In this document: positions 1-64,000 of the stretch, in pieces
Numbering within the stretch: position 1 is the stretch's first letter
How the letters are laid out: each line of letters starts with the position of its first letter
DNA from: Verrucomicrobiota bacterium
Lineage (GTDB): Bacteria > Verrucomicrobiota > Verrucomicrobiia > Limisphaerales > UBA8199
Direction of reading: 5' to 3'
DNA length: 64,000 bases
Assembly (NCBI GenBank): GCA_035358715.1
Contig: DAOPPX010000001.1
Coordinates: 18,412 to 82,411 of the forward strand
Notes under the pieces: model-generated
The model's database searches: none
Seen by the model: the letters and a program-made list of their open reading frames with translations, nothing else
What the model was told of the DNA's origin: nothing
Made by a program: the position numbers and the translations under genes

Positions 1-282
1 TCAATCCACATAGCTTTCCAGCCGGACTCCTCTGCGACACGGATCCCCGCGACAGAGTCTTTCAAGCTGATGGACAGATTAGGTGGCCTTTCAAGTCATG
101 GCGAACAGACTTGTTTTTTGAGCGTGAGATCATACAATCGCCCACGATTGGGTGTCCGTGGTCCCCTTTGCGGTTCCCCCACCACCGCCCTCCCCCGACT
201 ACGGACACCTGACTCTCGCCAAGGCAACGACTTAACTATGAGCGGGACGACAGTGCTCACCAACCGTTTCGCAGGCCGGCAG

Positions 283-792
283 CTATGGTTCGTCCTGCAG
301 CGTGGCATCGAAAGGAAAGCCGAAGTACTCAAAAACCCGCTTACTGCGTTCGTAAACCCGTTCTTCGAACATTTCAGCCCGGTCACAGAGCTGATTCATC
401 GGCACGAAATCCCTTTTCAAGAAATTGAGAATATCGAGCGGGTCACAAGTGATCGCCACGGCATCTCGTCCGTCCACGTTCACCGCGGTCAACGAGGGAA
501 GACAACAGAACACCATCGCCTTAAGTGTACCCACATCCAGATTGGAAAAGTAAAGCCAGTACGGCCAGGCGTCGTGGAAAGCCGAATAGAACCGCCGAAC
601 CTCTGGAATCGAGTGGATTTCGCGCGGGTCATCGTCGTAACCCTCAATGCAGAAAACAATGCGGTCCATCATTTCCCGCAGGCGGCGACCTGTGGGGAGC
701 TTGTCCGGCGCGTAGAGGTTCAGAAAGTGGCTGAAATCGCCACGTTCGACCTTGGTTCGGCTGAACTGATAGAAGATCAGGTCACTGTCCAT
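283..792 (-). CDS. hypothetical protein, distal gene of the AAA+/DUF1257/DUF2997/WGR operon
   Basis: 169-aa ATG-initiated ORF, co-directional with six upstream genes (62-nt gap). Balanced composition, unlike the R/G/P-rich antisense ORF 70..915. No catalytic motif recognised. Confidence 0.5.
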   Translation of the reverse strand: MDSDLIFYQFSRTKVERGDFSHFLNLYAPDKLPTGRRLREMMDRIVFCIEGYDDDPREIHSIPEVRRFYSAFHDAWPYWLYFSNLDVGTLKAMVFCCLPSLTAVNVDGRDAVAITCDPLDILNFLKRDFVPMNQLCDRAEMFEERVYERSKRVFEYFGFPFDATLQDEP

Positions 793-854
793 CGTGAAAA
801 CCAGGATAGCCGACGAGCGCCCACACTGCGACCGCCTTTTGCTCTTGAAGCAGG

Positions 855-1253
855 CTACGATTTCTCGCGGACAGACAGGACTTCGTATTCGGAATTCATC
901 TCCGTGAAATCGTGATTGCCGGCCTGCTCAAGAGCGCTTCTCGCCGCCTCCTCCGCGGTGACATCTGAAACCTCGAAGGTCTTGCTGCCGTAGCCGATTC
1001 GGGTGATCCCCACGCAGAATGTCCTTTTTCTCGGGCTCCTTCCAGCTTTGGCCGGCTCTCGGCCCGCACGTTCAGGACCGCTGACGTCCACAATGCGGAT
1101 TTTGGCTGGGATGCCTTGGAGAAGGGGCTTGAGCAACTCAGTCCAATCTGCCCGGCGCAGCTTCCTCTCCAAAGCCTGAGTAATGCCGCAGGGCAGATCA
1201 CTTGAGCCGCGAAATTCGAGGACCGCTTGGTTGAGGAGGACTTGCTTGCTCAT
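855..1253 (-). CDS. hypothetical protein
   Basis: 132-aa ATG ORF, 66 nt downstream of the WGR gene on the same strand. No motif recognised. Confidence 0.5.
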   Translation of the reverse strand: MSKQVLLNQAVLEFRGSSDLPCGITQALERKLRRADWTELLKPLLQGIPAKIRIVDVSGPERAGREPAKAGRSPRKRTFCVGITRIGYGSKTFEVSDVTAEEAARSALEQAGNHDFTEMNSEYEVLSVREKS

Positions 1254-1319
1254 GCGTCTGTGTTTGCCGCTGAATTGGTCGCTTCCCTTGGGCGATCCGT
1301 CAGCCTGTCCGGGCCAGAA

Positions 1320-2027
1320 TCACAAATCCAGGCAACGCTGGCCCAGGGCGGCAAACTTAGAAATGACCTGCCGGTCAAAACCGGGGGCGGAGATGTCGGC
1401 CAGCTCTGGCGCCTCTTCGTCGCCTGCACCGTTGTCGAACAGGTTCCGCGCGCCGACCGCAGCGAACTTGACCGTCTTCAGCGCCTCGGCGACGGTGACA
1501 GCCATGTCGCGAAGCATCTGGCGAACCGTGTTGGCAAATCGCTCCCCCTCGCCGACGACTGGATTCCGGGTACTGAAAGAGATGCTGCGATCGTGCTCGC
1601 TGATGCCGTCCCCCAACTGCCAGGTCCCGCTGCGTGAGAGCAACAGCCGCGTCACCCCCTTGCTCCAGGAGTTGAGCACCTCCACGTAGATGTATTTGCT
1701 GGGGTCGTAATTGTTCAGCAGGGCCAGGGTCTTACCCTTGAGATCCACCCAGAGCAGCCGCTTGATCTTGTTTTCAATGCCCAGTGATTTGGCCGTCTGG
1801 GCTTCTTTCTTGAGTTCGGTTTCGGAAGCCTCCCTGTATCCTTTGCGGAGCTTCTCGGAAATTTTCCCGTCAACGAAGGCGTGGAGGCTCGCAGGGTTGC
1901 TGAACGTTTTGACCTGGCTCTCAGAATTCCCGCCGATGCGCCCCCAACTGACGTGAACGCTCAGGCCTTCCACCCGGTACTGCCAATATTTGTTGTGTTG
2001 ATCTTCGCGGTTTATGTAAATGGGCAT
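1320..2027 (-). CDS. WGR-domain protein
   Basis: 235-aa ORF. N-terminus NKYWQYRVEGLSVHVSWGRIGGNSESQVKTF...KISEKLRKGYRE fits the WGR signature (W, WGRIG, KGY). C-terminal ~150 aa unassigned. Confidence 0.8.
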   Translation of the reverse strand: MPIYINREDQHNKYWQYRVEGLSVHVSWGRIGGNSESQVKTFSNPASLHAFVDGKISEKLRKGYREASETELKKEAQTAKSLGIENKIKRLLWVDLKGKTLALLNNYDPSKYIYVEVLNSWSKGVTRLLLSRSGTWQLGDGISEHDRSISFSTRNPVVGEGERFANTVRQMLRDMAVTVAEALKTVKFAAVGARNLFDNGAGDEEAPELADISAPGFDRQVISKFAALGQRCLDL

Positions 2028-2031
2028 GGAC

Positions 2032-2289
2032 TTACTCCTTTGGAATCGGGGTCAAATGTTGACGAAGCCAGTTGGCCTCCGCCTGGAGGGCGGTATCCCG
2101 GCGACGGAATGGTCCAAGCAAAGGCCCGTTGACCGGCCTGAGATCGACGTTCCATCCGCCATTTCCCGGCTCCACATGGCTGGCCCGCCGGGTGACAACC
2201 TTTCCTGCCTGAAATGCTTCGGCTAGATCATCCTGGTGGATAAAGCGAATCTCACCTTCACGGACTACGATCTGTAGTTCCTGGAGCAT
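2032..2289 (-). CDS. hypothetical protein
   Basis: 85-aa ATG ORF wedged between neighbours (8-nt and 4-nt gaps). Contains TRRASHVEP...LGPF segment. Family not identified. Confidence 0.55.
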   Translation of the reverse strand: MLQELQIVVREGEIRFIHQDDLAEAFQAGKVVTRRASHVEPGNGGWNVDLRPVNGPLLGPFRRRDTALQAEANWLRQHLTPIPKE

Positions 2290-2297
2290 TCTTGAGA

Positions 2298-2501
2298 TCA
2301 GTTCACCGGGGACCCGCCGAGGCGTTGTTTGGCGCCGGCCGCTTGTTGTTGATAGAACTCCGGCTTCTTCTGGACGGACTCTGTTCTTCCCAGAGCCGTT
2401 TCAAGGCTTTTGGTCAGGTCTTGGCAGGCTGATCCTTTGACGCCGGCGACGTCGATGTTCACCTTGCCGTCTTTGCCGATGATGAGCTTGATTTCCTGCA
2501 T
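2298..2501 (-). CDS. small protein resembling DUF2997
   Basis: 67 aa from internal ATG at 2501; the track ORF 2298..2696 runs into the upstream gene. MQEIKLIIGKDGKVNIDVAGVKGSACQDLT resembles, from memory, the DUF2997 family that accompanies DUF1257. Upstream stop is 2 nt away. Confidence 0.6.
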   Translation of the reverse strand: MQEIKLIIGKDGKVNIDVAGVKGSACQDLTKSLETALGRTESVQKKPEFYQQQAAGAKQRLGGSPVN

Positions 2502-2503
2502 GG

Positions 2504-2953
2504 TCAGTACTTTCTCAGGGTGATCACGGTCTCCTGTGTCGCCGTATCCAATCGTTCGCTGTAGCTCCAGCCCTTGGACTTGGCGAATTGCCGGGCTTTC
2601 CTCACAGCGACTTCCTTGGTGTATGCCGAGATAAGCGTCGTGCCGCCTTCGCCAATCTTTTCGCGAAGCCCGTATCCACCCTGCCAGAAATCCCACAGGG
2701 GAATGAACACATCGCCCCGCTTGACCAGGCCGACTTCATAAGCATTGCGGTTGCCCTTGACGGCTATGGCGTGGTCGCACTTGCCCAAGTCCGCTTTGGC
2801 GAATCCCAAAGGGATGGGGTAATCGCCCACGTGCTGGCCATACCAACGGTAGGTCCTTTGGTTCTCACGGAACTCCAGACCAAGCGCCGCGCAGACAGCT
2901 TTGAGCGCGTCGAGATCCTTGAGTTCAACGGCGATGACAGTGACGTGCGACAT
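2504..2953 (-). CDS. DUF1257 (Ycf35-like) family protein
   Basis: 149-aa ORF. MSHVTVIAVELKDLDALKAVCAALGL, KCDHAIAV, YEVGLV pattern recalled for DUF1257. Starts 19 nt after the AAA+ stop. Confidence 0.65.
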   Translation of the reverse strand: MSHVTVIAVELKDLDALKAVCAALGLEFRENQRTYRWYGQHVGDYPIPLGFAKADLGKCDHAIAVKGNRNAYEVGLVKRGDVFIPLWDFWQGGYGLREKIGEGGTTLISAYTKEVAVRKARQFAKSKGWSYSERLDTATQETVITLRKY

Positions 2954-2972
2954 AAAATGCGGAATTTTCGGT

Positions 2973-4592
2973 TCAGATGTCCAACTGCCGTCCGGCGCCG
3001 GTTTTGCCGGAGGCTTTGCCCTTCTCGACCCGGCTGGCGTTGAGCGCGTTGCTCTCGGCCCATTTCGCCATGGCCTCCAACTCCGGCGCCTTCGATTTGG
3101 AGAGCGGGTTTGTCTCCTTGATGGCCTTCAGGATGTCTTCTCCGGTCAGATCGCGGTCGTGGTGGAAGGCGGTGAAGAGCCCGCTGACCACAGCCTCCTC
3201 CAGTTCAGCGCCGCTGAAGCCTGCGGATTCGGCGACCATTTGGCTGATGTCCTTTTCGGCAAAGTCCTCCGCCTTGCGGCCATATTTCTGGATGTGGATA
3301 CGCACGATGTCCGCGCGCTCTTTATCCGAGGGCAAATCGACAAAGAAAATTTCGTCAAAACGCCCCTTGCGGAGCAGTTCTGGGGGCAGCCCTTCGATCC
3401 GGTTGACGGTGGCGATAACGAAGCAGGGCTTGGCCTTCTCCTGCATCCAACTAAGAAAATTTCCAAAAACCCTCTGGCTGGTGCCCCCGTCGGTGGTGCC
3501 GTTGCCTCCCATGCCGGCGAAGGCTTTCTCCATTTCATCAATCCAGAGAACGCAACTGCCGATTGCCTCGGCAGTCTGTATGGCCAGCCGCATGTTGCTT
3601 TCCGATTCGCCGACCAGGCCGCCAAACACGCGACCGATGTCGAAGCGGATCAAAGGCACCCCCCAGATATTGCTGGCCGCTTTGGCGGAAAGCGACTTCC
3701 CGCAGCCGGGGATTCCGACCAACAGGATCCCGCGCGGCATGGGCAGCTTGAATTCGCGCGCCTTGCGGGTGAACGCCTTGCTGCGCATCGACAGCCAGAG
3801 CTTGAGGTTCTCCAGCCCGCCGATGTCGTTGGCGGTCTGGGACGCCTCGAAGAATTCCAGGATGCCGGTCTTGCGGACGGCCAGGGCCTTCTCCCTGAGC
3901 ACCAGTTTGGAGATCGGCGGCCGGTTCTTCTTGTCGCCGGAAACGCTTTCAACGACGGCTTTGGCCAGCGCGTTTTCGGCCTCCACGGTGGTCAACCCCA
4001 TGGCGGCCTGGACAATTCGCTCCCGCTCGTCCTCAGGAATCGCCCCGATCTTGGCTTTATTGGGTTCGTAGAGTTTGGTGAAGACGTGTTCGATTTCCTC
4101 GCGTTGCGGCAGGTCGAATTCGAGCAGGGTGACGTCGCGCTCCAAATCTTTGGGAAGCCGGGGGACTGGACTGGTGATGATCAGGGTTTTGGAGGTTTGC
4201 TTGAAGTCGCGAGCAATGTCGCGCAGCAGCCGGACCACTTTCTCAGACGAAAAGAACGCCTGTAAATCTCGTGCCACATAGATCGTGTTATCAGCGCCGC
4301 CCTTGATAGCGATCAAGGCTTCAATCGGGTCTTCGGTCTGTTCAACGTTCTTCCCGTTGGGATCCATGAAGCCCTCAGTGTGGGACCAGATGCGCAGCTT
4401 GTATTTGGCCTCCTGAGCGGCTTTTTGAATGGCCAGTTCCGCGCGGCCCTCCTCTGGCGTAACGAGGTAAAGAATCGGATAGCGGGCTTTGACGTAAGGC
4501 AGGAGGTTCATGAATTCGACGCTTTGTCTCTGAAGAAACTGGTTTGCCGGAGTTTCCTTAATCTCGCTTCCTGGTGCGCAGATACGAGCCAC
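2973..4592 (-). CDS. Ycf46-type AAA+ ATPase
   Basis: 539-aa ORF. N-terminal KARYPILYLVTPEEGR (Ycf46-like). Walker A GIPGCGKS, Walker B VLWIDEMEKAF, LLRKGRFDEIFFVDLP. Confidence 0.9.
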   Translation of the reverse strand: MARICAPGSEIKETPANQFLQRQSVEFMNLLPYVKARYPILYLVTPEEGRAELAIQKAAQEAKYKLRIWSHTEGFMDPNGKNVEQTEDPIEALIAIKGGADNTIYVARDLQAFFSSEKVVRLLRDIARDFKQTSKTLIITSPVPRLPKDLERDVTLLEFDLPQREEIEHVFTKLYEPNKAKIGAIPEDERERIVQAAMGLTTVEAENALAKAVVESVSGDKKNRPPISKLVLREKALAVRKTGILEFFEASQTANDIGGLENLKLWLSMRSKAFTRKAREFKLPMPRGILLVGIPGCGKSLSAKAASNIWGVPLIRFDIGRVFGGLVGESESNMRLAIQTAEAIGSCVLWIDEMEKAFAGMGGNGTTDGGTSQRVFGNFLSWMQEKAKPCFVIATVNRIEGLPPELLRKGRFDEIFFVDLPSDKERADIVRIHIQKYGRKAEDFAEKDISQMVAESAGFSGAELEEAVVSGLFTAFHHDRDLTGEDILKAIKETNPLSKSKAPELEAMAKWAESNALNASRVEKGKASGKTGAGRQLDI

Positions 4593-4701
4593 GACTTCAG
4601 CGAGATCGCGTGCTGAGCGGAGCTTGTTTAGCCAACCACTCTCCTCTCCCGTGCGAACGGCTCACCTCGACACTCTGTGCCACCGACTTTAAGTTCATTT
4701 C

Positions 4702-5259
4702 GTGCGTGTAGCCTTCAAAGAATGGGAAATCGTCGTGGACGCGCTGGGCCGTGGGGATCAAATCCTCCTGTTGCGCAAGGGTGGTATTCACGAGGGACGC
4801 GGGGGCTTTCGCCCCGAGCATCAGCGGTTCCTGCTGTTTCCCACGCGCTACCATCAGCAGCGCGAGTGCGTGGTGGGCAGCGCTCAGGCGCGGTTCGACG
4901 AGATGTTGCACCAGGGGCCGGATTCAGGCGGGATGGTCCATTTGGAATTCGGCGCTGAATTGGTGGAGGCACGCCGACTGGAAACTCTCTCGCAGGCCAA
5001 GGCGCTGCGCGGCCAGCATATCTGGCGAGACGAGGTCATTGAGCGAAGATTTGACTGGGGGAAAGACCGGGCCATCTACGTGCTTGCCGTGCGGGTGCTT
5101 CGGTTGGCTCATGCCGTGGAACTCCCGATGACCACGGCCTACGCCGGCTGCCAATCCTGGATAAAGCTGGAGCGCGATATCGCCGCAGACGGCGCCACGC
5201 CGGTATTGGATGATGCGGCGTTTGAAAAGAAGCTCGCAGAGTTCCACACGGTCGGTTAA
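4702..5259 (+). CDS. DUF1802-like protein
   Basis: 185-aa ORF. KEWEIVVDALGRGDQILLLRKGGIHE...FLLFPTRYHQQ resembles DUF1802. Divergent from the AAA+ gene across a 109-nt gap. Confidence 0.7.
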   Translation: MRVAFKEWEIVVDALGRGDQILLLRKGGIHEGRGGFRPEHQRFLLFPTRYHQQRECVVGSAQARFDEMLHQGPDSGGMVHLEFGAELVEARRLETLSQAKALRGQHIWRDEVIERRFDWGKDRAIYVLAVRVLRLAHAVELPMTTAYAGCQSWIKLERDIAADGATPVLDDAAFEKKLAEFHTVG

Positions 5260-5362
5260 ATCCGGGTCGTCAGGTCGAGGTGCCGGGACAAAGTTTGGGG
5301 ACATTCGCTTCCCTTGAGCCCGGTTTGAGGCAGGTGCATTCTCTGGCAAAAAGCGTCCTGTT

Positions 5363-6565
5363 ATGTTGAACGCACCAGAATCGCCGAAGACTGCGACCAC
5401 GCATGCCGTGGCCGTGCCAGTGCTCGGGCGTGACGGAAACGGAGCAGCCGATGGTTGCCCGAGCATCATTTGCGACCTCGCCGAGGGGAACGCCTTCGTC
5501 GAGAGCTACGGGAAGCCGCACATTCCGGTAATGTCTTCATTTGGGGCCGGACGTTTGCATGCGTGCAGGATGAACGGATCTTGGGATTTGGAGCGGATGG
5601 CCTCGGGGTATGCCAGTGCGTTGTTCCGGTCCATCCGCAAGCTCGTCTCGCCGAACGGCAAGGAAACCACGAAGGCGTGGGATGACCTAACCTTTCGGTT
5701 CGGGCCTCGGGCGTTTCTGTACGCCGATGAAAACAGGATTATCGGATTTGCTGCTACGGCGGCGGAAGCCGAGCGTCTGGTGGGGGAGTGCAGCGAACAA
5801 TACAGGAAACCCGCGCCTGCGAGTCCGTCGGGAGGGGAGTTCCATTTAATCCAGCATGATGGGGACAAGATCGGAACGAAAAGGGTGCCTCTTTCTCCGG
5901 ACACGATCCTCGAACGGGGCGCCATGGATATGCACTACGGCGATGGCGCCGGAGAATGGCATGAGGGCTTCGTGCGGAAGCTTTGTGCGAGGCCCAATGG
6001 CTTGACCATTTTCGAGGGGAAACCCGGTACGGGCAAGACGTTCTACATCCGCCACCTTATGGGTGAGCTCAGGGAAAGGCATCGGTTCTACTTCATTCCG
6101 ACCTCGTCCATGGAAATCCTCTCCAAGCCTGGTTTTGTCGGTTTCTGGGCTGATCAGCGGCGGGAGTACTCAGAGGGTCAGTTTGTGGTAATCCTGGAGG
6201 ATGCCGACGCCGCCCTGATGGTGCGCGGTTCTGACAACCGCGACCAGGTCAGCGCTCTATTGAACCTCTCGGATGGAATGCTGGGCGATTTCTTGCGCCT
6301 GCAAGTCATTTGCACAATCAATTGTTCTGCTGCCGATATTGATCCAGCGCTGCTCCGGCCTGGCCGGATGCTCTGTCATCGGCTTTTCCGTCGCCTCGAC
6401 TACCAGCAGGCAGCCCGTCTCGCTCAAAGCCTGGGCAGGAAACTGCCGGTGGTGCGTGATTATTCCCTTGCGGAAATTTTTGCTGGCAACAGCGCGGAGG
6501 AAATCAACCGCCCACGCATTGGATTCGCGGCATGCGAAACGCAAGCTCCCTGTGGCCCGCGATGA
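5363..6565 (+). CDS. AAA+ ATPase with unassigned N-terminal domain
   Basis: 400-aa ORF. C-terminal classical AAA module: Walker A GKPGTGKT, Walker B VVILEDADAAL, LLRPGRM. First ~200 aa unassigned. Exact start uncertain. Confidence 0.85.
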   Translation: MLNAPESPKTATTHAVAVPVLGRDGNGAADGCPSIICDLAEGNAFVESYGKPHIPVMSSFGAGRLHACRMNGSWDLERMASGYASALFRSIRKLVSPNGKETTKAWDDLTFRFGPRAFLYADENRIIGFAATAAEAERLVGECSEQYRKPAPASPSGGEFHLIQHDGDKIGTKRVPLSPDTILERGAMDMHYGDGAGEWHEGFVRKLCARPNGLTIFEGKPGTGKTFYIRHLMGELRERHRFYFIPTSSMEILSKPGFVGFWADQRREYSEGQFVVILEDADAALMVRGSDNRDQVSALLNLSDGMLGDFLRLQVICTINCSAADIDPALLRPGRMLCHRLFRRLDYQQAARLAQSLGRKLPVVRDYSLAEIFAGNSAEEINRPRIGFAACETQAPCGPR

Positions 6566-6568
6566 TTT

Positions 6569-7312
6569 ATGCGCCTCCACGTTTTGAGCGATTTACACCA
6601 GGAACTTGGCGATTATACGCCCAAGCGACTGGATGTGGACGTGGTGGTTTTGGCAGGCGACATCCATCAGGGTGGTCAGGGCATTCAGTGGGCGCAAAGG
6701 CATTTTTCCAAGAAAGAGGTGATCTACGTCATGGGCAACCATGAATTTTACGGCTGCGACGTGCAGTATTTGGTGCAGGGCTGCCAGGCTGAAGCCCGAG
6801 GCGCCAACATTCACCTTTTGGAGAATCAATCCGTTCAAATCCGCGGCGTCACTTTTCTTGGATGCACGCTGTGGACGGACTTCAAGCTCTGGCCAAAGCT
6901 GGCGGAGGCAATGGCGGCGGCTAATGATTACATCAATGATTTCAGGTTGATAAGAGCCGGGTCCGGCCGGCTGCGCCCAGAAGACACGGTCCAATTTCAC
7001 CAAGCCTCCGTTGCCTGGTTGAAATCCGAACTCAGAAAGAGCGACCCAAAGAAAACAGTGATTGTGACGCACCACGCCCCCAGCGCCCGATCTATCCCGC
7101 CGCAAAACATCGGCGACATAATAAATGCCGCGTTCGCCTCAAATTTGGATTCGCTCATTCGTGCCAGCCGGGTTCCGCTCTGGATTCATGGCCACACGCA
7201 TTACAACGTGGATTACAAAATTGGCACGACGCGCATTTACAGCAACCAGCGTGGGTATCCCGAAGAGAAATTGCCGCGCTTTGAACCCGAAAGCATAATC
7301 GAGATTTTATGA
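6569..7312 (+). CDS. calcineurin-like metallophosphoesterase
   Basis: 247 aa. Motifs SDLHQE, AGDIHQG, GNHEFY, THHAP, GHTH. Starts 3 nt after the AAA+ stop. Confidence 0.88.
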   Translation: MRLHVLSDLHQELGDYTPKRLDVDVVVLAGDIHQGGQGIQWAQRHFSKKEVIYVMGNHEFYGCDVQYLVQGCQAEARGANIHLLENQSVQIRGVTFLGCTLWTDFKLWPKLAEAMAAANDYINDFRLIRAGSGRLRPEDTVQFHQASVAWLKSELRKSDPKKTVIVTHHAPSARSIPPQNIGDIINAAFASNLDSLIRASRVPLWIHGHTHYNVDYKIGTTRIYSNQRGYPEEKLPRFEPESIIEIL

Positions 7313-7899
7313 ATGCAGTTAGCGACGTGGGCCCCTCTAAAAGCAAATTCGCCGCTTTTGATTTTGAAACGGCTAACTATTCCCGCCTCAGCATCTGCGC
7401 CGCTGGACTGGCCGTATTTGAGGACGACACCCTGACAGAATCACTGTATTGGCTGGTTCGCCCGCCCAAAGGCCACGGCTGGTTCCGGGAGGATTTCATC
7501 GATTGCCACGGCTTGACGCATTTGGATGTTTTGGACGCGCCCGAATTTCCAGCCATCGCACCTGAATTCCTGTCCCGGTTGGAGAGTGCCGATTTCGTAG
7601 TCGCCCACAACGCGGAGTTCGACGTTTGCCATCTGCGGGACACCTTGACTTTTTTCGGTTTGACATGCCCAACGTTTAATTATCTCTGCACATGCAAGCT
7701 GTCCCGCCGAACCTGGCCAGAGCTGCCGAGCCACAGTCTGGGCGCGCTAGCCGCTCATATCGGGCACTCGTTCCAGCACCATCATGCCCGCGAAGATGCA
7801 GAAGCGGCCGGACGGGTTATGATTGCAATCATGCGACAAAGAACGGTTACAGCTTTGGCAGCACGCCGCGAATCACGACCATTTCTCCCGCCGGCCTAA
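7309..7899 (+). CDS. DEDDh 3'-5' exonuclease (DnaQ/RNase T-like)
   Basis: 196 aa. FDFETA (ExoI), AHNAEFD (ExoII), HHAREDAEA (ExoIII). ATGA start/stop overlap with the phosphoesterase gene. Confidence 0.85.
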   Translation: MNAVSDVGPSKSKFAAFDFETANYSRLSICAAGLAVFEDDTLTESLYWLVRPPKGHGWFREDFIDCHGLTHLDVLDAPEFPAIAPEFLSRLESADFVVAHNAEFDVCHLRDTLTFFGLTCPTFNYLCTCKLSRRTWPELPSHSLGALAAHIGHSFQHHHAREDAEAAGRVMIAIMRQRTVTALAARRESRPFLPPA

Positions 7900-7954
7900 A
7901 CAATCCTGAATATCATTGTTCCAAACAGGTCGGAAAGCCACAATCCTTACAGAA

Positions 7955-9781
7955 ATGACGAACACCAAAGAAGACGATGTTGGCCCCGGACTCGCCACAT
8001 GCGACAGGCCCAATCCGACCGGCGAGGAGCAAGAACATCGTGTGAGGCTGTCCCTGAAAGCCGTTGCCGATTTGAAGAATTACCGCTTCTTTGTTCCGTC
8101 TTACCAGCGCGGCTACCGGTGGGAGCGGGAGCAAGTTAAGGCATTGCTCAATGACTTGCATGAGTTCGAACAGCGTCAATGTGTCGCCAACAAGTTCTAT
8201 TGTTTGCAGCCTCTCGTAGTGGTGAAGCGATCAGAAAACAGGTGGGAAGTCGTGGACGGGCAGCAACGCCTGACGACGATTTTCCTCCTTCTTCAACTTT
8301 TGTATTCCGGCAACTCGCCCCTTTTTCACATCTTTTATGAACGTCACGGACAAGAATTGGCCGATCTGCTTTCAAACGAAGGTAAACGCAACTCACCTGA
8401 TGCTTATTTCATCAGCGAGGCAAAAAAGCAAATTAAAACCTGGTTGGAGGAACATCCTGAAAACAAGCTGCTGACCTTGATGGCCGATTGTGACAGCAAT
8501 GGCCTCTCTGCCAAATTCATTTGGGATGAAATTAGCAATCACGGCGAAGCCGTTCAAGCGTTCACGCGGCTGAATTCCGGCAAAATCCGGCTGAATGATT
8601 CAGAGTTGATCCGTGCCTCTCTGCTTCAGTCGGGAATACTGCAGGAAAATCTTCGCCAACGCTTTGCCATCGAGTGGGATCGGATGGAATGCCGGCTTCA
8701 AAATCCGGAATTCTGGAGCTTTTTGAACGGAAAGGGGCAAGCCCCGGACATCCGGATTGAACTGCTGTTCAGCCTGCTCGCAAAGAACCAAGGCCCAGGC
8801 GACCGAAAGATTTTCGACGAGTTCTTCGATCGTTTGGCGAACGCCGAGAAACCTTCCGACGCACGGGAAACTCTATGGGCGGAAGTTGGCAAGCTTTTCT
8901 CAACGCTGGAGGAATGGTGCGAAGATCATTGCCTGTTTCACCTCATTGGCTTCTTGATTGATCTACAAGGCCAAGGCGAGCTGAAGCGAAAAGGTCTAAT
9001 CTTGAGGTTGCTCGGGGATGGGGAGAAGTTGGTAAAAACACAGTTCGTGCTGGAGCTGAAACGACTGATCCGGGAAAAGGTGCTGCCCGACGTGAACTCG
9101 ACCCAGGCCGTAAAGCCTTACTTGGAAAAATTGGAGTACGGAAATGAGCAAATTAGGCATGTGTTGCTCTGCCTGAATCTTGCAACCTTGCTTGCGGACA
9201 AAACCAGGACCGCCCGTTTTTCCTTTGCCGCCTATCACGGGAATGATTGGGATATTGAACATATCCGCGCAACGAATCTCCGGGAACCGGAATCAGTGGC
9301 TGAGTTGCGTGATACGATCGAAATCTCGTCCAAATACCTTGAATATTTGATTCCCAGGGCCGATCGGAGGAGGGACCAGGTCCGTAATATCCAAGAGCAG
9401 ATCAAAACAGACTCTTTAGATCAAAGCGGTTTGCGCGAACGCTTCAACGCCCTTGAAACAATTCTTCGGGAAATGGCTCCCGAAGGCACGGACAGTGACC
9501 CCATGCCGGCGAGCGATAATATCAAGAACTTGACACTGCTCGATTGCGCCACAAATCGCGGGTTCGGGAATTGTTGGTTTATGGTGAAGCGCTGGTGGGT
9601 TCTGAGGGTTGAGCGAGAAAAATACCTGCTGCCTTGTACCCGCAATGTCTTCACCAAAACTTACACCAACAGACCGGTTACTTTGCTGAATTGGACCGAA
9701 TCGGATGCCAATGACTACTTGGAGGCCATGGCCAAAGTGCTCACAGAATTTTTCAAAGTCGCCTGGGAAACAATGTCATGA
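7955..9781 (+). CDS. GmrSD-like DUF262 + DUF1524 (His-Me finger) protein, putative type IV restriction enzyme
   Basis: 608 aa from ATG 7955 (TTG 7916 is possible). N-terminal QRGYRWE and DGQQRLTT (DUF262/ParB-like). C-terminal WDIEHI...NLTLLDCATNRGFGN (DUF1524-like). Confidence 0.85.
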   Translation: MTNTKEDDVGPGLATCDRPNPTGEEQEHRVRLSLKAVADLKNYRFFVPSYQRGYRWEREQVKALLNDLHEFEQRQCVANKFYCLQPLVVVKRSENRWEVVDGQQRLTTIFLLLQLLYSGNSPLFHIFYERHGQELADLLSNEGKRNSPDAYFISEAKKQIKTWLEEHPENKLLTLMADCDSNGLSAKFIWDEISNHGEAVQAFTRLNSGKIRLNDSELIRASLLQSGILQENLRQRFAIEWDRMECRLQNPEFWSFLNGKGQAPDIRIELLFSLLAKNQGPGDRKIFDEFFDRLANAEKPSDARETLWAEVGKLFSTLEEWCEDHCLFHLIGFLIDLQGQGELKRKGLILRLLGDGEKLVKTQFVLELKRLIREKVLPDVNSTQAVKPYLEKLEYGNEQIRHVLLCLNLATLLADKTRTARFSFAAYHGNDWDIEHIRATNLREPESVAELRDTIEISSKYLEYLIPRADRRRDQVRNIQEQIKTDSLDQSGLRERFNALETILREMAPEGTDSDPMPASDNIKNLTLLDCATNRGFGNCWFMVKRWWVLRVEREKYLLPCTRNVFTKTYTNRPVTLLNWTESDANDYLEAMAKVLTEFFKVAWETMS

Positions 9782-12213
9782 GTGAGCCCGATTACACAGG
9801 CCAGCGGCTCAGCTTCCTGGAATTGTTCAAGGAATACGGCTATGTCGAGATACCGCTAATCCAAAGAGACTACGCGCAAGGACGGGACTCCGCCAAAACA
9901 GTGCGGGAGCGGTTCTTGGATAGTCTGTTTGGCGCTTTGAAGGAGCATCAGCCGTTGAGCTTGGACTTCGTTTATGGAGAAGTAAGAGCTTCTCCAGGCA
10001 ACCCAGCTTCAAAATGTTTCGAGCCGATTGATGGTCAACAACGACTCACCGCTTTGTTTCTGCTTCACTGGTATCTCGCCTGCATTGCCGAGAAGCAGGA
10101 TGAGTTCGAGAAGCTATTGCGGCACGGGGACGAAAGAACGCCCCGATTTCGATACTCGGTCAGAAACAGCTCCCATGAGTTTTTTGACAAACTCTTGGCC
10201 TTCTTCCCTGATTTGACGCGTCCGTTGCCAGAGCAGATAAAGAACCGTGCATGGTTTCGTGGTGCGTGGGAAGGAGATGCCACCATTCGTGGTGCGTTGG
10301 TGATGCTGGACGCGATTCAAAAGAGATTCCCGCCCGATGAAACAAAGGCGTTTTACGATATGCTATGCTGGGACAATTGCCCAATCACCTTCGATGTCCT
10401 GAACCTGGGGAATTTGGGTTTGTCCGAAGAAATTTACGTCAAGATGAACGCCCGGGGAAAGGAACTGACCGGTTTTGAAAAGTTCAAGGCGTGGTTGATC
10501 GAGAATCGTTGGGAAAACTACAAGCTGTTATGGCCTGAGAACACAGATGCCACAAAACAATGGCCAATATTGCTGGATGGAGACTGGCTGGATTTATTCT
10601 GGTCATTTCGGCCGCCAGATGATCGAAATCCCGCAAAATCGGTTTCAGAGGTGTTTTTTCGGACGTTCTTGGCGCTCGCGGTGAATTTTCACGCCTCGGA
10701 TAATCCTTACACATCCGAAAGTCCACTTCCAGAAGAATGGATGGGCGCCGACAGCGATGAACGGCGAAACTTATGGGACAAGATTTTTACACCGACGGCG
10801 CTGCAAAGCGTGTTCAAGCATCTTCGGCACTTGTCCTCATTGACAAAGAAAGGGCTGGATGATTTGCGAGAGACATTGAAAAGCAATGGAATCCAGTTTT
10901 CAGAAGATTCCACGAAGCTTTTCTGTCCGTTCTTTGAGGGCGATGAGGGTGACTCGAAGGTTGTAATTCGGGAAAGGCTGTGGCTTCACGCGCTGTGTTC
11001 GTTTTTGGAATACTCGAAAGCCGCGCAAGACGCATTCCGTGATGACTGGTTTCGGGTAATCCGCAACCTAATTGAGAACTCCGAACCCCGGCAGGAGAAC
11101 TTCGCGACTGCCGTCCAAAGCATCTCGACGCTGGCGAAAAGGGTGACGTGCCTGGCCGAGTCCGAATGCGTCCTGAACCGTCCTGTGCTCTGTGCGGTCA
11201 AGGATAGTATGTTTCAAGATTTGCAAGGGTTTAACGGCGAGCAAAAGAGAGAGGAGGCCGAGAAAGCCCGTTTGATTCAAAACCAAGACGGCCCGAAATG
11301 GGAGAAGACACTACTTGAAGCGGAAAACCATCCTGTTTTTCTCGGTCAGATCGGCTTACTTCTGGATGACAATCCGAATCTTGATGTTTTCCAGAAACGC
11401 TTGGCTGTGGTCAAACACCTGCTCGATGCCAACGGGAGTAAAGTTGGTCAAAACGAGTATTTGATAGCCCGCGCCGCATTGAGCCTATGTGAACCCATAG
11501 AATTGGGGTACCAGCAACGTCTGGAGTTCAAAGATACAGCAGCCCAATGGAAATATCTGCTAGGTTCGACCGCATTAAAAAAAGACGACATGCCAACACC
11601 AAAAGGCATGTTTCGGATGGGAATGCGGAAGCTAATTGATCACCTTAGAGATTGCCGGACCGGAGGCTTTGAATCGAAAATGAAGGCATTGTGTCATAGC
11701 GGAGCGGGACAAGATTGGGCGGCCGATGTCATTCGCTACGGTGACAGCCTCCTTCAGTGGGGGCCTGACAAATGGATTTCGCGTGAACAAAAGATTCAGA
11801 ATTATCGCAATAACGGGACCTTCATCTTCCATATCGCAAACAGCTCGGAGCAGGACATCATGTTGGGGGAACGAGCTCGTTGGAGAAATGGCACCATCAA
11901 ATTGCTTTTGGACGTGGGCTGGAACATAAAGGAAGGGGGAGAAGTGCCCGGGATTGGCACAACTCCGCCTTTTTATAAAGGTCATGTATTCAACCTCGAT
12001 CTTCCGCAAGAAAATCCAACTTGGCGTGTTTGGATTGGATACGATCAGGTGGTTTTGCGACAGCGAAACACGGACGCCCCCCAAGGCGCGGCGGAAAATT
12101 GGGCCAACGTGCGAGGATTCGAGTTTACCGAAGGGATGCCGAGCGAGAAAATCGCAGAATGGATCCAGCAAAAAGTCACATCAAGCCAATTCAAATCCGT
12201 GCAGCAATCATGA
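9778..12213 (+). CDS. DUF262 domain protein with long unassigned C-terminal region
   Basis: 811 aa. IQRDYAQGR and DGQQRLTALFLL motifs. No HNH/DUF1524 motif seen in the remaining ~600 aa. ATGA overlap with the upstream gene. Confidence 0.85.
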   Translation: MSEPDYTGQRLSFLELFKEYGYVEIPLIQRDYAQGRDSAKTVRERFLDSLFGALKEHQPLSLDFVYGEVRASPGNPASKCFEPIDGQQRLTALFLLHWYLACIAEKQDEFEKLLRHGDERTPRFRYSVRNSSHEFFDKLLAFFPDLTRPLPEQIKNRAWFRGAWEGDATIRGALVMLDAIQKRFPPDETKAFYDMLCWDNCPITFDVLNLGNLGLSEEIYVKMNARGKELTGFEKFKAWLIENRWENYKLLWPENTDATKQWPILLDGDWLDLFWSFRPPDDRNPAKSVSEVFFRTFLALAVNFHASDNPYTSESPLPEEWMGADSDERRNLWDKIFTPTALQSVFKHLRHLSSLTKKGLDDLRETLKSNGIQFSEDSTKLFCPFFEGDEGDSKVVIRERLWLHALCSFLEYSKAAQDAFRDDWFRVIRNLIENSEPRQENFATAVQSISTLAKRVTCLAESECVLNRPVLCAVKDSMFQDLQGFNGEQKREEAEKARLIQNQDGPKWEKTLLEAENHPVFLGQIGLLLDDNPNLDVFQKRLAVVKHLLDANGSKVGQNEYLIARAALSLCEPIELGYQQRLEFKDTAAQWKYLLGSTALKKDDMPTPKGMFRMGMRKLIDHLRDCRTGGFESKMKALCHSGAGQDWAADVIRYGDSLLQWGPDKWISREQKIQNYRNNGTFIFHIANSSEQDIMLGERARWRNGTIKLLLDVGWNIKEGGEVPGIGTTPPFYKGHVFNLDLPQENPTWRVWIGYDQVVLRQRNTDAPQGAAENWANVRGFEFTEGMPSEKIAEWIQQKVTSSQFKSVQQS

Positions 12214-12465
12214 CTACTACGCCAGCATTGCGGATACAAAGCCTCTAGTTTTGGCGCCACGCCTGACGGCTTCCTGGTGTCCATGCCCACCCAAAAGGAC
12301 TCAAGGAAGGGAAGCACGTCCTGTATCGAGGCGCTGAAGAAGCCAAATACGAGGGGTGGTATTGCGGCGCCAACTCATTCCACTTTTGTCTGCCTCACCA
12401 CCTCATCCTGCCCACTGTCCGCCAGGCGCAACTGAGGCAGGCACGAGGCAGCGTTTTGCTAGCGA

Positions 12466-13443
12466 TCAATTCGCCTGTTCCGCTGACCGCCGATTGTTGA
12501 ATTCCGCCCTGAGTCGGCGGAACCGTTTGGGGCTGGTCCGTGGATCCCAGCCAAGGCCGGCGCAAAGGAATTCATGTCTCTTTTCGCCTTTCAGCTGACG
12601 GCGGCGAGCTTCTTTGTCCAGATCACGAAGTTTCGAGGCGTCTTGCATCCGCTGGGCGAGGCCTGCGGCCAGGGCCGAACCTTGGCGCCCGGGAACCCGC
12701 GCGCGGTGAAGCATGGCAATCGCCTCCCAGCGGATGTCGCGTTTGGGGTCGAACGACCAATAGGCTGGGATGTGGATCATGGTTCCATAGGGCGTCAGGT
12801 TGACCGCGAGCTTGAGCAGTAGCGGTTCGTCGTTCTGCATCCCGTAGAGATTCCAGCGCAGGCAAAATGCGTCGAATGCCGCCTGGAACACATCATCTCG
12901 GCGCCGGCAGTTTACGGAAAATGACGGACGCAGGTTGCGCTCGGCGCCCATCGTGCGACGGATGACGCCTTTGTGGTCTCGGTAGGGCCTGACGTTGAAT
13001 GCCGTTTTGAGGCGCTTCCATTGGCGACGTAGGTCAGGACTCGTTTTGATGGCCAGTTCGTTCTGGGCGTATTTGGCCTGGGTTTGAACGATGTTCTCAT
13101 AGGTGCCTTTCTGGACGTGGAGTTCGTGGGCCGCTACAGCGGCGCAAATTGTTTCGTCGGGTGGATCTGGCAGAAAATCGATGAGCAAACGGTGCCTGGA
13201 GGTCAGGCGTTTTCCCTTTTCCAGAGCCGCGAGGCAGTCCTCCAACACGTCTTGGATGTTGAACGGCCAGAGTGTGATTGGGATGAACATCCAGTTGTAG
13301 AGGAGACGTAGCGAGTGGGCCTGGACGGCATCAAGTTTCGAGGCAGCCGCGTGGTAGCGCCGGAGGGCCCCCTCCGTCCAATCCGCCCGGTGATAGGCGA
13401 GGACCTGGAGTCGTTTCAGATCGAGGTCGAGGGGCGAGGCCAT
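12466..13443 (-). CDS. hypothetical protein
   Basis: 325-aa ATG ORF with balanced composition. No motif recognised. Confidence 0.6.
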   Translation of the reverse strand: MASPLDLDLKRLQVLAYHRADWTEGALRRYHAAASKLDAVQAHSLRLLYNWMFIPITLWPFNIQDVLEDCLAALEKGKRLTSRHRLLIDFLPDPPDETICAAVAAHELHVQKGTYENIVQTQAKYAQNELAIKTSPDLRRQWKRLKTAFNVRPYRDHKGVIRRTMGAERNLRPSFSVNCRRRDDVFQAAFDAFCLRWNLYGMQNDEPLLLKLAVNLTPYGTMIHIPAYWSFDPKRDIRWEAIAMLHRARVPGRQGSALAAGLAQRMQDASKLRDLDKEARRRQLKGEKRHEFLCAGLGWDPRTSPKRFRRLRAEFNNRRSAEQAN

Positions 13444-13559
13444 TTGTTCAGGCGGGGGCCGTCGGCGCCGCAGTGGGGGCAGGAGGCTAGTGAGCCGGCG
13501 TCGATGGCCTCAAAGGCCATCGGCTGTGGGCAATTGTTGCACTGGCATTTTACAAGCAT
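13416..13559 (-). CDS. small zinc-ribbon protein (not in ORF track, under 60 aa)
   Basis: Hand-translated 47-aa ORF MLVKCQCNNCPQPMAFEAIDAGSLASCPHCGADGPRLNKWPRPSTSI, with CxxC...CxxC. Its 3' end overlaps the start of 12466..13443 out of frame. Confidence 0.45.
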   Translation of the reverse strand: MLVKCQCNNCPQPMAFEAIDAGSLASCPHCGADGPRLNKWPRPSTSI

Positions 13560-14040
13560 CGGACCTAGTTGTTGTGCGCCGGGCAATCGAGGCGGCTACA
13601 AGTCACACTCCGAATATTGCTCCGCGCAGCGGGCGGCGATTCTAATCCCGATCCGTGGCGCTGAGTGTATGCAGGTGGTTTCTTACCGTCAATGTTGGAG
13701 TTGAGGCGGTTGAGGCGGTTATGGAGTGGGAAATGGGGGTGCTGGGCGCGACATGGCAAAGCAATGCTTCAATGCGGCCGGTTACCCACCTGATAAAATG
13801 GTCGTCCCGGAGAGGCGGCTCCCTCTCGTCTCGGAGTACCAGGCTGCCGTGGCCACATGCAGCCGAGCAATCTCTACCTCGCGTGATCACCCTCCATTAA
13901 AGGGAAGGAGTTGCTATCGTCAACATTTCGGATCTGCTGGCGGTCTTTGCCAGTCTCCCTCCATCGCGGCTTGCGTATCTCAGCTACGGGACGAACAAAA
14001 TCGAAAAATTGCAGCGTGGATATTCCTAGCCAGCGGTCCG

Positions 14041-14604
14041 TTATGCTGTGGTCCCTTGTCGGTCGGCAGTGACACGTCGGTTCGCCAATGGAACGCGGCG
14101 GCATTTGCAGACCTTCTTGGGAGTCCGCGAAAGGAGAATTAGAGGGCCAGGATCGGGAGCGACGCCTTCGAGTCCTTCCACCACTTTGCGGAGGGTCTTG
14201 CGTTGTCCCAGAGCCTTCCTCAAGAACTCAAGCGAGACGTGAACTTCCGTCGCCTCCGTATTGGTGAATTCCCATTTGGCCAGGTGTTTCATCCCGGGCC
14301 GCCACCACTCGATCTGGCCACCATATTCATGGCGTGCATCCGTACGTTTGACGAAGGCCAACCTGTGCTCCACCAGGAACAGGTCGAGCTCATCGGTCAA
14401 GTAGGGCGCCAGTTCGCTGTTGCAAACTTTAAGGGAAGAGTTGCCACTGATCTGTTCAGCTTCCTTGCGAAGGCTTGCCTCATCGTCGCAGCCGCCGTAC
14501 TCCCGCGTCATTTGAACGGCGAGCAGGTGTTCCAGCAGCGCGTCAAAGACCGCGGAGGCTATCTTGCCGCCGATCTCGTAACGAATGGGGAAACGGTCAG
14601 CCAT
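14041..14604 (-). CDS. hypothetical protein
   Basis: 187-aa ATG ORF, 12 nt downstream of the preceding gene. No motif recognised. Confidence 0.6.
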   Translation of the reverse strand: MADRFPIRYEIGGKIASAVFDALLEHLLAVQMTREYGGCDDEASLRKEAEQISGNSSLKVCNSELAPYLTDELDLFLVEHRLAFVKRTDARHEYGGQIEWWRPGMKHLAKWEFTNTEATEVHVSLEFLRKALGQRKTLRKVVEGLEGVAPDPGPLILLSRTPKKVCKCRRVPLANRRVTADRQGTTA

Positions 14605-14616
14605 GGACGTGTTGAT

Positions 14617-14808
14617 TCAAGGCTTCTCGGGGATCGGCTTTCGGAGGCGAGGCTTATTCGGAACCAGATAGCAAAGGGCGCCACACTCGGGGCATTCCCC
14701 CGATGGAACTTCACCGCCGGGCTCGACCCGCTGGAGCAGGTCGGGAATGTCGGGAAACACAGTCGCTGGTTCTCCAACCCAATTGCAGTTGCCGCACGCC
14801 GATTTCAT
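14617..14808 (-). CDS. small zinc-ribbon protein
   Basis: 63 aa with CGNC...CPEC. ATGA overlap with the upstream gene. Confidence 0.6.
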   Translation of the reverse strand: MKSACGNCNWVGEPATVFPDIPDLLQRVEPGGEVPSGECPECGALCYLVPNKPRLRKPIPEKP

Positions 14809-15083
14809 GGTTGCTCTTCAGTTTGGCGTGTTACGCCTCCGTACAGAGCCCGGCGCTCGCGGGCGATATCTTTGGCGGTGCAAACGCAATTCTTGCGCAA
14901 CTGGCGCAGGTTGCAGGCTTCCGGGGCTCCCGGCACGGCGCGCTGCTGGGAATCCTGCTTATGATTGCCGGCGGCATAGGAGCAGAGAATTCGGCTGCCC
15001 CGAACGACCTGAACCTCATAGCCCCATTGGCTGTACTCTCCAACGACAACTGCTTGGACCTTCGCATTACGAGTTGAGGCCAT
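14805..15083 (-). CDS. hypothetical protein
   Basis: 92 aa from ATG 15083; the track ORF extends to 15173. Overlaps the upstream stop by 17 nt. Confidence 0.5.
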   Translation of the reverse strand: MASTRNAKVQAVVVGEYSQWGYEVQVVRGSRILCSYAAGNHKQDSQQRAVPGAPEACNLRQLRKNCVCTAKDIARERRALYGGVTRQTEEQP

Positions 15084-15747
15084 ATTTCCGGTATTCGCTG
15101 ATGAGCCACGCCAACCAGCGCTTGGCCTTTTCCGGCCCCGACCGCTGGTTGTGAGCCTTGAGGAATTCTTCATGGGCCTTTGGGCAGATCGTTTGCCAGC
15201 GGCAATCCGCCGGAATGTGTGCTCCGTCTTTGGGGATGTGGAACCGAGGCCGCTGTAGATCGCCTTTAGGCCAACTCACAAGCCGGCAGTCTTCGGGCAC
15301 GCTGCAAATACTGTCGGTTGGCGCATCGTAGCGGGCACGCGTGAATTCGACGTCGCTCTTGAGGTAATCGTAAACCTGAGCATCGCACGGGCAGTAGAGT
15401 TCCACTTGAGGCGAGATGCACACGGGCCGATTGAGCCGCCTGCCGAGTTCCTCTTCGGCGGTGCGTTTGGCCAGTTCGAGATCCGTGAACGGCTGCGGCG
15501 CCCCCCGGTTGCGGCGCCAATCGGGTTCCTGGCCGCATCCGTTGGCGAAGATCCTCTCATGCCTTCCGTCGACGGCCAGGTCCAGAAACCATGCTGTCCC
15601 CGACGGCACTGCCTGAATGAGGAGGCTAAATCCGGGGTTGGAGTTGCCTGGGCCGGGTGTCATAAGCATGCGAGCCTGCGTGCGAAGCGACGCAGAGATT
15701 CCCTGCCGTTGCAGGGTGATCGTCAGGGGTGTTCGTGCGCTGATCAT
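15067..15747 (-). CDS. hypothetical Cys-rich protein
   Basis: 226-aa ATG ORF. Starts 2 nt after the upstream stop. Confidence 0.6.
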   Translation of the reverse strand: MISARTPLTITLQRQGISASLRTQARMLMTPGPGNSNPGFSLLIQAVPSGTAWFLDLAVDGRHERIFANGCGQEPDWRRNRGAPQPFTDLELAKRTAEEELGRRLNRPVCISPQVELYCPCDAQVYDYLKSDVEFTRARYDAPTDSICSVPEDCRLVSWPKGDLQRPRFHIPKDGAHIPADCRWQTICPKAHEEFLKAHNQRSGPEKAKRWLAWLISEYRKYGLNS

Positions 15748-15749
15748 GG

Positions 15750-16178
15750 TCAGGCCGCTGCCGGGAGAGGGTGGCTGCCGCCGGCATGCGGCAGAATCGC
15801 CGGAGAGCTCTGCTCGGCGGCGTTTACTGTCGCCATTGCGACCGGGGTGCCATCGGCCAGTTTGAGATTATTCTTGGCCAATACATGGTTGAGGAGATTT
15901 TGATAAACGGGCAACTGCGTGGCTTCGAGAGCAGCCTCCTGCAATTTCCTGGCCGAGAACCGTGTGACCTCCTCGATCAGAGTCTTGGTGCCGGAAAATG
16001 CCAGCATGCTCTTGCAGTTTCCCTCCCGCTTCACGGGTTGCACGGCAAGATAATAGCCGCGCTTGTTGAATTCTCCCGAGAGGAAGCTCCTGCCGCCCGC
16101 ATCGTAGTACACTTCCACTTCGACAAAACGATTGAGTTCGGTCGTGGGCAAACTGCGGATAATGATTCTTCGGCTCAT
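15750..16178 (-). CDS. hypothetical protein
   Basis: 142 aa from ATG 16178. A TTG at 16325 would give a TTGA overlap with the upstream gene, so the start is uncertain. Confidence 0.5.
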   Translation of the reverse strand: MSRRIIIRSLPTTELNRFVEVEVYYDAGGRSFLSGEFNKRGYYLAVQPVKREGNCKSMLAFSGTKTLIEEVTRFSARKLQEAALEATQLPVYQNLLNHVLAKNNLKLADGTPVAMATVNAAEQSSPAILPHAGGSHPLPAAA

Positions 16179-16321
16179 GCGATTGTTGGTTTGGCGGGCT
16201 ACTCGAAAATGAGCACCGGTTTCGGCTGGTGCGTGTTCTCTTTGTCCAGATGGTCCCTCAAAGCCCTCGGGCGTGCCCTGAACTCCAAAGCACGTGCGGC
16301 TCGGAGGCCTTTCGACCGCCT

Positions 16322-17458
16322 TCAAGCGGAGACCGCCGGGATCTGCGGAGGAGGAAAGGGGGGGTCACTGGCCGACCTTTCTCTAACCAGGCCTGAAGGA
16401 TCGTGTGCAGATCCTCCCACCGCTCCTGTTATCGAGCCGTTCTTTGCTTTTGGTACCGCGGCTCCAAGTCCAACGAAAACAGGCCTAATCCAGATGCGTT
16501 TAATCAGGAGGAGTTGTGGGCCATGGCGTTGATTACGCCAGTGGCCGCGCCGCCAATGTGCGTGTGGCGTGCGATGGGTGCCGGTCGGCGCGGGGTTCTC
16601 GTAGGTGATGCGGAAGTGTTCGCCGATAAAATTGGGTTTCCAGGTGGCCCGGCGGACAACTTTGCCGTTCTTCTTTTTGGCGGCGCGCAGAATGCGCTCG
16701 GAGGTCACAAGTTCCGGTTCGGCGGTCATGCCCAAAAGGATGTTGATGGACAGATGCGCGAGGAGGTTGACGGTGCTCTTATCCTGCTCGTGAGTGGTGT
16801 CAGACCAGCCGACCGACGAGAAGAGTTCGATATCAGCAGCCAACAGGTCTTTGACCTGAGTGCCGGGTATAGGGGTGCGCGAATCGTAATGCACGGGCCT
16901 GCCGTCCTCCCATGCCAGCATAGCGGCGATGAACAGCGGTTGGGGATTGGCGACAGTCAGCGGCGGCATCTGCCAGGCACCGATGCGAATCGGAGATCTG
17001 GCCACACAGCCGGCCGGGACGCTGGCAACCGTGAGAAAGGGAACGAGGCAGCCGAAATAGCGCAGACTGAATTCGGCAGGCAGCATGAAAAGCATGGCCG
17101 GCATGGGGAACCGAATCTCATCGAAGCGCAGGTCGTCAGGGGCCTCGGTATGGAGGAGGGCTTCGCAGAAATCGGCGGCGACGAAGTAGGTGGGAACTTG
17201 GTAGCGGATGAGTTGCGCGGCGGTCAGACGCAGGGAGGCGATGGTGACGTCCTGTGAGGGTTGGAGGCCGCGCTGGGCAGTTCTGGCCGCTGTGTAGGCC
17301 GAGAGCATGAACACCTCCGGGTGGGGGAAGCCGCGAGGGATGCTGAAATGTTTGGGACAGCAGAGCGCCCGCAAGGACGGAGATTCCTGGTCGATGCAGG
17401 CGAGGATCTCGTGCAGTGGCCAGCCGTGGAATTCGGCGCGGATGTTGCCTGGGGTCAT
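16322..17458 (-). CDS. hypothetical protein
   Basis: 378-aa ATG ORF, first gene after a 274-nt divergent gap. C-terminal basic HWRRGHWRNQRHG segment. The antisense ORF 16403..17257 looks like a shadow. Confidence 0.6.
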   Translation of the reverse strand: MTPGNIRAEFHGWPLHEILACIDQESPSLRALCCPKHFSIPRGFPHPEVFMLSAYTAARTAQRGLQPSQDVTIASLRLTAAQLIRYQVPTYFVAADFCEALLHTEAPDDLRFDEIRFPMPAMLFMLPAEFSLRYFGCLVPFLTVASVPAGCVARSPIRIGAWQMPPLTVANPQPLFIAAMLAWEDGRPVHYDSRTPIPGTQVKDLLAADIELFSSVGWSDTTHEQDKSTVNLLAHLSINILLGMTAEPELVTSERILRAAKKKNGKVVRRATWKPNFIGEHFRITYENPAPTGTHRTPHAHWRRGHWRNQRHGPQLLLIKRIWIRPVFVGLGAAVPKAKNGSITGAVGGSAHDPSGLVRERSASDPPFPPPQIPAVSA

Positions 17459-17732
17459 ATCAGAGCTGTGTGAGAATTGGCTGGTTGGCGAATAGACGAT
17501 CCGAAGCTTTCGGTTATAGATCTGTTTGGCCGCAGGCTTCGTGGCTGCGTGTTTGAGCCTTTTGCCACAAAAGCCAGGCTGCCGGCAGGCAAGTTGGCCT
17601 TATCTGGCGGGATGTTTGTCGGCTTTCTCCGTCACTTCCAACCGAGTGGCAGTTGCGGTAATTCGGTATTGGGTTGTCGCCTTTCCACGAAATCTGGATT
17701 TGCGAGAAGTCTTGTGGCAGTCTCCGCGCAAT

Positions 17733-18737
17733 ATGAGCCGACCGTGGACTGAAGCCGAAGTCCGGTTGCTCGGCGCAAAACCGGATTACGAGATTGGCCG
17801 GTTGGTTGGGCGGCCAGGCAAAGCCGTTTGGGCCAAGAGGCAAGCCCTGGGGATTGCCGCGCCGCCTTCCTTGGTTCGTCGTTGGACCGAGGAGGAGGAT
17901 CAGGTCGTGCTCGCGAAACCGCCTTTAGAGGCAGCAATGCTCCTGAATCGGACGGAGGAAGCCGTCAATATCCGCAGGAACAAATTGCGCAGAAAGCTCT
18001 CGCCTGAACAGACAGTGAGGCTGTTGAGCCCGGAGGAAGCCAGGCTGCGGATCGAGGTCCCCAGATATGATTCCAAGGAACAGGAGGAGAAGATGCGGTT
18101 TGTGGGCGGCCCGTATGCACCTCCACTCGTGCCCATTGGAGGCTGGTTGAAATGCGAACTGCGCGGCATGGTCCAAGTGGGCGGCTACAGCAACGGATTG
18201 ATTCCTTGGCCGGTCGCCGTGAACCATCCAAAGCAGATGATCTTGTGCGGGGACCTGGTGAAGGCGTTGAAAACAGAGTCGCGTGTGGCAGTCTGTTTCC
18301 ATTTTGGAATCTCGCCACAAATGGTCTCCGAATACAGACGGCGGCTGGGCATCGAACGTTTTACGGCCGGGAGCACGCGTCTCTTTTGGAGAAACGTGAA
18401 GCTCGCCGCTTCTGACGAGGCCAGGGCGAAGATGTCCCGGCAGCGTGAAGGCCGGCAGGACCTCATGACGCCCGCAGATCGGGAGCGGTTGCGCGAAATC
18501 CAGAGGCGTCCCAAATCAGAGGCATGGAAGGCGAAGATGGTTGAACGCTGGCAGAGGCGCTTTACGCTGCTTGGTAAACCGGACGAATGGACCGAAGAGG
18601 AACTCAAACTCATCGGCACCAGACCGGACCGCGAAGTCGCCAAACTACTGAATCGTTCGGTGCTGGCGGTAAAGGCTAAGAAATTTCAGTTGCAGAAGGC
18701 CCAGCAGGAGAAATCAAGCTTTCCAGGTTCAACTTAA
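17733..18737 (+). CDS. SANT/Myb-like repeat protein (putative DNA-binding regulator)
   Basis: 334 aa from ATG 17733. Three copies of a W-T-E-x-E pattern: RPWTEAEVRLLG, RRWTEEEDQVVL, DEWTEEELKLIG. One of only three plus-strand genes in the 12-60 kb block. Confidence 0.6.
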   Translation: MSRPWTEAEVRLLGAKPDYEIGRLVGRPGKAVWAKRQALGIAAPPSLVRRWTEEEDQVVLAKPPLEAAMLLNRTEEAVNIRRNKLRRKLSPEQTVRLLSPEEARLRIEVPRYDSKEQEEKMRFVGGPYAPPLVPIGGWLKCELRGMVQVGGYSNGLIPWPVAVNHPKQMILCGDLVKALKTESRVAVCFHFGISPQMVSEYRRRLGIERFTAGSTRLFWRNVKLAASDEARAKMSRQREGRQDLMTPADRERLREIQRRPKSEAWKAKMVERWQRRFTLLGKPDEWTEEELKLIGTRPDREVAKLLNRSVLAVKAKKFQLQKAQQEKSSFPGST

Positions 18738-19279
18738 ATGCCGTAAATGCGCTCATCATCACCGATGTAGAGATTGAACTCACCGCAGGCCCAAGCCGCT
18801 TCCGTAAGCTGGCGGCCAACATCGCCGATATCCTCGTCCCAAAAGCCCGAGCCATGGCGGTTGCGAGTGAGCCAGAAATCGTGTCCAGCCTCTTCAGCGC
18901 CAAGGCCGGAAGTCTCGATCAACGGCGCGTTGGTTCGTTGAAAGGCAGCGCAGTCGCTTGAAATCTTATTAAGGGTTTCAGACGCCATGTCCGCTATTGA
19001 GTAGTTCTTCTCCAGCGGGTCACCACCGGAGGGCGTGCTGTCATCGTTGCTGCACCAGAATGCGCAGGCGATGTATGCCAGCATGAAGTTGTCGAGCCTG
19101 CCCATGGCTTCCAGCGTGGCGGCGAGTCCTTGCGCCTCGTCCTGCTGGGTGTGCCTCAACTCCTGGATCGCTTCCGGCAGCTTGTCTCGCCAATGCCCGC
19201 TCTCAGCGAGCAAGCAGGATCCCACGCTGTAGAGGGCGCTCCATTGTCCGCCATGCCATTCCAGCAGCCTTTCGGCCAA
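18734..19279 (-). CDS. hypothetical protein
   Basis: 181-aa ORF with a TTG start. GHDFWLTRNRHGSGFWDED segment, recalled from phage/plasmid orphans but not verified. Confidence 0.5.
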   Translation of the reverse strand: MAERLLEWHGGQWSALYSVGSCLLAESGHWRDKLPEAIQELRHTQQDEAQGLAATLEAMGRLDNFMLAYIACAFWCSNDDSTPSGGDPLEKNYSIADMASETLNKISSDCAAFQRTNAPLIETSGLGAEEAGHDFWLTRNRHGSGFWDEDIGDVGRQLTEAAWACGEFNLYIGDDERIYGI

Positions 19280-19364
19280 TTTTGCGTGGGGTATTGCTTT
19301 CGTAAGTTGATCGGGTGGTATTTGTTACCGCCGAAATCAGGATTGCCCTTACCGGCAAATTCGC

Positions 19365-19616
19365 TTACCAGGTCTGCTCCCAGCGAATCCCGTAGTCTCC
19401 TGGATAAAACCAACCGCGTGCCAGGCCGTTGTAGCGGGCACGGTAAATGTCTTTGACGACAGCGCCGGTCGTGCCATCGCGCATGACGACAAGCAGTTTG
19501 CGCCCGTGCCGCCGTATCCAATCCTCCGGCAGGTGCGCGATGCACCAGGCCCATGCCTTCGGTCTGGCGCTTCGTGGAACGTGGTAACGTCTCAGTTCAG
19601 TAGCGCTCCGTGTCAT
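19365..19616 (-). CDS. hypothetical protein
   Basis: 83 aa from ATG 19616. The track start at 19667 is TTG and overlaps the upstream gene. Confidence 0.5.
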   Translation of the reverse strand: MTRSATELRRYHVPRSARPKAWAWCIAHLPEDWIRRHGRKLLVVMRDGTTGAVVKDIYRARYNGLARGWFYPGDYGIRWEQTW

Positions 19617-19645
19617 GGTGAAAACGGTTTCGGGAGGCGACAGGA

Positions 19646-20038
19646 TCAGCCCTGATAACCGGGGCAATGTTTGCTGGAATGCACCTTGGATTTATCCCCC
19701 AAGAGGCACGATTGACAACCCGGCGTCATGGGTTGGCCGCTCACATGCGCGCGGTCTTCTTTGACCCAGGCGTATTGAGTATTGATGTAATAGTGGAAGC
19801 CACGGGAATAGAGGCGGTCGCGCGGCACGATATTGTGTGGTCCCATTACCACAATTTCTCCTTTGGCATAGCCGCCATGAGTCTCATCAACCCGGGCACG
19901 AATCCTGCCCCGCATGAACTGGTTTCCTTCTCCTGGTTCGATCACCTCGATGACGGTGCATCGGGTGCAACCGCCAAAACCGTCGATCAACGCGGAAGCC
20001 GGTGCTCGATAATCGCTATGCGCGAAAATCCTGGGCAT
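19646..20038 (-). CDS. hypothetical protein
   Basis: 130-aa ATG ORF, 11 nt after the upstream stop. Confidence 0.55.
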   Translation of the reverse strand: MPRIFAHSDYRAPASALIDGFGGCTRCTVIEVIEPGEGNQFMRGRIRARVDETHGGYAKGEIVVMGPHNIVPRDRLYSRGFHYYINTQYAWVKEDRAHVSGQPMTPGCQSCLLGDKSKVHSSKHCPGYQG

Positions 20039-20049
20039 TGCAGAAACTG

Positions 20050-20382
20050 TTAGACGGCAATCGCGGTTCGATACGTGGTGAGGGCGTGGGCGTGGAAGCT
20101 CTTGAAGTCGGGACGTTTTTCGAAGGTGACCTTGAGTTCGGCCAGCACTCTCTGGGTTTCTTCAGTCGAGTTTCGTAGCGTGAGGCGAATCGGAGGCGTG
20201 TCACCAGTGAAGCGGATGGTGACCTCGAATGTCTGGCCAACTTGGATATGCTGCGCCTCTGCAATGGCCATGTCGATCAAGCTCGCAGCATCATGGAGTA
20301 ATTGCCAGTGACTGGGATCGGCCCGATGCTCTTTTAGACAGTCCCTGGCTTTTTCGAGAAGTCCGACATTGTATAGGCTCAT
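20050..20382 (-). CDS. hypothetical protein
   Basis: 110-aa ATG ORF. Confidence 0.55.
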   Translation of the reverse strand: MSLYNVGLLEKARDCLKEHRADPSHWQLLHDAASLIDMAIAEAQHIQVGQTFEVTIRFTGDTPPIRLTLRNSTEETQRVLAELKVTFEKRPDFKSFHAHALTTYRTAIAV

Positions 20383-20431
20383 AGTTATGTCTCTGTCCTC
20401 AAAGGTGGATCCGTCGTTGCGTCGCGAGAGG

Positions 20432-21526
20432 CTATAAGGATTTGCTCGCCGGTTTCTCGGTGTGGCCGCAATTCATGCACACAGCAAAGACCTCTTCGTT
20501 TTGGCCGCGGCTGGCTACTTGCCTCTCCCCTCGACAATTCGGACACGGTGCAGGCTGAATATGAACAGAGGCAAACAAGCGGTTCGGTCTGGTGCAGCAG
20601 GGACACGGAACTCCCAGCGGATGAACCGTCCAGCCCTTTGGCAGGTAGTCCTCCCCTCCACAACGCAACGCTCCGGGCAGGGTCGGTTCATCCAGCTTGC
20701 CACACCAATGACGCGCGTGGTCAAAACCCGCGCAGTGCTTTCTGTCCTTGCTGGAGCGCTGCCGGAAATGCTGGCAAGACTCACACGTCCTGGCGATATC
20801 AACAGGCCACGCGCTCATAATCTCAACTACCGCCATCGCATGGCGCACGTAGGGTTTGCGCTCCCCCTCGTCAATCTTGCTCTCGGGAATACTCCACGGC
20901 CCCAGAACGAAATTCTCACCGAAGGGATGCGACGGCGCGAACTGCGGGAGGATCTGTTTGCCAAGGATGTAGCCGACCACGTACCACTCCGCGCCCTGAA
21001 AAGGGAAACAGACTTTTCCCTCCTGCCGCTTCCCGTAGCACCGTGGCAAGCTGCCGACGCAGTAGATTCTTTCCTTGGCACAGGATTGTCCGGCCTGCCT
21101 TGTGCCCCGGAGGACCGCGTCCATCCCTCTGGTGTGCTGGCCGACGCTGACGTAACGGCAGCCATACCACGATTGCCCGTCAATGGTGACAATTACGGGG
21201 CGCACATCGCGACAACCGCAGGCTCTCAGCCAATCCACAAGCGTCAACGTGGGTGCGGTGCCGGGCGTGGACTGGTCGGCCCAGTAGAGTTGCGCCGTCC
21301 TGTCCAGCCAGAATTCGACAGTGCCGGTGGCGTTGGCGAGCTTAAGCCTTACCTGGTGCTTTGTGGCGTCTGTAACTTCGCACAACTGCCCAGCCCAATT
21401 GATTTTTCGCCCGATGTCGGGATGTTCCTTCATGATGCGTCCCTGATTCACAAACTCCAGTTTATCCAATGATGAGCCCCTGTGCATGGGGATGAGGTTT
21501 CTCTCGATCCGTCTCTGTCTGCTCAC
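20432..21526 (-). CDS. hypothetical protein with C-terminal multi-Cys (zinc-ribbon-like) region
   Basis: Up to 364 aa. GTG start at 21526; ATG alternatives at 21487 and 21433. C-terminus has CESC, CPCC, CPNC...CMNC. Confidence 0.6.
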   Translation of the reverse strand: MSRQRRIERNLIPMHRGSSLDKLEFVNQGRIMKEHPDIGRKINWAGQLCEVTDATKHQVRLKLANATGTVEFWLDRTAQLYWADQSTPGTAPTLTLVDWLRACGCRDVRPVIVTIDGQSWYGCRYVSVGQHTRGMDAVLRGTRQAGQSCAKERIYCVGSLPRCYGKRQEGKVCFPFQGAEWYVVGYILGKQILPQFAPSHPFGENFVLGPWSIPESKIDEGERKPYVRHAMAVVEIMSAWPVDIARTCESCQHFRQRSSKDRKHCAGFDHARHWCGKLDEPTLPGALRCGGEDYLPKGWTVHPLGVPCPCCTRPNRLFASVHIQPAPCPNCRGERQVASRGQNEEVFAVCMNCGHTEKPASKSL

Positions 21527-22026
21527 TAATCCACGTTGACGAGGATTTTCGATTTTCCGTCGCGAGTAATCCAGGTCCGCTCGCCACCGGCGTCATGGTG
21601 CGGCAAGCTGATGACGCAGTATTCGCCCCTCCAGTAACAATCGTAGTCAAAGCGCTGGTTACGCAGATTCACGGTTTCGTGTGGGTGGGTTTTGCAATAT
21701 TCAAAGATCTTTTGCTGCCAGGGTTTGCAGCTCGAACGGTGGGTCTTCAGAAAAGTCTCTGTAGGGATGGCCTCCCCCACAAGATAGCTTTTTCCTCCCG
21801 CGATGCTCTTGTCCCAGTTGGCATATTCGTCGGGCTCTTGAGCGTTGGTCCCCAGGCCGTACCGCTTCCACCACCACGACTCGCGCGTGCTGACGATGTA
21901 ATGGTTCTCCCAACGCAACGAGGCGTTGGCGGCTCTGCGGATATCGTCCAGCGTCGCGATGGCCGCCTGTGCCGGGGGCGCCGGGGGTGCATGGACTGCG
22001 ATCGGGAGTTCGAGTTCGCCATTCAT
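21526..22026 (-). CDS. hypothetical protein
   Basis: 166 aa from ATG 22026, 1 nt after the upstream TAA. The track ORF extends to 22086. Confidence 0.55.
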   Translation of the reverse strand: MNGELELPIAVHAPPAPPAQAAIATLDDIRRAANASLRWENHYIVSTRESWWWKRYGLGTNAQEPDEYANWDKSIAGGKSYLVGEAIPTETFLKTHRSSCKPWQQKIFEYCKTHPHETVNLRNQRFDYDCYWRGEYCVISLPHHDAGGERTWITRDGKSKILVNVD

Positions 22027-22027
22027 A

Positions 22028-22570
22028 TTATGCGCAGGAGGCTTCATGCCAGACCTTGGCGGGAATGCCCTCTTCATCCAAAGCACAGAGCAGGTTCAGG
22101 TTGCCGGCGTCGCCCCAGCCGGTCTCGAGGGTGAACAGGTTGGAAGCGCACACACCATGCAGTCCGGGGAAGACGGGGTTCTGAATGAATCGCGGCTGTC
22201 CGAAAAAGGTGAGGTACGGCAAGCGCACGTTGGGTCCGCCAGGAAGATAATAAGTCTCGGCGTCGGTTGTCGGGATAAACTCCACGGCGCCCCCGTCGGG
22301 CGCCCCACTGTCATTAGCGCCAGCAGGCATGAACCGCACCCGATAGCGGTGTCCGCCGAGCGATACCACCACTCCCTCGTGGTGGATAAGCCGACACCCG
22401 TCGTAATATAGGCGGGCTGGTCCGAACTCCGGCAGGCCGAAAACTGAATAGTCTTTTCCGCGAAAAGTGGGCTTTTCTCGGACGAAGGTTCCCTGGAGTG
22501 TGACGGGCTCCTTGGTCTCTAAAGCGGCGTCAACCGTTCGCAGGAGGATCCTGTTCATCTCTTTGCTCAT
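22028..22570 (-). CDS. hypothetical protein
   Basis: 180 aa from ATG 22570; the track ORF extends to 22684. No motif assigned. Confidence 0.5.
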   Translation of the reverse strand: MSKEMNRILLRTVDAALETKEPVTLQGTFVREKPTFRGKDYSVFGLPEFGPARLYYDGCRLIHHEGVVVSLGGHRYRVRFMPAGANDSGAPDGGAVEFIPTTDAETYYLPGGPNVRLPYLTFFGQPRFIQNPVFPGLHGVCASNLFTLETGWGDAGNLNLLCALDEEGIPAKVWHEASCA

Positions 22571-22841
22571 CTTTCGCCTTGTCCAGCGTGGTTCCCTCGA
22601 AGTCCACCCAGATCCAGCCCTCCACGTATGCGCCATTATCCGAGCCTTCGGACACCACGGCATCGTCGTCGAACTCGATTGCACCTTCCCGGCCGAGGCT
22701 CTCTCGGGCCATTTCCACGATCTGCTCCCGGCGCGGGTCGTCGAGGTGCTGTTCGGTCGCCTCGATTGCAGCGGTCAATAGGGCCGGCGGGTTTTGCACG
22801 GTCTTGGCCGCCGTGAGCAGGTCCTGAAACGTTTTGTTCAT
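22530..22841 (-). CDS. hypothetical acidic protein
   Basis: 103 aa from ATG 22841, 4 nt after the upstream stop. Confidence 0.5.
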   Translation of the reverse strand: MNKTFQDLLTAAKTVQNPPALLTAAIEATEQHLDDPRREQIVEMARESLGREGAIEFDDDAVVSEGSDNGAYVEGWIWVDFEGTTLDKAKDEQRDEQDPPANG

Positions 22842-22845
22842 ATTC

Positions 22846-23679
22846 TCAGGCTTGATTGGCCGTCCGCTGCTCGGGCGTTGGGGCAGCGGCATCGGCGGCT
22901 TTGAGGTTCGTTTTCAAATGCTCCACCAACTGTTGAGCGATGATCTGGGTAATGCCGTGCCGCTCAAGCCAAACCAGAACCTGGGCCAAAGAAGCCGCTC
23001 CCGGCCCGTTGTGTTCGGCCTGCCCGCAGCGGGCCAGTCGGCAGCCATAGTCACCGGTCAAAGCGTGATATTCCACATCCCCGAATTTCACGGGCAGGCT
23101 CCGTTCAGTGATGACGCCGCCTTTGACTTCCGCAAACCGCGCTTCGACCGGCCAGCCGTCCTCGCCAGTGCGCCCTTGCATGAGAAAGATGGCCCGACCG
23201 TCTTCGTGTTCGTACAGGGTGCCGGCGAGATGCAAAAGCTCTTTGTAAACCCGCGGGAAATCCAAGGGCATTTCCTGCAGCCAATCGTTGAAGTAACTGC
23301 GGCCGCAGACAGGCAAACCCAAGGCCTCGATATGGCGGCATTTCTCCGCCAGATGTTGGGTCGTCTGCCTCAATTGGTTCGCATCCATCACGGAGAAGGT
23401 GAAATGCTCGATGCTGATGCCTTTCCAGTAGATGTAACCCTGGTGGTCTCGGGTGACGTGCTCCACGCCGGCCAACCAAGGCTTGGTATATTGGCCGGAT
23501 GCCACGGCGTCGTAAACCCCACGAAATGCCCCAACCCCGTGAGGAGTAAGGTGGTTGTTGACGGCCGCCTGCACCAGCGACAAGTGGAACGGCTCCAGGT
23601 CGTTGCCATCTCGGGTGCGCTCGAGAATTTCGAGGCTCATCTCGATCATGCTTGGACCCTCTGTCGTAGTGGCGCTCAT
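22846..23679 (-). CDS. hypothetical protein
   Basis: 277-aa ATG ORF, 1 nt after the upstream TAA. Confidence 0.6.
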   Translation of the reverse strand: MSATTTEGPSMIEMSLEILERTRDGNDLEPFHLSLVQAAVNNHLTPHGVGAFRGVYDAVASGQYTKPWLAGVEHVTRDHQGYIYWKGISIEHFTFSVMDANQLRQTTQHLAEKCRHIEALGLPVCGRSYFNDWLQEMPLDFPRVYKELLHLAGTLYEHEDGRAIFLMQGRTGEDGWPVEARFAEVKGGVITERSLPVKFGDVEYHALTGDYGCRLARCGQAEHNGPGAASLAQVLVWLERHGITQIIAQQLVEHLKTNLKAADAAAPTPEQRTANQA

Positions 23680-23680
23680 G

Positions 23681-24073
23681 TTACGCGGTGCATGCCAGGA
23701 TGCGGTCGTAGCTTTCCTGCTCGGAAGTGGTGAGGACGAAAAGGTCCTTGAGCCGGGAAATCCCTTCCTGTTCGAGATAGCGTTGGAGCGACGGAACGGC
23801 CTTTCCGCTGCCGTTCAAGTAGCCGGCCAGATCTCCTATGTTAAGGTCCTCGCTGCTCTCAGCCCATGCCTTGCGGCCTTCCTGTGTGTTGCTGATCCAC
23901 TGCTCGACCGCCCGGGTGAGCCGTTGTATGGCTTCATCCTTGGTGTGTGCGACCGTGGTAAACTCAATTACCCGAAGGGCATCCACCAGCACACCATCCA
24001 GGCGAATGAAGCAAACTCGGACTTTCTTCATTTTGGCGATTTGTTTGGCGCTCGTTTTCATCGTTCGTCCCAT
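23681..24073 (-). CDS. hypothetical protein
   Basis: 130 aa from ATG 24073 (alternatives: ATG 24061, GTG 24085). Confidence 0.5.
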   Translation of the reverse strand: MGRTMKTSAKQIAKMKKVRVCFIRLDGVLVDALRVIEFTTVAHTKDEAIQRLTRAVEQWISNTQEGRKAWAESSEDLNIGDLAGYLNGSGKAVPSLQRYLEQEGISRLKDLFVLTTSEQESYDRILACTA

Positions 24074-24125
24074 TATCGGCGGCACAGGCGGGATGATGGT
24101 CGGCGGGCGGAAATGAGATTGCAGG

Positions 24126-24635
24126 CTAAGTCGTGGAAGTCCGGTCGGCAGCCTTGAGCATCTCGCCCACCGAAAGGGGTTGGGTCAGCGCTTCGTACGC
24201 GGCCTGTATTTTGAGGAATTCCTCATAGTCGCCGCCGAGGTCCGGGCGGGTTCTCTTGACCGCTGATCGGTAAGCCGCTTTGAGCTGGGCCTCAGTGAAG
24301 TCATCCGGCAAGCCCAGAACGGCGCGCGGTTCTTCCCGCGCCAGATACCCGAGGGTCTGTTTGCGGTATTCCTCGGGCATTTCCGTATAGAACACCGCCT
24401 GGTGACGGAGGCTGGCTGCGCTTCCGGAACGTTCCAGCCGGGCGCGGTCGAGCCGAATGGCCGGCAGATGATCCTCCATGAAGCCCTTGACGTCGATATG
24501 GGCCTTGGTCTTTCGAACGATGAAATAGAGTTCATACCAGACGCCTCCATTGGGCTTCCGCCATTTTCGGTAGAGGTGCTCGCCGATCGGGTGGGCGGTA
24601 CTAGGCTGGATGCTGTGTTGGGGGGTGTCGACCAT
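24126..24635 (-). CDS. J-domain-like protein (RPD instead of HPD)
   Basis: 169 aa. C-terminal AVLGLPDDFTEAQLKAAYRSAVKRTRPDLGGDYEEFLKIQAAYEAL matches J-domain helices II-III. Confidence 0.7.
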   Translation of the reverse strand: MVDTPQHSIQPSTAHPIGEHLYRKWRKPNGGVWYELYFIVRKTKAHIDVKGFMEDHLPAIRLDRARLERSGSAASLRHQAVFYTEMPEEYRKQTLGYLAREEPRAVLGLPDDFTEAQLKAAYRSAVKRTRPDLGGDYEEFLKIQAAYEALTQPLSVGEMLKAADRTSTT

Positions 24636-24791
24636 ACTTCTGGATCCCGTTCAATCGAACATTTCCTCGACCAATACGACGCGCATTCTCGCCAGACCGG
24701 TTTGCTGGGCGCAGCCAAGTCGAATCGAGTGGACGCAGTGATCGCCTCGAAACGGCTTTAGATCACGCCGCACTGGCCAGCCGACTGCCTT

Positions 24792-25223
24792 TCAAAATTC
24801 GTCAATGGATTTGCGCCGCTTGGGTTTGCCCAGGAAGGCCTCGTAGGTTGGTGCCCGGTGGACAGCGAGCGCTTCCGCTCGATGGTTCCCGTCCTGCAAC
24901 GTCCAGCCCCAGGCTTCATGGTAGAGCAATAGAACCGGGGGAAGCCGCTCGCCGCGTCGCAGTTGGCTGAGGTATTTGCGGACTCCGCGCCGGTAATGTC
25001 CCTTGCGGCAAAACGTCTGCCCGGCTTTGGGAAGATCAAGTTTCAAGGTCACGGGTCCTGCCCACAGATAATCGCCCGGATCGAAAGGCAGCGCGAAGGC
25101 TGTCCCCGGTTTGTGAAACCTGGAAAACCAGACTCCTGCCTCGCGCCACTCCTGCCATTTGCCCCGGAGGCTGCGGGCCGCGTCATGCGCGGTTTCAAAC
25201 ACGCGAGGTTTCTTCGCGCTCAC
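24792..25223 (-). CDS. ParB-like nuclease (ParB/Srx fold) domain protein
   Basis: PPVLLLYHEAWGWTLQDGNHRAEAL (DGxHR motif). GTG 25223 forms a GTGA overlap with the upstream stop; ATG 25256 is an alternative. The long track ORF to 25583 overlaps the radical SAM gene. Confidence 0.65.
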   Translation of the reverse strand: MSAKKPRVFETAHDAARSLRGKWQEWREAGVWFSRFHKPGTAFALPFDPGDYLWAGPVTLKLDLPKAGQTFCRKGHYRRGVRKYLSQLRRGERLPPVLLLYHEAWGWTLQDGNHRAEALAVHRAPTYEAFLGKPKRRKSIDEF

Positions 25224-25411
25224 AACCAGCCCACGGTTCGCCCGTTCATGTCCCATTGCTCTCCGATGAGCGAGGCGGCTTCGCGCCGGGTCAAATCGGC
25301 TTTGACCAGCTTGTCCTTCCCGTCGAAGACATCCCATCGCCCGCGGGGGTTTCTCTGCCGATACCAGTGGGGCGGGTTTGGGCTGGCAACCTTTTTCCGG
25401 CGCTTCTTCAT
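25220..25411 (-). CDS. small basic hypothetical protein
   Basis: 63 aa. ATGA overlap with the radical SAM stop. Confidence 0.5.
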   Translation of the reverse strand: MKKRRKKVASPNPPHWYRQRNPRGRWDVFDGKDKLVKADLTRREAASLIGEQWDMNGRTVGWL

Positions 25412-26535
25412 GCAGCCAATTCAACGGCTGGTTGCTCCACCCTCTCAAATTCTCTGAGCAGCGGTTCGAGTTTGGGCTTCTCGCGACGAAGCCACCGGCT
25501 GGCGAATCCGAGGCATCCTCGGCAGCGTTTGCCACCGTTGCAATTCCGGTGCAGCCGCTCTTCGGCCTGGGGGAACTGCTCATGCACCGCCTTCAGCAGT
25601 TCATAGCGCAGAGCGAATAAGCGCAAAGCGCCGCCCCGGATGTGCCCCAACGGTGCTCTGCCTCCGTAACAGCAGACATCGCGGATGCTGCCGTCGGGGT
25701 TAATGGTAAACTTGAGTTCTGGTGCGGGGTGGCAGAGCCCGTCTTGCTGGCCCATTCCATTCTTCAGTGCCCTGCCGGCGGGGCTGAGGCGTTCCGGCTC
25801 AGTCCACTTGGCGTCAACGCCAACGTTGCCGGATTTGATTCCTTCGAGCAGCAATGGGATAGCGTGATGCCCCGGCTGCATCAGGGCTGCGTCCCTGGTA
25901 TCATAATATTCCTCCTCGGACATACGCTCGCCGCACCCGTCACAGCGATGGCTGTTCTCCTCGCAAACCAAAGCTCCGCCGCATTGGCACAAGGGCTCAG
26001 GCAGATCGAACCATTCACAGGGATTTTCCAGGGCCTCCTGGAGGGCCCGCCGGCTGATGATGTGCTTTTCCCCCTTCCGGAACGCATCGTGCCAGATCGA
26101 GTTGGAGATGCGGATGCTCAATCTCTCGCGCGCAACGGATTCGCCGACGATGCCGGCAAACCGGCAGGTGTCCTTCCACGACCGGAGCCACCATCCGTTG
26201 GTGGTCATTTCCATTTCCAGATCCTGGCTCAAAGGGTGACGCCAAATGTAAGTATAGATAGCGGCAAAGCGTTCCAAATCCAGAGTTGGTTCACCGCCCA
26301 GGAGGTTGAGCCGGCTGCGGAAACCCCAGTCCCCGAAGGTCCTTGCGGCCAGGAGGACTTCATCGAGGACTTCGAACGCCATCCAGCCGGCATCCCCTTG
26401 GGGGGCGGCGCCAAACATGCAATGGGCGCAGGCGAAATTGCAGCGCTTGGTCAGGAGAAGGGTGAATGTGACCTCTCGATCCTCTCCGCAGGCGAGAGCG
26501 CTCCGCCATTCTTCGAGTTTACTGGCTTGGTTCAC
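25408..26535 (-). CDS. radical SAM protein with Cys-rich insert and SPASM/twitch-like C-terminal cysteines
   Basis: CNFACAHC (Cx3Cx2C), LLGGEPTL, TTNG. Insert CQCGGALVCEENSHRCDGCG. C-terminal CHPAPELKFTINPDGSIRDVCCYGG and CNGGKRCRGC. GTG 26535 gives a GTGA overlap with the AAA+ stop; ATG 26592 is an alternative. Confidence 0.85.
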   Translation of the reverse strand: MNQASKLEEWRSALACGEDREVTFTLLLTKRCNFACAHCMFGAAPQGDAGWMAFEVLDEVLLAARTFGDWGFRSRLNLLGGEPTLDLERFAAIYTYIWRHPLSQDLEMEMTTNGWWLRSWKDTCRFAGIVGESVARERLSIRISNSIWHDAFRKGEKHIISRRALQEALENPCEWFDLPEPLCQCGGALVCEENSHRCDGCGERMSEEEYYDTRDAALMQPGHHAIPLLLEGIKSGNVGVDAKWTEPERLSPAGRALKNGMGQQDGLCHPAPELKFTINPDGSIRDVCCYGGRAPLGHIRGGALRLFALRYELLKAVHEQFPQAEERLHRNCNGGKRCRGCLGFASRWLRREKPKLEPLLREFERVEQPAVELAA

Positions 26536-28154
26536 GCTTTCAGAGTTTCGCTGGCTTTGGCGCTGCCGTTCGGGCGCCACTTCAAGGCCCATACCAAATC
26601 CTCTTTCGTCACGGGCTTCCCTCTCTGGATTGCGAGCAGCTTAACCAGCTTCACCAGTTGACGGATGTCGCGGCCGGACAAGTGATGTTCTTGGGCGAAT
26701 TCCCGGTAGGCAGCGTCACAAAGGCCAACCTTTTGGATCTCGCCTTGAATGTGGAAAAGCTCTCTGCGCTCGTCGGGGTCAGGATACTGGTACTCCACGT
26801 GAACCAGCGCCCTGGAGCTGATGGCGTCGTCAATGGCGGTTCCCTTGTTGGTGGTCAGGAAACAAAGGCCGCTCAAATTTTCCAGCAACCTCAGGAAAAC
26901 GCCAACGATCGCGTTCTGAACGATGTCGTCGGCGCGGGCGCGCACAAAAACATCGGCCTCGTTGATCAGCAGGACAGCGTTCCAGCGCCGGGCACGCAGC
27001 AGGGCCTGGCGCAGATTCTCCTCCACCTCTGGGGGGCTGATTCCGAGTTGAGAACATTGCAGCTCATATAGCGGCCGGTGGTTCTGTTCGGCGAATACCT
27101 GAGCCGTCAGAGTCTTGCCCAAACCAGGGTCGCCCTTGAGAAGGACCAAGCATCCCCCGGTCTTGCCGGAGACAACATCCCGGTCTTTGAGCTCGAAGGC
27201 GTGCCGCAGCACCTCAAGCAACCGGCGGGTCTCCTGGGGAAGGACGAGGTAACCGTCAATATCATCCTGGTATTGATACGGCTTTAGATCGGCGACATGG
27301 GCAATGATTTCCGCATGGCCGACCAGGTCGTAGGCATAAACCAGTGGATGCTGCGGCATCTCCACTTCCCGTCCTTCCTCATTCCACTGGGAGACGTCCG
27401 CCACTTTCTCATCACCGGTGTCCTTGAGGTTGTGGTAATGGTCCATTACCGCCAAGCCGGGCAGATCGGGATTCTCCGGCAGGCGGTACGTCTCGGGCTT
27501 CCAGCTCCCTTCCGTGTCGCGGCTCTGGACCCAGCCGTCGGCGACAAACTGTTCCCCGGTTTGCGCATGGCATTCCTCGTAAAGCTTCCGGTGGTGGCGG
27601 TATGCAGTCAGCAGTTCGTCAGATTCCAAACGCAACCCGGATGCCTCGAGAATCTGCGCAAGGTTCCTGCCTCGCAGGTCCCGGTTGTAGAAATCGATGC
27701 TGACTTCCTTCCGCTGCCCCAGTTGCCAGGCGACCAGACGCAACCGGACGTGCGGCGCGGAATATCGTCCCCCGTTGTCCTCGCTCACGTTCTCAATCAC
27801 GTAGGGCAGCCAATGCCGCATCTCGTTGTTGTGAAGAAACACCCAATAATGGGGCAGCTTGCCCAGGCAAAGGATGAGCGCTTCCTTCAGTGCGCCGACG
27901 GACTTGATTTTGTTCAGCAACGGGTTTTCCTGAACCTCGATCAAGTTCCGCAACTGGCGCATGAGGCGGCTGATTTCCTTGGAAGGGTTCCGCAGCCTTT
28001 GGCAGGCCTCAAACAAGGTGCGCCGGTCCGGCTGCGGCAGAAACTGGTGGCCGACCTCCACAAAAGGTTGCTGGGCCCGCTTGGCGATATCGAGCAGGTC
28101 CTTCTTTTCCAGCTTGAGGCCGTGGAACAATTCCAGTGGGATTTGCAGTTGCAT
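26532..28154 (-). CDS. AAA+ ATPase with ~330-aa unassigned N-terminal domain
   Basis: 540 aa from ATG 28154. Walker A GDPGLGKT, Walker B VLLINEADVF, DDAISSRA. Confidence 0.85.
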   Translation of the reverse strand: MQLQIPLELFHGLKLEKKDLLDIAKRAQQPFVEVGHQFLPQPDRRTLFEACQRLRNPSKEISRLMRQLRNLIEVQENPLLNKIKSVGALKEALILCLGKLPHYWVFLHNNEMRHWLPYVIENVSEDNGGRYSAPHVRLRLVAWQLGQRKEVSIDFYNRDLRGRNLAQILEASGLRLESDELLTAYRHHRKLYEECHAQTGEQFVADGWVQSRDTEGSWKPETYRLPENPDLPGLAVMDHYHNLKDTGDEKVADVSQWNEEGREVEMPQHPLVYAYDLVGHAEIIAHVADLKPYQYQDDIDGYLVLPQETRRLLEVLRHAFELKDRDVVSGKTGGCLVLLKGDPGLGKTLTAQVFAEQNHRPLYELQCSQLGISPPEVEENLRQALLRARRWNAVLLINEADVFVRARADDIVQNAIVGVFLRLLENLSGLCFLTTNKGTAIDDAISSRALVHVEYQYPDPDERRELFHIQGEIQKVGLCDAAYREFAQEHHLSGRDIRQLVKLVKLLAIQRGKPVTKEDLVWALKWRPNGSAKASETLKA

Positions 28155-28177
28155 GATGTCCGACTCAGAGAACTCCT

Positions 28178-28453
28178 CTACCCCTTCGGCCGTGGAAGCG
28201 GTTTTCTGCCCCGCCGGGCTTTGGTCGCCTTGAGCACCTGCCTTTCCCGCCACACGCGATGCCGGGAGCAAACGAACAGGCGTTCCCCCCGCTCGGTTTT
28301 GGTTCGTTGGCTGTTCCAGTCCACGGCGGTTTCGCCGCAATACTCGACTCGCAGTCTCCGATTTCTGGTGAGGCTGACTTTGGCCCCGGCGGTCCCTTCG
28401 ACTATCTCCAGCGTTCCAAGGATCTCGTTACCTTCAGGCGACATGGCTTTCAT
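28178..28453 (-). CDS. hypothetical basic protein
   Basis: 91 aa from ATG 28453, 5 nt after the upstream TAA. Confidence 0.5.
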   Translation of the reverse strand: MKAMSPEGNEILGTLEIVEGTAGAKVSLTRNRRLRVEYCGETAVDWNSQRTKTERGERLFVCSRHRVWRERQVLKATKARRGRKPLPRPKG

Positions 28454-28458
28454 TGGCT

Positions 28459-29973
28459 TTAGGTTTCGTCCGATTCCAGCCTCCATTCGAGGAACTGCCG
28501 GTTCTGGTAGAGCTTGCGAATAGTCTCCGCGCAGGTGGCTTCAGACTGAAGCAGGCCAAACGGGTGGTGTTCAGGAGTGAGTCCGTAATAGCCGGCCTGC
28601 TCGTGCCGGGTGTGCCGCAGCACGTCTTCCACCCGATACGGCGGCGGCCCGGTTGGCGCCAGCGCCAGGATTTCGTCCCGCTGCGGACTATGCAGCGGGG
28701 CCAGGCGGCGCTCGAGATACGCGCAGAGATTTGTGAACCAGACTCTGTCGAACGGTTCGCGCTCTCCGCACGCTTGCGTTCCGTTGTGCAGGTAAGAAAG
28801 AAACCCAGGAGCCAGGCTGAATGGATCTTCTTGCGAGGTCAATTCCATCAAGGACTGGATCTCTGCCTTTGGCAGAAGATGATAACAGGTGCCCCATACC
28901 TGTGGCGGGAAATGCATCTGCACAGAGGGAACACAGTAATCGGCCTTGATGACATGTGCGGAAATCTGCGCTGCCGAACTCCAAAATGTGCTGAATCCGT
29001 TTTCGTCCAGGAGAAGACACTTTTGGCCCGCGAGCGGGACTACCTCCGTGATCTCGCTGAAGCCCGGAAAGCGGCCGCAAGTCAGGCGGCACTTCTGCAA
29101 GACATCTTTGGTGTCCTGCATTCTTTGTCGCAGCCGCGCCTCCAGGTGGGCCGGCAGATGCAACTTTTTCAGGAAAACTGGCGCTTTCGCTGCTTTGTGG
29201 TACCAAATGGCGGCACGATCAAAATCCACGCGCCGAGGCGGTTCCTCCGTCGGACTCTGGTTTCCAACCGGTATGCAATCCACCAGGCATTTGTCGAGGT
29301 CGGCCGGGCCGCTGAAAAGATAGGACTGAGCCTCCGTCTTCACCAAACAGGGGAATCGCCGGAGCAGTTGGCGGATAGGGGTGTGGTATAGTCCCAGGCG
29401 GTGGTCGGTGTTCGCCTGCTGGATTGCTGTTTCCAGCGCCGCCAGCGCTTCGTTCCAGCTTTGCACGCCGCAATACCGTGTTTGTCGCAGTGCCTCGAAG
29501 TTCTCCGTCACCCACGTTAAGGCCCCTTCGGTGCCAACCAGGTGTGGCCCCTCGCAAGTTTGGCTGCTGGGGAGTCGGTTCAACAAGGTGGCCTCCGGCG
29601 TGAGCAGATAGGCCCCCTGTAATTCCGCGTTCATATCGTGACCGTGGAAGAAGAGTTCATCGAGCAAGTAAAAGGTCGTCCCGTTGCGCAGCACCAGCAG
29701 CGTTACCTGTTTGGCGTTGGGAAATGGGCTGCGTGCGGCAGGCAAAACCCTGGCGTGGATAATCTCAAACGCAAGTATGCGGTTGTCCGGGTTGCCGGCG
29801 ATCCCCGTCGGCCTCCCCGCCTCGGGCACAACTTGGCCCCACAACTTCTGGAGCTCAGGAAATCGTTGGCAGACCGCTTGCAGGTCCGGCGACAGGCTCT
29901 TGCCTTGTGCTGCCAGGCGCCGCTGAAGCAGATGCGTCTGCGTCTCCAGCGCGTCGCGGAGGGAGAGGTTCAT
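28459..29973 (-). CDS. hypothetical protein
   Basis: 504-aa ATG ORF. No motif recognised. Confidence 0.65.
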   Translation of the reverse strand: MNLSLRDALETQTHLLQRRLAAQGKSLSPDLQAVCQRFPELQKLWGQVVPEAGRPTGIAGNPDNRILAFEIIHARVLPAARSPFPNAKQVTLLVLRNGTTFYLLDELFFHGHDMNAELQGAYLLTPEATLLNRLPSSQTCEGPHLVGTEGALTWVTENFEALRQTRYCGVQSWNEALAALETAIQQANTDHRLGLYHTPIRQLLRRFPCLVKTEAQSYLFSGPADLDKCLVDCIPVGNQSPTEEPPRRVDFDRAAIWYHKAAKAPVFLKKLHLPAHLEARLRQRMQDTKDVLQKCRLTCGRFPGFSEITEVVPLAGQKCLLLDENGFSTFWSSAAQISAHVIKADYCVPSVQMHFPPQVWGTCYHLLPKAEIQSLMELTSQEDPFSLAPGFLSYLHNGTQACGEREPFDRVWFTNLCAYLERRLAPLHSPQRDEILALAPTGPPPYRVEDVLRHTRHEQAGYYGLTPEHHPFGLLQSEATCAETIRKLYQNRQFLEWRLESDET

Positions 29974-29997
29974 GAATGCGGCTCCTGGCAGAAAGTA

Positions 29998-30186
29998 TCA
30001 GCCCTCGATCTGGAGCCCCTTCAGCGTCATTCGCTGACGGCCGGCACTGAGGGATTCTCTTGCCGAGACCACCCCGGTCTGCACAACGGTCAGGAATTCC
30101 TGGACCATCCTGCCGTGCTTGCGTTGCGCCACAATGACCGTGTCGCCTTCCTGGCAGTTGAATTGCATCACCGGCGTTCTTCTCAC
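29998..30186 (-). CDS. small hypothetical protein
   Basis: 62 aa (GTG 30186) or 56 aa (ATG 30168). Confidence 0.4.
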   Translation of the reverse strand: MRRTPVMQFNCQEGDTVIVAQRKHGRMVQEFLTVVQTGVVSARESLSAGRQRMTLKGLQIEG

Positions 30187-30214
30187 GCCTTATGTTTGCC
30201 GCCAAAGTCTGCGC

Positions 30215-30616
30215 TCAGAGCAGGACCGGGCGGGCGAACACGGCTGAGCCCTTCTTGACGAAGGTAAGGCGCACGTCGATCCCTTCGGCGCTGACCGGGA
30301 ATTGCCCGGTTTGAATCCCGCGGAACAACTCGACCAGTTCCGGCGATGACATCCGGTAGATGTATGGCCGGCCCGGCTCGATATCTTCAAAGAGCGCCAC
30401 CGCGCAGGAACTCCCCTTTGCGGCATAGGAGAAGCGGATTCGAGCAGAGAATTCAATGTTCTCTTGCAGCGTGACATTTGCGGGCGGCGATGCGTGACGG
30501 GGGAGCCCCACGACCCGGATGCCGGTTAGTCTGGGATCCGGCGCGCCGGGGTACCAGTAAAGGGGCTGGAAATACAATCGCCACCCCCTGCACGGCCTCT
30601 TGACCGCATCGTGCAT
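30215..30616 (-). CDS. hypothetical protein, first gene of the radical-SAM operon
   Basis: 133-aa ATG ORF following a 293-nt divergent intergenic region. Confidence 0.55.
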   Translation of the reverse strand: MHDAVKRPCRGWRLYFQPLYWYPGAPDPRLTGIRVVGLPRHASPPANVTLQENIEFSARIRFSYAAKGSSCAVALFEDIEPGRPYIYRMSSPELVELFRGIQTGQFPVSAEGIDVRLTFVKKGSAVFARPVLL

Positions 30617-30909
30617 GGATCACTCTTCGCAATGCTTTTGGACTGAAGCGCTGATCTTCATCTTCATCTTGTCGAGGTCGGCTGCATCACCCTGCAAGAC
30701 AGCGGATTCTGGGAGCCCAGTTAAGATTTGTTTGGCCAGGCTTACACAGGCCCGCCAATTCTGGTACGAGCGCCAAGCGGGAGTTGCCACGAGCCTTCTG
30801 GCACGCGCGGGCTGTGGATCAGCATACCGACATACCGACAAAGAAACCTTGTGAGCGATAACGCGTTCTGATTTAATTAGGACTGTTCGCAACAGCTGGC
30901 TTAACGGGA

Positions 30910-33900
30910 ATGTTGAGGATGAAACGACTCGGCAAAGCGGTATGGCTGACGATTTGGGTTTGCGCAGCAATATTCGGCACGTCCACACGCGCCCAACCTA
31001 CCGATCAGCAGGTAATTGATTACGTCAAGAACGCATGGGAGCTCACCGACCTGACCGATGACGTGATCAGCCAAACATTGGACACGTCCTATTCAGGGAT
31101 CCCCTTCAAGGATTATGTTTCGTATTTCCTGGTGGCGCCGGATATTCTTAATCCGCTGGCTTCAGGCGATTACACAACTGCGGCTAGTAAAGGGGCCGAC
31201 TTCGCAGCAGACCAGTCCATCTCCTATCTTTTGGAGCAGGCGGGCCTCTCGGGCGTATTTGCGCCTGCAAGGCTTGCAAACTGGCCAATTGAACACAGTT
31301 TGAACCTGTTTCGCCAGGCCGTTCAGGACGCCACTTTCAAAAACCAAATGAAGCTCTACTTCGCGGCTCGCGCTGCAGGGAATAGCTATTCCGACATAAT
31401 CAATTTGGCCGACAGCGACGTCATGAGTGCGAGTCCCGATATTCTCAAGAACAATCGGGACACCATCACAAAATATGAAGGCTGGCTTGCTTTTGAACCC
31501 AGCTATTTGGTTGGTTCTGTCCCGGGCTACACGCCTGCGCAATTCTACGATTATGCAGAACAACAATGGCTCGCAGCTAAGGCTTACAACAATTATGCAG
31601 CCGACCAGGCGACCGTCCGCGATGCCTTCCGTGCGTCCGCTGTTCCCCAAGCCCCCGTCATCACCCAACAGCCGCAGGACGCTGTAATTGCCTCCGGCCA
31701 GAACTTCACATTTACAGTCGTGGCCACCGGCACTGGTCCCTTCCAATATGTCTGGGAAAAAGACGGGGTGCCGTATGCCGGCCCTTATGGCGCATCCTTC
31801 AGCGCCACCGACGCCGGCCAGTATGCCGTCACGGTTTTCGATGCCCAAAGCCTTTCAACCCGCAGCCGCACCGCCACCCTCACTGTGAACAACGGCGAAC
31901 CAGTTGCCATTACTGCACCCGCGGCCAGTGCCACCGTTTCCGGCATCACGACCGTGTGCGCCAGTGTGAGCGGCGCTACCAAGGTGGAGTTCTACCTCGA
32001 TGGCGTCCGACAATTTACGGATTCCGGCGCGCCCTTTGCCTGGACATGGAGCTCAGCGTTGTCCGTTAATGGTGTGCATGCACTCACTGCCAAGGCATAC
32101 AACGGCACGATGCTCCTTGGAGCCAGTGCCGCCGTAAGCGTGACAGTGAACAACACGGCGCCTCCTCCCTGCGACGATCCAGCGGAACCGAACGATTCCT
32201 CCCTCACTGCCACGCCGCTCATGTTCGGCGTCTCCTCCAATGGCTTCATTTGCACGCCACAAGATGTGGATTGGTTCCGGGTTGACGTAGTCACGCCGGG
32301 GGTTTTGACCTTCGACTTGGTGGTTCCGGCAACCAACGATTTTGACTTGGAGCTATACGGTCCCGATTCTGCCTACGTCACAGGCTCGTATAACAGCACA
32401 GGATTGCCGGAGCACATCGCATACAACGCGAACGTTCCCGGCACATACTACGTGCGCGTTTATGGCTACCCCGTTGGGAACGGGTCTTACAGCTCCACCA
32501 GCCCTTATACCATCAGCGCTGGACTCGTATCCGGCCCGGTCTCGATTTTGACGCCGCCGCTCAACCGCACCGTGCCCGCCGGGGCAAGCGCCAGCTTCAG
32601 CGTGATCGCCACTGGCGCACCGTCGCTCGCCTATCAATGGCAGCGCGACAGCGCGGACATTCCGGGCGCGACGGGCCCCACTTACGCCACCTCAGTTTTG
32701 ACACTGGCCGACAACGGCGCGCAGTTCCGCGTTCGCGTCACTAACGCCTTTGGTTCCACGCTCAGCGCCCCGGCCACGCTCACCGTAACCACGGCCAATG
32801 CGATCACATGGACCGGTGCGGCGGGTGACGGAAACTGGTTCAACCGCACCAACTGGAATCCCATGATCGTGCCGGGGGGAGGTGATGTCGTTCAACTGAA
32901 TTCTGGTAGCGTAAACATGCCCGTCAATGCCCAATATGCCGTTATCAATTTAGCTGGTGGCACGCTTAACAGCACATTCACGCTCAGTGGTAGCATGAAC
33001 TGGACTGGTGGAACCTTGTCTGGCGACCTGACGATTGGGACCGGCGGGGTGCTGACGCTCAGCGGCGCTGTCGACAAGACCATGAATGGCGCGGTGCTGC
33101 GCAACGGGGGCACGGTGATTTGGGGTGGGACCGGCAACCTAGTCATGAACAACGGTTCGGACATCGAGAACCTGGCTGGCGGGCTCTTCGACGTGCAAAC
33201 CGACGCGACGATGTATTGGCCGGGCAACGGCTACGCTCCAACCTTCAATAACGCGGGCACCTTCCGCAAGTCGGGCGGCACCGGCACCACTACGCTCAGC
33301 AGCGTGAGTTTCAACAATGTGGGGGCGCTGGAGTTGCTCAGCGGTTCGCTCACCGTCGGCAGTCAATTCAACCAGACAGGGACTTGCACCATAACCGCCG
33401 GAACGTTGACTCTGCAAAGCGGGGGGACTTGCCAGGGCAGCTTCGCCGTTTCAGCCAGTTCATCACTCCAGTTGGCCGGAGGCAGTTTCGTGCTCAGTTC
33501 CAACGTGGTGTTTTCCGGGCCTGGCCTGAGCCGGGTCAGCAACGCGAGCGTCACCTTCAACGGCTCGTATAACCTGCCGAACATTCAGTTCGATACTGGC
33601 ACCACGCTGCTCGGCACGTTCACGCTCACCGGCACCATGAGCTGGACGGGTGGAACACTGGCGGGTGATATGACGATTGCGCCGGGCGGGGTGCTAACAC
33701 TCAGTGGTAATGCGGACAAGACCATGAACGGCGCGGTGCTGCGCAACGGAGGCACGGTGATTTGGAGTGGGGCGGGCAACCTGGTAATGAACAACGGTTC
33801 GGATATCGAGAACCTGGCCGGCGGGCTCTTCGACGTGCAAACCGACGCGACGATGTATTGGCCGGGCAACGGCTACGCGCCAACCTTCAACAACGCGGGC

Positions 33901-35664
33901 ACCTTCCGCAAGTCGAACAGCACTGGCACCACGACCATCAGCAGCGTGAGTTTCAACAACACCGGCACGGTGGATGTGACCAGCGGCACGGCAAACTTCG
34001 GCAGCAACAACCTGCGGCTTCAGTCCGGCAGTCAACTGACGGGAACCGGACGTGTAATTGGCTCAATCGTTTTGAATGGGGCCAACGTAGCCTCGCAAAA
34101 TCTGGAGTTGGCCTCTGGCACCACGTTAACTGGAACTGGCACGCTGTCGGGCACCGTCTACTGGACAGGAGGGACACTGGCGGGCGACTTCACCTTGGCA
34201 ACTAACGGGGTGCTGATGCTCAGCGGCAACGCTGATAAGCCGATGTCCAACGCGGTGCTGCGCAACGGCGGCACGGTGATCTGGGGCGGGGCGGGCAACC
34301 TGGTGATGAATAACGGTTCGGACTTTGAGAACCTCGCAGGCGGCCTGTTGGACGTGCAGACCGACGGTCACACGGTGTATTGGCCGGGCAACGGCTACGC
34401 GCCAATCTTCACCAACGCGGGCACGCTTCAGGTGGAGACAGGGGTGCTGACCTTCAGCAGCCTGAGTCCCAAACTCAACACTGGCACAACCATCTCGGGA
34501 GCCGGCCGGGTCGTGGGCACGCTGACGCTCAATGGGAGCGTGCTGTTGCAGAACTTCCAGTTGGCCTATGGCTGCACTCTGGCGGGCACGGGCACGGTTC
34601 AAGGGACGGTGTCGTGGACCGACGGGCTCGTGGTTGCCGATGTAACGCTGGCAACCAACTGTGTGCTGACGCTCAGCGGCGCTGTCGACAAGACCATGAA
34701 TGGCGCGGTGCTGCGCAACGGGGGCACGGTGATTTGGGGTGGGACCGGCAACCTAGTCATGAACAACGGTTCGGACATCGAGAACCTGGCTGGCGGGCTC
34801 TTCGACGTGCAAACCGACGCGACGATGTATTGGCCGGGCAACGGCTACGCTCCAACCTTCAATAACGCGGGCACCTTCCGCAAGTCGGGCGGCACCGGCA
34901 CCACTACGCTCAGCAGCGTGAGTTTCAACAACACCGGCACGGTGGATGTCACGAGCGGCACAGCGTATTTCAGCGGAGGCTTGAATCAGACCGACGGGCA
35001 GACGCGGCTCGCCGGCGGTTCATTAAGCGGAGGCACGTTCAACTTCACCGGCGGCGTCCTTTTAGGCACCGGTGTAATAAACGCTGCGGTGGTCAACGGG
35101 GCCGTCGTTAGTCCCGGCAGTTCCCTCGGAATGATTACCGTCAACGGGAACTATACGCAGACTGCCTCCGGCATGTTGCAGATGGAACTGGGCGGCCTGA
35201 CGCCCGGCAGCGGGTTTGACAAGATGGTAGTCAACGGCCAAGCCACGCTTGCAGGGACGATTAACGTGACGCTTGCCAACGGGTTTACGCCTAGTTTCAG
35301 CGACGCGTTTCCCATCCTCACTTGCTCCACGCGTAGCGGCAGCTTCGCCACCATCAACCTTCCCGCACTGCCGAACGCCCTCGCCCTCACCGCCCAATAC
35401 AGCCCAAACACAATGACATTGCTGACCGGCAATAACACTGGCAACAACGCAACCAATGTGCTCGCTGGCTTGGCAACCGCAACTGGAGCATTCGAGCTGC
35501 GTTACACCGGTGAAGCCGGCCATGCTTACCGTCTCCAAGCTTCCACCAATCTCGCTGATTGGGTGGACGTATTTACGAACACGCCAGTTAATGGCCTAAT
35601 CCGCTTCATAGATTTTGATGCGAAGAATATGGATCGGCGTTTTTATCGAGCTGTGTCCCCCTGA
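30910..35664 (+). CDS. giant secreted Ig-like / PPC / beta-strand-repeat surface protein (adhesin-like)
   Basis: 1584 aa.
- Signal peptide: MLRMKRLGKAVWLTIWVCAAIFGTSTRAQ.
- Two Ig-like modules: PVITQQPQDAVIASGQNFTFTV..YVWEKDG and LTPPLNRTVPAGASASFSV..YQWQRD.
- A PPC-like module: DDPAEPNDSSLTATPL..DVDWFRV..YYVRVYGY.
- Four ~150-215-aa repeats: TLSG..DKTMNGAVLRNGGTVIWGG.GNLVMNNGSDIENLAGGLFDVQTD.
- C-terminal YRLQASTNLADWVDV beta-sandwich-like tail. Confidence 0.9.
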   Translation: MLRMKRLGKAVWLTIWVCAAIFGTSTRAQPTDQQVIDYVKNAWELTDLTDDVISQTLDTSYSGIPFKDYVSYFLVAPDILNPLASGDYTTAASKGADFAADQSISYLLEQAGLSGVFAPARLANWPIEHSLNLFRQAVQDATFKNQMKLYFAARAAGNSYSDIINLADSDVMSASPDILKNNRDTITKYEGWLAFEPSYLVGSVPGYTPAQFYDYAEQQWLAAKAYNNYAADQATVRDAFRASAVPQAPVITQQPQDAVIASGQNFTFTVVATGTGPFQYVWEKDGVPYAGPYGASFSATDAGQYAVTVFDAQSLSTRSRTATLTVNNGEPVAITAPAASATVSGITTVCASVSGATKVEFYLDGVRQFTDSGAPFAWTWSSALSVNGVHALTAKAYNGTMLLGASAAVSVTVNNTAPPPCDDPAEPNDSSLTATPLMFGVSSNGFICTPQDVDWFRVDVVTPGVLTFDLVVPATNDFDLELYGPDSAYVTGSYNSTGLPEHIAYNANVPGTYYVRVYGYPVGNGSYSSTSPYTISAGLVSGPVSILTPPLNRTVPAGASASFSVIATGAPSLAYQWQRDSADIPGATGPTYATSVLTLADNGAQFRVRVTNAFGSTLSAPATLTVTTANAITWTGAAGDGNWFNRTNWNPMIVPGGGDVVQLNSGSVNMPVNAQYAVINLAGGTLNSTFTLSGSMNWTGGTLSGDLTIGTGGVLTLSGAVDKTMNGAVLRNGGTVIWGGTGNLVMNNGSDIENLAGGLFDVQTDATMYWPGNGYAPTFNNAGTFRKSGGTGTTTLSSVSFNNVGALELLSGSLTVGSQFNQTGTCTITAGTLTLQSGGTCQGSFAVSASSSLQLAGGSFVLSSNVVFSGPGLSRVSNASVTFNGSYNLPNIQFDTGTTLLGTFTLTGTMSWTGGTLAGDMTIAPGGVLTLSGNADKTMNGAVLRNGGTVIWSGAGNLVMNNGSDIENLAGGLFDVQTDATMYWPGNGYAPTFNNAGTFRKSNSTGTTTISSVSFNNTGTVDVTSGTANFGSNNLRLQSGSQLTGTGRVIGSIVLNGANVASQNLELASGTTLTGTGTLSGTVYWTGGTLAGDFTLATNGVLMLSGNADKPMSNAVLRNGGTVIWGGAGNLVMNNGSDFENLAGGLLDVQTDGHTVYWPGNGYAPIFTNAGTLQVETGVLTFSSLSPKLNTGTTISGAGRVVGTLTLNGSVLLQNFQLAYGCTLAGTGTVQGTVSWTDGLVVADVTLATNCVLTLSGAVDKTMNGAVLRNGGTVIWGGTGNLVMNNGSDIENLAGGLFDVQTDATMYWPGNGYAPTFNNAGTFRKSGGTGTTTLSSVSFNNTGTVDVTSGTAYFSGGLNQTDGQTRLAGGSLSGGTFNFTGGVLLGTGVINAAVVNGAVVSPGSSLGMITVNGNYTQTASGMLQMELGGLTPGSGFDKMVVNGQATLAGTINVTLANGFTPSFSDAFPILTCSTRSGSFATINLPALPNALALTAQYSPNTMTLLTGNNTGNNATNVLAGLATATGAFELRYTGEAGHAYRLQASTNLADWVDVFTNTPVNGLIRFIDFDAKNMDRRFYRAVSP
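33049..33317 (+). repeat. intragenic direct repeat copy R1 (identical to 34663..34931)
   Basis: Base-by-base comparison: all 269 nt identical to R4, flanked by mismatches on both sides. Confidence 0.95.
33691..33959 (+). repeat. intragenic repeat copy R2 (diverged)
   Basis: Hand alignment to R1 gives 26 mismatches in 269 nt and no indels. Confidence 0.85.
34663..34931 (+). repeat. intragenic direct repeat copy R4 (identical to 33049..33317)
   Basis: 269/269 identity to R1. The sequence just downstream (caccggcacggtggatgt...) matches the R2 tail rather than the R1 tail. Confidence 0.95.
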
Positions 35665-35834
35665 ACGCACAGCTCAGGAGGGTTCCGACCGCTTCGGGAC
35701 TCATTGTCCGAGAAAATGCCTTCTGGGCCATTCACGTGGGGGCCGTGCGCGCCACCTTCACGATCAGTGAATGCAATCGTTCAAGGAATCAAGGAATGTT
35801 GCGCCGCTCTGTTACGCGGCAACCCGAATCTCCT

Positions 35835-36128
35835 TCACTCTTGGGCCGGAGGGGCGCCGGTCTGGGCAAACTCCTGCTGCAACGCCTCGAGAGTGCCGGG
35901 ACTGTTCTTGAGCAATTCGAGTATCAATCCAAGCAGGAGGCGGGAATCATTGGGCAATTCAATGATGCATCGCGCCATTTGGCGGCGGGAATGCTGAGGG
36001 GTAAGGATGATCTTATGGTCAAAGCTGTCCACGTAGATGCCGACAGTGGTGAATATCCCGTTTCGTCCCAAGCAACATGTGGTGGTGCCCGGCGGGAATG
36101 AAACCAGGCCATTTTCAGAGCTGCTCAT
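35835..36128 (-). CDS. hypothetical protein
   Basis: 97-aa ATG ORF with ATGA overlap to the upstream gene. Last gene of the ligase operon. Confidence 0.55.
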   Translation of the reverse strand: MSSSENGLVSFPPGTTTCCLGRNGIFTTVGIYVDSFDHKIILTPQHSRRQMARCIIELPNDSRLLLGLILELLKNSPGTLEALQQEFAQTGAPPAQE

Positions 36129-36496
36129 GAGTGCTGGTTAGAGATGGCCTCCAAGGCGCTGACAAGCCCCCGCACGTAATCCGGGTGTGTGACGTTGACT
36201 CCCGCACAAGCGTGTGCCAGCACCACAGCTTCCACCCCATCAATCGCGGAATTATGATTGGCACGGTGTTCCGCCCCAAAACCAGCTTCTGCTTCGGTGA
36301 TGTGAAGTGTGGATTTGACGGCGCCGCCGCCCCTGCCATCGAGTTGCAAGGAGATGCTGTCAGCGGCGAGATGGAGTTCGATGCTTTTCACGGTTTGTTT
36401 GAGGTCCCCGTCGCGCCGGAGCGGACTGGCCTGTCTCCACCGTCGGATTTGAATACCCCGGTTTTGGCTCCCGCGATTGCATTCCTGTTGCATCAC
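36125..36496 (-). CDS. hypothetical protein
   Basis: 123-aa ATG ORF with ATGA overlap to the ligA stop. Confidence 0.55.
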   Translation of the reverse strand: MMQQECNRGSQNRGIQIRRWRQASPLRRDGDLKQTVKSIELHLAADSISLQLDGRGGGAVKSTLHITEAEAGFGAEHRANHNSAIDGVEAVVLAHACAGVNVTHPDYVRGLVSALEAISNQHS

Positions 36497-38475
36497 GTTT
36501 GGTCGAGCAGCGCTAAGAACTCCGCCTCCGAGATGACTGGAATACCCGCCTTTTTAGCCTTTTGCAGCTTGCTGGATCCGGAATTCGGATCGGCGGACAC
36601 AAGATGAGTCACGTCTTTGCTGAAGGTATCGGTATAGCCGTGGCCCTTGGCCCGGATCAATTGCTCGAAGTGACTCTTGGGCCGGGAAAGCGCGCCGGTA
36701 ATGCAAAACCGATATCCGTCTGGCTTGTTGCCTGGCGTTGAGACTTCTGGACCGAGAATCTCCACACCAGCCTCCAGGAATTTTCGGATGAGCAGCTTCT
36801 GGGCAAGAAGATCCTCCTGCAATCGCCGGCCGATGTTGGGCACTCCCGCCTGGTCGGCCAGCCGAATCAATTTATCCGAAAGCCAATCGTTGAGGGTGTT
36901 GAATTCGCCCGGGACGGCTTGCTGGATCAAGGCGACGCGCCGCTTGCCGAGTCCGAAGATGCCCAGGGAGCCCAGGAGTTGGCTGAGCGTCAGGCGGCGT
37001 CGTTTCTCGACCTCCGCGAGGAACTTGTCGGCGCGCTTCTCACCTAATCGGACCCCGCCACTGAGTCTGAGCGCGGCCAGTTCATCGCGCCGATTTTTGA
37101 GGGTGTAAAGGTCCGCCGCATCCTTGACTGCCATCTCCTGTATCAGGGACTGAATGAGATTCTCGCCAACGCCGACGATGTCCAGCGATGAAAGGTAGCG
37201 CTCGATCTTGCCGTAGAGCTTCGCGGAGCATTCCGGGTTGAGGCAGTAGAGCGCCGTACTGTCGTCCCCTGAAACATTGCTACGGCGGCCGACTTTGCCC
37301 TGGCAGGCAGGGCAGCACGCCGGTTCTGGAATGACGGTGGACTCCGAGGATTTTTCCACGAGCTCCAAAATGCGCGGAATGATATCCCCGGCTTTGATCA
37401 CCCGGACTTTGTCCCCGATGCCGACATTAAGCTGACGGATGTTGTCCCAGTTGCAAAGTGTCGCCGAACTAACGGTTGTGCCTCCGATTTGAACCGGGTC
37501 GAAGGCAGCGGTTGGCACCACGCACCCCGTATGACCTACGCTGATGGACACGCGGCGAATGGTGGTCTCCGCTCCTTCAGCTTCAAACTTAAGCGCGACT
37601 TGGCCTTTGGGTCGCTGGTCGCTCTCGCCCAGGGAAAGCTGTTCGGCAATGTTGTCCAGTTTGACAACGATGCCGTCGATCCAGTAGGGCAGCTTGGGCC
37701 GCTCCTGCTGGGTTTTCACATACCAGTCCCAAACCGCCTCGGCTGTGCCGGTGAAGCTCGGAGCGCATTCAAACCCGATGTTGCGCATGGCTTGAGTCTG
37801 TTCCGTCTCTGTGGTGCATAGCGGCTGGCCGCTGCCGCCGAACGCGCGAAAAGCGAACACCTTGAGCAGCTCGCTTTGCTGCCCGTTCTTGCGGCGAGCA
37901 ATGCCGACGCAGCAGTTGCGCGGATTGGAAAGCGCGTCCGGGTCCACCCGCGCTGACCAGTCTTCCGTCGGCAGGATGACTTCACCGCGCATGAATCCGG
38001 TGAACGGATGCCCATCAAGTCGGCATTGCGCCGGGATGCCCCGGAACTTGAGCGCGTTGGCGGTGATGTCTTCGCCCGCCAGACCGTCTCCTCGCGAAAT
38101 GGCGGCAACCAGGCACCCATCGCGGAACTCAAACGAAAAGGAGCCGCCATCCATCTTGTAAGAGGCATGCAGCATCTTGCCCTCCGCGCCGATTCCCTTC
38201 ACCCACTTCAGGAACTCGCCGTGATTGACTGCCTTGGCGAGCGATCCCATGGGAATCGTGTGCTGCCGCTTCTGGAGATGAGCTTCCTGGAGTCGGGCGC
38301 CAACCCGTTTAAGGCGCGGGTCGTCGGGTGCCAACTGCGCAAGTTCATCCTTCCACTGGTCATACAGTGCATCCTCGACGAGGGCCTGGCCGCGCGTGTA
38401 ATAAGCCTCATCGGCTTGGTCGATCAGACGCCTTAACTCGGAAAGGCGTGAATTGGTACTGCCATCGCTATTCAT
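36493..38475 (-). CDS. ligA: NAD-dependent DNA ligase
   Basis: 660 aa. N-terminal Ia-like LIDQADEAYY. Adenylation SYKMDGGSFSFEF (KxDG), SRGDGLAGEDIT. Cys4 zinc finger CPACQG...CLNPEC. C-terminal BRCT-like FCITGALSRP...AGIPVISEAEFLALL. Confidence 0.9.
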   Translation of the reverse strand: MNSDGSTNSRLSELRRLIDQADEAYYTRGQALVEDALYDQWKDELAQLAPDDPRLKRVGARLQEAHLQKRQHTIPMGSLAKAVNHGEFLKWVKGIGAEGKMLHASYKMDGGSFSFEFRDGCLVAAISRGDGLAGEDITANALKFRGIPAQCRLDGHPFTGFMRGEVILPTEDWSARVDPDALSNPRNCCVGIARRKNGQQSELLKVFAFRAFGGSGQPLCTTETEQTQAMRNIGFECAPSFTGTAEAVWDWYVKTQQERPKLPYWIDGIVVKLDNIAEQLSLGESDQRPKGQVALKFEAEGAETTIRRVSISVGHTGCVVPTAAFDPVQIGGTTVSSATLCNWDNIRQLNVGIGDKVRVIKAGDIIPRILELVEKSSESTVIPEPACCPACQGKVGRRSNVSGDDSTALYCLNPECSAKLYGKIERYLSSLDIVGVGENLIQSLIQEMAVKDAADLYTLKNRRDELAALRLSGGVRLGEKRADKFLAEVEKRRRLTLSQLLGSLGIFGLGKRRVALIQQAVPGEFNTLNDWLSDKLIRLADQAGVPNIGRRLQEDLLAQKLLIRKFLEAGVEILGPEVSTPGNKPDGYRFCITGALSRPKSHFEQLIRAKGHGYTDTFSKDVTHLVSADPNSGSSKLQKAKKAGIPVISEAEFLALLDQT

Positions 38476-38511
38476 GTTTTGTTAGTTGGATGGGGTTCTG
38501 GATGACAGATC

Positions 38512-39336
38512 TCACACCGAGGGCAGCTTCTTGAGATGATCTTCGTTCGCGGCTTTACCCAGAACAGTTTGAATAGATTCCAGCAAGCGTGCTATTTCGC
38601 GAAAAGCGGCGCTGGAGACGGGCGTCCACACGTCCAGGGCCAAATCGTCGCCGTCCAACAGAAAGCGCATACCGTTCCAGGCATAGATGTACGAAGCGCT
38701 CAGTGTCAGTTCATGCCCGAATGAGACGCTGTATTTGCAATTCCAATCATCCACGACGCTTCGCCACGAACGGCTGGGTGTGTTCTGTTGGTACAACTGA
38801 ACCAGATCGCGGGCAATGATCTTTGGTGAGGTGCCAAGCCCGTATTCTTTAACCGCTGCCCACTTGTGCAGTTGGTTGAAGCTCGGCGGCCGTGGAATTA
38901 TACCGAAGCGAGCGCAAGCGGGTTGGAAGACCAGGACCGGACTTCCCGGACCGCGGCCTGTGATGAGGGCGAGTTGGCGTGTCGCCCATCTTGACCGCAG
39001 CCGGGCCGTCAACTGCCGCACCTGAACCAACAGATCCATGACCGCAACCAGTTCCGCCGGGTCCTTGTTCCAGTGGAAACAGATTCTGGGACCGCCATTT
39101 GGCCGGATCTCCACGACCGCGCCATAGTAGTAAACGGTCGGGGTGACGGACAGAATGTAGCCATTCCGCTGCACCACCAGAGAAACCGTGGCGGGGTTGA
39201 CATGGGGAACGGGGCGCTCGGTGAAGGCGATTCGAGCCTTTTGCAAAGCGTCCCTGAGCTTCTCAAGGTCCACGTTTTTCAGTTTGGCCCCCAAAGGAAA
39301 CTCCTTGCGCCCTACAATGGAGAATATGAAAGTCAA
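38512..39336 (-). CDS. hypothetical protein
   Basis: 274-aa ATG ORF, 36 nt upstream of ligA. Its start overlaps the divergent gene by ~20 nt, so one of the two starts is probably later. Confidence 0.55.
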   Translation of the reverse strand: MTFIFSIVGRKEFPLGAKLKNVDLEKLRDALQKARIAFTERPVPHVNPATVSLVVQRNGYILSVTPTVYYYGAVVEIRPNGGPRICFHWNKDPAELVAVMDLLVQVRQLTARLRSRWATRQLALITGRGPGSPVLVFQPACARFGIIPRPPSFNQLHKWAAVKEYGLGTSPKIIARDLVQLYQQNTPSRSWRSVVDDWNCKYSVSFGHELTLSASYIYAWNGMRFLLDGDDLALDVWTPVSSAAFREIARLLESIQTVLGKAANEDHLKKLPSV

Positions 39337-40000
39337 ATTGCCGAAACCTGCGCCCGATAATCAGCGGGTGCGCGAAATCCAACAGTGGCTGAGCGCCCAT
39401 GGTGGCAGCGTCGCCAATGCTTACGTCGTCAACGCCGCCGCCCTGAGCGAGTTGGGGGCCGAACGCGGGGTAATCGAGAAGATCCTCTGGCGCGTGCCGC
39501 GGGAAAAGCCGGACATGCAGCTCACCGCCGAGGCCATGATGGAAATGCTTACGCCCAAACGACTGATGCGTGAAGTTCGCAAGCAACTCAAAATCGACGG
39601 CAAGGAGGGCTTGGCCCACACCAAGGCCTTCGAGCAATCCCGCCGCCAGTTGATTGCCAGCAAGGTTTCCGCCAAGACCCAGAATCGGGAAGCCGTGATT
39701 CAGGAGGTGGAGTCCTGGTTTAAGTCGGTCCTGCCGGAGATGCGCGACACCAAAGCCATTCTTCGCGCGACCGAACTGCGTCTGGAGGCCGGCCGTGACA
39801 TCCATCCGGTATCGCCGCCACTGAACACCACGACCGAGCAGATCGAGCAGTTGAACAAGCGCGAGCCCGGCCGCGTTTACATTGACAAGGACGGAGGCGA
39901 ACTGCTCTTGCTCAAGCCTGGTGAGCAGGCCATGCTGGATGAGAAGGGATTACGCCTCCAGAACGAGGCGCCAGCGATGCCCGCCCCGGCGATGAGTTGA
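39317..40000 (+). CDS. hypothetical protein
   Basis: 227 aa from ATG 39317 (ATG 39326 is possible). The track ORF from 39188 overlaps the divergent gene. Confidence 0.5.
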   Translation: MENMKVKLPKPAPDNQRVREIQQWLSAHGGSVANAYVVNAAALSELGAERGVIEKILWRVPREKPDMQLTAEAMMEMLTPKRLMREVRKQLKIDGKEGLAHTKAFEQSRRQLIASKVSAKTQNREAVIQEVESWFKSVLPEMRDTKAILRATELRLEAGRDIHPVSPPLNTTTEQIEQLNKREPGRVYIDKDGGELLLLKPGEQAMLDEKGLRLQNEAPAMPAPAMS

Positions 40001-40075
40001 CCGCCGCCGGCATTAAGAGAGATTGTTCCTGAGCGAACGCGCCCAGGAAAGAGCGGGAACAATAATCTCCGGCGC

Positions 40076-40540
40076 TCATTTCTCAATCCTGAGGAACTGC
40101 CAGACAGGATCGTTGCTCGGCACGGCTGCTTGGCGCAACAATCGTACCAGCGCCGAATTTGGAGCCAAAGCGACGTAGCTGCCGCGGGCAATTGCCGCAA
40201 AAAGGTAAGCCAACTGCATTCCGAGTGGTCCGTTCCAGGATTCAGTCAGGTCGTAGAACCGTGTGGCCCATTGGGAGATCAATCGGGCGCGTCGGTCCTC
40301 GATCGTTCTCGGGTTGCTTTGCGGCTTTGAGAGGAACACTGGCGACACCTCAACGAGTTCGACGAACTCCTCCCGGCCGGGGTCAACGTCTAACCGCAGC
40401 AGCCTAACGGCCTGGGCGGGGCTCGGCTTTCCCTCTGCCCTTTGAGCGATGATTAAGCCTGTTGTGACGCCATGCCGATGAGAATGGGTCACGACAAAGT
40501 GGCGCAGGTTCTTCATGCCTTTTGTTTCGGTCGCTTTCAC
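40076..40540 (-). CDS. hypothetical protein
   Basis: 154 aa (GTG 40540) or 146 aa (ATG 40516). Confidence 0.5.
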   Translation of the reverse strand: MKATETKGMKNLRHFVVTHSHRHGVTTGLIIAQRAEGKPSPAQAVRLLRLDVDPGREEFVELVEVSPVFLSKPQSNPRTIEDRRARLISQWATRFYDLTESWNGPLGMQLAYLFAAIARGSYVALAPNSALVRLLRQAAVPSNDPVWQFLRIEK

Positions 40541-40609
40541 TGGAACAGAGGTTGCCTTGGATTATCGGAGTACAATCCGATGAGACTTGGTCCGAAAGTT
40601 TCGGGGTTA

Positions 40610-41401
40610 TCACGCTGCCGCTGGAATTCTCGGGGCGGCAGAGCCGAAAACATATCCGCAGAAGTGGCAAACCAAACGGCCATCCCCGTTCATCTCGGTT
40701 TGGCCGTTGCAGCGGGGACAATTCTCCAGGGCTGGCTTTGCCGGCGCGCCCAGGATTGCGCAAGGCATAACCGTCTTTATCTTCTCTGCCGCCGGGAATT
40801 CCGCCTCGACTCCGGGGCACCGAACCGCAAGAAAGCTCTCCCCGCTCTCCGGCTTTTCGAGCACGACCCGTTTGGCCTCGGCGATTGAAAGCCAGACCAC
40901 GCATTTCGTGAAACGACCATGTGTGCAATCCAGGAAGACCCCTGCGCGCCACTCCGATTGGGGTGGAAAAATAAAGGGGAGAAAGGCCCGCCAGTGCTTG
41001 CCCGCAGCGAATTGCGTGAGGGCTCGCAATTCGGCCCGGTTCAATAAAGCAATCTCCACGTTGCTGGGGCGGGAAAGCATTCGGATTCGAGCGGCATGGC
41101 AGCCGCTAAACAAGGCCAGGTCGCTAATCAGCCCCTCAGGATTATCTGCTGGCAGGTCGTACAGGAAATAGTTGGGCGATTGGACCCCCTGGTCTGGTTG
41201 AGTCCTCGTCTTTCTGCGAACGCGCCTGATTCTCGGGTTGAGGAGCAGGATTCCCTGGTCACCAGCAATCTCGACGCGGAAGTGGATTTTCTCCCTGGGA
41301 TCGCATTGCCAGGCGCGTAAGAACACACGCCTGAATTCTTCATTGCCGTGCCCTTTAACCTGGAACGTGGCGGGCTGGGAATTCGAGTATTCAGTGTGCA
41401 T
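40610..41401 (-). CDS. hypothetical protein with C-terminal zinc ribbon
   Basis: 263-aa ATG ORF. CPRCNGQTEMNGDGRLVCHFCG near the C-terminus. Confidence 0.6.
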   Translation of the reverse strand: MHTEYSNSQPATFQVKGHGNEEFRRVFLRAWQCDPREKIHFRVEIAGDQGILLLNPRIRRVRRKTRTQPDQGVQSPNYFLYDLPADNPEGLISDLALFSGCHAARIRMLSRPSNVEIALLNRAELRALTQFAAGKHWRAFLPFIFPPQSEWRAGVFLDCTHGRFTKCVVWLSIAEAKRVVLEKPESGESFLAVRCPGVEAEFPAAEKIKTVMPCAILGAPAKPALENCPRCNGQTEMNGDGRLVCHFCGYVFGSAAPRIPAAA

Positions 41402-41449
41402 AGCGTGGACTCCCGGTGATCCGGCTTGGCTTGGCGCTCGGCACCTCCC

Positions 41450-41680
41450 TCACGGACAGGTCTGCGCCAAGGCCGTCTTGAGCGTTTCTGTAGCTTTCGA
41501 TCGCGCTTTGGCCCAATTGGGCTCGTGGAAGCTGGCAATCGTCTCGCTTTGTTGACCGTCCTGGTCAAACCAATACGCCCATAGCCGGCAGCGGCCATTG
41601 GCCCGCTGATAAAGTTCAACTGTCGGAGAGGTGGCTCCGCCGGAATGCAGCGTTGTTCGATGGATAACCGACGATCTCAT
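41450..41680 (-). CDS. small hypothetical protein
   Basis: 76 aa. ATGA overlap with the PAPS-reductase-like gene. Confidence 0.5.
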   Translation of the reverse strand: MRSSVIHRTTLHSGGATSPTVELYQRANGRCRLWAYWFDQDGQQSETIASFHEPNWAKARSKATETLKTALAQTCP

Positions 41681-42696
41681 TCGTTGGTGTTAGATTCACA
41701 TCCCGTCCCAACCGGAAGTCCAACGGCCTCGAGCGGGGGATTGCAGATGGCCTCCAGCCAATGCTGCCAGTCATTGAAGCCCAAGCGTTCGAAATCATTA
41801 CAGGTGAGCGGTTCCGTCGGCGTCGCGGCGATCAGGCGGTCAACCTCGCCCGACGAGAGCAACCCTTTCTCCACAATGTATTCCGTGATGCTTCCTGGCT
41901 TTGGAATAGCGCCTCGGCATCCCTTGACCCGTCGCCGCCATAGCCCTTCACAAAGAGGAACCCCTTCGCCGCGCGGCCAGCCCTTGGCTTCGGCGTGGTC
42001 CAGGTGGCGCTGCCGAGCGCGGGCCTCGAGTACAACGATAATCTCCAGCTCGCGGCGGCCCAGGGTGTCGATTTCAAACGGTTTGATCGCCGGACAGAAG
42101 TAGCAACTGGACTTGGGCGGCACGGGCAGGCCGGCGCTGTGGATGGCTTGCACGCAGTCCTCGCGGGTCCAGCCCCACTGCTGGAGCGGGAACCAGAGTT
42201 CATACTTTTCTTTTTCGTCATTCTGGATGGCGAAGGTCTGGCAGCCGCGTTCGGCCCGGCGTCGTTCATGCGGCGAATCATCAAAGCCAATGGCTTTGAG
42301 AATCTTCCCGCCCTCGGCCCACCATTCCCTGGCCCAGGAAAGACCGGAGATGAATGAGCTAATGGGGGCGATCTTCCATTTCGAACTGCAGGCATGAAAG
42401 CCGTAAGCCAGGCTCGGCAGCGTGCTATTGGTGAGGCAGTTTTCGAGCAACGTTCTGTAGGGCGGCCAATGCTTGTAGTCCTGGGGCTGGTAGCGAACGG
42501 TCACCGAGCGGGGGAAGCCTACCGATTCCAGCCAGTCATCAAAGATGGGCCGAAAGGCGTAGGTTTCAGGCCGCTCGGAGCCTACATCGGCCACAATTAT
42601 CAATTCTGGCCGAATACCCCGATCCCGCAGGCCGATGAGCATGCCGGTCGAGTCCTGTCCCATCCCCCAGCAGACTACCAGTGGCTGGAGGTTCAT
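41677..42696 (-). CDS. PAPS reductase / DndC-like ATP-pyrophosphatase family protein
   Basis: 339 aa. N-terminal VVCWGMGQDSTGML is a PP-loop variant of SGGKDS. SSCYFCP motif. ATGA overlap with the MTase gene. Confidence 0.7.
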   Translation of the reverse strand: MNLQPLVVCWGMGQDSTGMLIGLRDRGIRPELIIVADVGSERPETYAFRPIFDDWLESVGFPRSVTVRYQPQDYKHWPPYRTLLENCLTNSTLPSLAYGFHACSSKWKIAPISSFISGLSWAREWWAEGGKILKAIGFDDSPHERRRAERGCQTFAIQNDEKEKYELWFPLQQWGWTREDCVQAIHSAGLPVPPKSSCYFCPAIKPFEIDTLGRRELEIIVVLEARARQRHLDHAEAKGWPRGEGVPLCEGLWRRRVKGCRGAIPKPGSITEYIVEKGLLSSGEVDRLIAATPTEPLTCNDFERLGFNDWQHWLEAICNPPLEAVGLPVGTGCESNTNE

Positions 42697-43430
42697 TTGG
42701 AGATTTTCACCAGGACGGTTCGGATGTCGGTGCCACTGGCCTTGAAAGTGCCTTCGGCAAGGTCTTCCACCTCATGGTCCAACTCCTCGATCCAGGCACG
42801 GAATTCGGCATGCTTGCGATCCTTGCGGTACTGCCAGGCCGGAGACGTAACCGTAACGAGAATGCCGCCAGGTTTGAGCAGGTCATACATGTGGCGCACA
42901 TGCTCCACATCCTGCCCGTTGCGGAAGGGCGGGTTGGCGACGATGCGATCGAAGGTGCCCAGTTCCCCGTTGCACTGCAGGAAGTCCCTGTAGTGGACAC
43001 GCTGGGCAAGGTCCTTCAGCTCGACCAGGGATGAATTCAGCTCCACTGCGGTTCGGCGGACCGTTTGAGGCATTTCTTTGAGGATGGCTCCTCTGCCGGC
43101 ACTGGGCTCCAACACGCTTTGGCCCTCGTGCAGGTCGGCCAAAGCCACCATGCGTCGGGCCAACTCAGGCGGGGTTTCGTAGAATTGGTAGAGCTTCTGG
43201 AAATCGATAACCTCGCCGGCCATGACCGCTTCGTCCACGCGCTCGGCGCACTCGCCTTCGAAAACGTGGGCGCCAATGCTCCGGTTCCATTTGCCGCCGA
43301 GCAGTTCAATGATTTTGGCGGTTTGGACGTAGAGTTCCCGGGGCAGTTGGCGCGGCAGATGTAATCGATTTTCCTCGCATCGTGACTGTTTGAGCACCTC
43401 AAGAACTTCGTTGGGTATGACCTTTTTCAT
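42693..43430 (-). CDS. amino-methyltransferase, probably N6-adenine DNA MTase
   Basis: 245 aa from ATG 43430. Motif I VLEPSAGRGAIL, motif IV ANPPF. Confidence 0.8.
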   Translation of the reverse strand: MKKVIPNEVLEVLKQSRCEENRLHLPRQLPRELYVQTAKIIELLGGKWNRSIGAHVFEGECAERVDEAVMAGEVIDFQKLYQFYETPPELARRMVALADLHEGQSVLEPSAGRGAILKEMPQTVRRTAVELNSSLVELKDLAQRVHYRDFLQCNGELGTFDRIVANPPFRNGQDVEHVRHMYDLLKPGGILVTVTSPAWQYRKDRKHAEFRAWIEELDHEVEDLAEGTFKASGTDIRTVLVKISK

Positions 43431-43494
43431 GCTGTTGTGTTTGGCGGTTGAATCCCGGCTGAAAGCCTGTTGCGGGGCAGGCCACAAGCAGGCT

Positions 43495-43884
43495 TCAACC
43501 GATCTTGCAAGCACCGGAAGGAGAGGAAGGACGAGCAAACCTGCCAATTAACGGCGCGGTCCGGAGAGTGAATTTCCGGTTGCGAACCACCGGCCGCTTC
43601 AGTGCGTCAGCTTCATGCACGAGGCGGGAGAGTTCTTCGAAGTCCTGCGGCCTGCAGGCCAGTTCCAGCACGTTGACGCCGCTTACGGTATGGCCTTGCT
43701 GCAATCCCCAACGGACGCCACTGTTGCTGGTGAAGGTGTCATAGCGGAAGTTCTCCCGGACAAAGAACCGGCGGCCTTCATATTCGCATTCGGTGATTTG
43801 GAATTCCACGCCGGAGTTGTTGGCGCAGTTTCCTTGAAAACGTCGGAACCTGCCTTTGGCCAGGACGCGCAGGCGGTCGGGCAT
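43495..43884 (-). CDS. hypothetical protein
   Basis: 129 aa from ATG 43884, 8 nt after the upstream TAG. Confidence 0.5.
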   Translation of the reverse strand: MPDRLRVLAKGRFRRFQGNCANNSGVEFQITECEYEGRRFFVRENFRYDTFTSNSGVRWGLQQGHTVSGVNVLELACRPQDFEELSRLVHEADALKRPVVRNRKFTLRTAPLIGRFARPSSPSGACKIG

Positions 43885-43892
43885 AATCTTCG

Positions 43893-44156
43893 CTACGGTT
43901 TGGGGAGCCCCGGGCGGTTGCTCTGGGGAGAAATGCTGTCGCAACGAGCTTTAACCGGCGTTCCATCGCGGCGGGCGTGCAGATAATAGGTCGAGTCTGT
44001 CCTCCGGCTGCCGAAAACACCGTAGCGCACTGAGGTTCTGAGCACTTTATACCCAGACTTTGCCAGGTAACGGGCACGCTGGTCTCGGGCCGTTCGCGCA
44101 CTTTGCGCTCCTCCCCACTGATAATCGAAGTAGCTCTCGTGGTACTCGGGCCTCAT
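43893..44156 (-). CDS. hypothetical protein
   Basis: 87 aa from ATG 44156 (TTG 44222 is an alternative). Confidence 0.45.
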   Translation of the reverse strand: MRPEYHESYFDYQWGGAQSARTARDQRARYLAKSGYKVLRTSVRYGVFGSRRTDSTYYLHARRDGTPVKARCDSISPQSNRPGLPKP

Positions 44157-44314
44157 TTCACGAGCGCTTGTTTGGCGGGTTATTTCGAACGAGACCCTCA
44201 CCCATTGGAGCAGACTGGCCAATGGTTGCCCGATTCCGTGTCGCGCAAATCGGGTGGTCCAAACTCTGAGGGCGGCACAGCCCGGTGGGCCAAGGTGCGG
44301 AGCGCCTCAGAGGG

Positions 44315-44647
44315 TCAGGAGTTCATGCAGAACTGCGCGAGTCTGACAATGGCGTTCAAGGCGGCCAACGGCACGTTGTAGATGAAGAAGGCAACGACGG
44401 CGGATATTATGGAGACGAACAGCACCAGACCCGATGCCGTGTCGGTGGTGAAATGCGGATCCCTGGCCCAGTGGTAAAACGGCAGAAGCATCTGAACGGC
44501 AAAGAACCCAAAGAACAGGACACGCAACGTCTCCAGGCTCACCATCTCCGTCACGGGACATCCGGGCGCATACCAGCCGGCATACCGCTCGACCAGAAAG
44601 GTCGAGAGCGTCAGCGTAGAGAGAAATGCGAAGAGCGGCCGGTTCAT
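44315..44647 (-). CDS. small membrane protein (about 3 TM segments)
   Basis: 110 aa from ATG 44647. Hydrophobic stretches LFAFLSTLTLSTFLV, VLFFGFFAVQMLLPF, LVLFVSIISAVVAFFIY. ATGA overlap with the upstream gene. Confidence 0.6.
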   Translation of the reverse strand: MNRPLFAFLSTLTLSTFLVERYAGWYAPGCPVTEMVSLETLRVLFFGFFAVQMLLPFYHWARDPHFTTDTASGLVLFVSIISAVVAFFIYNVPLAALNAIVRLAQFCMNS

Positions 44648-46050
44648 GCGCGATTCCGCAGCATTGGCTTCGGTGTGGGTAGTTGTGGTGGGGAGGGAGC
44701 GCATTGGTCCTGCACCGTTTCCTGGATTTGTCGGAGGACCGCTTCGTAAGACGATTCGTCGGTCTGGATATTCTCGAGCAAACGCAGAATGAGGTAAAGC
44801 CGCCAACCGGTGAGGCCCGCCTTTTCGGCGCAATCCAGGACGGCCTCTCCCTTCGGCGTGATAGTGATTGTGCCGGCCCCTTGGCGCAAGTAACCGCAAT
44901 GGATGAGTTGGAGGATGGAGGCAAAATCCAGGTTGAGCTGACAGCCTTCCAACCTACCGAGGAACGTCTGAAGAGTGTTGTCAGGGAGCAGCGGGTCGAT
45001 AGTAACCTGGATTTGAGCTTTGGCAGGAAGCGGATTGATAGCGGGCTGCCCCTCGGGATAATAGCTTTGGCTTCGGAACCTGAGGTGATCCTGCTGATAG
45101 ATTCTGACGACCTTGCGGCTGGGTCTCGAGGGTGCCAGATGCTGGAGCAAACCTGTGGGGCGGGAGAGGATTCGAACTGGTTGCTCACCGTAATTGACGC
45201 CGCCGTAACTGAAAGGCCAACTGCCGGCGCCCGAGAAATATGCCTGTTCCATCTCTTCCATGCATTTCTCCAGACGCTCCTTGCTATTCCAGAGCAGCCG
45301 ATTTACGGCAAAGCGCCGATCCGGCCATTCGGCCGGGGCTTCCTTATGGGTGACTGCGAAACCTCCCTTCACGTGTCTGGGATAACGGCAGTGATAAACG
45401 GTTCCGCCAAAGGGGTCGATTTCAACCGCGGTGCAAGTTCCGAAACGCAAGTGCCTTGTCCAGGATGGCTTTGAAATCGCGCGTGCGAGGTGCAGGTAGA
45501 ACAAACTCTGCCAACCGGTCCAGGCCAACCCACGTTCGCGCAAGGCCGTGACCACCTGCATCCGCACCAGGTGTTCAGTCAGGGAGCGCGCTGCCACAGA
45601 GGTGAGGAGCCAGGGATTAATAGCCTCGGCACCCTTGATCGCTCTGGCGATGCCGTCCGGGCTTAGGTCTTGCAGGGGCGCGTAGAGGAGGACGGCGCCG
45701 TTCTGAATCGTGTGCGCCAGATGCAGCATCAGGTTGCCCTCGCTCAAGCCCGGCGGAATTGCGCAAACGACTTCCCCGCGGAGTTCGCGCAGGGCTTTCT
45801 GCGCTTCGGGGTTCAGGACTCGGAATTGTGGCTCAAGATCCTCGTTGAAGCCGGGGTCCGCCAGGTCGATAAATCGCGCGTCTATCTCCAGAACCGGAGT
45901 GGGCACACAACGCCTGATGGCGTCCGCTACTTGTTTACGTCCTGTTACGATGGTTGCGGCCGGGCTCATCTTTCTTCCTGTCAGGAACTGCGGAACGCAC
46001 CTTGAAGGCCGAAGTTGGCCATCGAGGAGGCTGAAATCCGCCGTCTGCAC
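44644..46050 (-). CDS. hypothetical protein with remote type IA topoisomerase-like features
   Basis: 468 aa (GTG 46050; ATG 45969 is an alternative). Segments AARSLTEHLVRMQVVTAL, GWQSLFYLHLARAI and ASILQLIHCGYLRQGAGTITITPKGEAVL are collinear with topo IA motifs as I recall them. Toprim acidic residues are not evident. Low-confidence assignment. Confidence 0.6.
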   Translation of the reverse strand: MQTADFSLLDGQLRPSRCVPQFLTGRKMSPAATIVTGRKQVADAIRRCVPTPVLEIDARFIDLADPGFNEDLEPQFRVLNPEAQKALRELRGEVVCAIPPGLSEGNLMLHLAHTIQNGAVLLYAPLQDLSPDGIARAIKGAEAINPWLLTSVAARSLTEHLVRMQVVTALRERGLAWTGWQSLFYLHLARAISKPSWTRHLRFGTCTAVEIDPFGGTVYHCRYPRHVKGGFAVTHKEAPAEWPDRRFAVNRLLWNSKERLEKCMEEMEQAYFSGAGSWPFSYGGVNYGEQPVRILSRPTGLLQHLAPSRPSRKVVRIYQQDHLRFRSQSYYPEGQPAINPLPAKAQIQVTIDPLLPDNTLQTFLGRLEGCQLNLDFASILQLIHCGYLRQGAGTITITPKGEAVLDCAEKAGLTGWRLYLILRLLENIQTDESSYEAVLRQIQETVQDQCAPSPPQLPTPKPMLRNRA

Positions 46051-46164
46051 CGGGTCCAGCCGCGCGTACTGCCATCCCGTTTAACAAAACATGGCCGTTG
46101 AGCAGGTTGCATCCGCATACGTATCCATTTTAGGGCTCTTGGAATGGGAGGCCTGTTCACCGGT

Positions 46165-46575
46165 TCACGCTGCGAGAGCGAACCGGGCTTTTTCACGCGA
46201 GCGGGTTTCCTCGTAGTCCGGCTCGTTTTGCATCGCCAAAGCATCAATACAGGCGTTTTCGTTGTCAGCGACCCACCGCTCGGCGGTGGTTTCGAGCGAG
46301 GTGTCAATCTTGTGCCGCAGGCGACGTACGGCCTTTCGGAACTTCTTGCGGCTCAGACCGGGCCGGCGCTGGCGCAGGGCAATTTCAATATCGCCCGGTT
46401 CGGAGAATGCGGTGGACAACCGGATGTCATCCCAGCCCCAGTCATGGTGAACACCTCGAGCGCCCCAGTACTCAAAAGCGCCTATTCCGTGGTCCGCATA
46501 TTCACCGGAAACCTCGATCTCAACGGTGATTTCCATCCCGGCGATTTCGACCACAGCGGCTAGCGTTGCCAACAT
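46165..46575 (-). CDS. hypothetical protein
   Basis: 136 aa from ATG 46575. The track ORF to 46719 overlaps the ATPase gene. Confidence 0.5.
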   Translation of the reverse strand: MLATLAAVVEIAGMEITVEIEVSGEYADHGIGAFEYWGARGVHHDWGWDDIRLSTAFSEPGDIEIALRQRRPGLSRKKFRKAVRRLRHKIDTSLETTAERWVADNENACIDALAMQNEPDYEETRSREKARFALAA

Positions 46576-46609
46576 GCCTTTTGTTTGGCCGCATTGGTCA
46601 CGAACGGCT

Positions 46610-48217
46610 TTAGTCTTCCAAGGCGTGGACTTCCGAGAACGAAGCCTTTCCCTCCAGCCATAACAGGAGAGCATGTTCGAGGATCGTCTTGAATCCGGCT
46701 TCTTTGGCCTTCCGGACAATATCGAGGATGGAACAATCGGTCCCCATCAGTTCGCGAACCTCGTCAGTTGGGCTGAAGAAGCTGTAAACCGCGGTGCGGC
46801 CGATAGTGCCGACACCGTTGCAGCGGGAACAGCCTCGCTTTTCATACACGGAATGCCCTGGCGGACAGGGGATTTCCAGCTCTGCGAGCAGGTCCAATTC
46901 ATGCTTCTTAACTTCCCGCCTGATTTTGCAAGACGGACAGAGGACCCCAACCAACCGTTGCGCTACGACCAACCGGATGAGCGTCTGGAGTTGATAGCGA
47001 TCCACCCCCAGCCGATCGAGACGATTCAAGGTTTCAATGGCGTTGTTTGTATGCAACGTGGTGAACACAAGATGTCCGGTTTCAGCGGCGGCTACCGCAA
47101 GCCTGGCAGTCTCTTCGTCGCGGACTTCGCCGACCAACAGGATGTCCGGGTCCTGCCGAAGGCACGAGCGGATCGCGTTTGGAAACGTGATGCCTTTGTC
47201 GGGCTCGATCTGGATTTGGGAGAACCCGCGAATCCTGTATTCCACGGGGTCTTCAATGGTTATTATCTTCACTTCCGGCGAATTGAGATGCTGCAGCACC
47301 GTATAGAGCGTAGTGGTTTTGCCTGAACCGGTAGGGCCCGTGACGATGATGAGTCCGCTTGTCTTGCTGATGCTGTCGAGCAGTTCCCGGTGATATGCCG
47401 GCGGCAGGCTCAATTCTTCCAGCGTCCGGTCAATGCTTTTGAAATCCAAAAGCCGCATCACCACGGATTCGCCGTCTACGGTGGGCGAGACCTCCACGCG
47501 CAGGTCCAAGGTCTTGCCGTGCGGCAAAGCCAGGCGCACCCGGCTGGATTGAAAGCTGCCGACGCTGCTGGCCAGGAGCCGGGCCTCCAGCTTCAGGGCC
47601 TTGAGGACGTCTTCGCCGGCGCGCAAGGCCAGCTTGCGCTGGACCAACAGGTCCCCATGCACCCGGAAACGGATGCGCAGGCAGCCCTCGGTGGGCTCCA
47701 GGTGGATGTCGCTGGCCCGCATCAAATCGGCGCGACGGACGACTTCATGGAAGATCTGCCCGGGCTCCACGTTGTCCCAGGCTGCGTTTGGGAAGAAGAC
47801 CGACGGTTCTGAAGCCTCAGCTTCTCGAGGCGTTTGGGACTGGCAGTGGCTCAGATTTCCCAGCAGTTCGTCATAATTGCGCTGGGTGATGAGAATCCGC
47901 TTTACCCCCAGCTCGAACTCCTGCAACAACTCTTGCAGGCGCTTTTCATCCCATGGCTCGCACTCGGTGACAACCAGGACGTCCGGGAACAACCGGAGCG
48001 GGACTTGTCCGTTGCGGACAAAGAAGGACTGGTGCCGGTGAAAAACCTCCACCTGGACATCGGCCATGCTGATACGCCGGTAGGGCAAGTCGTAGGCGTG
48101 AGCCGCAACGGTGTAGAATTGTTCCTCCGACCAGCTTCGGATTGGCCCGAGGCAGCGGGCGGCTGGATGGCCTTGGAGTCTCTCTATCGCTTCCTGGGGA
48201 GCGTTGATAAGGTTCAT
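46610..48217 (-). CDS. PilB/GspE-class secretion-superfamily ATPase
   Basis: 535 aa. Walker A GPTGSGKTTT, DPDILLVGEVRDEETA, His box TGHLVFTTLHTN, tetracysteine CPSCK...CSRCNG. N-terminal T2SSE_N-like region. Confidence 0.9.
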   Translation of the reverse strand: MNLINAPQEAIERLQGHPAARCLGPIRSWSEEQFYTVAAHAYDLPYRRISMADVQVEVFHRHQSFFVRNGQVPLRLFPDVLVVTECEPWDEKRLQELLQEFELGVKRILITQRNYDELLGNLSHCQSQTPREAEASEPSVFFPNAAWDNVEPGQIFHEVVRRADLMRASDIHLEPTEGCLRIRFRVHGDLLVQRKLALRAGEDVLKALKLEARLLASSVGSFQSSRVRLALPHGKTLDLRVEVSPTVDGESVVMRLLDFKSIDRTLEELSLPPAYHRELLDSISKTSGLIIVTGPTGSGKTTTLYTVLQHLNSPEVKIITIEDPVEYRIRGFSQIQIEPDKGITFPNAIRSCLRQDPDILLVGEVRDEETARLAVAAAETGHLVFTTLHTNNAIETLNRLDRLGVDRYQLQTLIRLVVAQRLVGVLCPSCKIRREVKKHELDLLAELEIPCPPGHSVYEKRGCSRCNGVGTIGRTAVYSFFSPTDEVRELMGTDCSILDIVRKAKEAGFKTILEHALLLWLEGKASFSEVHALED

Positions 48218-48227
48218 ACCGCGTCTC

Positions 48228-48698
48228 TCAATGGCTGGCTGCCGCCCTCAACCGCTGGTGAAGCCTGGTGTAATCCGAGGGCGAAACCGGCACCAGGCAA
48301 ACGCGCAACTCTGCGGGAACGCTGTGCAGGATTTCTTTGAGTTCAGGAAACTCAGGGTCGTAACGCAGCAGTCCCAGATAGAAGGTTTGGCAGGAGAGGC
48401 CCAGCGTGAGAATCCCCTCGCTCAGGCAACGAGTGACGATCGTGGGCAGGAGTTCTTGCAGTTCCGCCAGTTCCCGTTCATCGAGGGTGCCGAGGGGGAT
48501 GTAGTGAAATCGGTCCTGTTGCAGCGCCTGGTTCAGCCAAACTTCACAATCGAACATTTGGGAATTGCGAACCAGCAACTCCCCGACATCCACCTGGTTT
48601 TGGTTCGCGCGCATCCGTTCGAGTTGGTCAATGGTAACCAACCCGCTGCTCAGGAGGTACTTTATCCAGGCTTGATCGCTTTGGCGGCGGGTGAACAT
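48228..48698 (-). CDS. free-standing T2SSE_N (GspE/PilB N-terminal)-like domain protein
   Basis: 156 aa. LLSSGLVTIDQLERMRANQ...VGELLV...IPLG...LLPTIVTRCLSEGILTLGL fits the domain pattern. Ends 10 nt before the ATPase start. Confidence 0.6.
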   Translation of the reverse strand: MFTRRQSDQAWIKYLLSSGLVTIDQLERMRANQNQVDVGELLVRNSQMFDCEVWLNQALQQDRFHYIPLGTLDERELAELQELLPTIVTRCLSEGILTLGLSCQTFYLGLLRYDPEFPELKEILHSVPAELRVCLVPVSPSDYTRLHQRLRAAASH

Positions 48699-48713
48699 GC
48701 GCCTCGGAAGCGT

Positions 48714-50735
48714 TTAAGCGGTCACAGGCTCCGGCTTTCTCGCGTGATCGTTCCCGCGGCCTAGGAAATTGGCGCGGTGTTTCCGATGCTGGGCTTGCAT
48801 TTGCAGGAACTCAGGCGAGCCCTCCAGCGCGCGGCGAGCCAGATCATGAAACCGATTAGGTTGCCGGGCGCAAAGATGAAGCAACTCGTTGAAAGGCGGG
48901 AGCAGCGCCGATTCGAACAACTCGGGTTTGTTGCACCTGAGCCACTCCAGGACTTTCAGGGGCTGTGTCCGGTTGGCAATGAACTTGTTCTTCTGCGCAA
49001 GGTAGTCGGAGTAATCGGGGTCAAACAGCCAGACGGCTTCGTAAGCCTGGCCGGCGTAACGGCCGCTTTGGAAGAGGCCGCGGAGCCGATAGACGTATTT
49101 CAGGAAATCGAGCTTTTGCAGGAGGCAGGCCGCTTGGGCTTCTGAGAGGCGCCCCAGCGCGGTTGTGGGGACCTGGTAATCGCGCAACCGGTCCGTTTGC
49201 GCTTCAGTCGCGGGCCCATCGCATTCTAGATGGCTGCTGAGTTGCTCAAGTTCCGGTTGCGTCAACTGCGGCCGCAGAAGGGCCGTCGCATCAAGCAGAG
49301 CTTCCTGCTTTTTGCTCCCCAACCTCATGCGGGCTGGTCCGTAGGAATAGTGCCAAGCCCCCAGGTCGTCCCGATCGAGGCGCGCTACGCGGTTCTCGCG
49401 CACGTTTACGACGCAGGCGAAGTTGTCGTTGAGCGGCATCCAAGCCAGGCAAGTGGAAGTGTCCGGCTGAATAGTTTGCGCGAGATGGAAGAAATCCGGC
49501 GGCTCCAAAAGCTGCCGGATGTCCTGCGCGGTGAATTCGCCCGCGACGTTCCACTCCACCTCCGGGTGATACAACTTGGCTTTTTCTAGGGTGCGCTGCA
49601 TCTGGCGGATGTTCTCCCCGGTAAGCCGAAGGTTTTCCGGCAGGCAGAAGAGCTTGGGCAGGGTGATGACGTCCTGCGAGCGGATATCCACTAGGTCCAT
49701 GACCAGGCAATCTCGCTTGGAGGGGTGGAGGCGCAAACCGCGCCCGATCTGCTGCGGATAGGTTACCGGCGACCGAGTGGGGCGGCCAATGATTATGCAG
49801 GACGTATGTGGCGCGTCGTAGCCTTCGGTCAAAGTTTGGCAGTTGGTCAGAATCCGCAGTCGCCCCTGCTGGTAATCCTCCAGGATTTGCCGGCGCTCCT
49901 CCTTCTTTTGCTCGCCGAATACGGCCTGGGCCGCGAGACCCCGCTTGCGAAACTCTGCGGCGAGGTGTTCGGCGTGCCGGACATTGGCCACGAATACGAT
50001 GGCGGGGCGGTTTTCGCCGCGCTCAAGATAGCTTTGAACGATCACGCGGTTGCGGGCTTCCGTATCAATGGCCGCAGCCAATTTGTCGGGATCGTAATCG
50101 CCTTCGGCGGTCACGGGCACGCCAGCGATGGACGCATTGGTGCGGATCGTCAGGCCGCGGATGGGGCAAAGGTAGCCGGCGTCAATGAGCTCCGGCATGT
50201 CGATTCTATAAGCCAGCCGCTCGAAAAGAATTGAGAGGTTCTCTCCATCCATCCGTATGGGTGTGGCCGTGATACCCAAAAGGTGGCGAGCGGGATTCTG
50301 CGTGGAGATTTCATGGAGCAGCTCGGCGTACGTGTTGGCTGTGGAATGATGGCATTCATCGATAATCACCAACGAGATGTTTTTCAGGGGACACCACCGG
50401 GCGATGCGCTCGATCTTCTTGACGGTGGCAATGGAGGCCACCATGACCTTGGCGTTTGCCGGGCAGGTGTTCCTTCCCTGCTCAATCCCGGCGACGATCT
50501 GGTCGTCGATCATCGCCAGTTTTTGCAACGTCTGTTCCAGCAACTCCTCCCGATGCGCCAGGAACAGGACGCGTTTGTCAGGGTTGCCCAGATGGAGCTT
50601 CATAATGACGGAGGCGATGATGGTCTTCCCAGCCCCAACCGCCGCCACCAGCAGCAGGTTCAACACCTTTCTCTCCCATAGAGCGAAGCAGCATTTCACC
50701 GCTTCACCTTGGTAAGGTCGCAATTGCACGTTCAT
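48714..50735 (-). CDS. SF2 DEAH-box helicase (type III restriction res-like) with long C-terminal extension
   Basis: 673 aa from ATG 50735 (GTG 50765 is possible). LRPYQ, AAVGAGKT, IIDECHHS, ITATP, TEGYDAP, QQIGRGLR. About 260-aa C-terminal region unassigned. Confidence 0.9.
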   Translation of the reverse strand: MNVQLRPYQGEAVKCCFALWERKVLNLLLVAAVGAGKTIIASVIMKLHLGNPDKRVLFLAHREELLEQTLQKLAMIDDQIVAGIEQGRNTCPANAKVMVASIATVKKIERIARWCPLKNISLVIIDECHHSTANTYAELLHEISTQNPARHLLGITATPIRMDGENLSILFERLAYRIDMPELIDAGYLCPIRGLTIRTNASIAGVPVTAEGDYDPDKLAAAIDTEARNRVIVQSYLERGENRPAIVFVANVRHAEHLAAEFRKRGLAAQAVFGEQKKEERRQILEDYQQGRLRILTNCQTLTEGYDAPHTSCIIIGRPTRSPVTYPQQIGRGLRLHPSKRDCLVMDLVDIRSQDVITLPKLFCLPENLRLTGENIRQMQRTLEKAKLYHPEVEWNVAGEFTAQDIRQLLEPPDFFHLAQTIQPDTSTCLAWMPLNDNFACVVNVRENRVARLDRDDLGAWHYSYGPARMRLGSKKQEALLDATALLRPQLTQPELEQLSSHLECDGPATEAQTDRLRDYQVPTTALGRLSEAQAACLLQKLDFLKYVYRLRGLFQSGRYAGQAYEAVWLFDPDYSDYLAQKNKFIANRTQPLKVLEWLRCNKPELFESALLPPFNELLHLCARQPNRFHDLARRALEGSPEFLQMQAQHRKHRANFLGRGNDHARKPEPVTA

Positions 50736-50835
50736 CGGTGGCACCACCCGAAACACGGGGTGCACCCCCCATTATAGGTGCGAAAAGCGGGCATCGATGG
50801 GAACCGCCTCCGAATGGCCGACAAACTTCCTGTTC

Positions 50836-52194
50836 TCAGGCGGCTTGCCTGCCAAGGGAGCCCGCGCTCTCACCAAGTTTCAGTGCCACCGCTTTAGTGA
50901 CGAGCTTAGGCGTGCAACCCTCGGCGAGGAAGGGACTGGGCAACAGCGCGTTATTCGCGTCAGGGATGAGGAAAAAGACCCCGGTCCTGGCGCTGCTGAT
51001 TGACCTTAGAAAGGCCCGGCGGCAGTTCTCGGCGTTGCGCTCGCGCTGATAAGGCCAGTACCCGCTGAAACAATTCGGCAGTACGACGTAATCCGGGCTG
51101 AGGTAAGGCGCCTCGAAAGGAGTGGTGCAGATGATTCCTTTTGCTGGCACGGTTGGCCGGTGCCACAAGCGGTGTTTGTCCCATTGCAGGAAGTAGGGTT
51201 TGTTCAGGTTCCGGGCCAGTTCACGGGCGTCGTCGGGATTGCGGAGGACGACGGCCAGGAGGCGCTCGCGGATGCCAAGCTGAAGCCCTGACTCCATATC
51301 CAGAATGACCTCAAACATCTGGCGCCGTGTCGGAACCGTCACTTCCACGAGCATTTGGCTGTCGGGATCGGAGACGGAGATGGACGCGGATTGATGGACG
51401 CGCTTGGAATTAAAGGCGGCCAGTTGCTGAAGGAACAGGCCTTGGGCGTTGCCCATGCCGAACGATTGCATCAGCGGGTGGACTTTGATTCCGTCCTGGT
51501 TGACCAGGGCCAGCCAGTGCTCCGGATCGAGGCCCTGCTGTCGGTCATGGATGGCAAGATTGCTGTTGCCGGCGAAGATGTTCTGCTCCATCCGCTGTTG
51601 CAGCGTCGAGAGGGCCAGCATCTCGTCCCAGCCAAAATCGTGGACGTTATCCGCCAGGAGCAGGCGCACGCCAGCCAACTCCGGCTGCACCACCTTGGCG
51701 AACAGGTTGGCCGTTTCGACGACGAGGCTGCGCGGGGTGGCGACATTCTTGTGGCGCAGCAGTTGGACAAAGGCCTGGTTCCACTGTTCATGGAAGGTGG
51801 CGCTGGCCATGTCGGGATGGAGCTGAAGGGCGGTTTTGCGCGCCGCCTCGCGCTCGGCAGAGGCCGCCAGATCGGAAACCAGTTGAGGCGGTTTGCTGTA
51901 GGAGAGCTCCCGGTAGAATCGTTTGAGTAGTTTGCAGCCAATTTCGGCAAAGGTGCCAATCAGATCATGTTCCCAACTCTGGGCGGTGATTCTCCGGAGA
52001 TGATCGAGCACCCGCTGTGTGGCCAGCGCGTTGGCGGTGATGAAGATGGCTTTGTCCGCACCCGGCCGCTCTTGCTGGTTCAAGTACTTCCGGGCCAGAA
52101 CGGTTGTTTTGCCGGTTCTCGAGACGCTATTGGCCAGACTGGTGCGCGCGGTGCTGCCCAGGATTGCCTTTTGCTCTTGAGTGAACCCCGCCAT
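50836..52194 (-). CDS. UvrD-like SF1 helicase-fold protein with degenerate Walker B
   Basis: 452 aa from ATG 52194. FTQEQKAIL, SRTGKTT P-loop. LLADNVHDFGWDEM sits where UvrD has DE(F/Y)QD. C-terminal ARTGVFFLIP resembles the UvrD_C end. Confidence 0.7.
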   Translation of the reverse strand: MAGFTQEQKAILGSTARTSLANSVSRTGKTTVLARKYLNQQERPGADKAIFITANALATQRVLDHLRRITAQSWEHDLIGTFAEIGCKLLKRFYRELSYSKPPQLVSDLAASAEREAARKTALQLHPDMASATFHEQWNQAFVQLLRHKNVATPRSLVVETANLFAKVVQPELAGVRLLLADNVHDFGWDEMLALSTLQQRMEQNIFAGNSNLAIHDRQQGLDPEHWLALVNQDGIKVHPLMQSFGMGNAQGLFLQQLAAFNSKRVHQSASISVSDPDSQMLVEVTVPTRRQMFEVILDMESGLQLGIRERLLAVVLRNPDDARELARNLNKPYFLQWDKHRLWHRPTVPAKGIICTTPFEAPYLSPDYVVLPNCFSGYWPYQRERNAENCRRAFLRSISSARTGVFFLIPDANNALLPSPFLAEGCTPKLVTKAVALKLGESAGSLGRQAA

Positions 52195-52238
52195 GGTTGC
52201 TTGAGGGCGAGTTGAGCCTGCGGCCGTTTGGACCGCAA

Positions 52239-52667
52239 TCACGGCTTCCGGCGAAGCTTCCTCGGCCCGGGCCACATAATCCTCGGTTCGATGATGCTCC
52301 CGCCAGCATCAATTCGGAACCGGCCGCCTCCGTGGCTGCCGGGACAATGCCGACTGCAGGTATTGGCGTAGCCAAATTCCAGGTATTCCTTGCCCTGTTT
52401 GCAGAGCAGCGCTGCCAGGGCCTTCAGAAATGTCTCCGGAATCTGGTCCAGGTCCACGTAGTCCGCGCCGAATATGTACACCTCGCCGCTCCGCCGGTCA
52501 TAATCGATGGAAAGACAGCAGCCTGGGTGGGTCGCGCGCAACCCGCTGCCATCGCCGATTTCCTCTGGTTTTTGATCGCCAATCAAAGCCTTGATGAGTG
52601 CGCCGGCTTCTCCCGGGGAACATTTGACTGCCTCCTGGGCTGTAATGTCGGTGAAATAATCGGGCAT
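52239..52667 (-). CDS. hypothetical protein
   Basis: 142-aa ATG ORF. Confidence 0.55.
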   Translation of the reverse strand: MPDYFTDITAQEAVKCSPGEAGALIKALIGDQKPEEIGDGSGLRATHPGCCLSIDYDRRSGEVYIFGADYVDLDQIPETFLKALAALLCKQGKEYLEFGYANTCSRHCPGSHGGGRFRIDAGGSIIEPRIMWPGPRKLRRKP

Positions 52668-52695
52668 GCTTTGAAGTCCGGCCCGGTTCTGCCGG

Positions 52696-53244
52696 TCAGC
52701 GGTGTACTTCCACCAGTCTCAAGGGCTTCGAATTAAGCAGGTCTGCTGGCTCAAAACGATAGCCGTATCGATTCTCGCCTTCCTCGGTGAGGAAGCCTTG
52801 AGCCTGCGACTCTAAGGATGCTGGCTCTGTCTTCTGGATTCGAGCGCCGACGCCATCATCCCCTGCTCCTGTTTCCTTCGCCCTTTCAGCGGAGGCGTCA
52901 AATTGTCCTTTGCGAAGCAGGGCCGAGTTTTCGCGAATGAAATCAGGCAAACGAGGATCGTTCTCCAACGCGAACCGTTCATAGTGATTGAGTTCATTCC
53001 AACGTTTCGGACGGTAAGTGTAATAGCCCAGGCTGTCGTTGTAGTGCAGCCGGTAAGGGAGTTGGGGTGGTTTGTTCAGGTCAGCTCCCAAGGTGATATC
53101 CGTTTTCCAAGCCGGATTCCCGTCCGCGAACCGGCCGATGAAGCAGTCGTAAACGGACTCCAACGAACCGTTTTCTGCGAGCGTCGGGAACGCGCCCATC
53201 ACCAGCAGAGGTAGGATAGTAAATATCTTTCTCACATCCTCCAT
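52696..53244 (-). CDS. secreted hypothetical protein
   Basis: 182 aa from ATG 53244. Signal-peptide-like MEDVRKIFTILPLLVMGAFPTLA. Confidence 0.6.
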   Translation of the reverse strand: MEDVRKIFTILPLLVMGAFPTLAENGSLESVYDCFIGRFADGNPAWKTDITLGADLNKPPQLPYRLHYNDSLGYYTYRPKRWNELNHYERFALENDPRLPDFIRENSALLRKGQFDASAERAKETGAGDDGVGARIQKTEPASLESQAQGFLTEEGENRYGYRFEPADLLNSKPLRLVEVHR

Positions 53245-53387
53245 TATAGGGCGGCCATCCCTGTTCCGGGTTGGAGGTGATATCGAAACTGCGGTCGTCC
53301 CTACTGTCTGTAAAATTCGACGAAGGATCAGGATCAGCCTATTCTTTGGCGTCGTTTGACCTGCGGCCCCGTTTGGCCGTTTCAATA

Positions 53388-53416
53388 GGGAGGCTTCTGA
53401 AGTTCAGAAGCCTCCC
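53388..53416 (-). terminator. strong hairpin just downstream of the 415-aa gene
   Basis: gggaggcttctg (53388-53399) pairs perfectly with cagaagcctccc (53405-53416), with a 5-nt loop. It begins 21 nt after the stop at 53437. The trailing U-tract on the minus strand is weak (TATTGAAA). Confidence 0.4.
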
Positions 53417-53436
53417 CATCTGTTTGGCAATCCCAA

Positions 53437-54684
53437 TCACGCTGCGAGCGCGAGGGTCTTCAGGACGTCCGGCGTGAATTCGGCCACCGCGTTGATAGTG
53501 GCAGGGCTAACCAGAGAACGGGCAATCAGCTTGCGGACCACCTCCTCGCCCACATCCTTGAATTTCGGCCCGAGTTTCTGCACGAAGGCCACATAGACCT
53601 GGTCGCCCGCGCTAATCTCGGTTGGCTCTGCCGCCGGTACCGGCAGCCTGGTCACAGTGGCGGCGGTTGGAGTGCCGTTGTGTCCCGGAGTGGTGCTGCC
53701 GGCAGCGGCCGTAGCAGGTCCATTCGCCGCCCCATTGGCACCCTGGGCCGGTTGAGGGGCTGCGGTCGAGATGGGCCGCGTCCGGCGCCCATTGCCGTTG
53801 AGGGCGTTGGCGATGGCTTTTTCGGCGTGCGGCCAGAGTTCTGACGGCAGGAACGTTTTGATGAGATCGATCTGCTGGTCAATGGTGTGCCGAACCAGGC
53901 TTTCCCGGAGGTTGGGAGCGTTGCGAAGTTGCTCGGCGTACTCCGGCCGCGGGACGAACTTTTTGCCGCCGGACCGGTCCTCGAACCTGCCCAACGGCAT
54001 GGGCCGATCGACGGGAGTAAAGGTGGCGGTGACGCCAATGGTGCCGGCGTTGGAAAGACTGCACTTGATCAACCGCCCATCCACCGGATCGAAGATGGAG
54101 CCCCACCGCAGAGAGCCGTTCGCCTTGGGATTCATGGGATCGATGGTCTTCTCGCTGGGCAAGTTGATGAGCGCATCGCCCCAGGAAGGGCGGTAAGGTT
54201 TTCCCTTGCGCGGCGGACGGCCCAGAGTGACCTGAGCGATGCCGAATGGGCCCAGGTTATTTTCGAACTTGGCAGCCACCAGCAGCGCCCGGCGCTGCTC
54301 ATCGAACCGGAAGCCCTCGGGGTTGTCCATGGTCCACATGTAAGGTTTGGTTTCCGGGTTTTGGTACAGGTAAATCTGCACGATGCGGAACAGGTTGGGT
54401 TGCCCGAAGAGTTCCTGGTGAATGACGCGGGCCACTTTGTCCCCAAAGTGCATCTTGTAGAAGCCCACGGCGATGTACCAAGGGCTCTTGTAGGGATTGA
54501 TAAAACGCACCCAGTTGTCGCCCTCGGCCAAGGTGATGCGAGGGACGTTGCTCTTGATGAGGTCGCTGACCACTTTGGTGGTCTGGTTCGGATTGCTCTG
54601 GGTTGCCGCCTCTTCCGCGCTGGTCGCGCCGTACATGTCGGCCAAATCGCTAGGTTCGGGTGTCGGTGTGCCGTTGCTATTCAT
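53437..54684 (-). CDS. hypothetical protein with Ala/Pro/Gly/Thr-rich linker
   Basis: 415 aa from ATG 54684. Globular ~300-aa N-domain, low-complexity linker AAPQPAQGANGAANGPATAAAGSTTPGHNGTPTAA, ~70-aa C-domain. Confidence 0.65.
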   Translation of the reverse strand: MNSNGTPTPEPSDLADMYGATSAEEAATQSNPNQTTKVVSDLIKSNVPRITLAEGDNWVRFINPYKSPWYIAVGFYKMHFGDKVARVIHQELFGQPNLFRIVQIYLYQNPETKPYMWTMDNPEGFRFDEQRRALLVAAKFENNLGPFGIAQVTLGRPPRKGKPYRPSWGDALINLPSEKTIDPMNPKANGSLRWGSIFDPVDGRLIKCSLSNAGTIGVTATFTPVDRPMPLGRFEDRSGGKKFVPRPEYAEQLRNAPNLRESLVRHTIDQQIDLIKTFLPSELWPHAEKAIANALNGNGRRTRPISTAAPQPAQGANGAANGPATAAAGSTTPGHNGTPTAATVTRLPVPAAEPTEISAGDQVYVAFVQKLGPKFKDVGEEVVRKLIARSLVSPATINAVAEFTPDVLKTLALAA

Positions 54685-54782
54685 AAACAGATGCGCTTTT
54701 GATCTCTGTTTGGCGGCATTTTCGTCAGCATGCACTTCCTTCCATTCTAGGCCACTTCAGCGCGGTCAAATGCTTCCGGGCC

Positions 54783-56261
54783 TCATTGTTCCGGGAAAGT
54801 GCCCAGTTCCGGCAGAAGCGGCGCCTGTTCGAAGGGCAGATGCTCAACGATTTCCCGCGAGAACATGTAGCTGACCGGCCACCCCAGCTTGTTCGCGTTC
54901 TGCAGCTTGGCGACGCCCAGGTTGAACAGGCGCTCGGACGCCATGCAGAGCAGCATCACGTAGATCCCCCGGCCCCGGTTTTCGGCGCTGGGAATCCCGT
55001 GTCGCCCGGTTTGAAACATGAAGGCGGACAGCGTCTTGCTGGAGCAATCGATGATGTAATCCACATCCCGGACATCAATGGCCTCTCCATTGAGAGCAGC
55101 GCACAGCACGCGGCGTATTTCTCCTGCACCCAGGCGCTGGAGAATGTCCTGGAGGCATTCAGGGTTTTGACGGCCGTGGACAAAGGTGTATTGGGGCAAT
55201 TGCCGGTGGAGGATTATTCCAAGCCGCAGGGTGTCTGTCAGAATCAGCGCCGTCGCGGCTTCCGGGAGTTTATCGTTGATTCCCATCAGGGTTGCGCCTA
55301 ATGCGGGGTTTTTCAGATAGGCCGCGCGCACCATCTGGCCCACGGACAACCCTTCAGTGAGCGGCCGCGGTGTCAGGAGCGGAAACACGCAAACCCGCAG
55401 AGGGCCGACATTGTTATCCCCCTGCGCCGCCCCAGCCTCTAGCGGGTCTCGGCATTTATTGGTGAACAAGGTCGGGCCGAAGATTACGGAATTGAGCTGG
55501 TGCGAGTTGTCTGCCCGGACCGGTGTGGCGGTCAATCCCCAACAATAGGTGGTCCGGAACTGGCTCAGGAAGGGAATGTGCCCAGGCTCAGGAAGCCGGT
55601 GGACTTGGTCGCAGATCCAGGCGTCGAACTTGCGCAGGGCGTGGCCGCAATAAGCCATTTCCCCTTGGACGAAATCCTTCAATGCATCTAAGTGGGTGAC
55701 GATGATCCGGCCCGCCTCAGAGCGCGGAGTTGCGTGGATGCCTATCGTCTCTCCGGACAGAGCGTTGGCCAGGGCGGCATGAATCTTCTCGACCGCCGGT
55801 TTCTCATCGGTGGTGACCAGGACCTTGAAGTGCCCGGGCAGCAGGCGCGCCAGCCCACAGAGAATCTGAACAGTGCCAATCTCGGCAGGCACTACCAGCA
55901 ACCCGGAGGAGCGGGCTTGCGCCACAGCCTGCACCGCCTGGCAGCAGACCGCCGGATAATCGGTCAGGTTGAGCCGGGTGAGATCCAGCGGCGGAAAGAG
56001 CCGCTCATCCCTGATTTCAAGTGCCAGGTGAAGTTTCTCGGCCGCCGCTTGCACCAGGTGCAGCGCATTGGGATAAGTGCGGCAGGTCTTTGTCTGGGCG
56101 TCATAGTCAGCATAGGAAACCTGCTCGGGTGTCGTTTTGAGGTTTCCGTGGTCAAAAAAGAGGTTCTGCCGCGCATAGACCAGGGCGTCCGCCAACGCCG
56201 GCGGACAGTCCCGCAGGGTCAGCGAACTCCGCGTCACTGTGACTGGAATGCTGCCGCTCAT
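54783..56261 (-). CDS. SF2 helicase-fold protein with ablated ATPase motifs (pseudo-helicase)
   Basis: 492 aa from ATG 56261, with ATGA overlap to the UvrD stop. PAEIGTVQ replaces P-loop PTGSGKT, DQVH replaces DExH. GLTATPVR and FQTGRHG are retained. Confidence 0.7.
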   Translation of the reverse strand: MSGSIPVTVTRSSLTLRDCPPALADALVYARQNLFFDHGNLKTTPEQVSYADYDAQTKTCRTYPNALHLVQAAAEKLHLALEIRDERLFPPLDLTRLNLTDYPAVCCQAVQAVAQARSSGLLVVPAEIGTVQILCGLARLLPGHFKVLVTTDEKPAVEKIHAALANALSGETIGIHATPRSEAGRIIVTHLDALKDFVQGEMAYCGHALRKFDAWICDQVHRLPEPGHIPFLSQFRTTYCWGLTATPVRADNSHQLNSVIFGPTLFTNKCRDPLEAGAAQGDNNVGPLRVCVFPLLTPRPLTEGLSVGQMVRAAYLKNPALGATLMGINDKLPEAATALILTDTLRLGIILHRQLPQYTFVHGRQNPECLQDILQRLGAGEIRRVLCAALNGEAIDVRDVDYIIDCSSKTLSAFMFQTGRHGIPSAENRGRGIYVMLLCMASERLFNLGVAKLQNANKLGWPVSYMFSREIVEHLPFEQAPLLPELGTFPEQ

Positions 56262-58378
56262 GCAGGCAGCGGTTCTGCCTCCGGTTTGACGCCGAGTGCT
56301 GGCGGGACCGTCGCCGGGACTGCCGGGAAGGTGATCGAGTAGTTTTTCACCCGGTGCGGATTGACCGAGTAGAAGGGATCGTGTCCCGGATCCCTGATCT
56401 TCTGAAGAAAACCGGCCGTCTTTGGGTCGTCGGCGAACCTGCTGATATTGCCCCGGACATGGAATTCGCCGGACTGGTAGTTGTGCGCACTGGTCAGGTA
56501 GAGGTATTTCCGGGCGCGCGAACAGGCGACATAGAATAGCCGGCGTTCTTCTTCGATCTGGTTGCGCTCCAGGCCAAATCCGGGCGAGGGAAAGACCTGC
56601 TCGGTGTTGCCAATGACGAACACGGAAGTCCACTCCAACCCCTTGGCCGAATGAATGGTGGAAATGGTCAACCCTCGAGAAATCTCCTTTTGATCGCGGC
56701 TGGTCACCAACTCGCTGATAAAGTCCTTCACCAGGCCGATGTAACTGGTCGAGAGCTCGATGATGTAGCTTTGGATGTCGCCAAGGTGGTCCTCCATGCG
56801 GTCGGGCAGTTGCGAGGCGCTCTTGACCTTGATCATGCGCGGGGAGACGTGGAAATACCGGGCGTATATGTTGCGAAAGCTGGGCAGCACCGCGTTGAGG
56901 TAATCCTTGACCGGCCCCTTTGGAACCTGCGCGGCGGCAAGCATATCACGCCAGAAATTCATCAGGCTCTCGAATCGTTTTCCGCGCCCCAGAGAGAACA
57001 CCGGCGGCCGCTCCCAACTCCAGCCGTTCTGGCCGGCCTGGAGGTCGCGGATGATGACCTGAGTGAGATGCTGGCCAATGTTGGGGATGGCCGGGAGCAA
57101 CACCTCCCACGCCAGCCAGTCGTTGGCGTTCTCCAGCAGTTCAAGAAACGAGACGAAGAACTGGATGTGCTGTAAATCGACGAATTTGATGCCGCCCTCC
57201 CGGGTGTAAAGCACGCCCTGGCGCTGTAAGTGGCGCTCCAGATCGCCGGCGATGTGTCCGACCCGGGTCAGCACCGCGATTTCCTCCGGCGGCACCTGCT
57301 GGTTTCTGACCAACTCTTCGATTTCGTTCGCGACCCAGTCGGCCTCCTGCGTCCCTTTCATGAACACGGCGCGTTTGGGTTTGACCTCGCATTGCGGCCC
57401 GCGGCTCACGAGGGTTTTGGCCAGGGCGCCTTCGCAGGTGGCGTTGATCGCATTGAGGTAGTCCACCAATGGCTGGCTGCTGCGGTAGTTTTCATTGAGC
57501 ACCACCGACTCCGCGCCGGGAAAATCCCGGGCAAAGTTGCGGATATTCTCCACCTGCGAACCCTGGAAGGAGTAGATGGACTGGGTGTCATCGCCCACCA
57601 CAGTCAGGAAAGAGTCCGGGGTAATCAACTGCTGCAAGATGGCGACCTGAACGCGATTGGTGTCCTGATATTCGTCAACATAGATATGCGGAAACTGAAA
57701 TTGGATAATTTGGCGGACCTCCTCGTATTCCTGGAGCGCACGCATGAAATTGTAAAGGAGGTCGTTGAAGTCGAAGACCCGGTATTGCTCCTTTAGCGCT
57801 CCGTACGCTCTGGAGGCGGCCTGGGCGATTTCCGTGAGTTCCCCTTCCAGTTTCCGGACGTCCTCCGACGCGCCCGCGAGAAACCTGATCTGCAGATTCA
57901 GCTTGTTCCTGCGCTCATATAGCTCCAGCAGATCCGGCCCTTGCAGCCGATGGGCTCGCAGCAATGCGGCCACTTCCGGATGGGCGGCGGTGTACTGGCC
58001 GAATGCCTCCTTGCGCAAACGATTGGCGTGATGCTCCGGCAGCACCTTGTAAGGCGGCAGAATCCCCTTGGGGCAGAGTTCCTGTTGGGTCAACCGGTAG
58101 CAGAGACTGTGGAAGGTGCCACTGCGGATATCGGCCTGGAGGGAAAGCTTGCCCCGGATGCGCCGGCTCATGTTGCTGGCCGCCCTGTTGGTGTAGGTGA
58201 ACATGAGAACCTGGGAAGCTGGCAACTCTTTCTCCTCGATAAAGTGCGCAATCCGCTCCGTCAGGGCCTCGGTCTTGCCGGTCCCGGGTCCCGCCAGGAT
58301 GAGCAGGCGCAGGCTCGGGCTGGTGACAGCCGCCATCTGGGCAGCGTTGAGTTCCATATTTGCGATGTTGTTCGGCAA
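56258..58378 (-). CDS. UvrD/PcrA/Rep-type SF1 helicase
   Basis: 706 aa (TTG 58378; ATG 58357 is an alternative). AGPGTGKT, YVDEYQDTN, TIHSAKGLEW, FYVACSRARKYLYL. Confidence 0.9.
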   Translation of the reverse strand: MPNNIANMELNAAQMAAVTSPSLRLLILAGPGTGKTEALTERIAHFIEEKELPASQVLMFTYTNRAASNMSRRIRGKLSLQADIRSGTFHSLCYRLTQQELCPKGILPPYKVLPEHHANRLRKEAFGQYTAAHPEVAALLRAHRLQGPDLLELYERRNKLNLQIRFLAGASEDVRKLEGELTEIAQAASRAYGALKEQYRVFDFNDLLYNFMRALQEYEEVRQIIQFQFPHIYVDEYQDTNRVQVAILQQLITPDSFLTVVGDDTQSIYSFQGSQVENIRNFARDFPGAESVVLNENYRSSQPLVDYLNAINATCEGALAKTLVSRGPQCEVKPKRAVFMKGTQEADWVANEIEELVRNQQVPPEEIAVLTRVGHIAGDLERHLQRQGVLYTREGGIKFVDLQHIQFFVSFLELLENANDWLAWEVLLPAIPNIGQHLTQVIIRDLQAGQNGWSWERPPVFSLGRGKRFESLMNFWRDMLAAAQVPKGPVKDYLNAVLPSFRNIYARYFHVSPRMIKVKSASQLPDRMEDHLGDIQSYIIELSTSYIGLVKDFISELVTSRDQKEISRGLTISTIHSAKGLEWTSVFVIGNTEQVFPSPGFGLERNQIEEERRLFYVACSRARKYLYLTSAHNYQSGEFHVRGNISRFADDPKTAGFLQKIRDPGHDPFYSVNPHRVKNYSITFPAVPATVPPALGVKPEAEPLPA

Positions 58379-58382
58379 GAAT

Positions 58383-59378
58383 TCAGCCGGCGGATGGCGT
58401 TTGGGCTTGGGCGTAGAATTCGATCCATTCGGTCCACCACGGATTGGTGTTCTTCCGGCGGATGCGCTCCACCAGTTGCCCCGCGTCTGGCGGTTTCAAA
58501 TCCGCCAGGTACTGCACGGTCCAGGGGGCACTTTCCAAGAGCTTCTCCACCAGCACATCCCGTGGGCCGCGCCGTACCCACTTGAGCCAGTTGTAGCACC
58601 AGACCGGGCTCTCCAGGATGCTCTTGAGCAGAGGCTCGCAGTCGGCCCCCGGATACTCCAGCGCGGTCAGGAAGGCGTACCAGGCGTTGGTGCCAAGGGT
58701 CTCCAGGTGGCCAACGATTTTGGCCGCGCGCTCCTCTTGGGAAAGGTGTTGGGTTTTGAGCCAGTGATGGCAGTGAGCGCAGCCGGCGTCGTGGTTCTTC
58801 AGACTGACGATAACGGCAAGAATTCGGCGAAAGAACCCGTCGGTGAACTTGCGCTTGAGCCAGCGGATGGACCAGTGCGGGCTGTGGAGCAGGAGCATCT
58901 GCTCCATTTGCTGGGTCGTGATGATGTCTCCGCTGGAGGACTGAAAGGATGCGGGCGAGCCTCCGCGCGCCCGAGCCTCCTGGTCCTTTACCAGCAGGTG
59001 ATAGATGTATTCCGGGTTCGATTGCAAGATGTCCAGGAGCGATTTCTCCTCCTGCGGGTTCTGCTGGTAGGCATGAAAAGCCAGGTAGGCGTGTTCGAAG
59101 AGAATCGCAGCGCAGTCAACCGGCAGTTCAAACTCGTCGCCCACGCGGAACAGCACGATAGGCATCGCGCTCAAGGCCTGCTTGAAGTCCTCCGGCATGA
59201 AATAGTCGGGCGCTTCTTTCGCTTTGATGGCGTGCCGGCGTAATTCGTTCTTGAGCCTGGCGATGTAATCCTCCAGGCGCCGCGCCGCCTGCGCATCAGG
59301 CGTCCCGCCCTGGATGCCGAAAAATGCCAAGGGAATTTTCAGGATGTGCGGAGCGCCATCCAGGGCATCAGCGGGCAT
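58383..59378 (-). CDS. hypothetical helical protein
   Basis: 331-aa ATG ORF. Overlaps the upstream stop by 11 nt and ends 4 nt before the UvrD gene. Confidence 0.6.
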   Translation of the reverse strand: MPADALDGAPHILKIPLAFFGIQGGTPDAQAARRLEDYIARLKNELRRHAIKAKEAPDYFMPEDFKQALSAMPIVLFRVGDEFELPVDCAAILFEHAYLAFHAYQQNPQEEKSLLDILQSNPEYIYHLLVKDQEARARGGSPASFQSSSGDIITTQQMEQMLLLHSPHWSIRWLKRKFTDGFFRRILAVIVSLKNHDAGCAHCHHWLKTQHLSQEERAAKIVGHLETLGTNAWYAFLTALEYPGADCEPLLKSILESPVWCYNWLKWVRRGPRDVLVEKLLESAPWTVQYLADLKPPDAGQLVERIRRKNTNPWWTEWIEFYAQAQTPSAG

Positions 59379-60231
59379 AACTCTTGCGCGTTGAGTTCTT
59401 CAACAGCGGCTCATAAGCGCTGTAGAGCTGGCTGCACTGATCGAACCCGTGAATGACGATCAGCGTGTGTTCACCCCGGCTGGAATCCTGCTGGTCGCAC
59501 GGATAAGTGCCGACGAAAGCCACTGCCTGGCCGGTGCGGTTGTTAAAAGCCATAAGCACCTGGGAGCGGATGGGCATGGGGGCTTCCCACAGTTCGGTGA
59601 ATCGGTACTGGCGTAGCGGCGACTGGGGATCCGCCAGTTGGGATTTGCCGTCCTCGCCGAACCCGAGCACCACACTGACCTTGGCAATCTGGGAGAGCGC
59701 ACTCAGATACTCGACGATTTCTTTCTTGGCGAGTTGGTGGCCGAGGAAGAGGCAATGGTCGGGCTTGAGATCGTCCACCTCCTTCAACATGTGCGCAGTG
59801 ATCTCTGCGCTCTTCCAACCGCCCAAGGCCTCGCCCGCGATGATCTCAATCGGGCCGGGCGAGTTGCGGGCGATGATTTCCTCAAGGTTGGCAGCGATGT
59901 ACTGCTGCGATAGAGAGAACAGCACGCTCGCCAGGAGGATTCCCCAAAGCAATATCCATAACCAATAAAGGGGTGCCCTGGCCTTGGCGGCGACACCTGG
60001 TGAATTCTCGTTGCCGTGCTTGATCGCTTCCAGCTCAGCTACGGCCTCTTCCAAGGCGGCACTTTGGCTGTGGACCAACGCCTCCTTGAGTTTTCGGTAG
60101 GAAGGATGGTCCTCTCCCACCCATTTGAATCTCGCGAGCAGGTCGTCGCCACTGCGGGTGCCGGCGGGGGATTGTGAAGGAGGCCGGGCGGCTTCCGCCG
60201 GGGCGACGGTTTCTCGTGTGTCCTCTGGCAT
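59368..60231 (-). CDS. membrane-anchored hypothetical protein
   Basis: 287-aa ATG ORF. Disordered N-terminus, one TM (LYWLWILLWGILLASVLFSL), ~170-aa C-terminal domain unassigned. First gene after the divergent gap. Confidence 0.6.
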   Translation of the reverse strand: MPEDTRETVAPAEAARPPSQSPAGTRSGDDLLARFKWVGEDHPSYRKLKEALVHSQSAALEEAVAELEAIKHGNENSPGVAAKARAPLYWLWILLWGILLASVLFSLSQQYIAANLEEIIARNSPGPIEIIAGEALGGWKSAEITAHMLKEVDDLKPDHCLFLGHQLAKKEIVEYLSALSQIAKVSVVLGFGEDGKSQLADPQSPLRQYRFTELWEAPMPIRSQVLMAFNNRTGQAVAFVGTYPCDQQDSSRGEHTLIVIHGFDQCSQLYSAYEPLLKNSTRKSYAR

Positions 60232-60358
60232 GGTTGCTCATTGCCCATCAAAGGGTCCATGCCATTATAGGGCAGTGAAGGCCGGCAACGGTCTGAACTA
60301 CAGGCGCCAAGAGCCTGAGCACATCCATGCGGCCCTAAAATGGAATGTGAAAGTGAAT

Positions 60359-62692
60359 ATGGAACTGCGGCCGGAGGAGTTGGCCCAGTTGAATCTGGCT
60401 TACAGCAAGGATGCGCCGGGGGTGGCCTATCTTTCCGCGGCTGCGTTGCGCACCGGCCGCCTGGCCCTTCAAACCGCGTCGCGCCGCCCTGCGCTGGCGA
60501 GCCTGCGACCGTTGGCGGGCGATCCCGTCTTGCCGCGGGATGAACTCTACGCCAAGACGGATTTGGCCGTTGCGCTCATGGATTCCAACGTGGGTGTTCT
60601 GGGCTTTGTGGAGCAACTCATCCAGAAGCTGCCGGAGCCGGGCCGAAAACAAGAGGCATTCTCCCGAACTCCCTTGGATGACAATTACTGCCGTTTGAAA
60701 GCGCTGATGGCCGATCTGCAGCGCCCAGCGATTGCTGTGCAGGGCCATGGGTATGACGAGTTCAAGCGGACGGCGGCCAGGACGATCGATCTTCTGGCGG
60801 AGGATTGCCGGAGGTATGTAGCCGACGCTGTCGGCGAGGCGACCACGATGCAGAACGGACTTTCTCCGGCAGAACTCGAAACAGTCCAGGCATTCAACCA
60901 TCTTCGCCGCGCGGTGCAGAGCGTGTTCGATTTGCCGGTGGAAGGCGATGAAATCTACCTAGAGGCCAAGGTCAAAACCGACAACTCCTTGGACGATACG
61001 GACCGTGGCGGCATGAACCGGATTTTCTCCACCATTAGTTACTCAGGAACCAATCGTCCGTTTTACCTGCGTTACATGCCCTATTACGTCATGAGCATGC
61101 GGGCGCCTCTATTCCTGCATGCCTTGAGTCGCCCGCGGCAGCTTTCGGCCGCCACTACACGGGCCGGGCCTCTGAACGTGCCGGAGCGGTTGGCGGCGCG
61201 CTACGGCGTGCCCCCAGGCGTTCAGGTGACACATCACCAGGTGTCGCGTTACGGCCTCTCCAACCAGACCAGCCAGGATTCGTACGGCCTTCCGATGAAG
61301 CTGTATTACAGCTATCAGCACGGCGGCGTGACCAAGGTGCTTGCCCTGGATCGCAAGGAACACTTTTACCTGCAGTTGGTGAACCGCCCCTCGCTGGCCA
61401 TCCCGGCGGGGGTTGTCGAAGGGCTGCCTTCGACCGAGGCCACCTACGTCATGTACGACCGGCGGCAACAGGCCTACATGTATCAGACAGCCCGGGACCG
61501 TCTGGCCCTGAACCAGCAACAGCACCAAAGAATCTTGCGGCATAACGCAGACCTGGGCCGTGTGGGAAGCCCAAACAGTCCCGTGAATTTTTCGTTCGCT
61601 TCCGATGGTTCGCTGACCTCGGTGATGAACCGCATTTTCAACGACAACGCCGTGCGAAAGGTCTCCAACCAGACTGCACTGGTGAAGCTGGTGCCGCCTG
61701 GCTATCGAGACAAGATACAGTTGATGAAGGAGCTCACCGCGGCAATTCAACCTGCCTTCCAACGGGAACAGGACCGGATTGAGGCTTTGCGCTCAGAACT
61801 CTTTGGACGGTTTGCCGCCGGCGCCATCCGCAAGGACGTGATCGAAGACACTTGCCGGAAGGAGGCGCTCACCTCTTTTCGCAAGCTGATTGCCGAGCGC
61901 CGGTTGCAGGTGCCGCCGGAGGCCGGCCGCCGGCTGATTGCCGAGGCGGTGGCAACCATCAACGATTTGTTCGAGGAAATGTACTCAAACAAAGCGGCCG
62001 ATTTCGCTCGTTGGGCGGCGGCCCGCCAGCTTTTTGCGGCCGGGACGGAGCCTTTCCACACGGCGTTCAAACAGAACATGGCGCGGAACAACGGCTGCTT
62101 AAGTTTGAACCGGGCGATGGAAGAGTTGAGCGCGGAAAACCGCAAGGCATTCGACGGCGTCGTCCTGGGTGTTACTGAGAAAATGGAAGAGCCGGGCGGA
62201 TTCAAGAGTCAGCTCAAAGCTGTCTATTGGGGCGGGATCAGCCAGTACCTGGCGGACCTCCACTACGGCCCGGAGGGGCTGGTGCGCGGGGGCGGTTACA
62301 TCGGCCGCGAAGGCTTGCCCGCGAGCGGCCAGGAGTTCAAGCGGTATCTGGACGAGAAAGCGCCGGAGCTTTTGTCCGACCCCGCGCAGGTGGCTAACCG
62401 TCTTCGCGCCACGTTCGCTTATTTCGAATACAATGTATCGCCTCACTACAGCCTGCCCTGGCCGAATCTGTATCGGAACAACGACCTACTGCGCAGCTCG
62501 GGCAGACCTAATGAAGCGCGTGATCCGAGAACGCTCAAGCCGCGCGAGCCGGCCGTGAATCTCACAATGAACCTGGGCGGGCAGCGCATTCGCATGACGG
62601 GAGCGCGCTCGCGCGAGCCTTCGCGGCCTCGGCCACCGGCGCACGAGCATCGTCCAGTATCAACCAAAGCGCTCGTACCGACTCTTTGCTGA
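60359..62692 (+). CDS. large hypothetical protein
   Basis: 777 aa from ATG 60359; the track ORF from 60125 overlaps the divergent gene. No motif recognised. Confidence 0.6.
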   Translation: MELRPEELAQLNLAYSKDAPGVAYLSAAALRTGRLALQTASRRPALASLRPLAGDPVLPRDELYAKTDLAVALMDSNVGVLGFVEQLIQKLPEPGRKQEAFSRTPLDDNYCRLKALMADLQRPAIAVQGHGYDEFKRTAARTIDLLAEDCRRYVADAVGEATTMQNGLSPAELETVQAFNHLRRAVQSVFDLPVEGDEIYLEAKVKTDNSLDDTDRGGMNRIFSTISYSGTNRPFYLRYMPYYVMSMRAPLFLHALSRPRQLSAATTRAGPLNVPERLAARYGVPPGVQVTHHQVSRYGLSNQTSQDSYGLPMKLYYSYQHGGVTKVLALDRKEHFYLQLVNRPSLAIPAGVVEGLPSTEATYVMYDRRQQAYMYQTARDRLALNQQQHQRILRHNADLGRVGSPNSPVNFSFASDGSLTSVMNRIFNDNAVRKVSNQTALVKLVPPGYRDKIQLMKELTAAIQPAFQREQDRIEALRSELFGRFAAGAIRKDVIEDTCRKEALTSFRKLIAERRLQVPPEAGRRLIAEAVATINDLFEEMYSNKAADFARWAAARQLFAAGTEPFHTAFKQNMARNNGCLSLNRAMEELSAENRKAFDGVVLGVTEKMEEPGGFKSQLKAVYWGGISQYLADLHYGPEGLVRGGGYIGREGLPASGQEFKRYLDEKAPELLSDPAQVANRLRATFAYFEYNVSPHYSLPWPNLYRNNDLLRSSGRPNEARDPRTLKPREPAVNLTMNLGGQRIRMTGARSREPSRPRPPAHEHRPVSTKALVPTLC

Positions 62693-62809
62693 CAAAGGTG
62701 TTCGGGGCCTGAGGGTTCGATCACAAGAGTGTCCTCTTGTGCTTGTCGTGCCTTGCGGTTAAGGCTCTCGGTTTCCTCTTTGAGGTGTTCCAGAAAGGGT
62801 GGGAAGCCG

Positions 62810-63079
62810 TCAAAGGTGCAGGACCAGCCCTGGGGCCAGAATTACTTCAAACTGTCGGTGTTTCGCGCTCGTCCAAGCGTCGAAGGCGTAACGCAGCCGT
62901 TCGAGAGCGGCGTCGAACTGGGCACGAGCTTGTTCGGGGCCGGTCCGGATTCGTGGGTTAGGCACCGGCTGGGGTCTGGGCAGAGGTGACACGGCAGGGA
63001 GCTGTTCGAGCCGGGCAAGTACGTCTGCAGGCGTCTGGCTCTCGGGATTCGCTGGATTGTGATCATGGTCGGGCATCAT
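62810..63079 (-). CDS. small hypothetical protein
   Basis: 89-aa ORF, 94 nt downstream of the helicase gene. Pro-rich N-terminus. Weak support. Confidence 0.3.
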   Translation of the reverse strand: MMPDHDHNPANPESQTPADVLARLEQLPAVSPLPRPQPVPNPRIRTGPEQARAQFDAALERLRYAFDAWTSAKHRQFEVILAPGLVLHL

Positions 63080-63173
63080 GGATGGTATCCTGGAATTTGC
63101 ACGTCGTCGTGCAGCCGTTTGTGCGGGGCGCGAGCGTGCTTGGCCGTAGCTTGATCGTGATTGTGCAGTGCTG

Positions 63174-64000
63174 TCAGAGGAAGCTGTCGTCGGGGACGGG
63201 TTCTTCGGTTGGGGCAGTGGTAACCGGGGTTGAGGCGGCGGGCTCTTTGATGAAAAGGTCGCCGTTGGCGGCGGCCCGGCGGAAGATTTCCAGGTCGCTC
63301 AGTTCCCAGCCTCGCACGGTGCTGAGGTAAACCCACTGCGTGGCGCGGGTGATGCCGACCAGGAGGAGACGACGGCGGCGCTCGCCCGTCACGCGTTGGA
63401 AGTTATTTTCCACGAGCTTGGGCAGCAGGACGCAATCAAAGGTGAGACCCTTGGCGTTGTGGTAGGAGGCGATGATCGGCGTGAGCGAGTCAAAATCCGG
63501 CGGCGTGCCGCCGCGGCGGACGGCTATGGCCTGGTGGATCTCGATGCCTCGTTCCTTGAGTTTGTTGGTGACGCTAAAGAGATCCCGGTTGGTGGGGACG
63601 ATGATGCCGCACTTGTGATTCAAGAGGCGGCGCTCACGCAGGACATCGGCGAGCTTGTCTATCTCATCCTCCCAATCGGTCGCGACGTAGAGGCAGGGCT
63701 TCTGCCGTTCCATAGCGAGATAATTGAGGCCGTCGTAGGCGTTGCCGAAATAGGAGGCGAGTTTGGCGATGTCCGGCGAATTGCGATAGGCCGGCAGGAG
63801 GGAGGCGCTCTGCCCTGTGACTGAGAGATGCTGTTGCATTTCCGTCACCGAGGCCCCGCCCTCGAAGATTTGCTGGCGGGCGTCGGCGAACACGGTCAAA
63901 TGCCGGGTCATCTGGCGCAGGATGGCGTAGGCCGTGGCATCTAAATCCTGACCTTCGTCCACGAGCACGAAATCGAGGGGTGATTGCGGCTGAGCGACGC
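63174..64000 (-). CDS. UvrD-like SF1 helicase, C-terminal part (5' end outside window)
   Basis: The frame stays open to the window edge (hand-checked: VAQPQSPLDFVLVDEGQD). Motifs VDEGQD, YHNAKGLTFD, LLVGITRATQWVYL. Confidence 0.8.
   Translation of the reverse strand, partial: VAQPQSPLDFVLVDEGQDLDATAYAILRQMTRHLTVFADARQQIFEGGASVTEMQQHLSVTGQSASLLPAYRNSPDIAKLASYFGNAYDGLNYLAMERQKPCLYVATDWEDEIDKLADVLRERRLLNHKCGIIVPTNRDLFSVTNKLKERGIEIHQAIAVRRGGTPPDFDSLTPIIASYHNAKGLTFDCVLLPKLVENNFQRVTGERRRRLLLVGITRATQWVYLSTVRGWELSDLEIFRRAAANGDLFIKEPAASTPVTTAPTEEPVPDDSFL

Follow-up and report, generated by a model that had tools for sequence, protein, structure and literature searches.

The five tightly spaced genes at 5363–12213 of the window (the whole 64,000-nucleotide stretch of Verrucomicrobiota DNA analysed here) are not one co-evolved system. 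The cluster is probably a conserved three-gene backbone with swappable cargo, and the cargo here an autonomous two-subunit, modification-dependent type IV restriction enzyme of the GmrSD family. By sequence comparison, the backbone consists of a 325-aa protein, an AAA+ ATPase (AAA400) and a DEDDh exonuclease, which are co-inherited across Verrucomicrobiota. Our best guess is that it is a DNA-processing module associated with defence islands and dispensable for the enzyme pair.

Organization of the gene cluster

Five open reading frames were confirmed at 5363–12213, all on the + strand. AAA400 (5363–6565, 400 aa) is followed by a calcineurin-like metallophosphoesterase (6569–7312, 247 aa), a predicted DEDDh exonuclease of the DnaQ/RNase T-like, 3'-5' type (7309–7899, 196 aa), GmrSD-608 (7955–9781, 608 aa from ATG; an alternative TTG start at 7916 gives 621 aa) and DUF262-811 (9778–12213, 811 aa). 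Read directly, the AAA400/phosphoesterase junction is TGA-ttt-ATG with a 3-nt gap, and the phosphoesterase and DEDDh genes share an ATGA overlap (7309–7312). The DEDDh stop at 7899 is separated from the next ATG at 7955 by a 55-nt gap, and a second ATGA overlap (9778–9781) links GmrSD-608 and DUF262-811. The earlier note had described these five genes and junctions correctly. Its domain calls for all five are borne out by Pfam matches, and its statement that the catalytic motifs are intact agrees with the translations and homologue alignments. As it also claimed, no system with this exact composition has been described, at least in PADLOC, NCBIfam and literature searches. Promoter-like and terminator-like sites show no excess over shuffled expectation in the cluster, so co-transcription of the five genes is plausible only.

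A sixth gene, absent from the earlier note and outside the coordinates it covered, encodes the 325-aa protein (12466–13443, − strand). AAA400 forms the left anchor and this gene the right anchor of a variable region. The GC content drops to about 0.50 across 8000–12000, and GC3 is 0.57–0.65 in the genes for the phosphoesterase, DEDDh and the DUF262 pair, compared with 0.67–0.76 in the anchors and neighboring genes.

The conserved backbone

The 325-aa protein is the constant partner of AAA400. Its gene adjoins AAA400 in 23 of 32 GTDB loci, mostly immediately upstream and on the same strand, and the pairwise identities of the two proteins co-vary (r=0.80). The gene is unannotated, and its uncharacterized family includes 367 representatives at 50% clustering. 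Searches of Pfam and the PDB gave no match, even with a 61-sequence profile, and a poor AF2 model gave no fold match. About 18 of the 32 GTDB loci contain DEDDh. Its identity follows that of AAA400 (r=0.81, pairwise) rather than cargo type, and pairs of loci with the same cargo show no surplus of DEDDh identity (residuals −0.018 against −0.011).

PF00004 covers only aa 216–340 of AAA400. Walker A (GxPGTGKT), Walker B (LED) and the RPGR motif are all invariant in 21 homologues. The protein is predicted to have an N-terminal β-rich domain (aa ~55–210) and one AAA module. Foldseek against the PDB gives Bcs1 and Bacillus subtilis YjoB (E 5e-7 to 3e-4, probability ~1, 280–360 columns), yet the TM-scores are 0.18–0.26 on a poor model (pLDDT 54.6). 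A sequence-based PDB profile search matches only the AAA module of Cdc48/Afg2. With tblastn, the matches include proteins of jumbo phages, among which one carries the annotation 'AAA+ ATPase and BCS1 domain'. This low-confidence model suggests a soluble AAA+ ATPase with a Bcs1/YjoB-like fold. Orthologues of AAA400, at 50–87% identity, were found only in Verrucomicrobiota MAGs.

The DEDDh protein matches PF00929 (RNase_T) with 59.7 bits, above threshold, and also the PADLOC DEDDh model. Residues D18, E20, D105, H157/158 and D163 are invariant in 11 orthologues. PADLOC also matches it to the candidate family PDC-S48 over model positions 56–172 of 411; this assignment was rejected, the match being domain-level and not full-length.

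The backbone could instead be a set of lineage-specific genes, for example for DNA repair or protein quality control, with no role in defence, and the locus a passive integration hotspot. Several features would fit: conservation is high (75–88% identity for the 325-aa protein and 60–87% for AAA400), identity declines roughly with taxonomic distance within Verrucomicrobiota, and a search of 2.9 million viral contigs recovered neither gene. In L050 the locus lies directly between alr, purD and aconitase genes. However, two copies are found in one MAG (L021 and L023), two divergent variants exist within Prosthecobacter, and AAA400 is 5'-truncated in L069, while in L065 it is missing from its place between the 325-aa gene and DEDDh. 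The loci share no synteny in their outer flanks, and the neighbors repeatedly include integrase, TraG, toxin–antitoxin genes and Wadjet; BrxR is another neighbor. We consider a housekeeping role improbable.

The slot between AAA400 and DEDDh

The phosphoesterase motifs DxH, GD, GNHE, H and GHxH are complete in the translation, and PF00149 matches with 53.2 bits, above threshold. The protein matches phrog_1649 at 1e-52 and is 38–44% identical to jumbo-phage phosphoesterases. A PADLOC match to the candidate family PDC-S10 covers model positions 10–117 of 223 and was likewise rejected as domain-level only. Only a minority of loci have the phosphoesterase in this first slot; others carry a 181-aa protein or a UDG-like protein there, or leave the slot empty. 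The phosphoesterase is thus an optional occupant. DUF262 cargo is found in 8 of 10 loci with the phosphoesterase versus 16 of 35 with other states of the slot (Fisher p=0.078, phylogeny uncorrected).

The earlier note had proposed that AAA400, the phosphoesterase and the exonuclease make up a separate three-gene defence system. Their tight coupling through the 3-nt gap and the ATGA overlap, the domain-level PADLOC matches to PDC-S10 and PDC-S48, and the recurrence of the same order in L011, L076, L090, L102 and L111 all agree with this proposal. Against it, most loci lack the phosphoesterase, the PADLOC matches span only part of each model, and the constant partner of the ATPase is the 325-aa protein, not a member of the trio. 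In L063 a phosphoesterase stands at the equivalent position and has no tblastn match at 1e-4 to that of the window. In L069 the phosphoesterase, DEDDh and a GmrSD gene are all intact next to the truncated ATPase gene. The co-occurrence data weaken this proposal, and a self-contained trio is very improbable.

The DUF262 pair

Proteins combining DUF262 and DUF1524 (GmrSD/BrxU/SspE-like) are NTP-dependent nucleases that act against modified DNA. GmrSD-608 has this architecture, with a DUF262 domain and a putative DUF1524-type His-Me nuclease. GmrSD_N (PF03235) matches at 3.8e-29, while GmrSD_C (PF07510) reaches 18.7 bits, below the 23-bit Pfam cut-off; ~1,400-aa fused relatives of the pair carry precomputed PF07510 matches. 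Across 23 homologues there is no variation in the DUF262 motifs YQRGYRW, DGQQR and FxRLN or in the His-Me residues (WD[IV]EH436I and N525...N534). PDB matches include the DUF262 structure 9jfl_B and SspE, and the PADLOC models Orf5, HEC-06 and SspE match the N-terminal domain. The PADLOC and Pfam matches are confined to roughly the N-terminal 100–200 residues.

For DUF262-811, GmrSD_N is the sole domain match (5e-21), and the three DUF262 motifs are conserved at ≥90%. The DUF262 domain is followed by a large helical C-terminal region without a nuclease motif, and in the homologue alignment the C-terminal half is devoid of an H-N-N motif. As the second subunit of the pair, the protein resembles TgvA in its composition. 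The earlier note was thus right that this protein lacks an HNH/DUF1524 module and that the last two genes are of GmrSD type, with GmrSD_N on both and conserved His-Me residues in the 608-aa protein. Neither protein has an NCBIfam match.

The two proteins appear to be one unit, the split form of a ~1,400-aa double-DUF262 protein, because they are fused elsewhere. GmrSD-608 is 47% identical to residues 4–576 of the 1,416-aa fusion P0253, and DUF262-811 is 44% identical to residues 614–1367 of the same protein. Over the fusions P0253, P0265, P0280 and L135 (about 1,400 aa), identities are 37–47% to the 608-aa protein and about 44% to the 811-aa protein. L062, L063, L150 and L151 likewise carry a DUF262-811 homologue beside a GmrSD-type gene. 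We take the pair to be autonomous since the same order, GmrSD followed by a DUF262-only gene, occurs without the ATPase, phosphoesterase and DEDDh genes in Opitutaceae TAV1 and in a Vibrio sp. The closest relatives of the pair (44–58% identity; four homologues, five places examined) all follow a DEDDh orthologue.

Cargo exchange after DEDDh

The position after DEDDh is a defence hotspot, with shared flanks, differing cargo and mapped junctions. In this sub-lineage the convergent 325-aa gene is its right limit. The close relative L152 is 86–93% identical to the window (blastn) up to 6525 and again from 12488, which defines 6525–12488 as the exchanged region. Between these anchors L152 carries a 177-aa gene resembling the 181-aa gene of the first slot, DEDDh, and genes of 381 and 434 aa; DEDDh alone keeps similarity (71% nt). 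L153 keeps both anchors, with nothing in the first slot and genes for 373 and 268 aa in the second. L069 shows 88–91% nucleotide identity to the window up to about 7580–7730, where identity collapses within the 3' part of DEDDh, and then carries an unrelated single GmrSD of 573 aa. In L013 and L014, AAA400 is 96% identical, while the cargo is McrBC in L013 and GmrSD in L014. Among close relatives the breakpoints fall at the 3' end of the ATPase gene, inside DEDDh and at the stop codon of the 325-aa gene.

The second slot was tallied over 74 non-duplicate loci. DUF262 genes fill it in 30 loci, nucleases of the PADLOC candidate family PDC-S26 in 10, McrBC in 3 and a 381-aa family in 2; the slots of another 29 contain different genes. 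Compared with the remainder of the same loci, the 4.5 kb that follow DEDDh show a 23-fold enrichment of DUF262 genes. The recognizable occupants are nearly all nucleases, mainly modification-dependent, and this content, narrower than that of a typical promiscuous hotspot, hints at functional coupling.

Such coupling would be central if the backbone, with either the phosphoesterase or the 181-aa protein as an accessory, were itself a defence module working with an interchangeable modification-dependent nuclease. It would then be a Verrucomicrobiota-specific and previously undescribed defence 'platform' with plug-in nucleases (GmrSD/TgvAB-like, McrBC or PDC-S26). The exonuclease and phosphoesterase might widen the nicks or breaks that these enzymes introduce, or the ATPase and the 325-aa protein might regulate or license the nuclease. 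Apart from the DUF262 enrichment, just three kinds of nuclease account for 43 of the 74 slots, and the gap between DEDDh and the nuclease is very short in many loci (small overlaps to 8–60 nt). The DEDDh–DUF262 pairing survives in L065, where AAA400 is missing. The UDG-like gene, phosphoesterase and DEDDh jointly resemble a toolkit for processing DNA lesions and ends, and the surroundings of the backbone are always rich in defence or toxin–antitoxin genes. On the other hand, the same type of pair is found without the backbone in other lineages, and 29 of the 74 slots contain unrelated or unknown genes. Many loci with AAA400 and the 325-aa gene have no DEDDh and no recognizable nuclease. DEDDh alleles do not follow cargo type, and L069 retains the three downstream genes intact beside its truncated ATPase. 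We regard an integrated module of this kind as a doubtful alternative, although functional coupling of the backbone to modification-dependent nucleases is possible.

The same observations bear on the other suggestion of the earlier note, that the trio is an accessory layer of the GmrSD pair. The enrichment of DUF262 genes after DEDDh speaks for an association. The acceptance of McrBC and PDC-S26 in the same slot, the change of cargo between near-identical backbones and the pairs that stand without the trio in Opitutaceae and Vibrio speak against an accessory role. As a set the five genes are not co-conserved; they form an evolutionary mosaic of backbone and exchanged cargo.

Proposed model and significance

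In our preferred reading, that of a conserved backbone with exchangeable cargo, the metallophosphoesterase occupies the first slot, between AAA400 and DEDDh, and GmrSD-608 with DUF262-811 the second. Relatives would swap cargo through recombination in the conserved backbone genes, and the tight spacing probably permits read-through transcription from the backbone. If the pair works like TgvAB, BrxU and SspE, NTP binding or hydrolysis and recognition of modified phage DNA would fall to the DUF262 domains of both subunits, and cleavage of that DNA to the His-Me finger of GmrSD-608. Against this reading as a whole, DUF262 genes are enriched after DEDDh, the recognizable occupants of the second slot are of few kinds, the closest relatives of the pair follow a DEDDh orthologue, and the phosphoesterase goes with DUF262 cargo more often than other first-slot states do (p=0.078).

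A plausible-looking five-gene operon thus resolves into a known kind of enzyme and a backbone of uncharacterized role, an example of tight gene spacing misleading system discovery. A split TgvAB-like GmrSD type IV enzyme is now tied through fusions to a ~1,400-aa double-DUF262 form. To our knowledge, almost no phage defence has been studied experimentally in Verrucomicrobiota, and the backbone offers a genome landmark for locating defence cargo there. Three uncharacterized families are nominated: the 325-aa protein, the 181-aa protein of the first slot and the 381-aa cargo protein. Cooperation between the backbone and interchangeable modification-dependent nucleases, if confirmed, would give type IV restriction a modular logic not seen before, an architecture directed against phages with modified DNA.

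Comparison with known systems

The core defence hotspots of Pseudomonas and the P2/P4 hotspots of Escherichia coli have conserved flanking genes, hypervariable defence-rich cargo that differs between close relatives, and recombination junctions in the flanks. The locus described here shares conserved flanks, variable defence cargo and junctions in the flanks. It differs in that the flanks are a co-inherited three-gene module with two internal slots, and that the recognizable cargo is dominated by modification-dependent nucleases.

With mitochondrial Bcs1 and B. subtilis YjoB, its best Foldseek matches, AAA400 may share a Bcs1-type N-terminal domain, placed ahead of one AAA module of the classic clade with a Walker B of LED type and arginine fingers in RPGR. 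It differs in that no N-terminal transmembrane anchor can be seen by eye in the sequence, and in being encoded alongside the 325-aa partner and an exonuclease.

The single-chain enzymes Eco94GmrSD, BrxU and SspE combine a DUF262 NTPase/sensor with a DUF1524 His-Me nuclease, as GmrSD-608 is predicted to do; here, in contrast, it has a DUF262-only partner to which it is linked by gene fusion or coupling. By composition, the closest characterized analogue of the pair would be TgvAB of Vibrio cholerae, which consists of one DUF262-only and one DUF262+DUF1524 protein, both required, and restricts glucosyl-hmC phages (PMC11411939). Both are two-gene type IV arrangements of a DUF262-only and a DUF262/DUF1524 His-Me protein, with intact QR, DGQQR and FxxxN motifs in both proteins. 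The genes are adjacent and translationally coupled, and here the fusion proteins mark them as one unit. The gene order is opposite to tgvA–tgvB, with the nuclease-bearing subunit first, and the pair is not inside a type I restriction–modification operon. The H...N spacing in the 608-aa protein (H436...N525/N534) is also longer than H571/N602 of TgvB implies.

Organization of the five genes

The five genes lie on the forward strand and encode AAA400 (a Bcs1/YjoB-like AAA+ ATPase, 5363-6565), a phosphoesterase (6569-7312), a DEDDh exonuclease (7309-7899), GmrSD-608 (7955-9781) and DUF262-811 (9778-12213). An ORF check and a reading of the junctions in the sequence find the placements of the earlier note exact. 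The AAA+ gene ends at 6565, and 'ttt' separates it from the ATG of the phosphoesterase gene at 6569. The phosphoesterase and DEDDh genes share an ATGA overlap at 7309-7312, a 55-nt gap separates the DEDDh stop at 7899 from the next ATG at 7955, and a second ATGA overlap joins GmrSD-608 and DUF262-811 at 9778-9781. The ATG at 7955 is the start used by public gene calls and gives a product of 608 aa. The domains proposed earlier for the five genes are upheld by Pfam, PADLOC and NCBIfam, and the catalytic motifs, then described as intact, are all present and are conserved in homologues. In a scan of the five-gene region, promoter- and terminator-like sites are no commoner than in shuffled sequence, and an Rfam search of 4400-14200 gives no match. 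Judged from the sequence, co-transcription of the five genes is plausible, and they would be read through as one transcript.

A conserved backbone around AAA400

The most consistent neighbour of AAA400 is a 325-aa ORF, found in 23 of 32 GTDB loci. Its window copy (12466-13443, minus strand) lies outside the region covered by the earlier note. About 18 of these 32 loci have DEDDh after AAA400. The earlier note took AAA+, phosphoesterase and DEDDh as a possible stand-alone defence system. This trio does not hold as a unit, with the window-type phosphoesterase in 3/32 loci and the 325-aa gene as the constant partner of AAA400; it is the least likely of the readings considered and a very improbable one.

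AAA400 orthologues (50-87% identity), among those found, occur in Verrucomicrobiota MAGs only. The N-terminal domain and AAA module resemble Bcs1 and B. subtilis YjoB (Foldseek E 5e-7 to 3e-4, from a weak model and with low TM-scores), and one jumbo-phage homologue carries the annotation AAA+/BCS1 domain protein. The AlphaFold2 models, built from shallow alignments, are poor for both AAA400 (pLDDT 54.6) and the 325-aa protein (pLDDT 59.5), and the latter model gives no fold match. The 325-aa family shows 75-88% identity among best matches, and clustering at 50% leaves 367 representatives. Pfam, PHROG, PADLOC and PDB all gave no match to it, and for Pfam and PDB this also holds with a profile of 61 sequences. 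A phage or satellite origin of the backbone was dropped because the 325-aa protein and AAA400 are both missing from IMG/VR viral contigs. A literature search found no defence system combining a Bcs1-like AAA+ protein and an exonuclease.

Contents of the two slots

Across about 110 loci, from a DEDDh-anchored metagenome scan together with the GTDB loci, the canonical order is 325-aa gene, AAA400, slot 1, DEDDh and slot 2. Slot 1 holds a 181-aa protein in about 15 metagenome loci and a phosphoesterase in about 14, and is empty in about 12. For slot 2 the tally covers 74 loci, duplicates excluded, each with 1 kb or more of downstream sequence. DUF262 proteins occupy 30/74; some form pairs, which fall into several size classes, some come from single genes of 570-800 aa and others are fusions. 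PD-(D/E)XK_4 nucleases, with a full-length match to PADLOC candidate PDC-S26 (1.5e-81), occupy 10/74. McrB with McrC is found in 3/74, a 381-aa family without annotation in 2/74 and other genes in 29/74. The density of DUF262 ORFs is 23-fold higher in the 4.5 kb after DEDDh (44 in 289 kb) than over the remainder of these loci (5 in 772 kb). A home-made DUF262 HMM is blind to several subfamilies (L069, L073, L089, L103) and was complemented by Pfam checks and a search for the motif DG[QN]QR. The association of phosphoesterase with DUF262 cargo is a trend only (p=0.078).

The narrow, nuclease-type range of the cargo and the strong DEDDh-DUF262 adjacency speak for a backbone functionally coupled to its nuclease cargo, a reading we consider possible but rather unlikely. 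That the backbone genes are pure housekeeping anchors is less likely still, and we regard it as improbable.

Several smaller genes recur at the locus. A 96-aa DUF6915 protein without a PADLOC match lies in or beside it, either preceding DEDDh or following the nuclease cargo, in L065 (6948-7238), L083, L084, L087, L089, L101, L103, L113, L117, L134 and L147. A protein of 373-381 aa without a Pfam match, a candidate unannotated cargo family, occupies slot 2 of L152 (9622-10767) and L153 (11829-12950) with 90% identity between them; the genes that follow it are unrelated, 434 aa and repeat-rich in L152 versus 268 aa in L153. Some other loci carry a HigBA insert between the 325-aa gene and AAA400, in which the opposite strand encodes the toxin HigB and a 121-aa protein presumed to be the antitoxin (L050 7184-7818; also L002 and L096); this site adds a third insertion point to the backbone. 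UDG-superfamily proteins of about 247-273 aa fill slot 1 of L008 (3477-4220) and L009 (1932-2678), and another is encoded close to the DUF262 pair that stands alone in Opitutaceae TAV1 (L150 809-1630); they are reminiscent of glycosylase-based defence against modified DNA.

Exchange of cargo on a co-inherited backbone

Between loci, the pairwise identities of DEDDh (r=0.81) and of the 325-aa protein (r=0.80) both correlate closely with those of AAA400, and locus pairs with the same cargo show no excess of DEDDh identity. As the identities co-vary and cargo type has no effect, the three backbone genes are co-inherited and the cargo is swapped independently. DEDDh travelling with the cargo is ruled out, since its identity follows AAA400 and not cargo type; the DEDDh of the window itself departs from this rule as a recombinant outlier.

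AAA400 of L013 and L014 is 96% identical, and their cargo is McrBC versus GmrSD, respectively. Close relatives of the window locate the exchange. L069 matches the window at 88-91% nucleotide identity from the upstream AAA-539 gene across AAA400 and the phosphoesterase gene and two thirds of the way into DEDDh. The similarity breaks down at about 7580-7730, beyond which L069 encodes one GmrSD of 573 aa. L152 is 86-93% identical to the window up to 6525 and again from 12488, and between these points it carries an o181-like gene, a DEDDh of 71% identity and the 381-aa and 434-aa genes. In L153 slot 1 is empty and the cargo is the 373-aa and 268-aa genes. The exchange junctions are mapped in these relatives of the window, and both slots are variable. 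GC3 agrees with this exchange: the genes for the phosphoesterase, DEDDh and the DUF262 pair have values of 0.57-0.65, the anchors and neighbours 0.67-0.76. Homologous recombination within backbone genes would be the route by which cargo is exchanged.

In L069 a clean deletion of 765 bp (window 4910-5674 missing, at about 2130 in L069) also removes the first ~104 AAA400 codons and fuses the DUF1802 gene to codon ~105. Phosphoesterase, DEDDh and GmrSD are intact, and because of this 5' loss AAA400 appears dispensable in L069, with the reservation that the sequence is a metagenome assembly. Most loci have the 325-aa gene upstream in the same orientation, but in the window it is downstream and convergent, so inversion was considered as well; a site-specific invertible segment from AAA400 to DUF262-811 was rejected, as there are no flanking inverted repeats.

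Genomic surroundings

Neighbours in other loci include an integrase with an excisionase-like HTH gene, DnaB, PIN with FtsK, HipA, MazE/PIN, Wadjet and TraG. Outer flanks are without synteny between loci, and one MAG holds two copies of the backbone locus (L021, L023). The backbone therefore resides in defence- and mobile-element-rich DNA. Wadjet JetC and JetD and a BrxR-like WYL regulator lie directly left of window position 1 (L057 1-4156), and Wadjet is also beside the fused-GmrSD locus L149.

The block at 1320-5259 is a candidate conflict system. Its minus-strand operon encodes WGR (1320-2027), an 85-aa ORF, DUF2997 (2298-2696), a 149-aa ORF and an AAA ATPase of 512-539 aa (2973-4592; PADLOC IetA, 5.8e-22), and a DUF1802 gene (4702-5259) is divergent from it. 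The block has about 91-93% nucleotide identity in L152 and L069 and is absent from all other AAA400 loci. On the other side, a 378-aa ORF (16322-17458, minus strand) with a precomputed AcrVA2-like Pfam match (PF26125) is the first in a series of small minus-strand ORFs without annotation that ends at the 325-aa gene. A long array of ORFs, mostly on the minus strand and most without a Pfam match, spans about 13600-60000 and may be a large integrated element. It includes a 1,584-aa Ig-like protein (30910-35664, plus strand), an NAD-dependent ligase (36493-38475), a T2SSE-type ATPase (46610-48217), an AAA ATPase, a radical SAM enzyme, a DnaJ-like protein and SNF2/DEAD and UvrD helicases.

The DUF262 pair and comparison with known systems

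The window's two DUF262 proteins are found in 0/32 GTDB AAA400 loci. A protein search with DUF262-811 returns many proteins of ~800 aa and some of ~1,400 aa. In one of the latter, P0253 (1,416 aa, Verrucomicrobiota), residues 4-576 align to GmrSD-608 (47% identity) and residues 614-1367 to DUF262-811 (44% identity). P0280 behaves in the same way for the GmrSD-608 half, and further fusions of this type are encoded in L135 and L149. These ~1,400-aa gene fusions are strong evidence that the two products probably act together, as one enzyme. Opitutaceae TAV1 (L150) and a defence island of a Vibrio sp. (L151) carry the pair in the same order and lack all the upstream genes, which, as far as gene content goes, shows the pair to be autonomous in other lineages.

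GmrSD-608 and DUF262-811 are paralogues, though very distant ones. Across 23 sequences of the 608-aa family, all three DUF262 motifs and the His-Me finger (WD[IV]EH436I, N525...N534) are invariant, and despite this the Pfam GmrSD_C match of GmrSD-608 falls under threshold. The 811-aa family conserves the DUF262 motifs, and its C-terminal ~550 residues have no nuclease motif, in line with the earlier remark that HNH/DUF1524 is not visible there.

The locus is a variant of the defence-hotspot theme, new as such in its uncharacterised, co-inherited three-gene backbone. It offers a useful landmark and a testable platform hypothesis rather than a demonstrated new mechanism. By analogy with TgvAB, BrxU and SspE, GmrSD-608 and DUF262-811 would together make up a heteromeric, NTP-dependent enzyme that restricts modified DNA. 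Among characterised systems, TgvAB of V. cholerae comes closest in domain make-up; in it, TgvA has DUF262 only and TgvB has DUF262 and DUF1524; both are required, and the targets are phages with glucosyl-hmC DNA (PMC11411939). The gene order in tgvAB is opposite to that of the 608/811 pair, which is a new member, with split and fused forms, of this known kind of enzyme.

Follow-up and report, generated by a model that had tools for sequence, protein, structure and literature searches.

Does the run of minus-strand genes between positions 24126 and 30616 of a Verrucomicrobiota contig encode one system, and what kind of chemistry might its radical SAM enzyme perform? A first-pass annotation of the window (the whole 64,000-nucleotide stretch analyzed here) had read these genes as a nine-gene operon and as a candidate modification-based conflict system. 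We examined gene layout, protein families, structural models and the same region in related elements.

Organization of the Locus

ORF calling in the window recovered all nine minus-strand reading frames where that annotation had placed them. They and their surroundings are as follows.

30215-30616, minus strand: 133-aa gene, the first of the array
29998-30186, minus strand: 62-aa ORF, called as 56 aa
28459-29973, minus strand: 504-aa orphan protein
28178-28453, minus strand: 91-aa basic protein
26532-28154, minus strand: AAA+ ATPase, 540 aa (PF00004)
25408-26592, minus strand: radical SAM enzyme, 394 aa, or 375 aa from a GTG at 26535 (PF04055)
25220-25411, minus strand: 63-aa basic protein
24792-25223, minus strand: ParB/sulfiredoxin-like protein, 143 aa
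24126-24635, minus strand: J-like protein, 169 aa (PF00226)
15067-24085, minus strand: continuation of the array, mostly orphan genes (gene calls; collinear with loci L036 and L037)
16322-17458, within the continuation: AcrVA2-like gene (precomputed Pfam)
about 17733-18737, plus strand: opposite-strand gene within the continuation
30910-35664, plus strand: 1584-aa Ig/PPC repeat protein, between the array and the LigA gene
36493-38475, minus strand: NAD-dependent DNA ligase (LigA; Pfam), anchoring the backbone upstream of the array

Reading the junctions, we found an ATGA overlap between the radical SAM stop and the start of the 63-aa gene, and a GTGA overlap between the 63-aa and ParB-like genes. 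The AAA+/radical SAM junction is also a GTGA if the GTG at 26535 is used, and relatives of 373-375 aa suggest that this codon is probably the radical SAM start. The remaining gaps measure 5-46 nt (the 91-aa gene is separated by 5 nt from the preceding 504-aa gene and by 23 nt from the AAA+ gene that follows), apart from 156 nt between the ParB-like and J-like genes, exactly where a D12 methylase is inserted in relatives. The 133-aa gene faces a 293-nt divergent intergenic region. In comparisons with relatives, third codon positions account for 0.54-0.70 of all differences in eight of the genes (0.59 in the 133-aa gene) and for just 0.42 in the 62-aa ORF, which on this measure is the least certain of the nine; relatives hold only fragmentary similarity to it, and L039 lacks it.

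Same-strand, closely spaced genes go on downstream to about 15 kb, with a single opposite-strand gene as the sole break, and the 3' boundary of the nine-gene interval is therefore arbitrary. The reading frames and start/stop overlaps of the proposed operon are thus confirmed, but its discreteness is not, given the 156-nt gap and the continuing array. The orphan genes of the continuation gave no Pfam match. On the other side, the Ig/PPC repeat gene is a lineage-specific insertion outside the array; L036, L037 and L063, which are syntenic, do not have it. LigA is 88% identical in L036, 76% in L037 and 59% in L007, the last of which also has a radical SAM relative.

Contigs with the interval are 187-235 kb long, and binning placed one relative with a Verrucomicrobia genome. 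Twenty PHROG families were matched among 35 other window proteins; genes for capsid, terminase, replication or relaxase proteins are missing from the window, and IMG/VR gave no member of the clade of related elements. The element appears to be roughly 200-kb mobile DNA of uncultured bacteria, either a megaplasmid or jumbo-phage-like. Near the interval lie conflict-related genes (AcrVA2-like, GmrSD, methylases and helicases, with GmrSD in the same window) and a PAPS-reductase-like gene. The mobile, conflict-related setting is a part of the earlier conflict-system proposal that stands.

Modularity across Related Loci

We compared about 20 related metagenomic loci, 19 of them informative for the radical SAM gene. 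The conserved backbone reads LigA … 133-aa – (504-aa) – 91-aa – AAA+ – (ParB/Srx-like) …. The 91-aa gene occurs in every clade locus covering its position (65-89% identity), and identity of the 133-aa protein is 78-90% among clade relatives, with 56% in L037. Even within the clade the radical SAM gene varies: of the 19 informative relatives, 13 have an intact copy, four lack it cleanly, one has a truncated fusion and one a rearranged copy. Without it, the order is AAA+, 63-aa, ParB-like in L036, L039 and L051, and in L037 the ParB-like gene directly follows the AAA+ gene. In L063 an in-frame fusion joins the radical SAM N terminus with a D12 methylase; the 63-aa gene and the ParB-like gene are lost. 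The 504-aa gene, usually present in the backbone, is missing from L039; five loci have either a decayed J-like gene or none (in-frame stop in L045, truncated in L047 and L048, absent from L049 and L037). The radical SAM, 63-aa, 504-aa, ParB-like, J-like and D12-methylase genes thus vary in presence even among close relatives, behaving as separable modules on the conserved backbone, and the nine genes as one single system are not supported. Since the radical SAM gene has repeatedly been lost while the AAA+ gene was kept, the AAA+ protein does not need it. Because the 63-aa gene is retained in L036, L039 and L051, which have no radical SAM gene, and is missing from L037 and L063, its product is not a dedicated substrate of the enzyme.

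Outside the clade, the radical SAM family occurs without the AAA+ gene in 8 of 9 loci, and these eight share no neighbor with the window or with one another. Conversely, neither the radical SAM family nor the 504-aa family was found within 5-7 kb of the AAA+ gene in any of 38 AAA+ loci outside the clade. Adjacency of the radical SAM, AAA+ and ParB-like genes, on whose conservation the earlier reading depended, survives only within a single clade of closely related elements and in the distant locus L029, which largely refutes that reading. There, the AAA+ and radical SAM proteins are 50% and 39% identical to those of the window, with a stop/start overlap of 1 nt amid rearranged surrounding genes; this adjacency could reflect common descent of related elements rather than function.

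Three backbone products gave few clues. The 133-aa protein matched phrog_7983 weakly (7e-5), and the 91-aa protein had no family match. The 504-aa protein, earlier called an orphan, remains one: nothing matched in Pfam, PHROG, PADLOC or NCBIfam, and an AlphaFold model (pLDDT 70) found no Foldseek match in PDB or BFVD. Its family comprises 23 clusters (52-97% identity), with a homolog in L029 at 27% identity (profile E 2e-43).

The Radical SAM Enzyme

The enzyme matches Radical_SAM (PF04055, 5e-10). A family alignment bears out the motifs read earlier: CxxxCxxC at C51/C55/C58, GGEPT at 99-103, a zinc-ribbon-like Cys4 insert that varies across the family, and the C-terminal invariant cysteines C287, C307, C308, C357 and C360. 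We take their spacing (C287-x19-C307C308-x48-C357-xx-C360) to resemble that of twitch auxiliary cluster ligands such as those of BtrN, and the pattern fits one cluster of the twitch type rather than the pair that a full SPASM domain has.

Using an AlphaFold model (pLDDT 84.7), Foldseek ranked EpeE/YydG first (E 1e-6), followed by anSME, ChlB, SkfB, CteB, SuiB and BtrN, with TM-scores of only 0.45-0.53 (0.45/0.53 for EpeE/YydG). The family profile searched against PDB agreed, with YydG at 2.7e-14 against 0.004 for viperin. YydG/EpeE, the Bacillus subtilis peptide epimerase (PDB 8ai1-8ai6), has the same succession of a radical SAM core and a C-terminal auxiliary [4Fe-4S] domain. It differs in that the two enzymes share only about 15% identity, the YydG model TIGR04078 gives 17 bits where its cut-off is 300, and no YydF-like precursor gene lies near the window locus; the window enzyme also has the extra Cys4 insert, is carried on a giant mobile element and, in this lineage, is coupled to an AAA+ gene. 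No RiPP leader-recognition domain was matched in Pfam or NCBIfam. The enzymes anSME, CteB, SkfB, SuiB, ChlB and BtrN are of the same structural class, in which the radical SAM barrel is followed by auxiliary clusters with cysteine ligands, but the window enzyme departs from anSME and the SPASM/twitch maturases in its one twitch-type cluster and in scoring far below the cut-off of every family model. Twitch-type enzymes, among them BtrN and MoaA, act also on small molecules and nucleotides, which together with the low TM-scores is a caveat for reading this enzyme as a peptide modifier.

All NCBIfam scores fell far under their cut-offs (viperin, NF038283, 27.7 against 180 bits; MoaA, 31.5 against 284), so that no housekeeping family fits, as the reading in the first-pass annotation requires. 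The viperin alignment covers the cluster-binding N terminus only. The enzyme is closest to peptide- and protein-modifying twitch/SPASM enzymes (YydG/EpeE, anSME), not to viperin, QueE or MoaA, and this nearness weakens the nucleotide or DNA modification chemistry suggested before; it looks like a candidate peptide or protein modifier. Its family, 39 clusters that are all unnamed and seen in metagenomes only, with relatives on IMG/VR contigs, is small and previously undescribed.

The AAA+ ATPase

The AAA+ protein (PF00004, 7.7e-14) combines a conserved N-domain of about 300 aa with a classical-clade AAA module, whose closest PDB sequences are p97, Cdc48, NSF and Rpt. The large N-domain noted earlier was confirmed and had no match in PDB or Pfam. 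The protein matches phrog_29662 (6.7e-63) and belongs to a very widespread giant-mobile-element family (AR9 gp082/phrog_29662), with >1000 homologs, jumbo phage AR9 gp082 among them, and records on 181 large plasmids. Homology to AR9 gp082 and PBS1 gp276 is full-length and includes the N-domain (30-31% identity, 30.8%, over 91% of length, E 7e-63). phrog_29662 is annotated "ATP-dependent protease," and no protease domain is evident in the phage proteins; an annotated early promoter precedes the AR9 gene, which has no radical SAM, 504-aa or ParB-like neighbor. Walker A is GDPGLGKT. Walker B of the window subclade reads INEAD, an N-for-D change from the IDEAD of the wider family, and where classical AAA proteins have pore loop 1 the aligned residues (QCSQLG, QLG) include no aromatic one. 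These two features make polypeptide threading, and even robust ATP hydrolysis, uncertain.

The ParB-like and J-like Proteins

The domain identifications of the first-pass annotation were essentially correct, with a weak ParB-like motif and an altered J-like one. Alone, the ParB-like protein had no Pfam match; 3 of 27 family members matched ParB_N (PF02195, best E 0.0012), and the family profile found sulfiredoxin (E 0.015) and ParB (E 0.15-1.3) in PDB and nothing else. The motif in the C-terminal half (PPV…QDGNHR…A; as aligned, PPV…(Q)DG(N)HR…A…I-A) lines up with the nucleotide-binding core of sulfiredoxin and ParB, but the statistics are marginal (E 0.015 to 1.3), and the protein differs from partition ParB in having no HTH or dimerization domain. 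The N-terminal 80 residues are specific to its own family, for which an exhaustive search gave only 40 representative clusters.

The J-like protein matches DnaJ (PF00226) through a C-terminal domain (3.5e-7, 30.7 bits against a cut-off of 27.8). Jumbo phages carry J-domain co-chaperones (Iyer et al. 2021, PMC7824862), which resemble it as small, sporadically distributed DnaJ-type accessory proteins of giant mobile elements. It differs from these in that the HPD motif reads RPD in the window and in every relative, which makes recruitment and activation of host Hsp70 doubtful.

Alternative Explanations

We considered whether the interval is a pure mosaic, in which the radical SAM enzyme is a self-sufficient accessory, functionally unconnected with the AAA+, ParB-like and J-like genes, and its gene's place after the AAA+ gene is an insertion accident at a permissive junction, inherited by descent. 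The occurrence of the family alone in eight of nine loci outside the clade, its absence from all 38 outside AAA+ loci and the gene-sized presence/absence at the AAA+/63-aa junction speak for this. However, L029 keeps the AAA+/radical SAM overlap at 39-50% identity despite genes inserted or moved around it, and the window's 4-nt overlaps suggest that the genes are translated together; we regard a pure mosaic as possible but doubtful.

A modification-based conflict system, with the radical SAM enzyme producing a modified nucleotide or acting on DNA or RNA to modify it, and with the ParB/Srx-like protein as a binder or nuclease of nucleic acid, could draw on the weak core matches to MoaA and viperin models, the ParB/Srx motif, the nearby PAPS-reductase-like gene and methylases, and DNA methylases in the same slot in relatives (L036; the L063 fusion). 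We think it improbable, as all nucleotide-type models score far under their cut-offs, peptide-modifying enzymes rank first by fold and profile, the ParB-like gene is kept without the radical SAM gene and vice versa, and most radical SAM relatives have no adjoining nucleotide-metabolism partner. More improbable still is a host-protective (anti-phage or abortive-infection) system on the element, kin to IetAS or prokaryotic viperins. It is suggested by PADLOC matches to IetA (9.6e-12), TRIP13 and pVip (7.6e-8) and by GmrSD and other defense-like genes in the window, but the matches span just the generic AAA and radical SAM cores, the NCBIfam IteA score is 44 against 510, viperin falls as short as given above, no protease partner is present, and jumbo phages themselves carry the AAA+ family, including the AR9 gene behind its early promoter. 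The likeness to pVip extends to radical SAM enzymes in conflict-related loci, but the window locus has no kinase or nucleotide partner. Viperins, unlike the window enzyme, are not known to have a twitch-type cysteine domain.

Proposed Model

We favor, with modest confidence, the reading of the interval as the start of a long co-directional accessory-gene array in large mobile elements, modular in make-up and with a new radical SAM family. A mechanism can be outlined for it, although that all its steps hold together is rather unlikely. In this lineage the radical SAM gene would be an add-on whose translation is coupled to that of the AAA+ gene, and the ParB/Srx-like, 63-aa and J-like proteins would act independently of the pair. 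Once the element enters a cell, the p97-like ATPase may remodel or hold a protein target, and the radical SAM enzyme may then make a radical-mediated change (epimerization, cross-linking or oxidation) in an exposed stretch of peptide, the protein being one of the host or of the element. There is a parallel in anSME, which modifies a residue in a protein. Such a modification would serve establishment of the element, host takeover or counter-defense.

Gene order and spacing in the block

The minus strand of the window from 30616 to 24126 encodes nine ORFs in the order listed by the first-pass annotation, and independent gene calls on identical public contigs return the same set.

Genes of the block, in order along the minus strand
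133-aa protein
56- or 62-aa protein
28459-29973, minus strand, 504-aa orphan protein
91-aa basic protein
26532-28154, minus strand, AAA+ ATPase, 540 aa
25408-26592, minus strand, radical SAM enzyme, 394 aa (375 aa if begun at GTG 26535)
63-aa basic protein
24792-25223, minus strand, ParB-like protein, 143 aa
24126-24635, minus strand, J-like protein, 169 aa

The reported 4-nt couplings are present in the sequence. The radical SAM and 63-aa genes overlap by ATGA, the 63-aa and 143-aa genes by GTGA, and the AAA+ and radical SAM genes again by GTGA, provided that the radical SAM ORF begins at GTG 26535, a start supported by relatives of 373-375 aa. Third codon positions account for a fraction of 0.54-0.70 of all differences from relatives in eight block genes, and for only 0.42 in the 62-aa ORF. 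The other gaps between block genes measure 5-46 nt, except that the J-like gene is preceded by a gap of 156 nt, and tightly spaced genes on the same strand run on downstream to ~15 kb. The case for a discrete nine-gene operon is thus weakened by this gap and by the continuing array. The divergent intergenic region at 30617-30909 is a plausible true upstream start of the array. A scan for promoters and terminators was uninformative: it returned no sigma-70-like sites, and terminator-like hairpins were near the shuffled expectation.

Variation among close relatives

We compared the block in 19 loci of the clade that cover sequence downstream of the AAA+ gene, with AAA+ proteins ~68-100% identical to that of the window; the copy on the source contig (L001) was left out.

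State of the radical SAM gene in clade loci
Intact (13): L002, L003, L040-L050
Apparently frameshifted: L054 (a frameshift due to misassembly would make it intact; the count of 13 is without this locus)
Rearranged, at a contig end: L024
Cleanly absent, order AAA+, 63-aa, ParB-like: L036, L039, L051
Absent along with the 63-aa gene: L037
N-terminus fused in-frame to a D12 methylase, 63-aa and ParB-like genes deleted: L063 (five contigs)

The comparison shows the radical SAM gene to be an optional cassette, whose family is new and confined to mobile elements. Other genes vary as well: L039 also lacks the 504-aa gene, and in L036 the AAA+ gene has an internal deletion and the 156-nt gap has received a D12 methylase. 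The J-like gene is interrupted by an in-frame stop in L045, shortened in L047 and L048, and missing from L049 and L037; it is decaying in several elements. What persists is a backbone of LigA … 133-aa – (504-aa) – 91-aa – AAA+ – (ParB-like) – 134-aa – 277-aa – 120-aa …, found on contigs of 187, 197 and 235 kb. Large contigs of this kind are Ga0209606_1000055 (187 kb), Ga0116239_10000098 (196.6 kb) and ERZ25039512 contig_25506 (234.6 kb). The single nine-gene system proposed by the first-pass annotation does not survive this comparison, in which the radical SAM, 504-aa, 63-aa, ParB-like and J-like genes each come and go among close relatives. The components do not co-occur consistently, either within the clade or across divergent lineages. 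The nine genes are real, yet our analysis shows them to be modules on a conserved backbone rather than an obligate system.

In the fused gene of L063 (6001-7419, protein P0011), the radical SAM cluster and SAM motifs are kept and joined to a D12-class adenine methylase. This fusion is probably a deletion scar, yet it unites two SAM-using modules. Upstream of the array, the window encodes a 1584-aa protein of Ig/PPC repeats (30910-35664), whose internal repeats are long. The gene is missing from the otherwise collinear loci L036, L037 and L063, where a PAPS-reductase gene or short ORFs are found instead, and is a lineage-specific insertion.

Loci outside the clade

Radical SAM relatives of 27-36% identity occur amid many small same-strand orphan genes at eight loci (L007, L008, L010, L012-L014, L025 and L031), three of which are IMG/VR viral contigs. 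Within 10 kb of these eight loci there is no relative of the AAA+, 504-aa or ParB-like proteins, and an all-against-all comparison of neighbours across the distant loci revealed no conserved partner of the radical SAM enzyme. Conversely, none of 38 AAA+ loci examined outside the clade has a member of the radical SAM or 504-aa family nearby. The exception is L029, whose radical SAM and AAA+ proteins are 39% and 50% identical to those of the window. Here the AAA+ gene shares a single base with the radical SAM gene, and within 9 kb there are also a homologue of the 504-aa protein (profile E 2e-43) and a member of the ParB-like family (E 1.3e-6). L029 is the only locus outside the clade to repeat the set of 504-aa, AAA+, radical SAM and ParB-like genes. 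Even here, insertions have brought in a UvrD-like helicase gene and pilin-like genes, and other genes have changed place; a UvrD-like helicase is otherwise found near the radical SAM gene only in L012. The adjacency of radical SAM, AAA+ and ParB-like genes is therefore not conserved beyond the clade, the families being independent there save in L029.

A 274-aa orphan is encoded just upstream of LigA in the window (38512-39336), and in L029 its homologue (11086-11781; 29% identity) directly follows the radical SAM gene. The relocation of this gene indicates that related elements shuffle a shared gene pool.

The radical SAM enzyme

We find the radical SAM domain above its Pfam threshold (PF04055, 40.2 bits versus a cut-off of 29.5, 5e-10), with cluster cysteines C51/C55/C58 in a CxxxCxxC arrangement and a GGEPT SAM-binding motif at residues 99-103. 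Five further cysteines (C287, C307, C308, C357 and C360) are invariant in 27 family sequences; their spacing resembles that of the residues that ligate the twitch cluster in BtrN. About half of the family has the Cys4 insert. An AlphaFold model computed from the 27 sequences has a pLDDT of 84.7, and a Foldseek search of the PDB with this model ranks EpeE/YydG best (E 1e-6), followed by anSME, ChlB, SkfB, CteB, SuiB and BtrN, so that all top matches are twitch/SPASM enzymes. A profile search of the PDB ranks the structures alike, with YydG at 2.7e-14 and viperin only at 0.004, the latter over 27 residues. The C-terminal cysteine set and the likeness of the modeled fold thus point to a twitch/SPASM enzyme with a predicted auxiliary Fe-S cluster.

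The enzyme falls far short of every NCBIfam cut-off: MoaA GTP 3',8-cyclase (TIGR02666) scores 31.5 bits against 284, viperin (NF038283) 27.7 against 180 and over residues 45-137 only, and YydG/EpeE (TIGR04078) 17.3 against 300. The enzyme thus does not fall in a housekeeping family, an outcome that would have refuted the first-pass proposal. Identity with viperin, QueE or MoaA is rejected, since the scores are far under the cut-offs and fold and profile lead to peptide modifiers. The family comprises 39 clusters, none of them named in any source and nearly all from metagenome assemblies; its members reside on metagenomic contigs only, which are phage-like or derive from large elements. GenBank phages contain no relative, and the sole plasmid match is a weak core match to MoaA. 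The window enzyme therefore represents a new family in the twitch/SPASM class, closest to peptide- and protein-acting enzymes, and this family is undescribed, though the enzyme class is known.

A peptide epimerase of the YydG/EpeE type would be expected beside a co-occurring precursor peptide gene; the window enzyme has none, as no neighbor is conserved across loci. We considered the 63-aa and 91-aa basic proteins as RiPP-like substrates and rejected both, because they remain in loci that lack the radical SAM gene.

The AAA+ ATPase

The ATPase matches PF00004 (52.7 bits versus a cut-off of 21.2, 7.7e-14), has a GDPGLGKT Walker A motif, and finds its nearest PDB sequences in p97/Cdc48/NSF/Rpt. 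Its Walker B motif reads LLINEAD, versus LLIDEAD in the wider family. In our AAA+ alignment (A5), INEAD is limited to the subclade found beside radical SAM and 504-aa genes (the window protein, P0049, P0063 and P0067). Across the family, QCSQLG is invariant at the site that aligns with pore loop 1, a stretch with no aromatic residue. The window protein hence has neither the canonical hhhhDE Walker B motif nor the aromatic pore loop 1 of threading unfoldases.

The ~300-aa N-domain is conserved family-wide; it found no match in a PDB profile search or in a Pfam scan of 12 members. The protein matches phrog_29662 over residues 115-511 (6.7e-63), a tblastn search against PBS1/AR9 covers 91% of the query, and the N-domain profile matches the AR9 protein at 9.7e-88. 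Judged by these similarities, the window AAA+ belongs to the AR9 gp082/phrog_29662 family, N-domain included, a family that is catalogued but uncharacterized. More than 1000 full-length homologues exist. They are found in the jumbo phages PBS1 and AR9, where AR9 gp082 sits after an annotated early promoter, on 181 large plasmids including pMPPla107, pBASL58, Methylibium RPME01 and MOBH enterobacterial plasmids, and in 29 IMG/VR loci. J-domain and AAA+ chaperones have been described as sporadic in jumbo phages (PMC7824862).

On the ~293-kb MOBH plasmid p027_SK3a of E. coli (L059, 4106-8557), the gene order is parA, parB, a 161-aa gene and the AAA+ homologue, with a second ParB/Spo0J-family gene 2.5 kb further downstream. 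The association of the AAA+ with ParB-family genes thus recurs in an unrelated element.

Other proteins of the block

The AAA+, radical SAM and J-domain assignments of the first-pass annotation all exceed Pfam thresholds, and its ParB-like call holds only at the level of a weak motif. The J-like protein matches PF00226 with 30.7 bits (cut-off 27.8). Stimulation of Hsp70 requires the HPD tripeptide of the J-domain; here the corresponding stretch reads KRTRPDLGG, and RPD replaces HPD in every relative, among them L036, L039, L043, L051 and L054. The ParB-like protein has no Pfam match by itself, and an exhaustive search recovers only 40 representative clusters. The family profile hits sulfiredoxin (E 0.015) and ParB (E 0.15 and 1.3) alone in the PDB, weakly and across the motif PPV…DGNHR…A, and 3 of 27 members match ParB_N (PF02195; best E 0.0012). 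A ParB/Srx assignment is thus reasonable but weak at the motif level. The 504-aa protein has no match in Pfam, NCBIfam, PADLOC, PHROGs or a PDB profile search; its AlphaFold model reaches a pLDDT of only 70, and no Foldseek match in PDB or BFVD improves on E 0.1, with TM staying under 0.15. Structure prediction and fold search leave it an orphan.

The host element

The window also encodes an NAD-dependent ligase, several UvrD- and DEAD-type helicases, a T2SS/T4SS-type ATPase, methylases, a PAPS-reductase-like protein, an AcrVA2-like protein and two GmrSD genes. Matches to 20 PHROG families occur among 35 other window proteins, and no family of these is named for a virion protein; the window contains no tRNA genes. 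One relative is binned with a Verrucomicrobia genome, no clade member is found in IMG/VR, and the AAA+ family is shared by jumbo phages and megaplasmids. We conclude that the element is a giant mobile element, either a megaplasmid or jumbo-phage-like.

Several neighboring genes deserve mention. A possible defense island spans window positions 1320-12213.

Genes of the possible defense island
1320-2027, WGR-domain protein
2973-4592, AAA ATPase
4702-5259, DUF1802 protein
5363-6565, second AAA protein
6569-7312, metallophosphoesterase
7309-7899, RNase T-like exonuclease
7916-9781 and 9778-12213, tandem GmrSD-like genes

The GmrSD genes form a patch of ~50% GC, versus 57-61% elsewhere. The AcrVA2-like protein (PF26125, 16322-17458) is encoded in the same gene array, and a homologue (28% identity) is found at 2309-3241 of L010, 7 kb from a distant radical SAM relative. 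At 41677-43547, the PAPS-reductase-like gene (phrog_424, 3.8e-19; no Pfam match) follows an N6-type methyltransferase gene and overlaps its stop codon. Genes for PAPS reductases recur beside LigA in L007, L036 and L063, and an E. coli MOBH plasmid has one close to its AAA+ gene. The T2SS/T4P/T4SS-family ATPase (46610-48217; PF00437, 1.4e-101; phrog_19065, 5e-82) has a counterpart of the same class adjoining the AAA+ homologue on the Pseudomonas megaplasmid pMPPla107.

Discussion

Two lineages, now 39-50% identical, have kept the coupling of AAA+ and radical SAM genes, and we found no description of this combination in the literature. It is possible, if doubtful, that the p97-like ATPase and the twitch-type radical SAM enzyme cooperate in the coupled lineages. 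The ATPase would hold or remodel a protein, which the radical SAM enzyme would then modify, and the modification would serve establishment or counter-defense. The non-canonical pore loop and Walker B motif of the ATPase argue against such cooperation, as does the repeated loss of the radical SAM gene where the AAA+ gene is retained. Unlikely, in our view, is the more specific proposal that the translationally coupled pair constitutes a novel type of protein-modifying device of the mobile element, in which the p97-like remodeler, of a family common to jumbo phages and megaplasmids, would present a host or element protein for an irreversible radical-mediated change, for example a D-amino acid or a cross-link. 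Its effect would be to disarm host defense or to reprogram the host during establishment.

Alternatively, the block may be a pure mosaic with no functional tie among its genes. Their piecemeal gain and loss is consistent with this tentative explanation, and the coupling maintained in L029 stands on the other side. The nucleotide or nucleic-acid modification system envisaged by the first-pass annotation appears rather improbable: profile and fold comparisons both rank peptide modifiers first. That the block protects the host, as an IetAS- or viperin-type system, is very improbable. The ATPase scores 44.4 bits with NF042959 against a cut-off of 510, and no neighbor contains a protease domain, so the IetS serine-protease partner is missing. 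An IetAS or TRIP13-type defense assignment, which reflects generic AAA similarity only, is hence rejected.

The system-level claim that made this region striking fails, and the region is nevertheless well suited to enzymology. In a mobile element, tight packing of genes on one strand and overlaps of 4 nt do not make a system; presence and absence among close relatives split the apparent operon into modules. Radical SAM enzymes of mobile elements have repeatedly proved to be conflict effectors or to perform new chemistry, and a peptide-modifier-like member without a dedicated precursor gene is thus a reasonable biochemical target. The AAA+ protein with its ~300-aa N-domain ranks with the more widely distributed of the unexplained proteins that giant mobile elements carry, and probably has a general role in the establishment of such elements.

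Follow-up and report, generated by a model that had tools for sequence, protein, structure and literature searches.

A conserved gene block with a PilB/GspE-class ATPase, helicases and a candidate ssDNA-binding protein in uncultured Verrucomicrobiota

SSB, TopB, a helicase and a T2SSE-family ATPase travel together in the transfer modules of ICEs and genomic islands. Huge phages with extra copies of IF3 and EF-P are also known. The window analysed here (the whole stretch of DNA, 64,000 nucleotides) contains a block of genes that probably handles DNA at the cell membrane and matches no described system. A PADLOC search (5,027 models) with the block proteins returned matches to generic helicase models and to no system, in agreement with an earlier note on this DNA, which saw no match to Gabija, Hachiman, DISARM, Druantia, Zorya, Dpd or Wadjet.

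The block includes 14 co-directional minus-strand ORFs that run from 60231 to 44315, at the coordinates given by the earlier note, and independent gene calls on the source contigs yield the same genes. The extent proposed at that time was too small, however: g0 is part of the unit, and g15 is probably a member as well. The genes and control elements are the following:

60347 to 62692, plus strand: g0, conserved orphan of ~780 aa with no TM segment, divergent from g1
60232 to 60346: divergent control region with two CTAnAATGG -10-like motifs
60335 to 60343, plus strand: CTAnAATGG facing g0, in the divergent control region
60262 to 60270, minus strand: CTAnAATGG facing g1, in the divergent control region
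59368 to 60231, minus strand: g1, bitopic membrane protein with one TM segment (residues 90 to 108)
58383 to 59378, minus strand: g2, 331-aa helical orphan with Trp-rich repeats, 11-nt overlap with g1
56258 to 58357, minus strand: g3, intact SF1A helicase of the UvrD/PcrA/Rep class (Pfam)
54783 to 56261, minus strand: g4, SF2 DExH-type protein, ATGA overlap with g3
54742 to 54750, minus strand: -10-like motif CTAGAATGG upstream of g5
53437 to 54684, minus strand: g5, candidate ssDNA-binding protein with a predicted gp32-type core
53388 to 53416, minus strand: hairpin with a perfect 13-bp stem and a 3-nt loop, 21 nt past the g5 stop
53241 to 53249: motif CTATAATGG overlapping the g6 start
52696 to 53244, minus strand: g6, protein with a Sec-like signal, periplasmic or secreted, in 18/18 loci
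52239 to 52667, minus strand: g7, 142-aa accessory orphan of variant A
50836 to 52194, minus strand: g8, compact SF1 (UvrD-like) protein, in 18/18 loci
50769 to 50777: motif CTATAATGG upstream of g9
48714 to 50735, minus strand: g9, intact DEAH SF2 helicase with a RadD-like core and a ~300-aa C-terminal region
48228 to 48698, minus strand: g10, 156-aa partner, always directly before g11, in 18/18 loci
46610 to 48217, minus strand: g11, PilB/GspE-class hexameric secretion ATPase (Pfam T2SSE, 1e-101)
46165 to 46575, minus strand: g12, orphan of 136 aa that occupies the variable slot after g11
46125 to 46133: motif CTAAAATGG upstream of g13
44644 to 45969, minus strand: g13, compact type-IA topoisomerase fold (AF2 and Foldseek)
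44315 to 44647, minus strand: g14, small hydrophobic membrane protein of 110 aa, ATGA overlap with g13 (translational coupling)
43495 to 43884, minus strand: g15, 129-aa orphan after g14, with homologues that follow g14 in relatives

The 11-nt g1/g2 overlap is present as described before, but only two of the three ATGA overlaps (g3/g4 and g13/g14) are found with starts backed by orthologues and gene calls. The larger gaps measure ~190 nt (g5-g6 and g12-g13) or ~100 nt (g4-g5 and g8-g9). Each of these four gaps contains a CTAnAATGG -10-like motif; thus, the genes form several transcription units and not the one coupled operon that had been proposed. There are 7 copies of the motif in the window, versus 0.69 expected, with 6 of the 7 in intergenic regions of the module, and it precedes six transcription units of the block. 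A TATAAT element before g1 is kept in 5 diverged loci. The hairpin after g5, previously assigned a 12-bp stem, has 13 bp; it likely serves to set g5 apart, as a partial terminator or as a stabiliser of the mRNA.

The gene order is kept in 49 related metagenome or MAG loci with g5 identity of 40 to 100%, and recurrence of the arrangement in 49 loci down to 40% identity is far beyond chance. All 20 loci with enough upstream DNA contain g1 to g4, and all 18 with enough downstream DNA contain g6, g8, g10 and the PilB-like g11, so that the ATPase and the helicase/pseudo-helicase genes do co-occur as a conserved block across genomes, the test that the earlier note had proposed. The g0 gene is present in 12 of the 17 loci with enough upstream DNA. 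Its ORF is readable from 60125, but the orthologues, found in the same position and orientation in L007, L009, L011 and L012 (42 to 69% identical), begin with MKVN, which corresponds to the GTG at 60347. Comparison of the loci shows that the block is one functional unit, with a conserved core (g0, g1, g2, g3, g4, g5, g6, g8, g10 and g11) and a set of lineage-specific add-ons (g7, g9, g12 to g15, xA/xB, a DndC-like protein and a membrane protein that resembles YfhO). Turnover of accessory genes takes place at fixed slots, and the block varies from 10 to 16 genes.

Among the add-ons, g7 is found in 8 of 18 loci, only in variant A, and is missing from L009 and from all variant-B loci. The latter encode two small TM proteins, xA (with a predicted signal peptide) and xB, between g5 and g6; in relatives, the g5-g6 spacer takes insertions of a TnpB-like gene and a HEAT-repeat gene. 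The facultative g9 is found in 12 of 18 loci. The g13 gene is missing from L007-type variant-B loci, and g14 co-occurs with it in L009, L017, L021, L023, L029 and L031. Homologues of g15 follow g14 in L009 (68%) and L031 (77%), and g15 is probably the end of the variant-A block. The slot after g11, occupied here by g12, in other lineages holds an 11-TM YfhO-like protein or a 794-aa DndC-like protein (the DndC-like protein within the L011 operon is matched by PADLOC at 6e-32); in L052, g11 is followed by a class-V aminotransferase.

Nearly all domain and motif claims of the earlier note are right, including those for the four helicase-related proteins. The intact UvrD helicase g3 matches the Pfam domains UvrD-helicase (2e-60) and UvrD_C (5e-40), is 61 to 82% identical across loci, and scores 297 bits with the NCBIfam PcrA model, under its equivalog cut-off of 911. 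The intact DEAH helicase g9 matches ResIII (Pfam, about 1e-28 to 9e-28) and scores 178 bits with RadD, under the cut-off of 720. The SF2-fold protein g4 shows weak ResIII/Helicase_C matches in Pfam; it has AEIGTV in place of the GVGKT of its relatives, without the P-loop lysine, DQVH instead of DExH, and QTGRHGIP. Judging by these motifs, g4 is a pseudo-helicase here and intact in relatives that lack g9. Of the 14 loci with g9, 12 have lost the P-loop Lys of g4, and all loci that lack g9 retain it, a pattern read as compensatory evolution. The SF1-fold protein g8 shows a weak match to the UvrD N-domain, with TGKT and ADNVHD in its sequence. Across loci, its Walker A motif is an invariant TGK[T/S] and its Walker B motif is D-[N/D]-x-[H/Q]-D, indicating that the catalytic Glu is missing.

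In g5, the gp32-type core is followed by a linker of low complexity and then by a small C-terminal domain that is helical and conserved. Its AF2 model, built from a 20-sequence alignment, has a pLDDT of 59 (70 to 90 in the core). In PDB, Foldseek ranks the T4 gp32 core first (1gpc; E 0.011, probability 0.93) and RB69 gp32 seventh, and in BFVD, phage SSBs make up 3 of the named top-10 matches (best, 2.8e-6). This low-confidence model suggests that g5 is a candidate member of the phage gp32-type SSB fold. The topo-IA-like assignment of g13 stands, but its most likely start is the ATG at 45969, giving 441 aa instead of 468. Its AF2 model (pLDDT 76.8, pTM 0.76) has 53 PDB matches below 1e-3 in Foldseek (best, 2gai, 1.5e-16); all those listed are topo I, topo III or reverse gyrase, and a profile match to Thermotoga maritima topo I has an E value of 0.005. 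In hhalign, P72, G74 and S76 align to D111, D113 and E115 of Escherichia coli TopA. Since these Toprim acidic residues are replaced, g13 is probably not catalytic; its catalytic tyrosine could not be located.

The UvrD and DEAH/RadD-like helicases and the gp32-type and topo-IA folds support ssDNA handling. They might also belong to a domesticated cytoplasmic replication-recombination-repair module of viral or MGE origin, acting, for example, on stalled forks or recombination intermediates in the manner of T4 gp32 with Dda and UvsW or of RecQ-TopoIII-SSB. In that case, the PilB-like ATPase would have been taken over as a soluble motor hexamer, with the membrane proteins serving merely as its tether. 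In keeping with this, gp32-type SSBs are a phage hallmark, PHROG matches are strong for g3 (3.5e-96), g9 (3e-92) and g11 (5e-82), the set of helicase, topo-IA fold and SSB echoes dissolvasome or reverse-gyrase logic, and chromosomal residence is stable. However, no polymerase, primase, recombinase, nuclease or integrase is found, g13 is devoid of the Toprim acidic residues and dispensed with in some variant-B loci, and a secreted g6 and a periplasmic-domain g1 in the core are awkward for purely cytoplasmic repair; overall, such a module is decidedly unlikely.

The best-conserved gene of the block is g11, a PilB/GspE ATPase in which, as the earlier note stated, all boxes are visible: Walker A and B, the Asp and His boxes and a tetracysteine Zn motif. 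It scores 371 bits with NCBIfam PilB (cut-off 676), 359 bits with GspE (cut-off 630) and 234 bits with the ComGA model. Full-length module-type matches score at least 823 bits with at least 67% identity (one intermediate is at 52%), versus ~300 bits and at most 45% identity for canonical full-length GspE/PilB; g11 forms a discrete clade between PilB and GspE. The g10-g11 pair is kept even in the 52%-identical outlier L016. The description of g10 as a free-standing T2SSE_N domain is weakly supported by an hhalign match to the N-domain of canonical GspE/PilB (E 0.005, probability 7%), whereas Pfam and PDB profile searches return no match; it is possibly a diverged T2SSE_N/MshEN-like domain. A Pfam scan of the context ORFs yields neither a T2SSF platform nor a secretin, and prepilin motifs are absent from all frames of the window, in line with the view that this is not a pilus or T2SS locus; a T2SSF gene occurs near one locus only, L012.

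The expected TM anchor of g1, signal peptide of g6 and membrane location of the g14 miniprotein are seen as one TM segment, a Sec-like N terminus and a hydrophobic sequence, respectively. In a 12-sequence alignment, g1 consists of a conserved cytoplasmic helix, the TM segment and a conserved ~180-aa C-terminal domain predicted to be periplasmic; in g6, the N-terminal domain and a C-terminal motif are conserved, with a variable linker between them. AF2 models cover two proteins, g5 and g13, and no fold can be assigned to g0, g1, g2, g6, g7, g12 or g14; g0 has no match in Pfam, NCBIfam, PHROG, PADLOC or PDB, g1 none in PDB or Pfam, and g2 matches neither a family nor a PDB entry. The TM segment of g1, the signal peptides of g6 and xA, and the 11-TM YfhO-like protein directly after g11 support an envelope part. 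The block thus holds both envelope and nucleic-acid-handling parts, as proposed before, with the gp32-type SSB and topo-IA folds in addition, and might translocate DNA or RNA.

A clade-specific apparatus for DNA uptake or export, similar to those of competence or conjugation, is a possible but doubtful explanation. Transport of ssDNA through the inner membrane would fall to the PilB-like ATPase and the membrane proteins; the helicases would pull or unwind it, like ComFA, PcrA or TraI elsewhere, g5 would protect the strand, like SsbB, and g13 would manage topology or clamp the strand. The top conservation of a PilB/GspE/ComGA-class ATPase, the envelope-exposed g1 and g6 in the core, the SSB fold, helicases and topo-IA fold, the precedent of ICE and genomic-island transfer modules, and a vertical-looking pattern (host-tracking GC and infC adjacency) all agree with it. 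However, neither the block nor its Pfam-annotated flanks encode a ComEC/ComEA-like channel, pilin, secretin, DprA, relaxase, VirB4 or coupling protein, T2SSF is confined to the one neighbourhood named above, and the membrane parts of variant A are minimal (one TM in g1 and the 110-aa g14).

The hosts of the block are chromosomes of a narrow clade of uncultured Verrucomicrobiota: g5 is found in 1 of 185,579 GTDB species representatives and, in a set of 1.84 billion representative proteins, in no more than 19 clusters. The GC content of the module rises and falls with that of its host over the range 47 to 61%, and the infC-g0 adjacency is common to two deeply diverged loci whose IF3 proteins are only 47% identical. 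Flanks in other genomes contain infC, ndk, efp, fabF and genes for glycoside hydrolases, a lipase and a glycosyltransferase. The GC tracking, the infC adjacency and the fabF/efp/ndk flanks are more readily explained by a vertically inherited cellular machine than by a mobile defence island.

It is very improbable that the block is the replication/transfer region of a mobile replicon, such as a huge phage, megaplasmid or integrated conjugative element. The window is orphan-rich (~8 Pfam matches among the context ORFs scanned), the source contigs are 196 to 661 kb long, and infC here is not followed by rpmI-rplT, which recalls the extra IF3 copies of huge phages. However, searches of 50,697 phage and 72,556 plasmid records give no DNA match, IMG/VR contains no relative, and tblastn against phage genomes finds no homologue of g5. 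Capsid, terminase, portal, VirB4, relaxase and integrase genes occur in no annotated locus (VirB4, VirD4, relaxase, integrase and capsid were sought within 10 kb in Pfam-annotated loci), no tRNA gene or attachment-site candidate lies nearby, and the flanks hold the glycoside hydrolase, lipase, fabF and glycosyltransferase genes listed above. With no such genes and with host-like GC and flanks, the earlier suggestion of a mobile-element replication/transfer module is not upheld.

In its source genome, the window sits in a defence island. One flank of the block encodes Wadjet and BrxR, a GmrSD/SspE-like pair, a DEDDh exonuclease with PDC-S48 matches and IetA-like ATPases; the opposite flank encodes a DruA homologue and an Hsp70 and UvrD-like pair. 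Some 0.8 kb beyond g14, adjoining g15, are genes for a mad2-like MTase and an SspD-like PP-loop protein. Defence-type neighbours elsewhere include AbiEi/Eii (L049), a YhcG nuclease (L051) and IS66 with DruA (L017), and the DndC-like protein of L011 and the aminotransferase of L052 are counted with them. The defence option of the earlier note therefore gains contextual support, with the role itself still unproven. Against it, no nuclease, toxin or other effector domain is recognised in the block, and the PADLOC matches are limited to generic helicase models. The very narrow distribution also speaks against defence, and the GC, infC adjacency and flanks suit vertical inheritance.

The tentatively preferred reading is an envelope-anchored, ATP-driven ssDNA-processing machine, with anti-MGE defence judged its most likely role because of the defence island. 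The g11 hexamer and its small partner g10 would dock on the module's own membrane proteins (putatively the bitopic g1, plus g14 or the YfhO-like protein and xA/xB), not on a PilC/GspF platform, and the periplasmic domain of g1 and the secreted g6 would form the outward-facing part. In the cytoplasm, g3 as the active SF1A helicase would pair with the non-catalytic SF1-like g8, an active/dead pair like those of AddAB or RecBC. DNA would be unwound by one active SF2 helicase (g4, or g9 where g4 has decayed), and single strands would be coated by the gp32-type g5, which might be expressed apart from its neighbours, as its own -10-like motif and trailing hairpin suggest. With a topo-IA fold but no metal-binding residues, g13 would clamp ssDNA, not necessarily cutting it. 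In some lineages, this machine may be coupled to DNA-modification genes. Its role would be to intercept and neutralise DNA entering through the envelope, as a new multi-gene anti-phage/anti-plasmid system.

The genes around the orphan PilB/GspE-class ATPase g11 form a conserved, clade-restricted multi-gene unit that is bigger than first described. All 14 co-directional minus-strand ORFs that the earlier note placed at 44315-60231 are present, and the public gene calls for the source contigs give the same set. Two ATGA overlaps plus an 11-nt overlap are found where three ATGA overlaps had been counted; four spacers measure 98 to 195 nt, against gaps given as mostly below 100 nt; and the hairpin 3' of g5 exists, with a stem of 13 bp instead of 12 bp. 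The unit and the genes at its lower end are arranged as follows.

60347-62692, plus strand: g0, an orphan of ~780 aa, divergently transcribed
60231-44315, minus strand: g1 (bitopic membrane protein), g2 (helical orphan), g3 (UvrD-like), g4 (SF2), g5 (gp32-like), g6 (Sec-signal protein), g7 (orphan), g8 (SF1-like), g9 (DEAH helicase), g10 (small partner of g11), g11 (the ATPase), g12 (orphan), g13 (topo-IA-like), g14 (small membrane protein)
43495-43884, minus strand: g15, probably part of the block
41677-43547, minus strand: N6-adenine-type DNA methyltransferase with an NPPF motif (PADLOC mad2, 9e-19), overlapping a 339-aa PP-loop-like protein (weak SspD match, 4e-4)
40076-41401, minus strand: genes for a 263-aa protein with a C-terminal zinc ribbon and a 154-aa protein

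Related loci (L numbers below) were gathered through homologues of g5, look-ups of their contigs, one GTDB scan and one metagenome scan, giving a usable set of 49 loci in which g5 is 40 to 100% identical to that of the window. The exact module proteins occur on metagenome and MAG contigs of 196 to 661 kb that NCBI labels Verrucomicrobiota. Mapping by tblastn across the 49 loci shows that the PilB-like ATPase co-occurs with the helicase and pseudo-helicase genes as a conserved block with one gene order: g0 (in reverse orientation), g1, g2, g3, g4, g5, [xA, xB], g6, [g7], g8, [g9], g10, g11, [g12, a YfhO-like gene or a DndC-like gene], [g13, g14, g15], where brackets mark genes that are not always present. 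Genes g1 to g4 are found in 20/20 loci with at least 6 kb upstream, and g6, g8, g10, and g11 in 18/18 loci that extend 9 kb or more downstream of g5. Variant A, the type seen in the window, has the extra genes g7, g9, and g12 to g15; variant B has the small membrane proteins xA and xB and an 11-TM YfhO-like protein directly after g11. Even an outlier with 52% identity keeps the g8-g9-g10-g11 order. The divergent g0 is present in 12 of 17 loci, and the five loci without it belong to one subclade, with an unrelated 886- to 939-aa sensor-like gene upstream of g1. In L018, a close relative, g0 is still detected beyond the sensor-like gene, which therefore lies between g0 and g1, at least in that locus.

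The product of the sensor-like gene is a membrane protein with an HPt-like C terminus, and the gene occupies the slot held elsewhere by g0. Insertions at fixed slots of the block are seen in L018 (11537-12547), L020 (11506-13194), L032 (10485-11594), and at ~1400-4200 in L018, L020, L021, and L029. A gene for a HEAT-repeat protein or a TnpB-like gene is inserted in the g5-g6 spacer of relatives, and a radical-SAM gene after g11. Homologues of the 263-aa protein in L031 and of the 154-aa protein in L009 are encoded directly after g15, so the variant-A block may reach past g15. The methyltransferase/PP-loop pair, which lies ~0.8 kb beyond g14, next to g15, and sits between g15 and the gene for the 263-aa protein, was considered as a core component and rejected because it is an insertion relative to L031 and L009.

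The nonanucleotide CTAnAATGG occurs 7 times in the 64 kb (0.69 expected). Six of the seven fall within module spacers and point toward g0, g1, g5, g6, g9, and g13.

60262-60270: CTAnAATGG, module spacer
60335-60343: CTAnAATGG, module spacer
54742-54750: CTAnAATGG, module spacer
53241-53249: CTAnAATGG, module spacer
50769-50777: CTAnAATGG, module spacer
46125-46133: CTAnAATGG, module spacer
39312-39320: CTAnAATGG, additional copy

The form TAnAAT[G/A]G is found again at matching junctions in relatives. This motif may act as a strong -10-type promoter element, or else as a regulatory site specific to the module. A simple scan for sigma-70 promoters and terminators did no better on the window than on shuffled sequence. 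Since similar motifs stand at the module junctions and are kept in relatives, the block comprises several similarly signalled transcription units and not a single coupled operon. With its own motif upstream and the hairpin downstream, g5 may be expressed separately from its neighbours, as could be expected for a coat-type protein.

The assignment of g11 to the T2SSE ATPases is borne out (Pfam, 1e-101): Walker A and B, the Asp and His boxes, and the tetracysteine motif are all seen, and the protein aligns end to end with the PilB model. It shares this full T2SSE core with PilB, GspE, and ComGA but falls under both equivalog cut-offs (PilB, 371 bits versus 676; GspE, 359 bits versus 630) and forms a separate clade, in which full-length module-type proteins show at least 67% identity and at least 823 bits, whereas canonical full-length GspE and PilB proteins reach at most 45% identity and ~300 bits. 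The N-terminal domain of g11 gives an MshEN match below significance (Pfam, E = 0.048). Unlike the canonical enzymes, g11 is embedded among helicases and always directly preceded by g10. That g10 is a free-standing T2SSE_N domain is no more than a tentative reading: residues 11 to 150 align with residues 6 to 140 of canonical enzymes (hhalign, E = 0.005, yet probability 7%), but there is no Pfam match among 7 orthologues and no PDB profile match.

As the earlier note held, this is not a pilus or type II secretion locus: platform, pilin, and secretin are all missing from the module and the scanned context. Pfam finds no T2SSF platform (PilC/GspF) in the module proteins or in those ORFs of the window that were scanned, and a T2SSF gene lies near a single related locus, L012; a six-frame search of the window does not find the prepilin motif G[FYMW][ST][LM][ILVP]E[LIVMA]; and secretin families are absent from Pfam scans of the module and context and from the gene tables of the related loci. 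A secretion-superfamily ATPase is also tied to a DEAH helicase in the actinobacterial helicase/secretion neighbourhood (TIGR03819, a TadA-family ATPase beside a DEAH helicase). However, g11 scores 60.6 bits against that model (cut-off, 373) and is of the PilB/GspE class, not the TadA class, and the block is without TadB/C or TadE-like genes. DNA uptake or export, second in rank among the roles considered, is a rather unlikely role for the block.

Among the helicases, g3 and g9 are intact, as described from the sequence. The g3 protein has complete SF1A Pfam domains (2e-60) and scores 253 to 297 bits with NCBIfam models whose equivalog cut-offs are 911 to 1144, far above these scores; by sequence it belongs to the SF1A helicases but is apparently no orthologue of UvrD, PcrA, or Rep. 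The g9 protein (48714-50735) is of the DEAH/ResIII type (Pfam, 9e-28) and RadD-like by NCBIfam. The reported motif changes in the other two are real. In g8, which gives a weak UvrD N-domain signal, TGKT is accompanied by ADNVHD, and across loci TGK[T/S] is always kept and the Walker B Glu is never present. In g4 (54783-56261), where ResIII and Helicase_C signals are weak, AEIGTV and DQVH replace the GVGKT and DEVH of its relatives. In the loci without g9, g4 is always an intact DExH helicase; its P-loop Lys is gone in 12 of the 14 loci that carry g9, and in L010 and L011 it is kept nonetheless. The loss spans at least two lineages (variant A and L052) and so appears to have arisen more than once. 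This pattern suggests that g9 can assume the ATPase role of g4, with g4 retained as a structural subunit, and looks like repeated formation of a pseudo-enzyme after gain of a paralogous motor. Together, the active SF1A motor g3 and the conserved SF1-like g8, in which Walker A is retained but the catalytic Glu is missing, as in AddB or RecC, recall AddAB and RecBCD. No nuclease domains are detected in the block, g8 is much smaller, and the likeness is confined to design.

The AlphaFold2 model of g5 (pLDDT 59; core, 70 to 90) has the core of T4 gp32 (1gpc) as its best PDB match (Foldseek, probability 0.93, E = 0.011), with TM-scores of 0.3 to 0.4. In BFVD its best match is a phage SSB (2.8e-6), and 3 SSBs are among the named top 10. 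The modelled structure makes g5 a candidate ssDNA-binding protein with a gp32-type core fold. The Pfam gp32 model PF08804 gives no match to g5 and a faint one (E = 0.05) to a distant relative, and the gp32 zinc site is not evident, with a single conserved Cys in the alignment of g5 homologues. The family is tiny (19 clusters among 1.84 billion representatives). A gp32-type SSB fold encoded together with SF1 and SF2 helicases is reminiscent of T4, with gp32, Dda (SF1), and UvsW (SF2), and would suit a domesticated viral-type recombination or repair module. Against the T4 set, g5 has no sequence-level gp32 membership or evident zinc site, and the block is chromosomal, includes envelope proteins, and has no polymerase, clamp, or primase. 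A domesticated viral-type module of this kind is distinctly unlikely.

The g13 protein, by its AlphaFold2 model (pLDDT 76.8), carries the overall topo-IA fold, with Toprim and ring-forming domains. Every PDB match listed by Foldseek is a type-IA enzyme, reverse gyrases included (best E = 1.5e-16; TM-score of the best match, 0.55, normalised to the query), and the g13 profile finds Thermotoga maritima topo I (E = 0.005). Sequence and profile alignments span residues 14 to 157 only. E9 of Escherichia coli TopA corresponds to T6, and D111, D113, and E115 correspond to P72, G74, and S76, conserved across 21 homologues; the Toprim DxDxE motif is thus replaced by PPGLS. The catalytic Tyr was not placed by hhalign against E. 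coli TopA, the aligned part being the Toprim region; by eye, an invariant W251 appears to fall at the position expected for the Tyr of the ITY motif. The gene is found in many lineages and missing from some block variants. Like the RecQ-TopoIII-SSB and reverse gyrase machines, the block unites an SF2 helicase with a topo-IA fold and an SSB, but its proteins are separate, the Toprim acids of g13 are replaced, and g13 is not in all variants.

The g1 protein is bitopic, its conserved C-terminal domain probably facing the periplasm, and g6 is secreted. Outside g3, g4, g8, g9, and g11, no gene of the 14 has a significant Pfam family match. Neither these two proteins, g1 and g6, nor g0, g2, g7, g12, and g14 have matches in Pfam, NCBIfam, PHROGs, or PADLOC; PHROGs and PADLOC likewise give nothing for xA, xB, and the YfhO-like protein, as for g0, g6, g7, g12, and g14. 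PDB profile searches for g0, g1, g2, g5, g6, and g10 yield no credible match. Another secreted protein of the window, of 1584 aa (30910-35664, plus strand), has Ig-like repeats with several near-identical units of ~190 aa, which resemble autotransporter-associated beta-strand repeats, and a C-terminal tail of a kind that we take to be common in Verrucomicrobiota.

A replication or transfer module of a mobile element had been offered as one option, and no transfer, integration, or structural genes are found. VirB4-type ATPases, coupling proteins, and relaxases are absent from the module proteins and from the Pfam-annotated 10-kb flanks in the window, L007, L009 to L012, and L017. No integrase family is found; there are no tRNA genes in the window or six related loci, and an Rfam scan of the window gives nothing. 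The 16-kb block has no megablast match in the plasmid and phage collections, IMG/VR scans with g11 and g5 find no relatives, and tblastn against phage genomes returns nothing for g5 and only generic GspE-like genes (at most 41% identity) for g11. ICEs and genomic islands that have conjugative type IV pili (the PAPI-1/ICEclc family, the gonococcal genetic island) carry a DNA-processing set of SSB, TopB, a helicase, and a PilQ/VirB11-type ATPase. The block resembles these sets in its SSB, type-IA topoisomerase fold, helicases, T2SSE-family ATPase, and membrane proteins. It differs in lacking genes for a relaxase, VirB4, a coupling protein, an integrase, and Par, in an SSB of the gp32 type and not an OB-fold Ssb, in a topo-like g13 without the metal site, and in chromosomal flanks made up of housekeeping genes. 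Flanking genes elsewhere are as follows.

L011: infC, ndk, and RNase H
L012: T2SSF and infC
L007: efp
L048: fabF and a GT4 glycosyltransferase
L017: glycoside hydrolases

The GC content of the module tracks that of the host, from 47 to 61%, and the infC-g0 junction is common to L011 and L012, whose IF3 proteins are 47% identical, which points to long, largely vertical residence. In most bacteria infC is followed by rpmI-rplT, which is not the case for the infC genes next to g0 (L011, 1163-1666; L012, 1436-1954). The wealth of orphans, the large contigs, and the neighbouring IF3 and EF-P genes raised the question of a huge-phage or megaplasmid origin. As the main reading it was rejected, given the lack of structural and transfer genes, flanks made up of ordinary metabolic genes, and a GC content that follows the host. 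On this evidence the block does not count as a phage, plasmid, or ICE, and it is very improbable that it is a mobile-element region.

Weighing the other way, the window lies in a defence island that takes in the whole neighbourhood. Outside the window, the left flank (L015) encodes Wadjet JetABCD with a BrxR/WYL regulator, and left of the block there are a GmrSD/SspE-like DUF262 pair, a DEDDh exonuclease, a PDC-S10-like metallophosphoesterase, and IetA-like AAA ATPases. The right flank (L014) encodes an Hsp70-like protein (793 aa) paired with a UvrD-like protein (413 aa), DUF932, an AAA_12/DUF559/MTES_1575 protein, and a DruA homologue. In other loci AbiEi/Eii, a YhcG nuclease, or IS66 with DruA adjoin the block.

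1320-4592, minus strand: WGR-domain protein, 149-aa orphan, and IetA-like AAA ATPase (539 aa), with a DUF2997 protein in the gene calls of the source contig
4702-7899, plus strand: four tightly spaced genes, DUF1802, AAA ATPase, metallophosphoesterase (PDC-S10, 9e-14), and DEDDh/RNase_T exonuclease (PDC-S48, 2.5e-22)
7916-12213, plus strand: two adjacent DUF262/GmrSD_N proteins (SspE/Orf5-like)
26532-28340, minus strand: second IetA/TRIP13-like AAA ATPase (602 aa), among orphans

The four-gene set may be a candidate defence operon. The DUF262 pair lies in a 50% GC patch in a window of 58 to 60% GC, which suggests a recently acquired type IV restriction-like pair.

The block itself matches no known defence system, as had been supposed: its PADLOC matches are to generic helicase models only. 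No module protein matches GajA, DrmB/C, DruB-E, ZorA/B, or DpdA, and g3 matches GajB models, as any UvrD does. Like Dpd, Dnd/Ssp, DISARM, Druantia, Zorya, and Gabija, the block is multi-gene, helicase dense, and located in a defence island, and with Zorya it shares the combination of a membrane part and cytoplasmic helicases; in contrast to all of them, it contains no signature protein, the DruA homologue lying outside the block. A further likeness is that a DndC-like or SspD-like gene and a methyltransferase gene are attached in some lineages. In L011 alone a 794-aa protein with a DndC-like PP-loop domain (18478-20862; PADLOC, 6e-32) is encoded between g11 and g13, its gene overlapping the start of g13, and in L052 alone a class-V aminotransferase (Aminotran_5; 19453-20688), from a family that includes cysteine desulfurases, follows g11. 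The block may be linked to DNA sulfur modification in some lineages, and the core modification genes (DndACDE, SspABCD, DpdA/B/C) are no constant part of it. Defence against mobile genetic elements ranks first among the roles considered but is a tentative assignment, short of an even chance. It is favoured by the defence context and the turnover of accessory genes; the narrow distribution, which looks vertical, and the absence of any recognised effector detract from it. The probability not taken by defence, DNA uptake or export, a domesticated viral-type module, or a mobile element goes to roles outside these four.

In this unit a PilB/GspE-class ATPase and envelope proteins are encoded alongside SF1 and SF2 helicases and, as judged from structural models, a gp32-type fold and, in many lineages, a topo-IA fold whose Toprim acidic residues are replaced. 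No description of such a cluster was found in the literature, and the block does not have the defining set of any known system. Its nearest analogues (ICE DNA-processing sets, the actinobacterial neighbourhood, T4 gp32 with its helicases, helicase/topo-IA machines, AddAB-like pairs, and Zorya- and Dpd-like systems) are conceptual analogies only. The system appears to be new as a whole, with known folds as its recognisable individual parts. In the proposed mechanism, g11 would use the module's own membrane proteins in lieu of a PilC platform, and the cytoplasmic enzymes would unwind, coat, and clamp ssDNA at the membrane. It is possible, if somewhat unlikely, that the block represents a kind of bacterial machine not described before: a PilB/GspE-type ATPase, separated from pili and secretion and served by membrane and periplasmic partners of its own, would be coupled to an assembly of helicases, a gp32-type SSB, and a pseudo-topoisomerase acting on DNA that crosses or contacts the inner membrane. 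If so, envelope-coupled defence or DNA transport would gain a new principle, and the pseudo-enzymes g4, g8, and g13 would be structural or sensor subunits.

If it is a working system, the block would represent a new use of the PilB/GspE motor family, without filament or secretin and tied to ssDNA enzymes; it would also place a gp32-type SSB in a cellular setting outside viruses, and it would include a type-IA topoisomerase fold that is conserved but has lost its metal-binding residues. Because g4 loses its P-loop where g9 is present, the block is a clean natural experiment in pseudo-enzyme evolution. To our knowledge, neither anti-phage defence nor DNA traffic has been much studied in Verrucomicrobiota, and the block, a tractable cloning target of 16 to 19 kb, could reveal in this phylum either an anti-phage mechanism or a path of DNA traffic not seen before.
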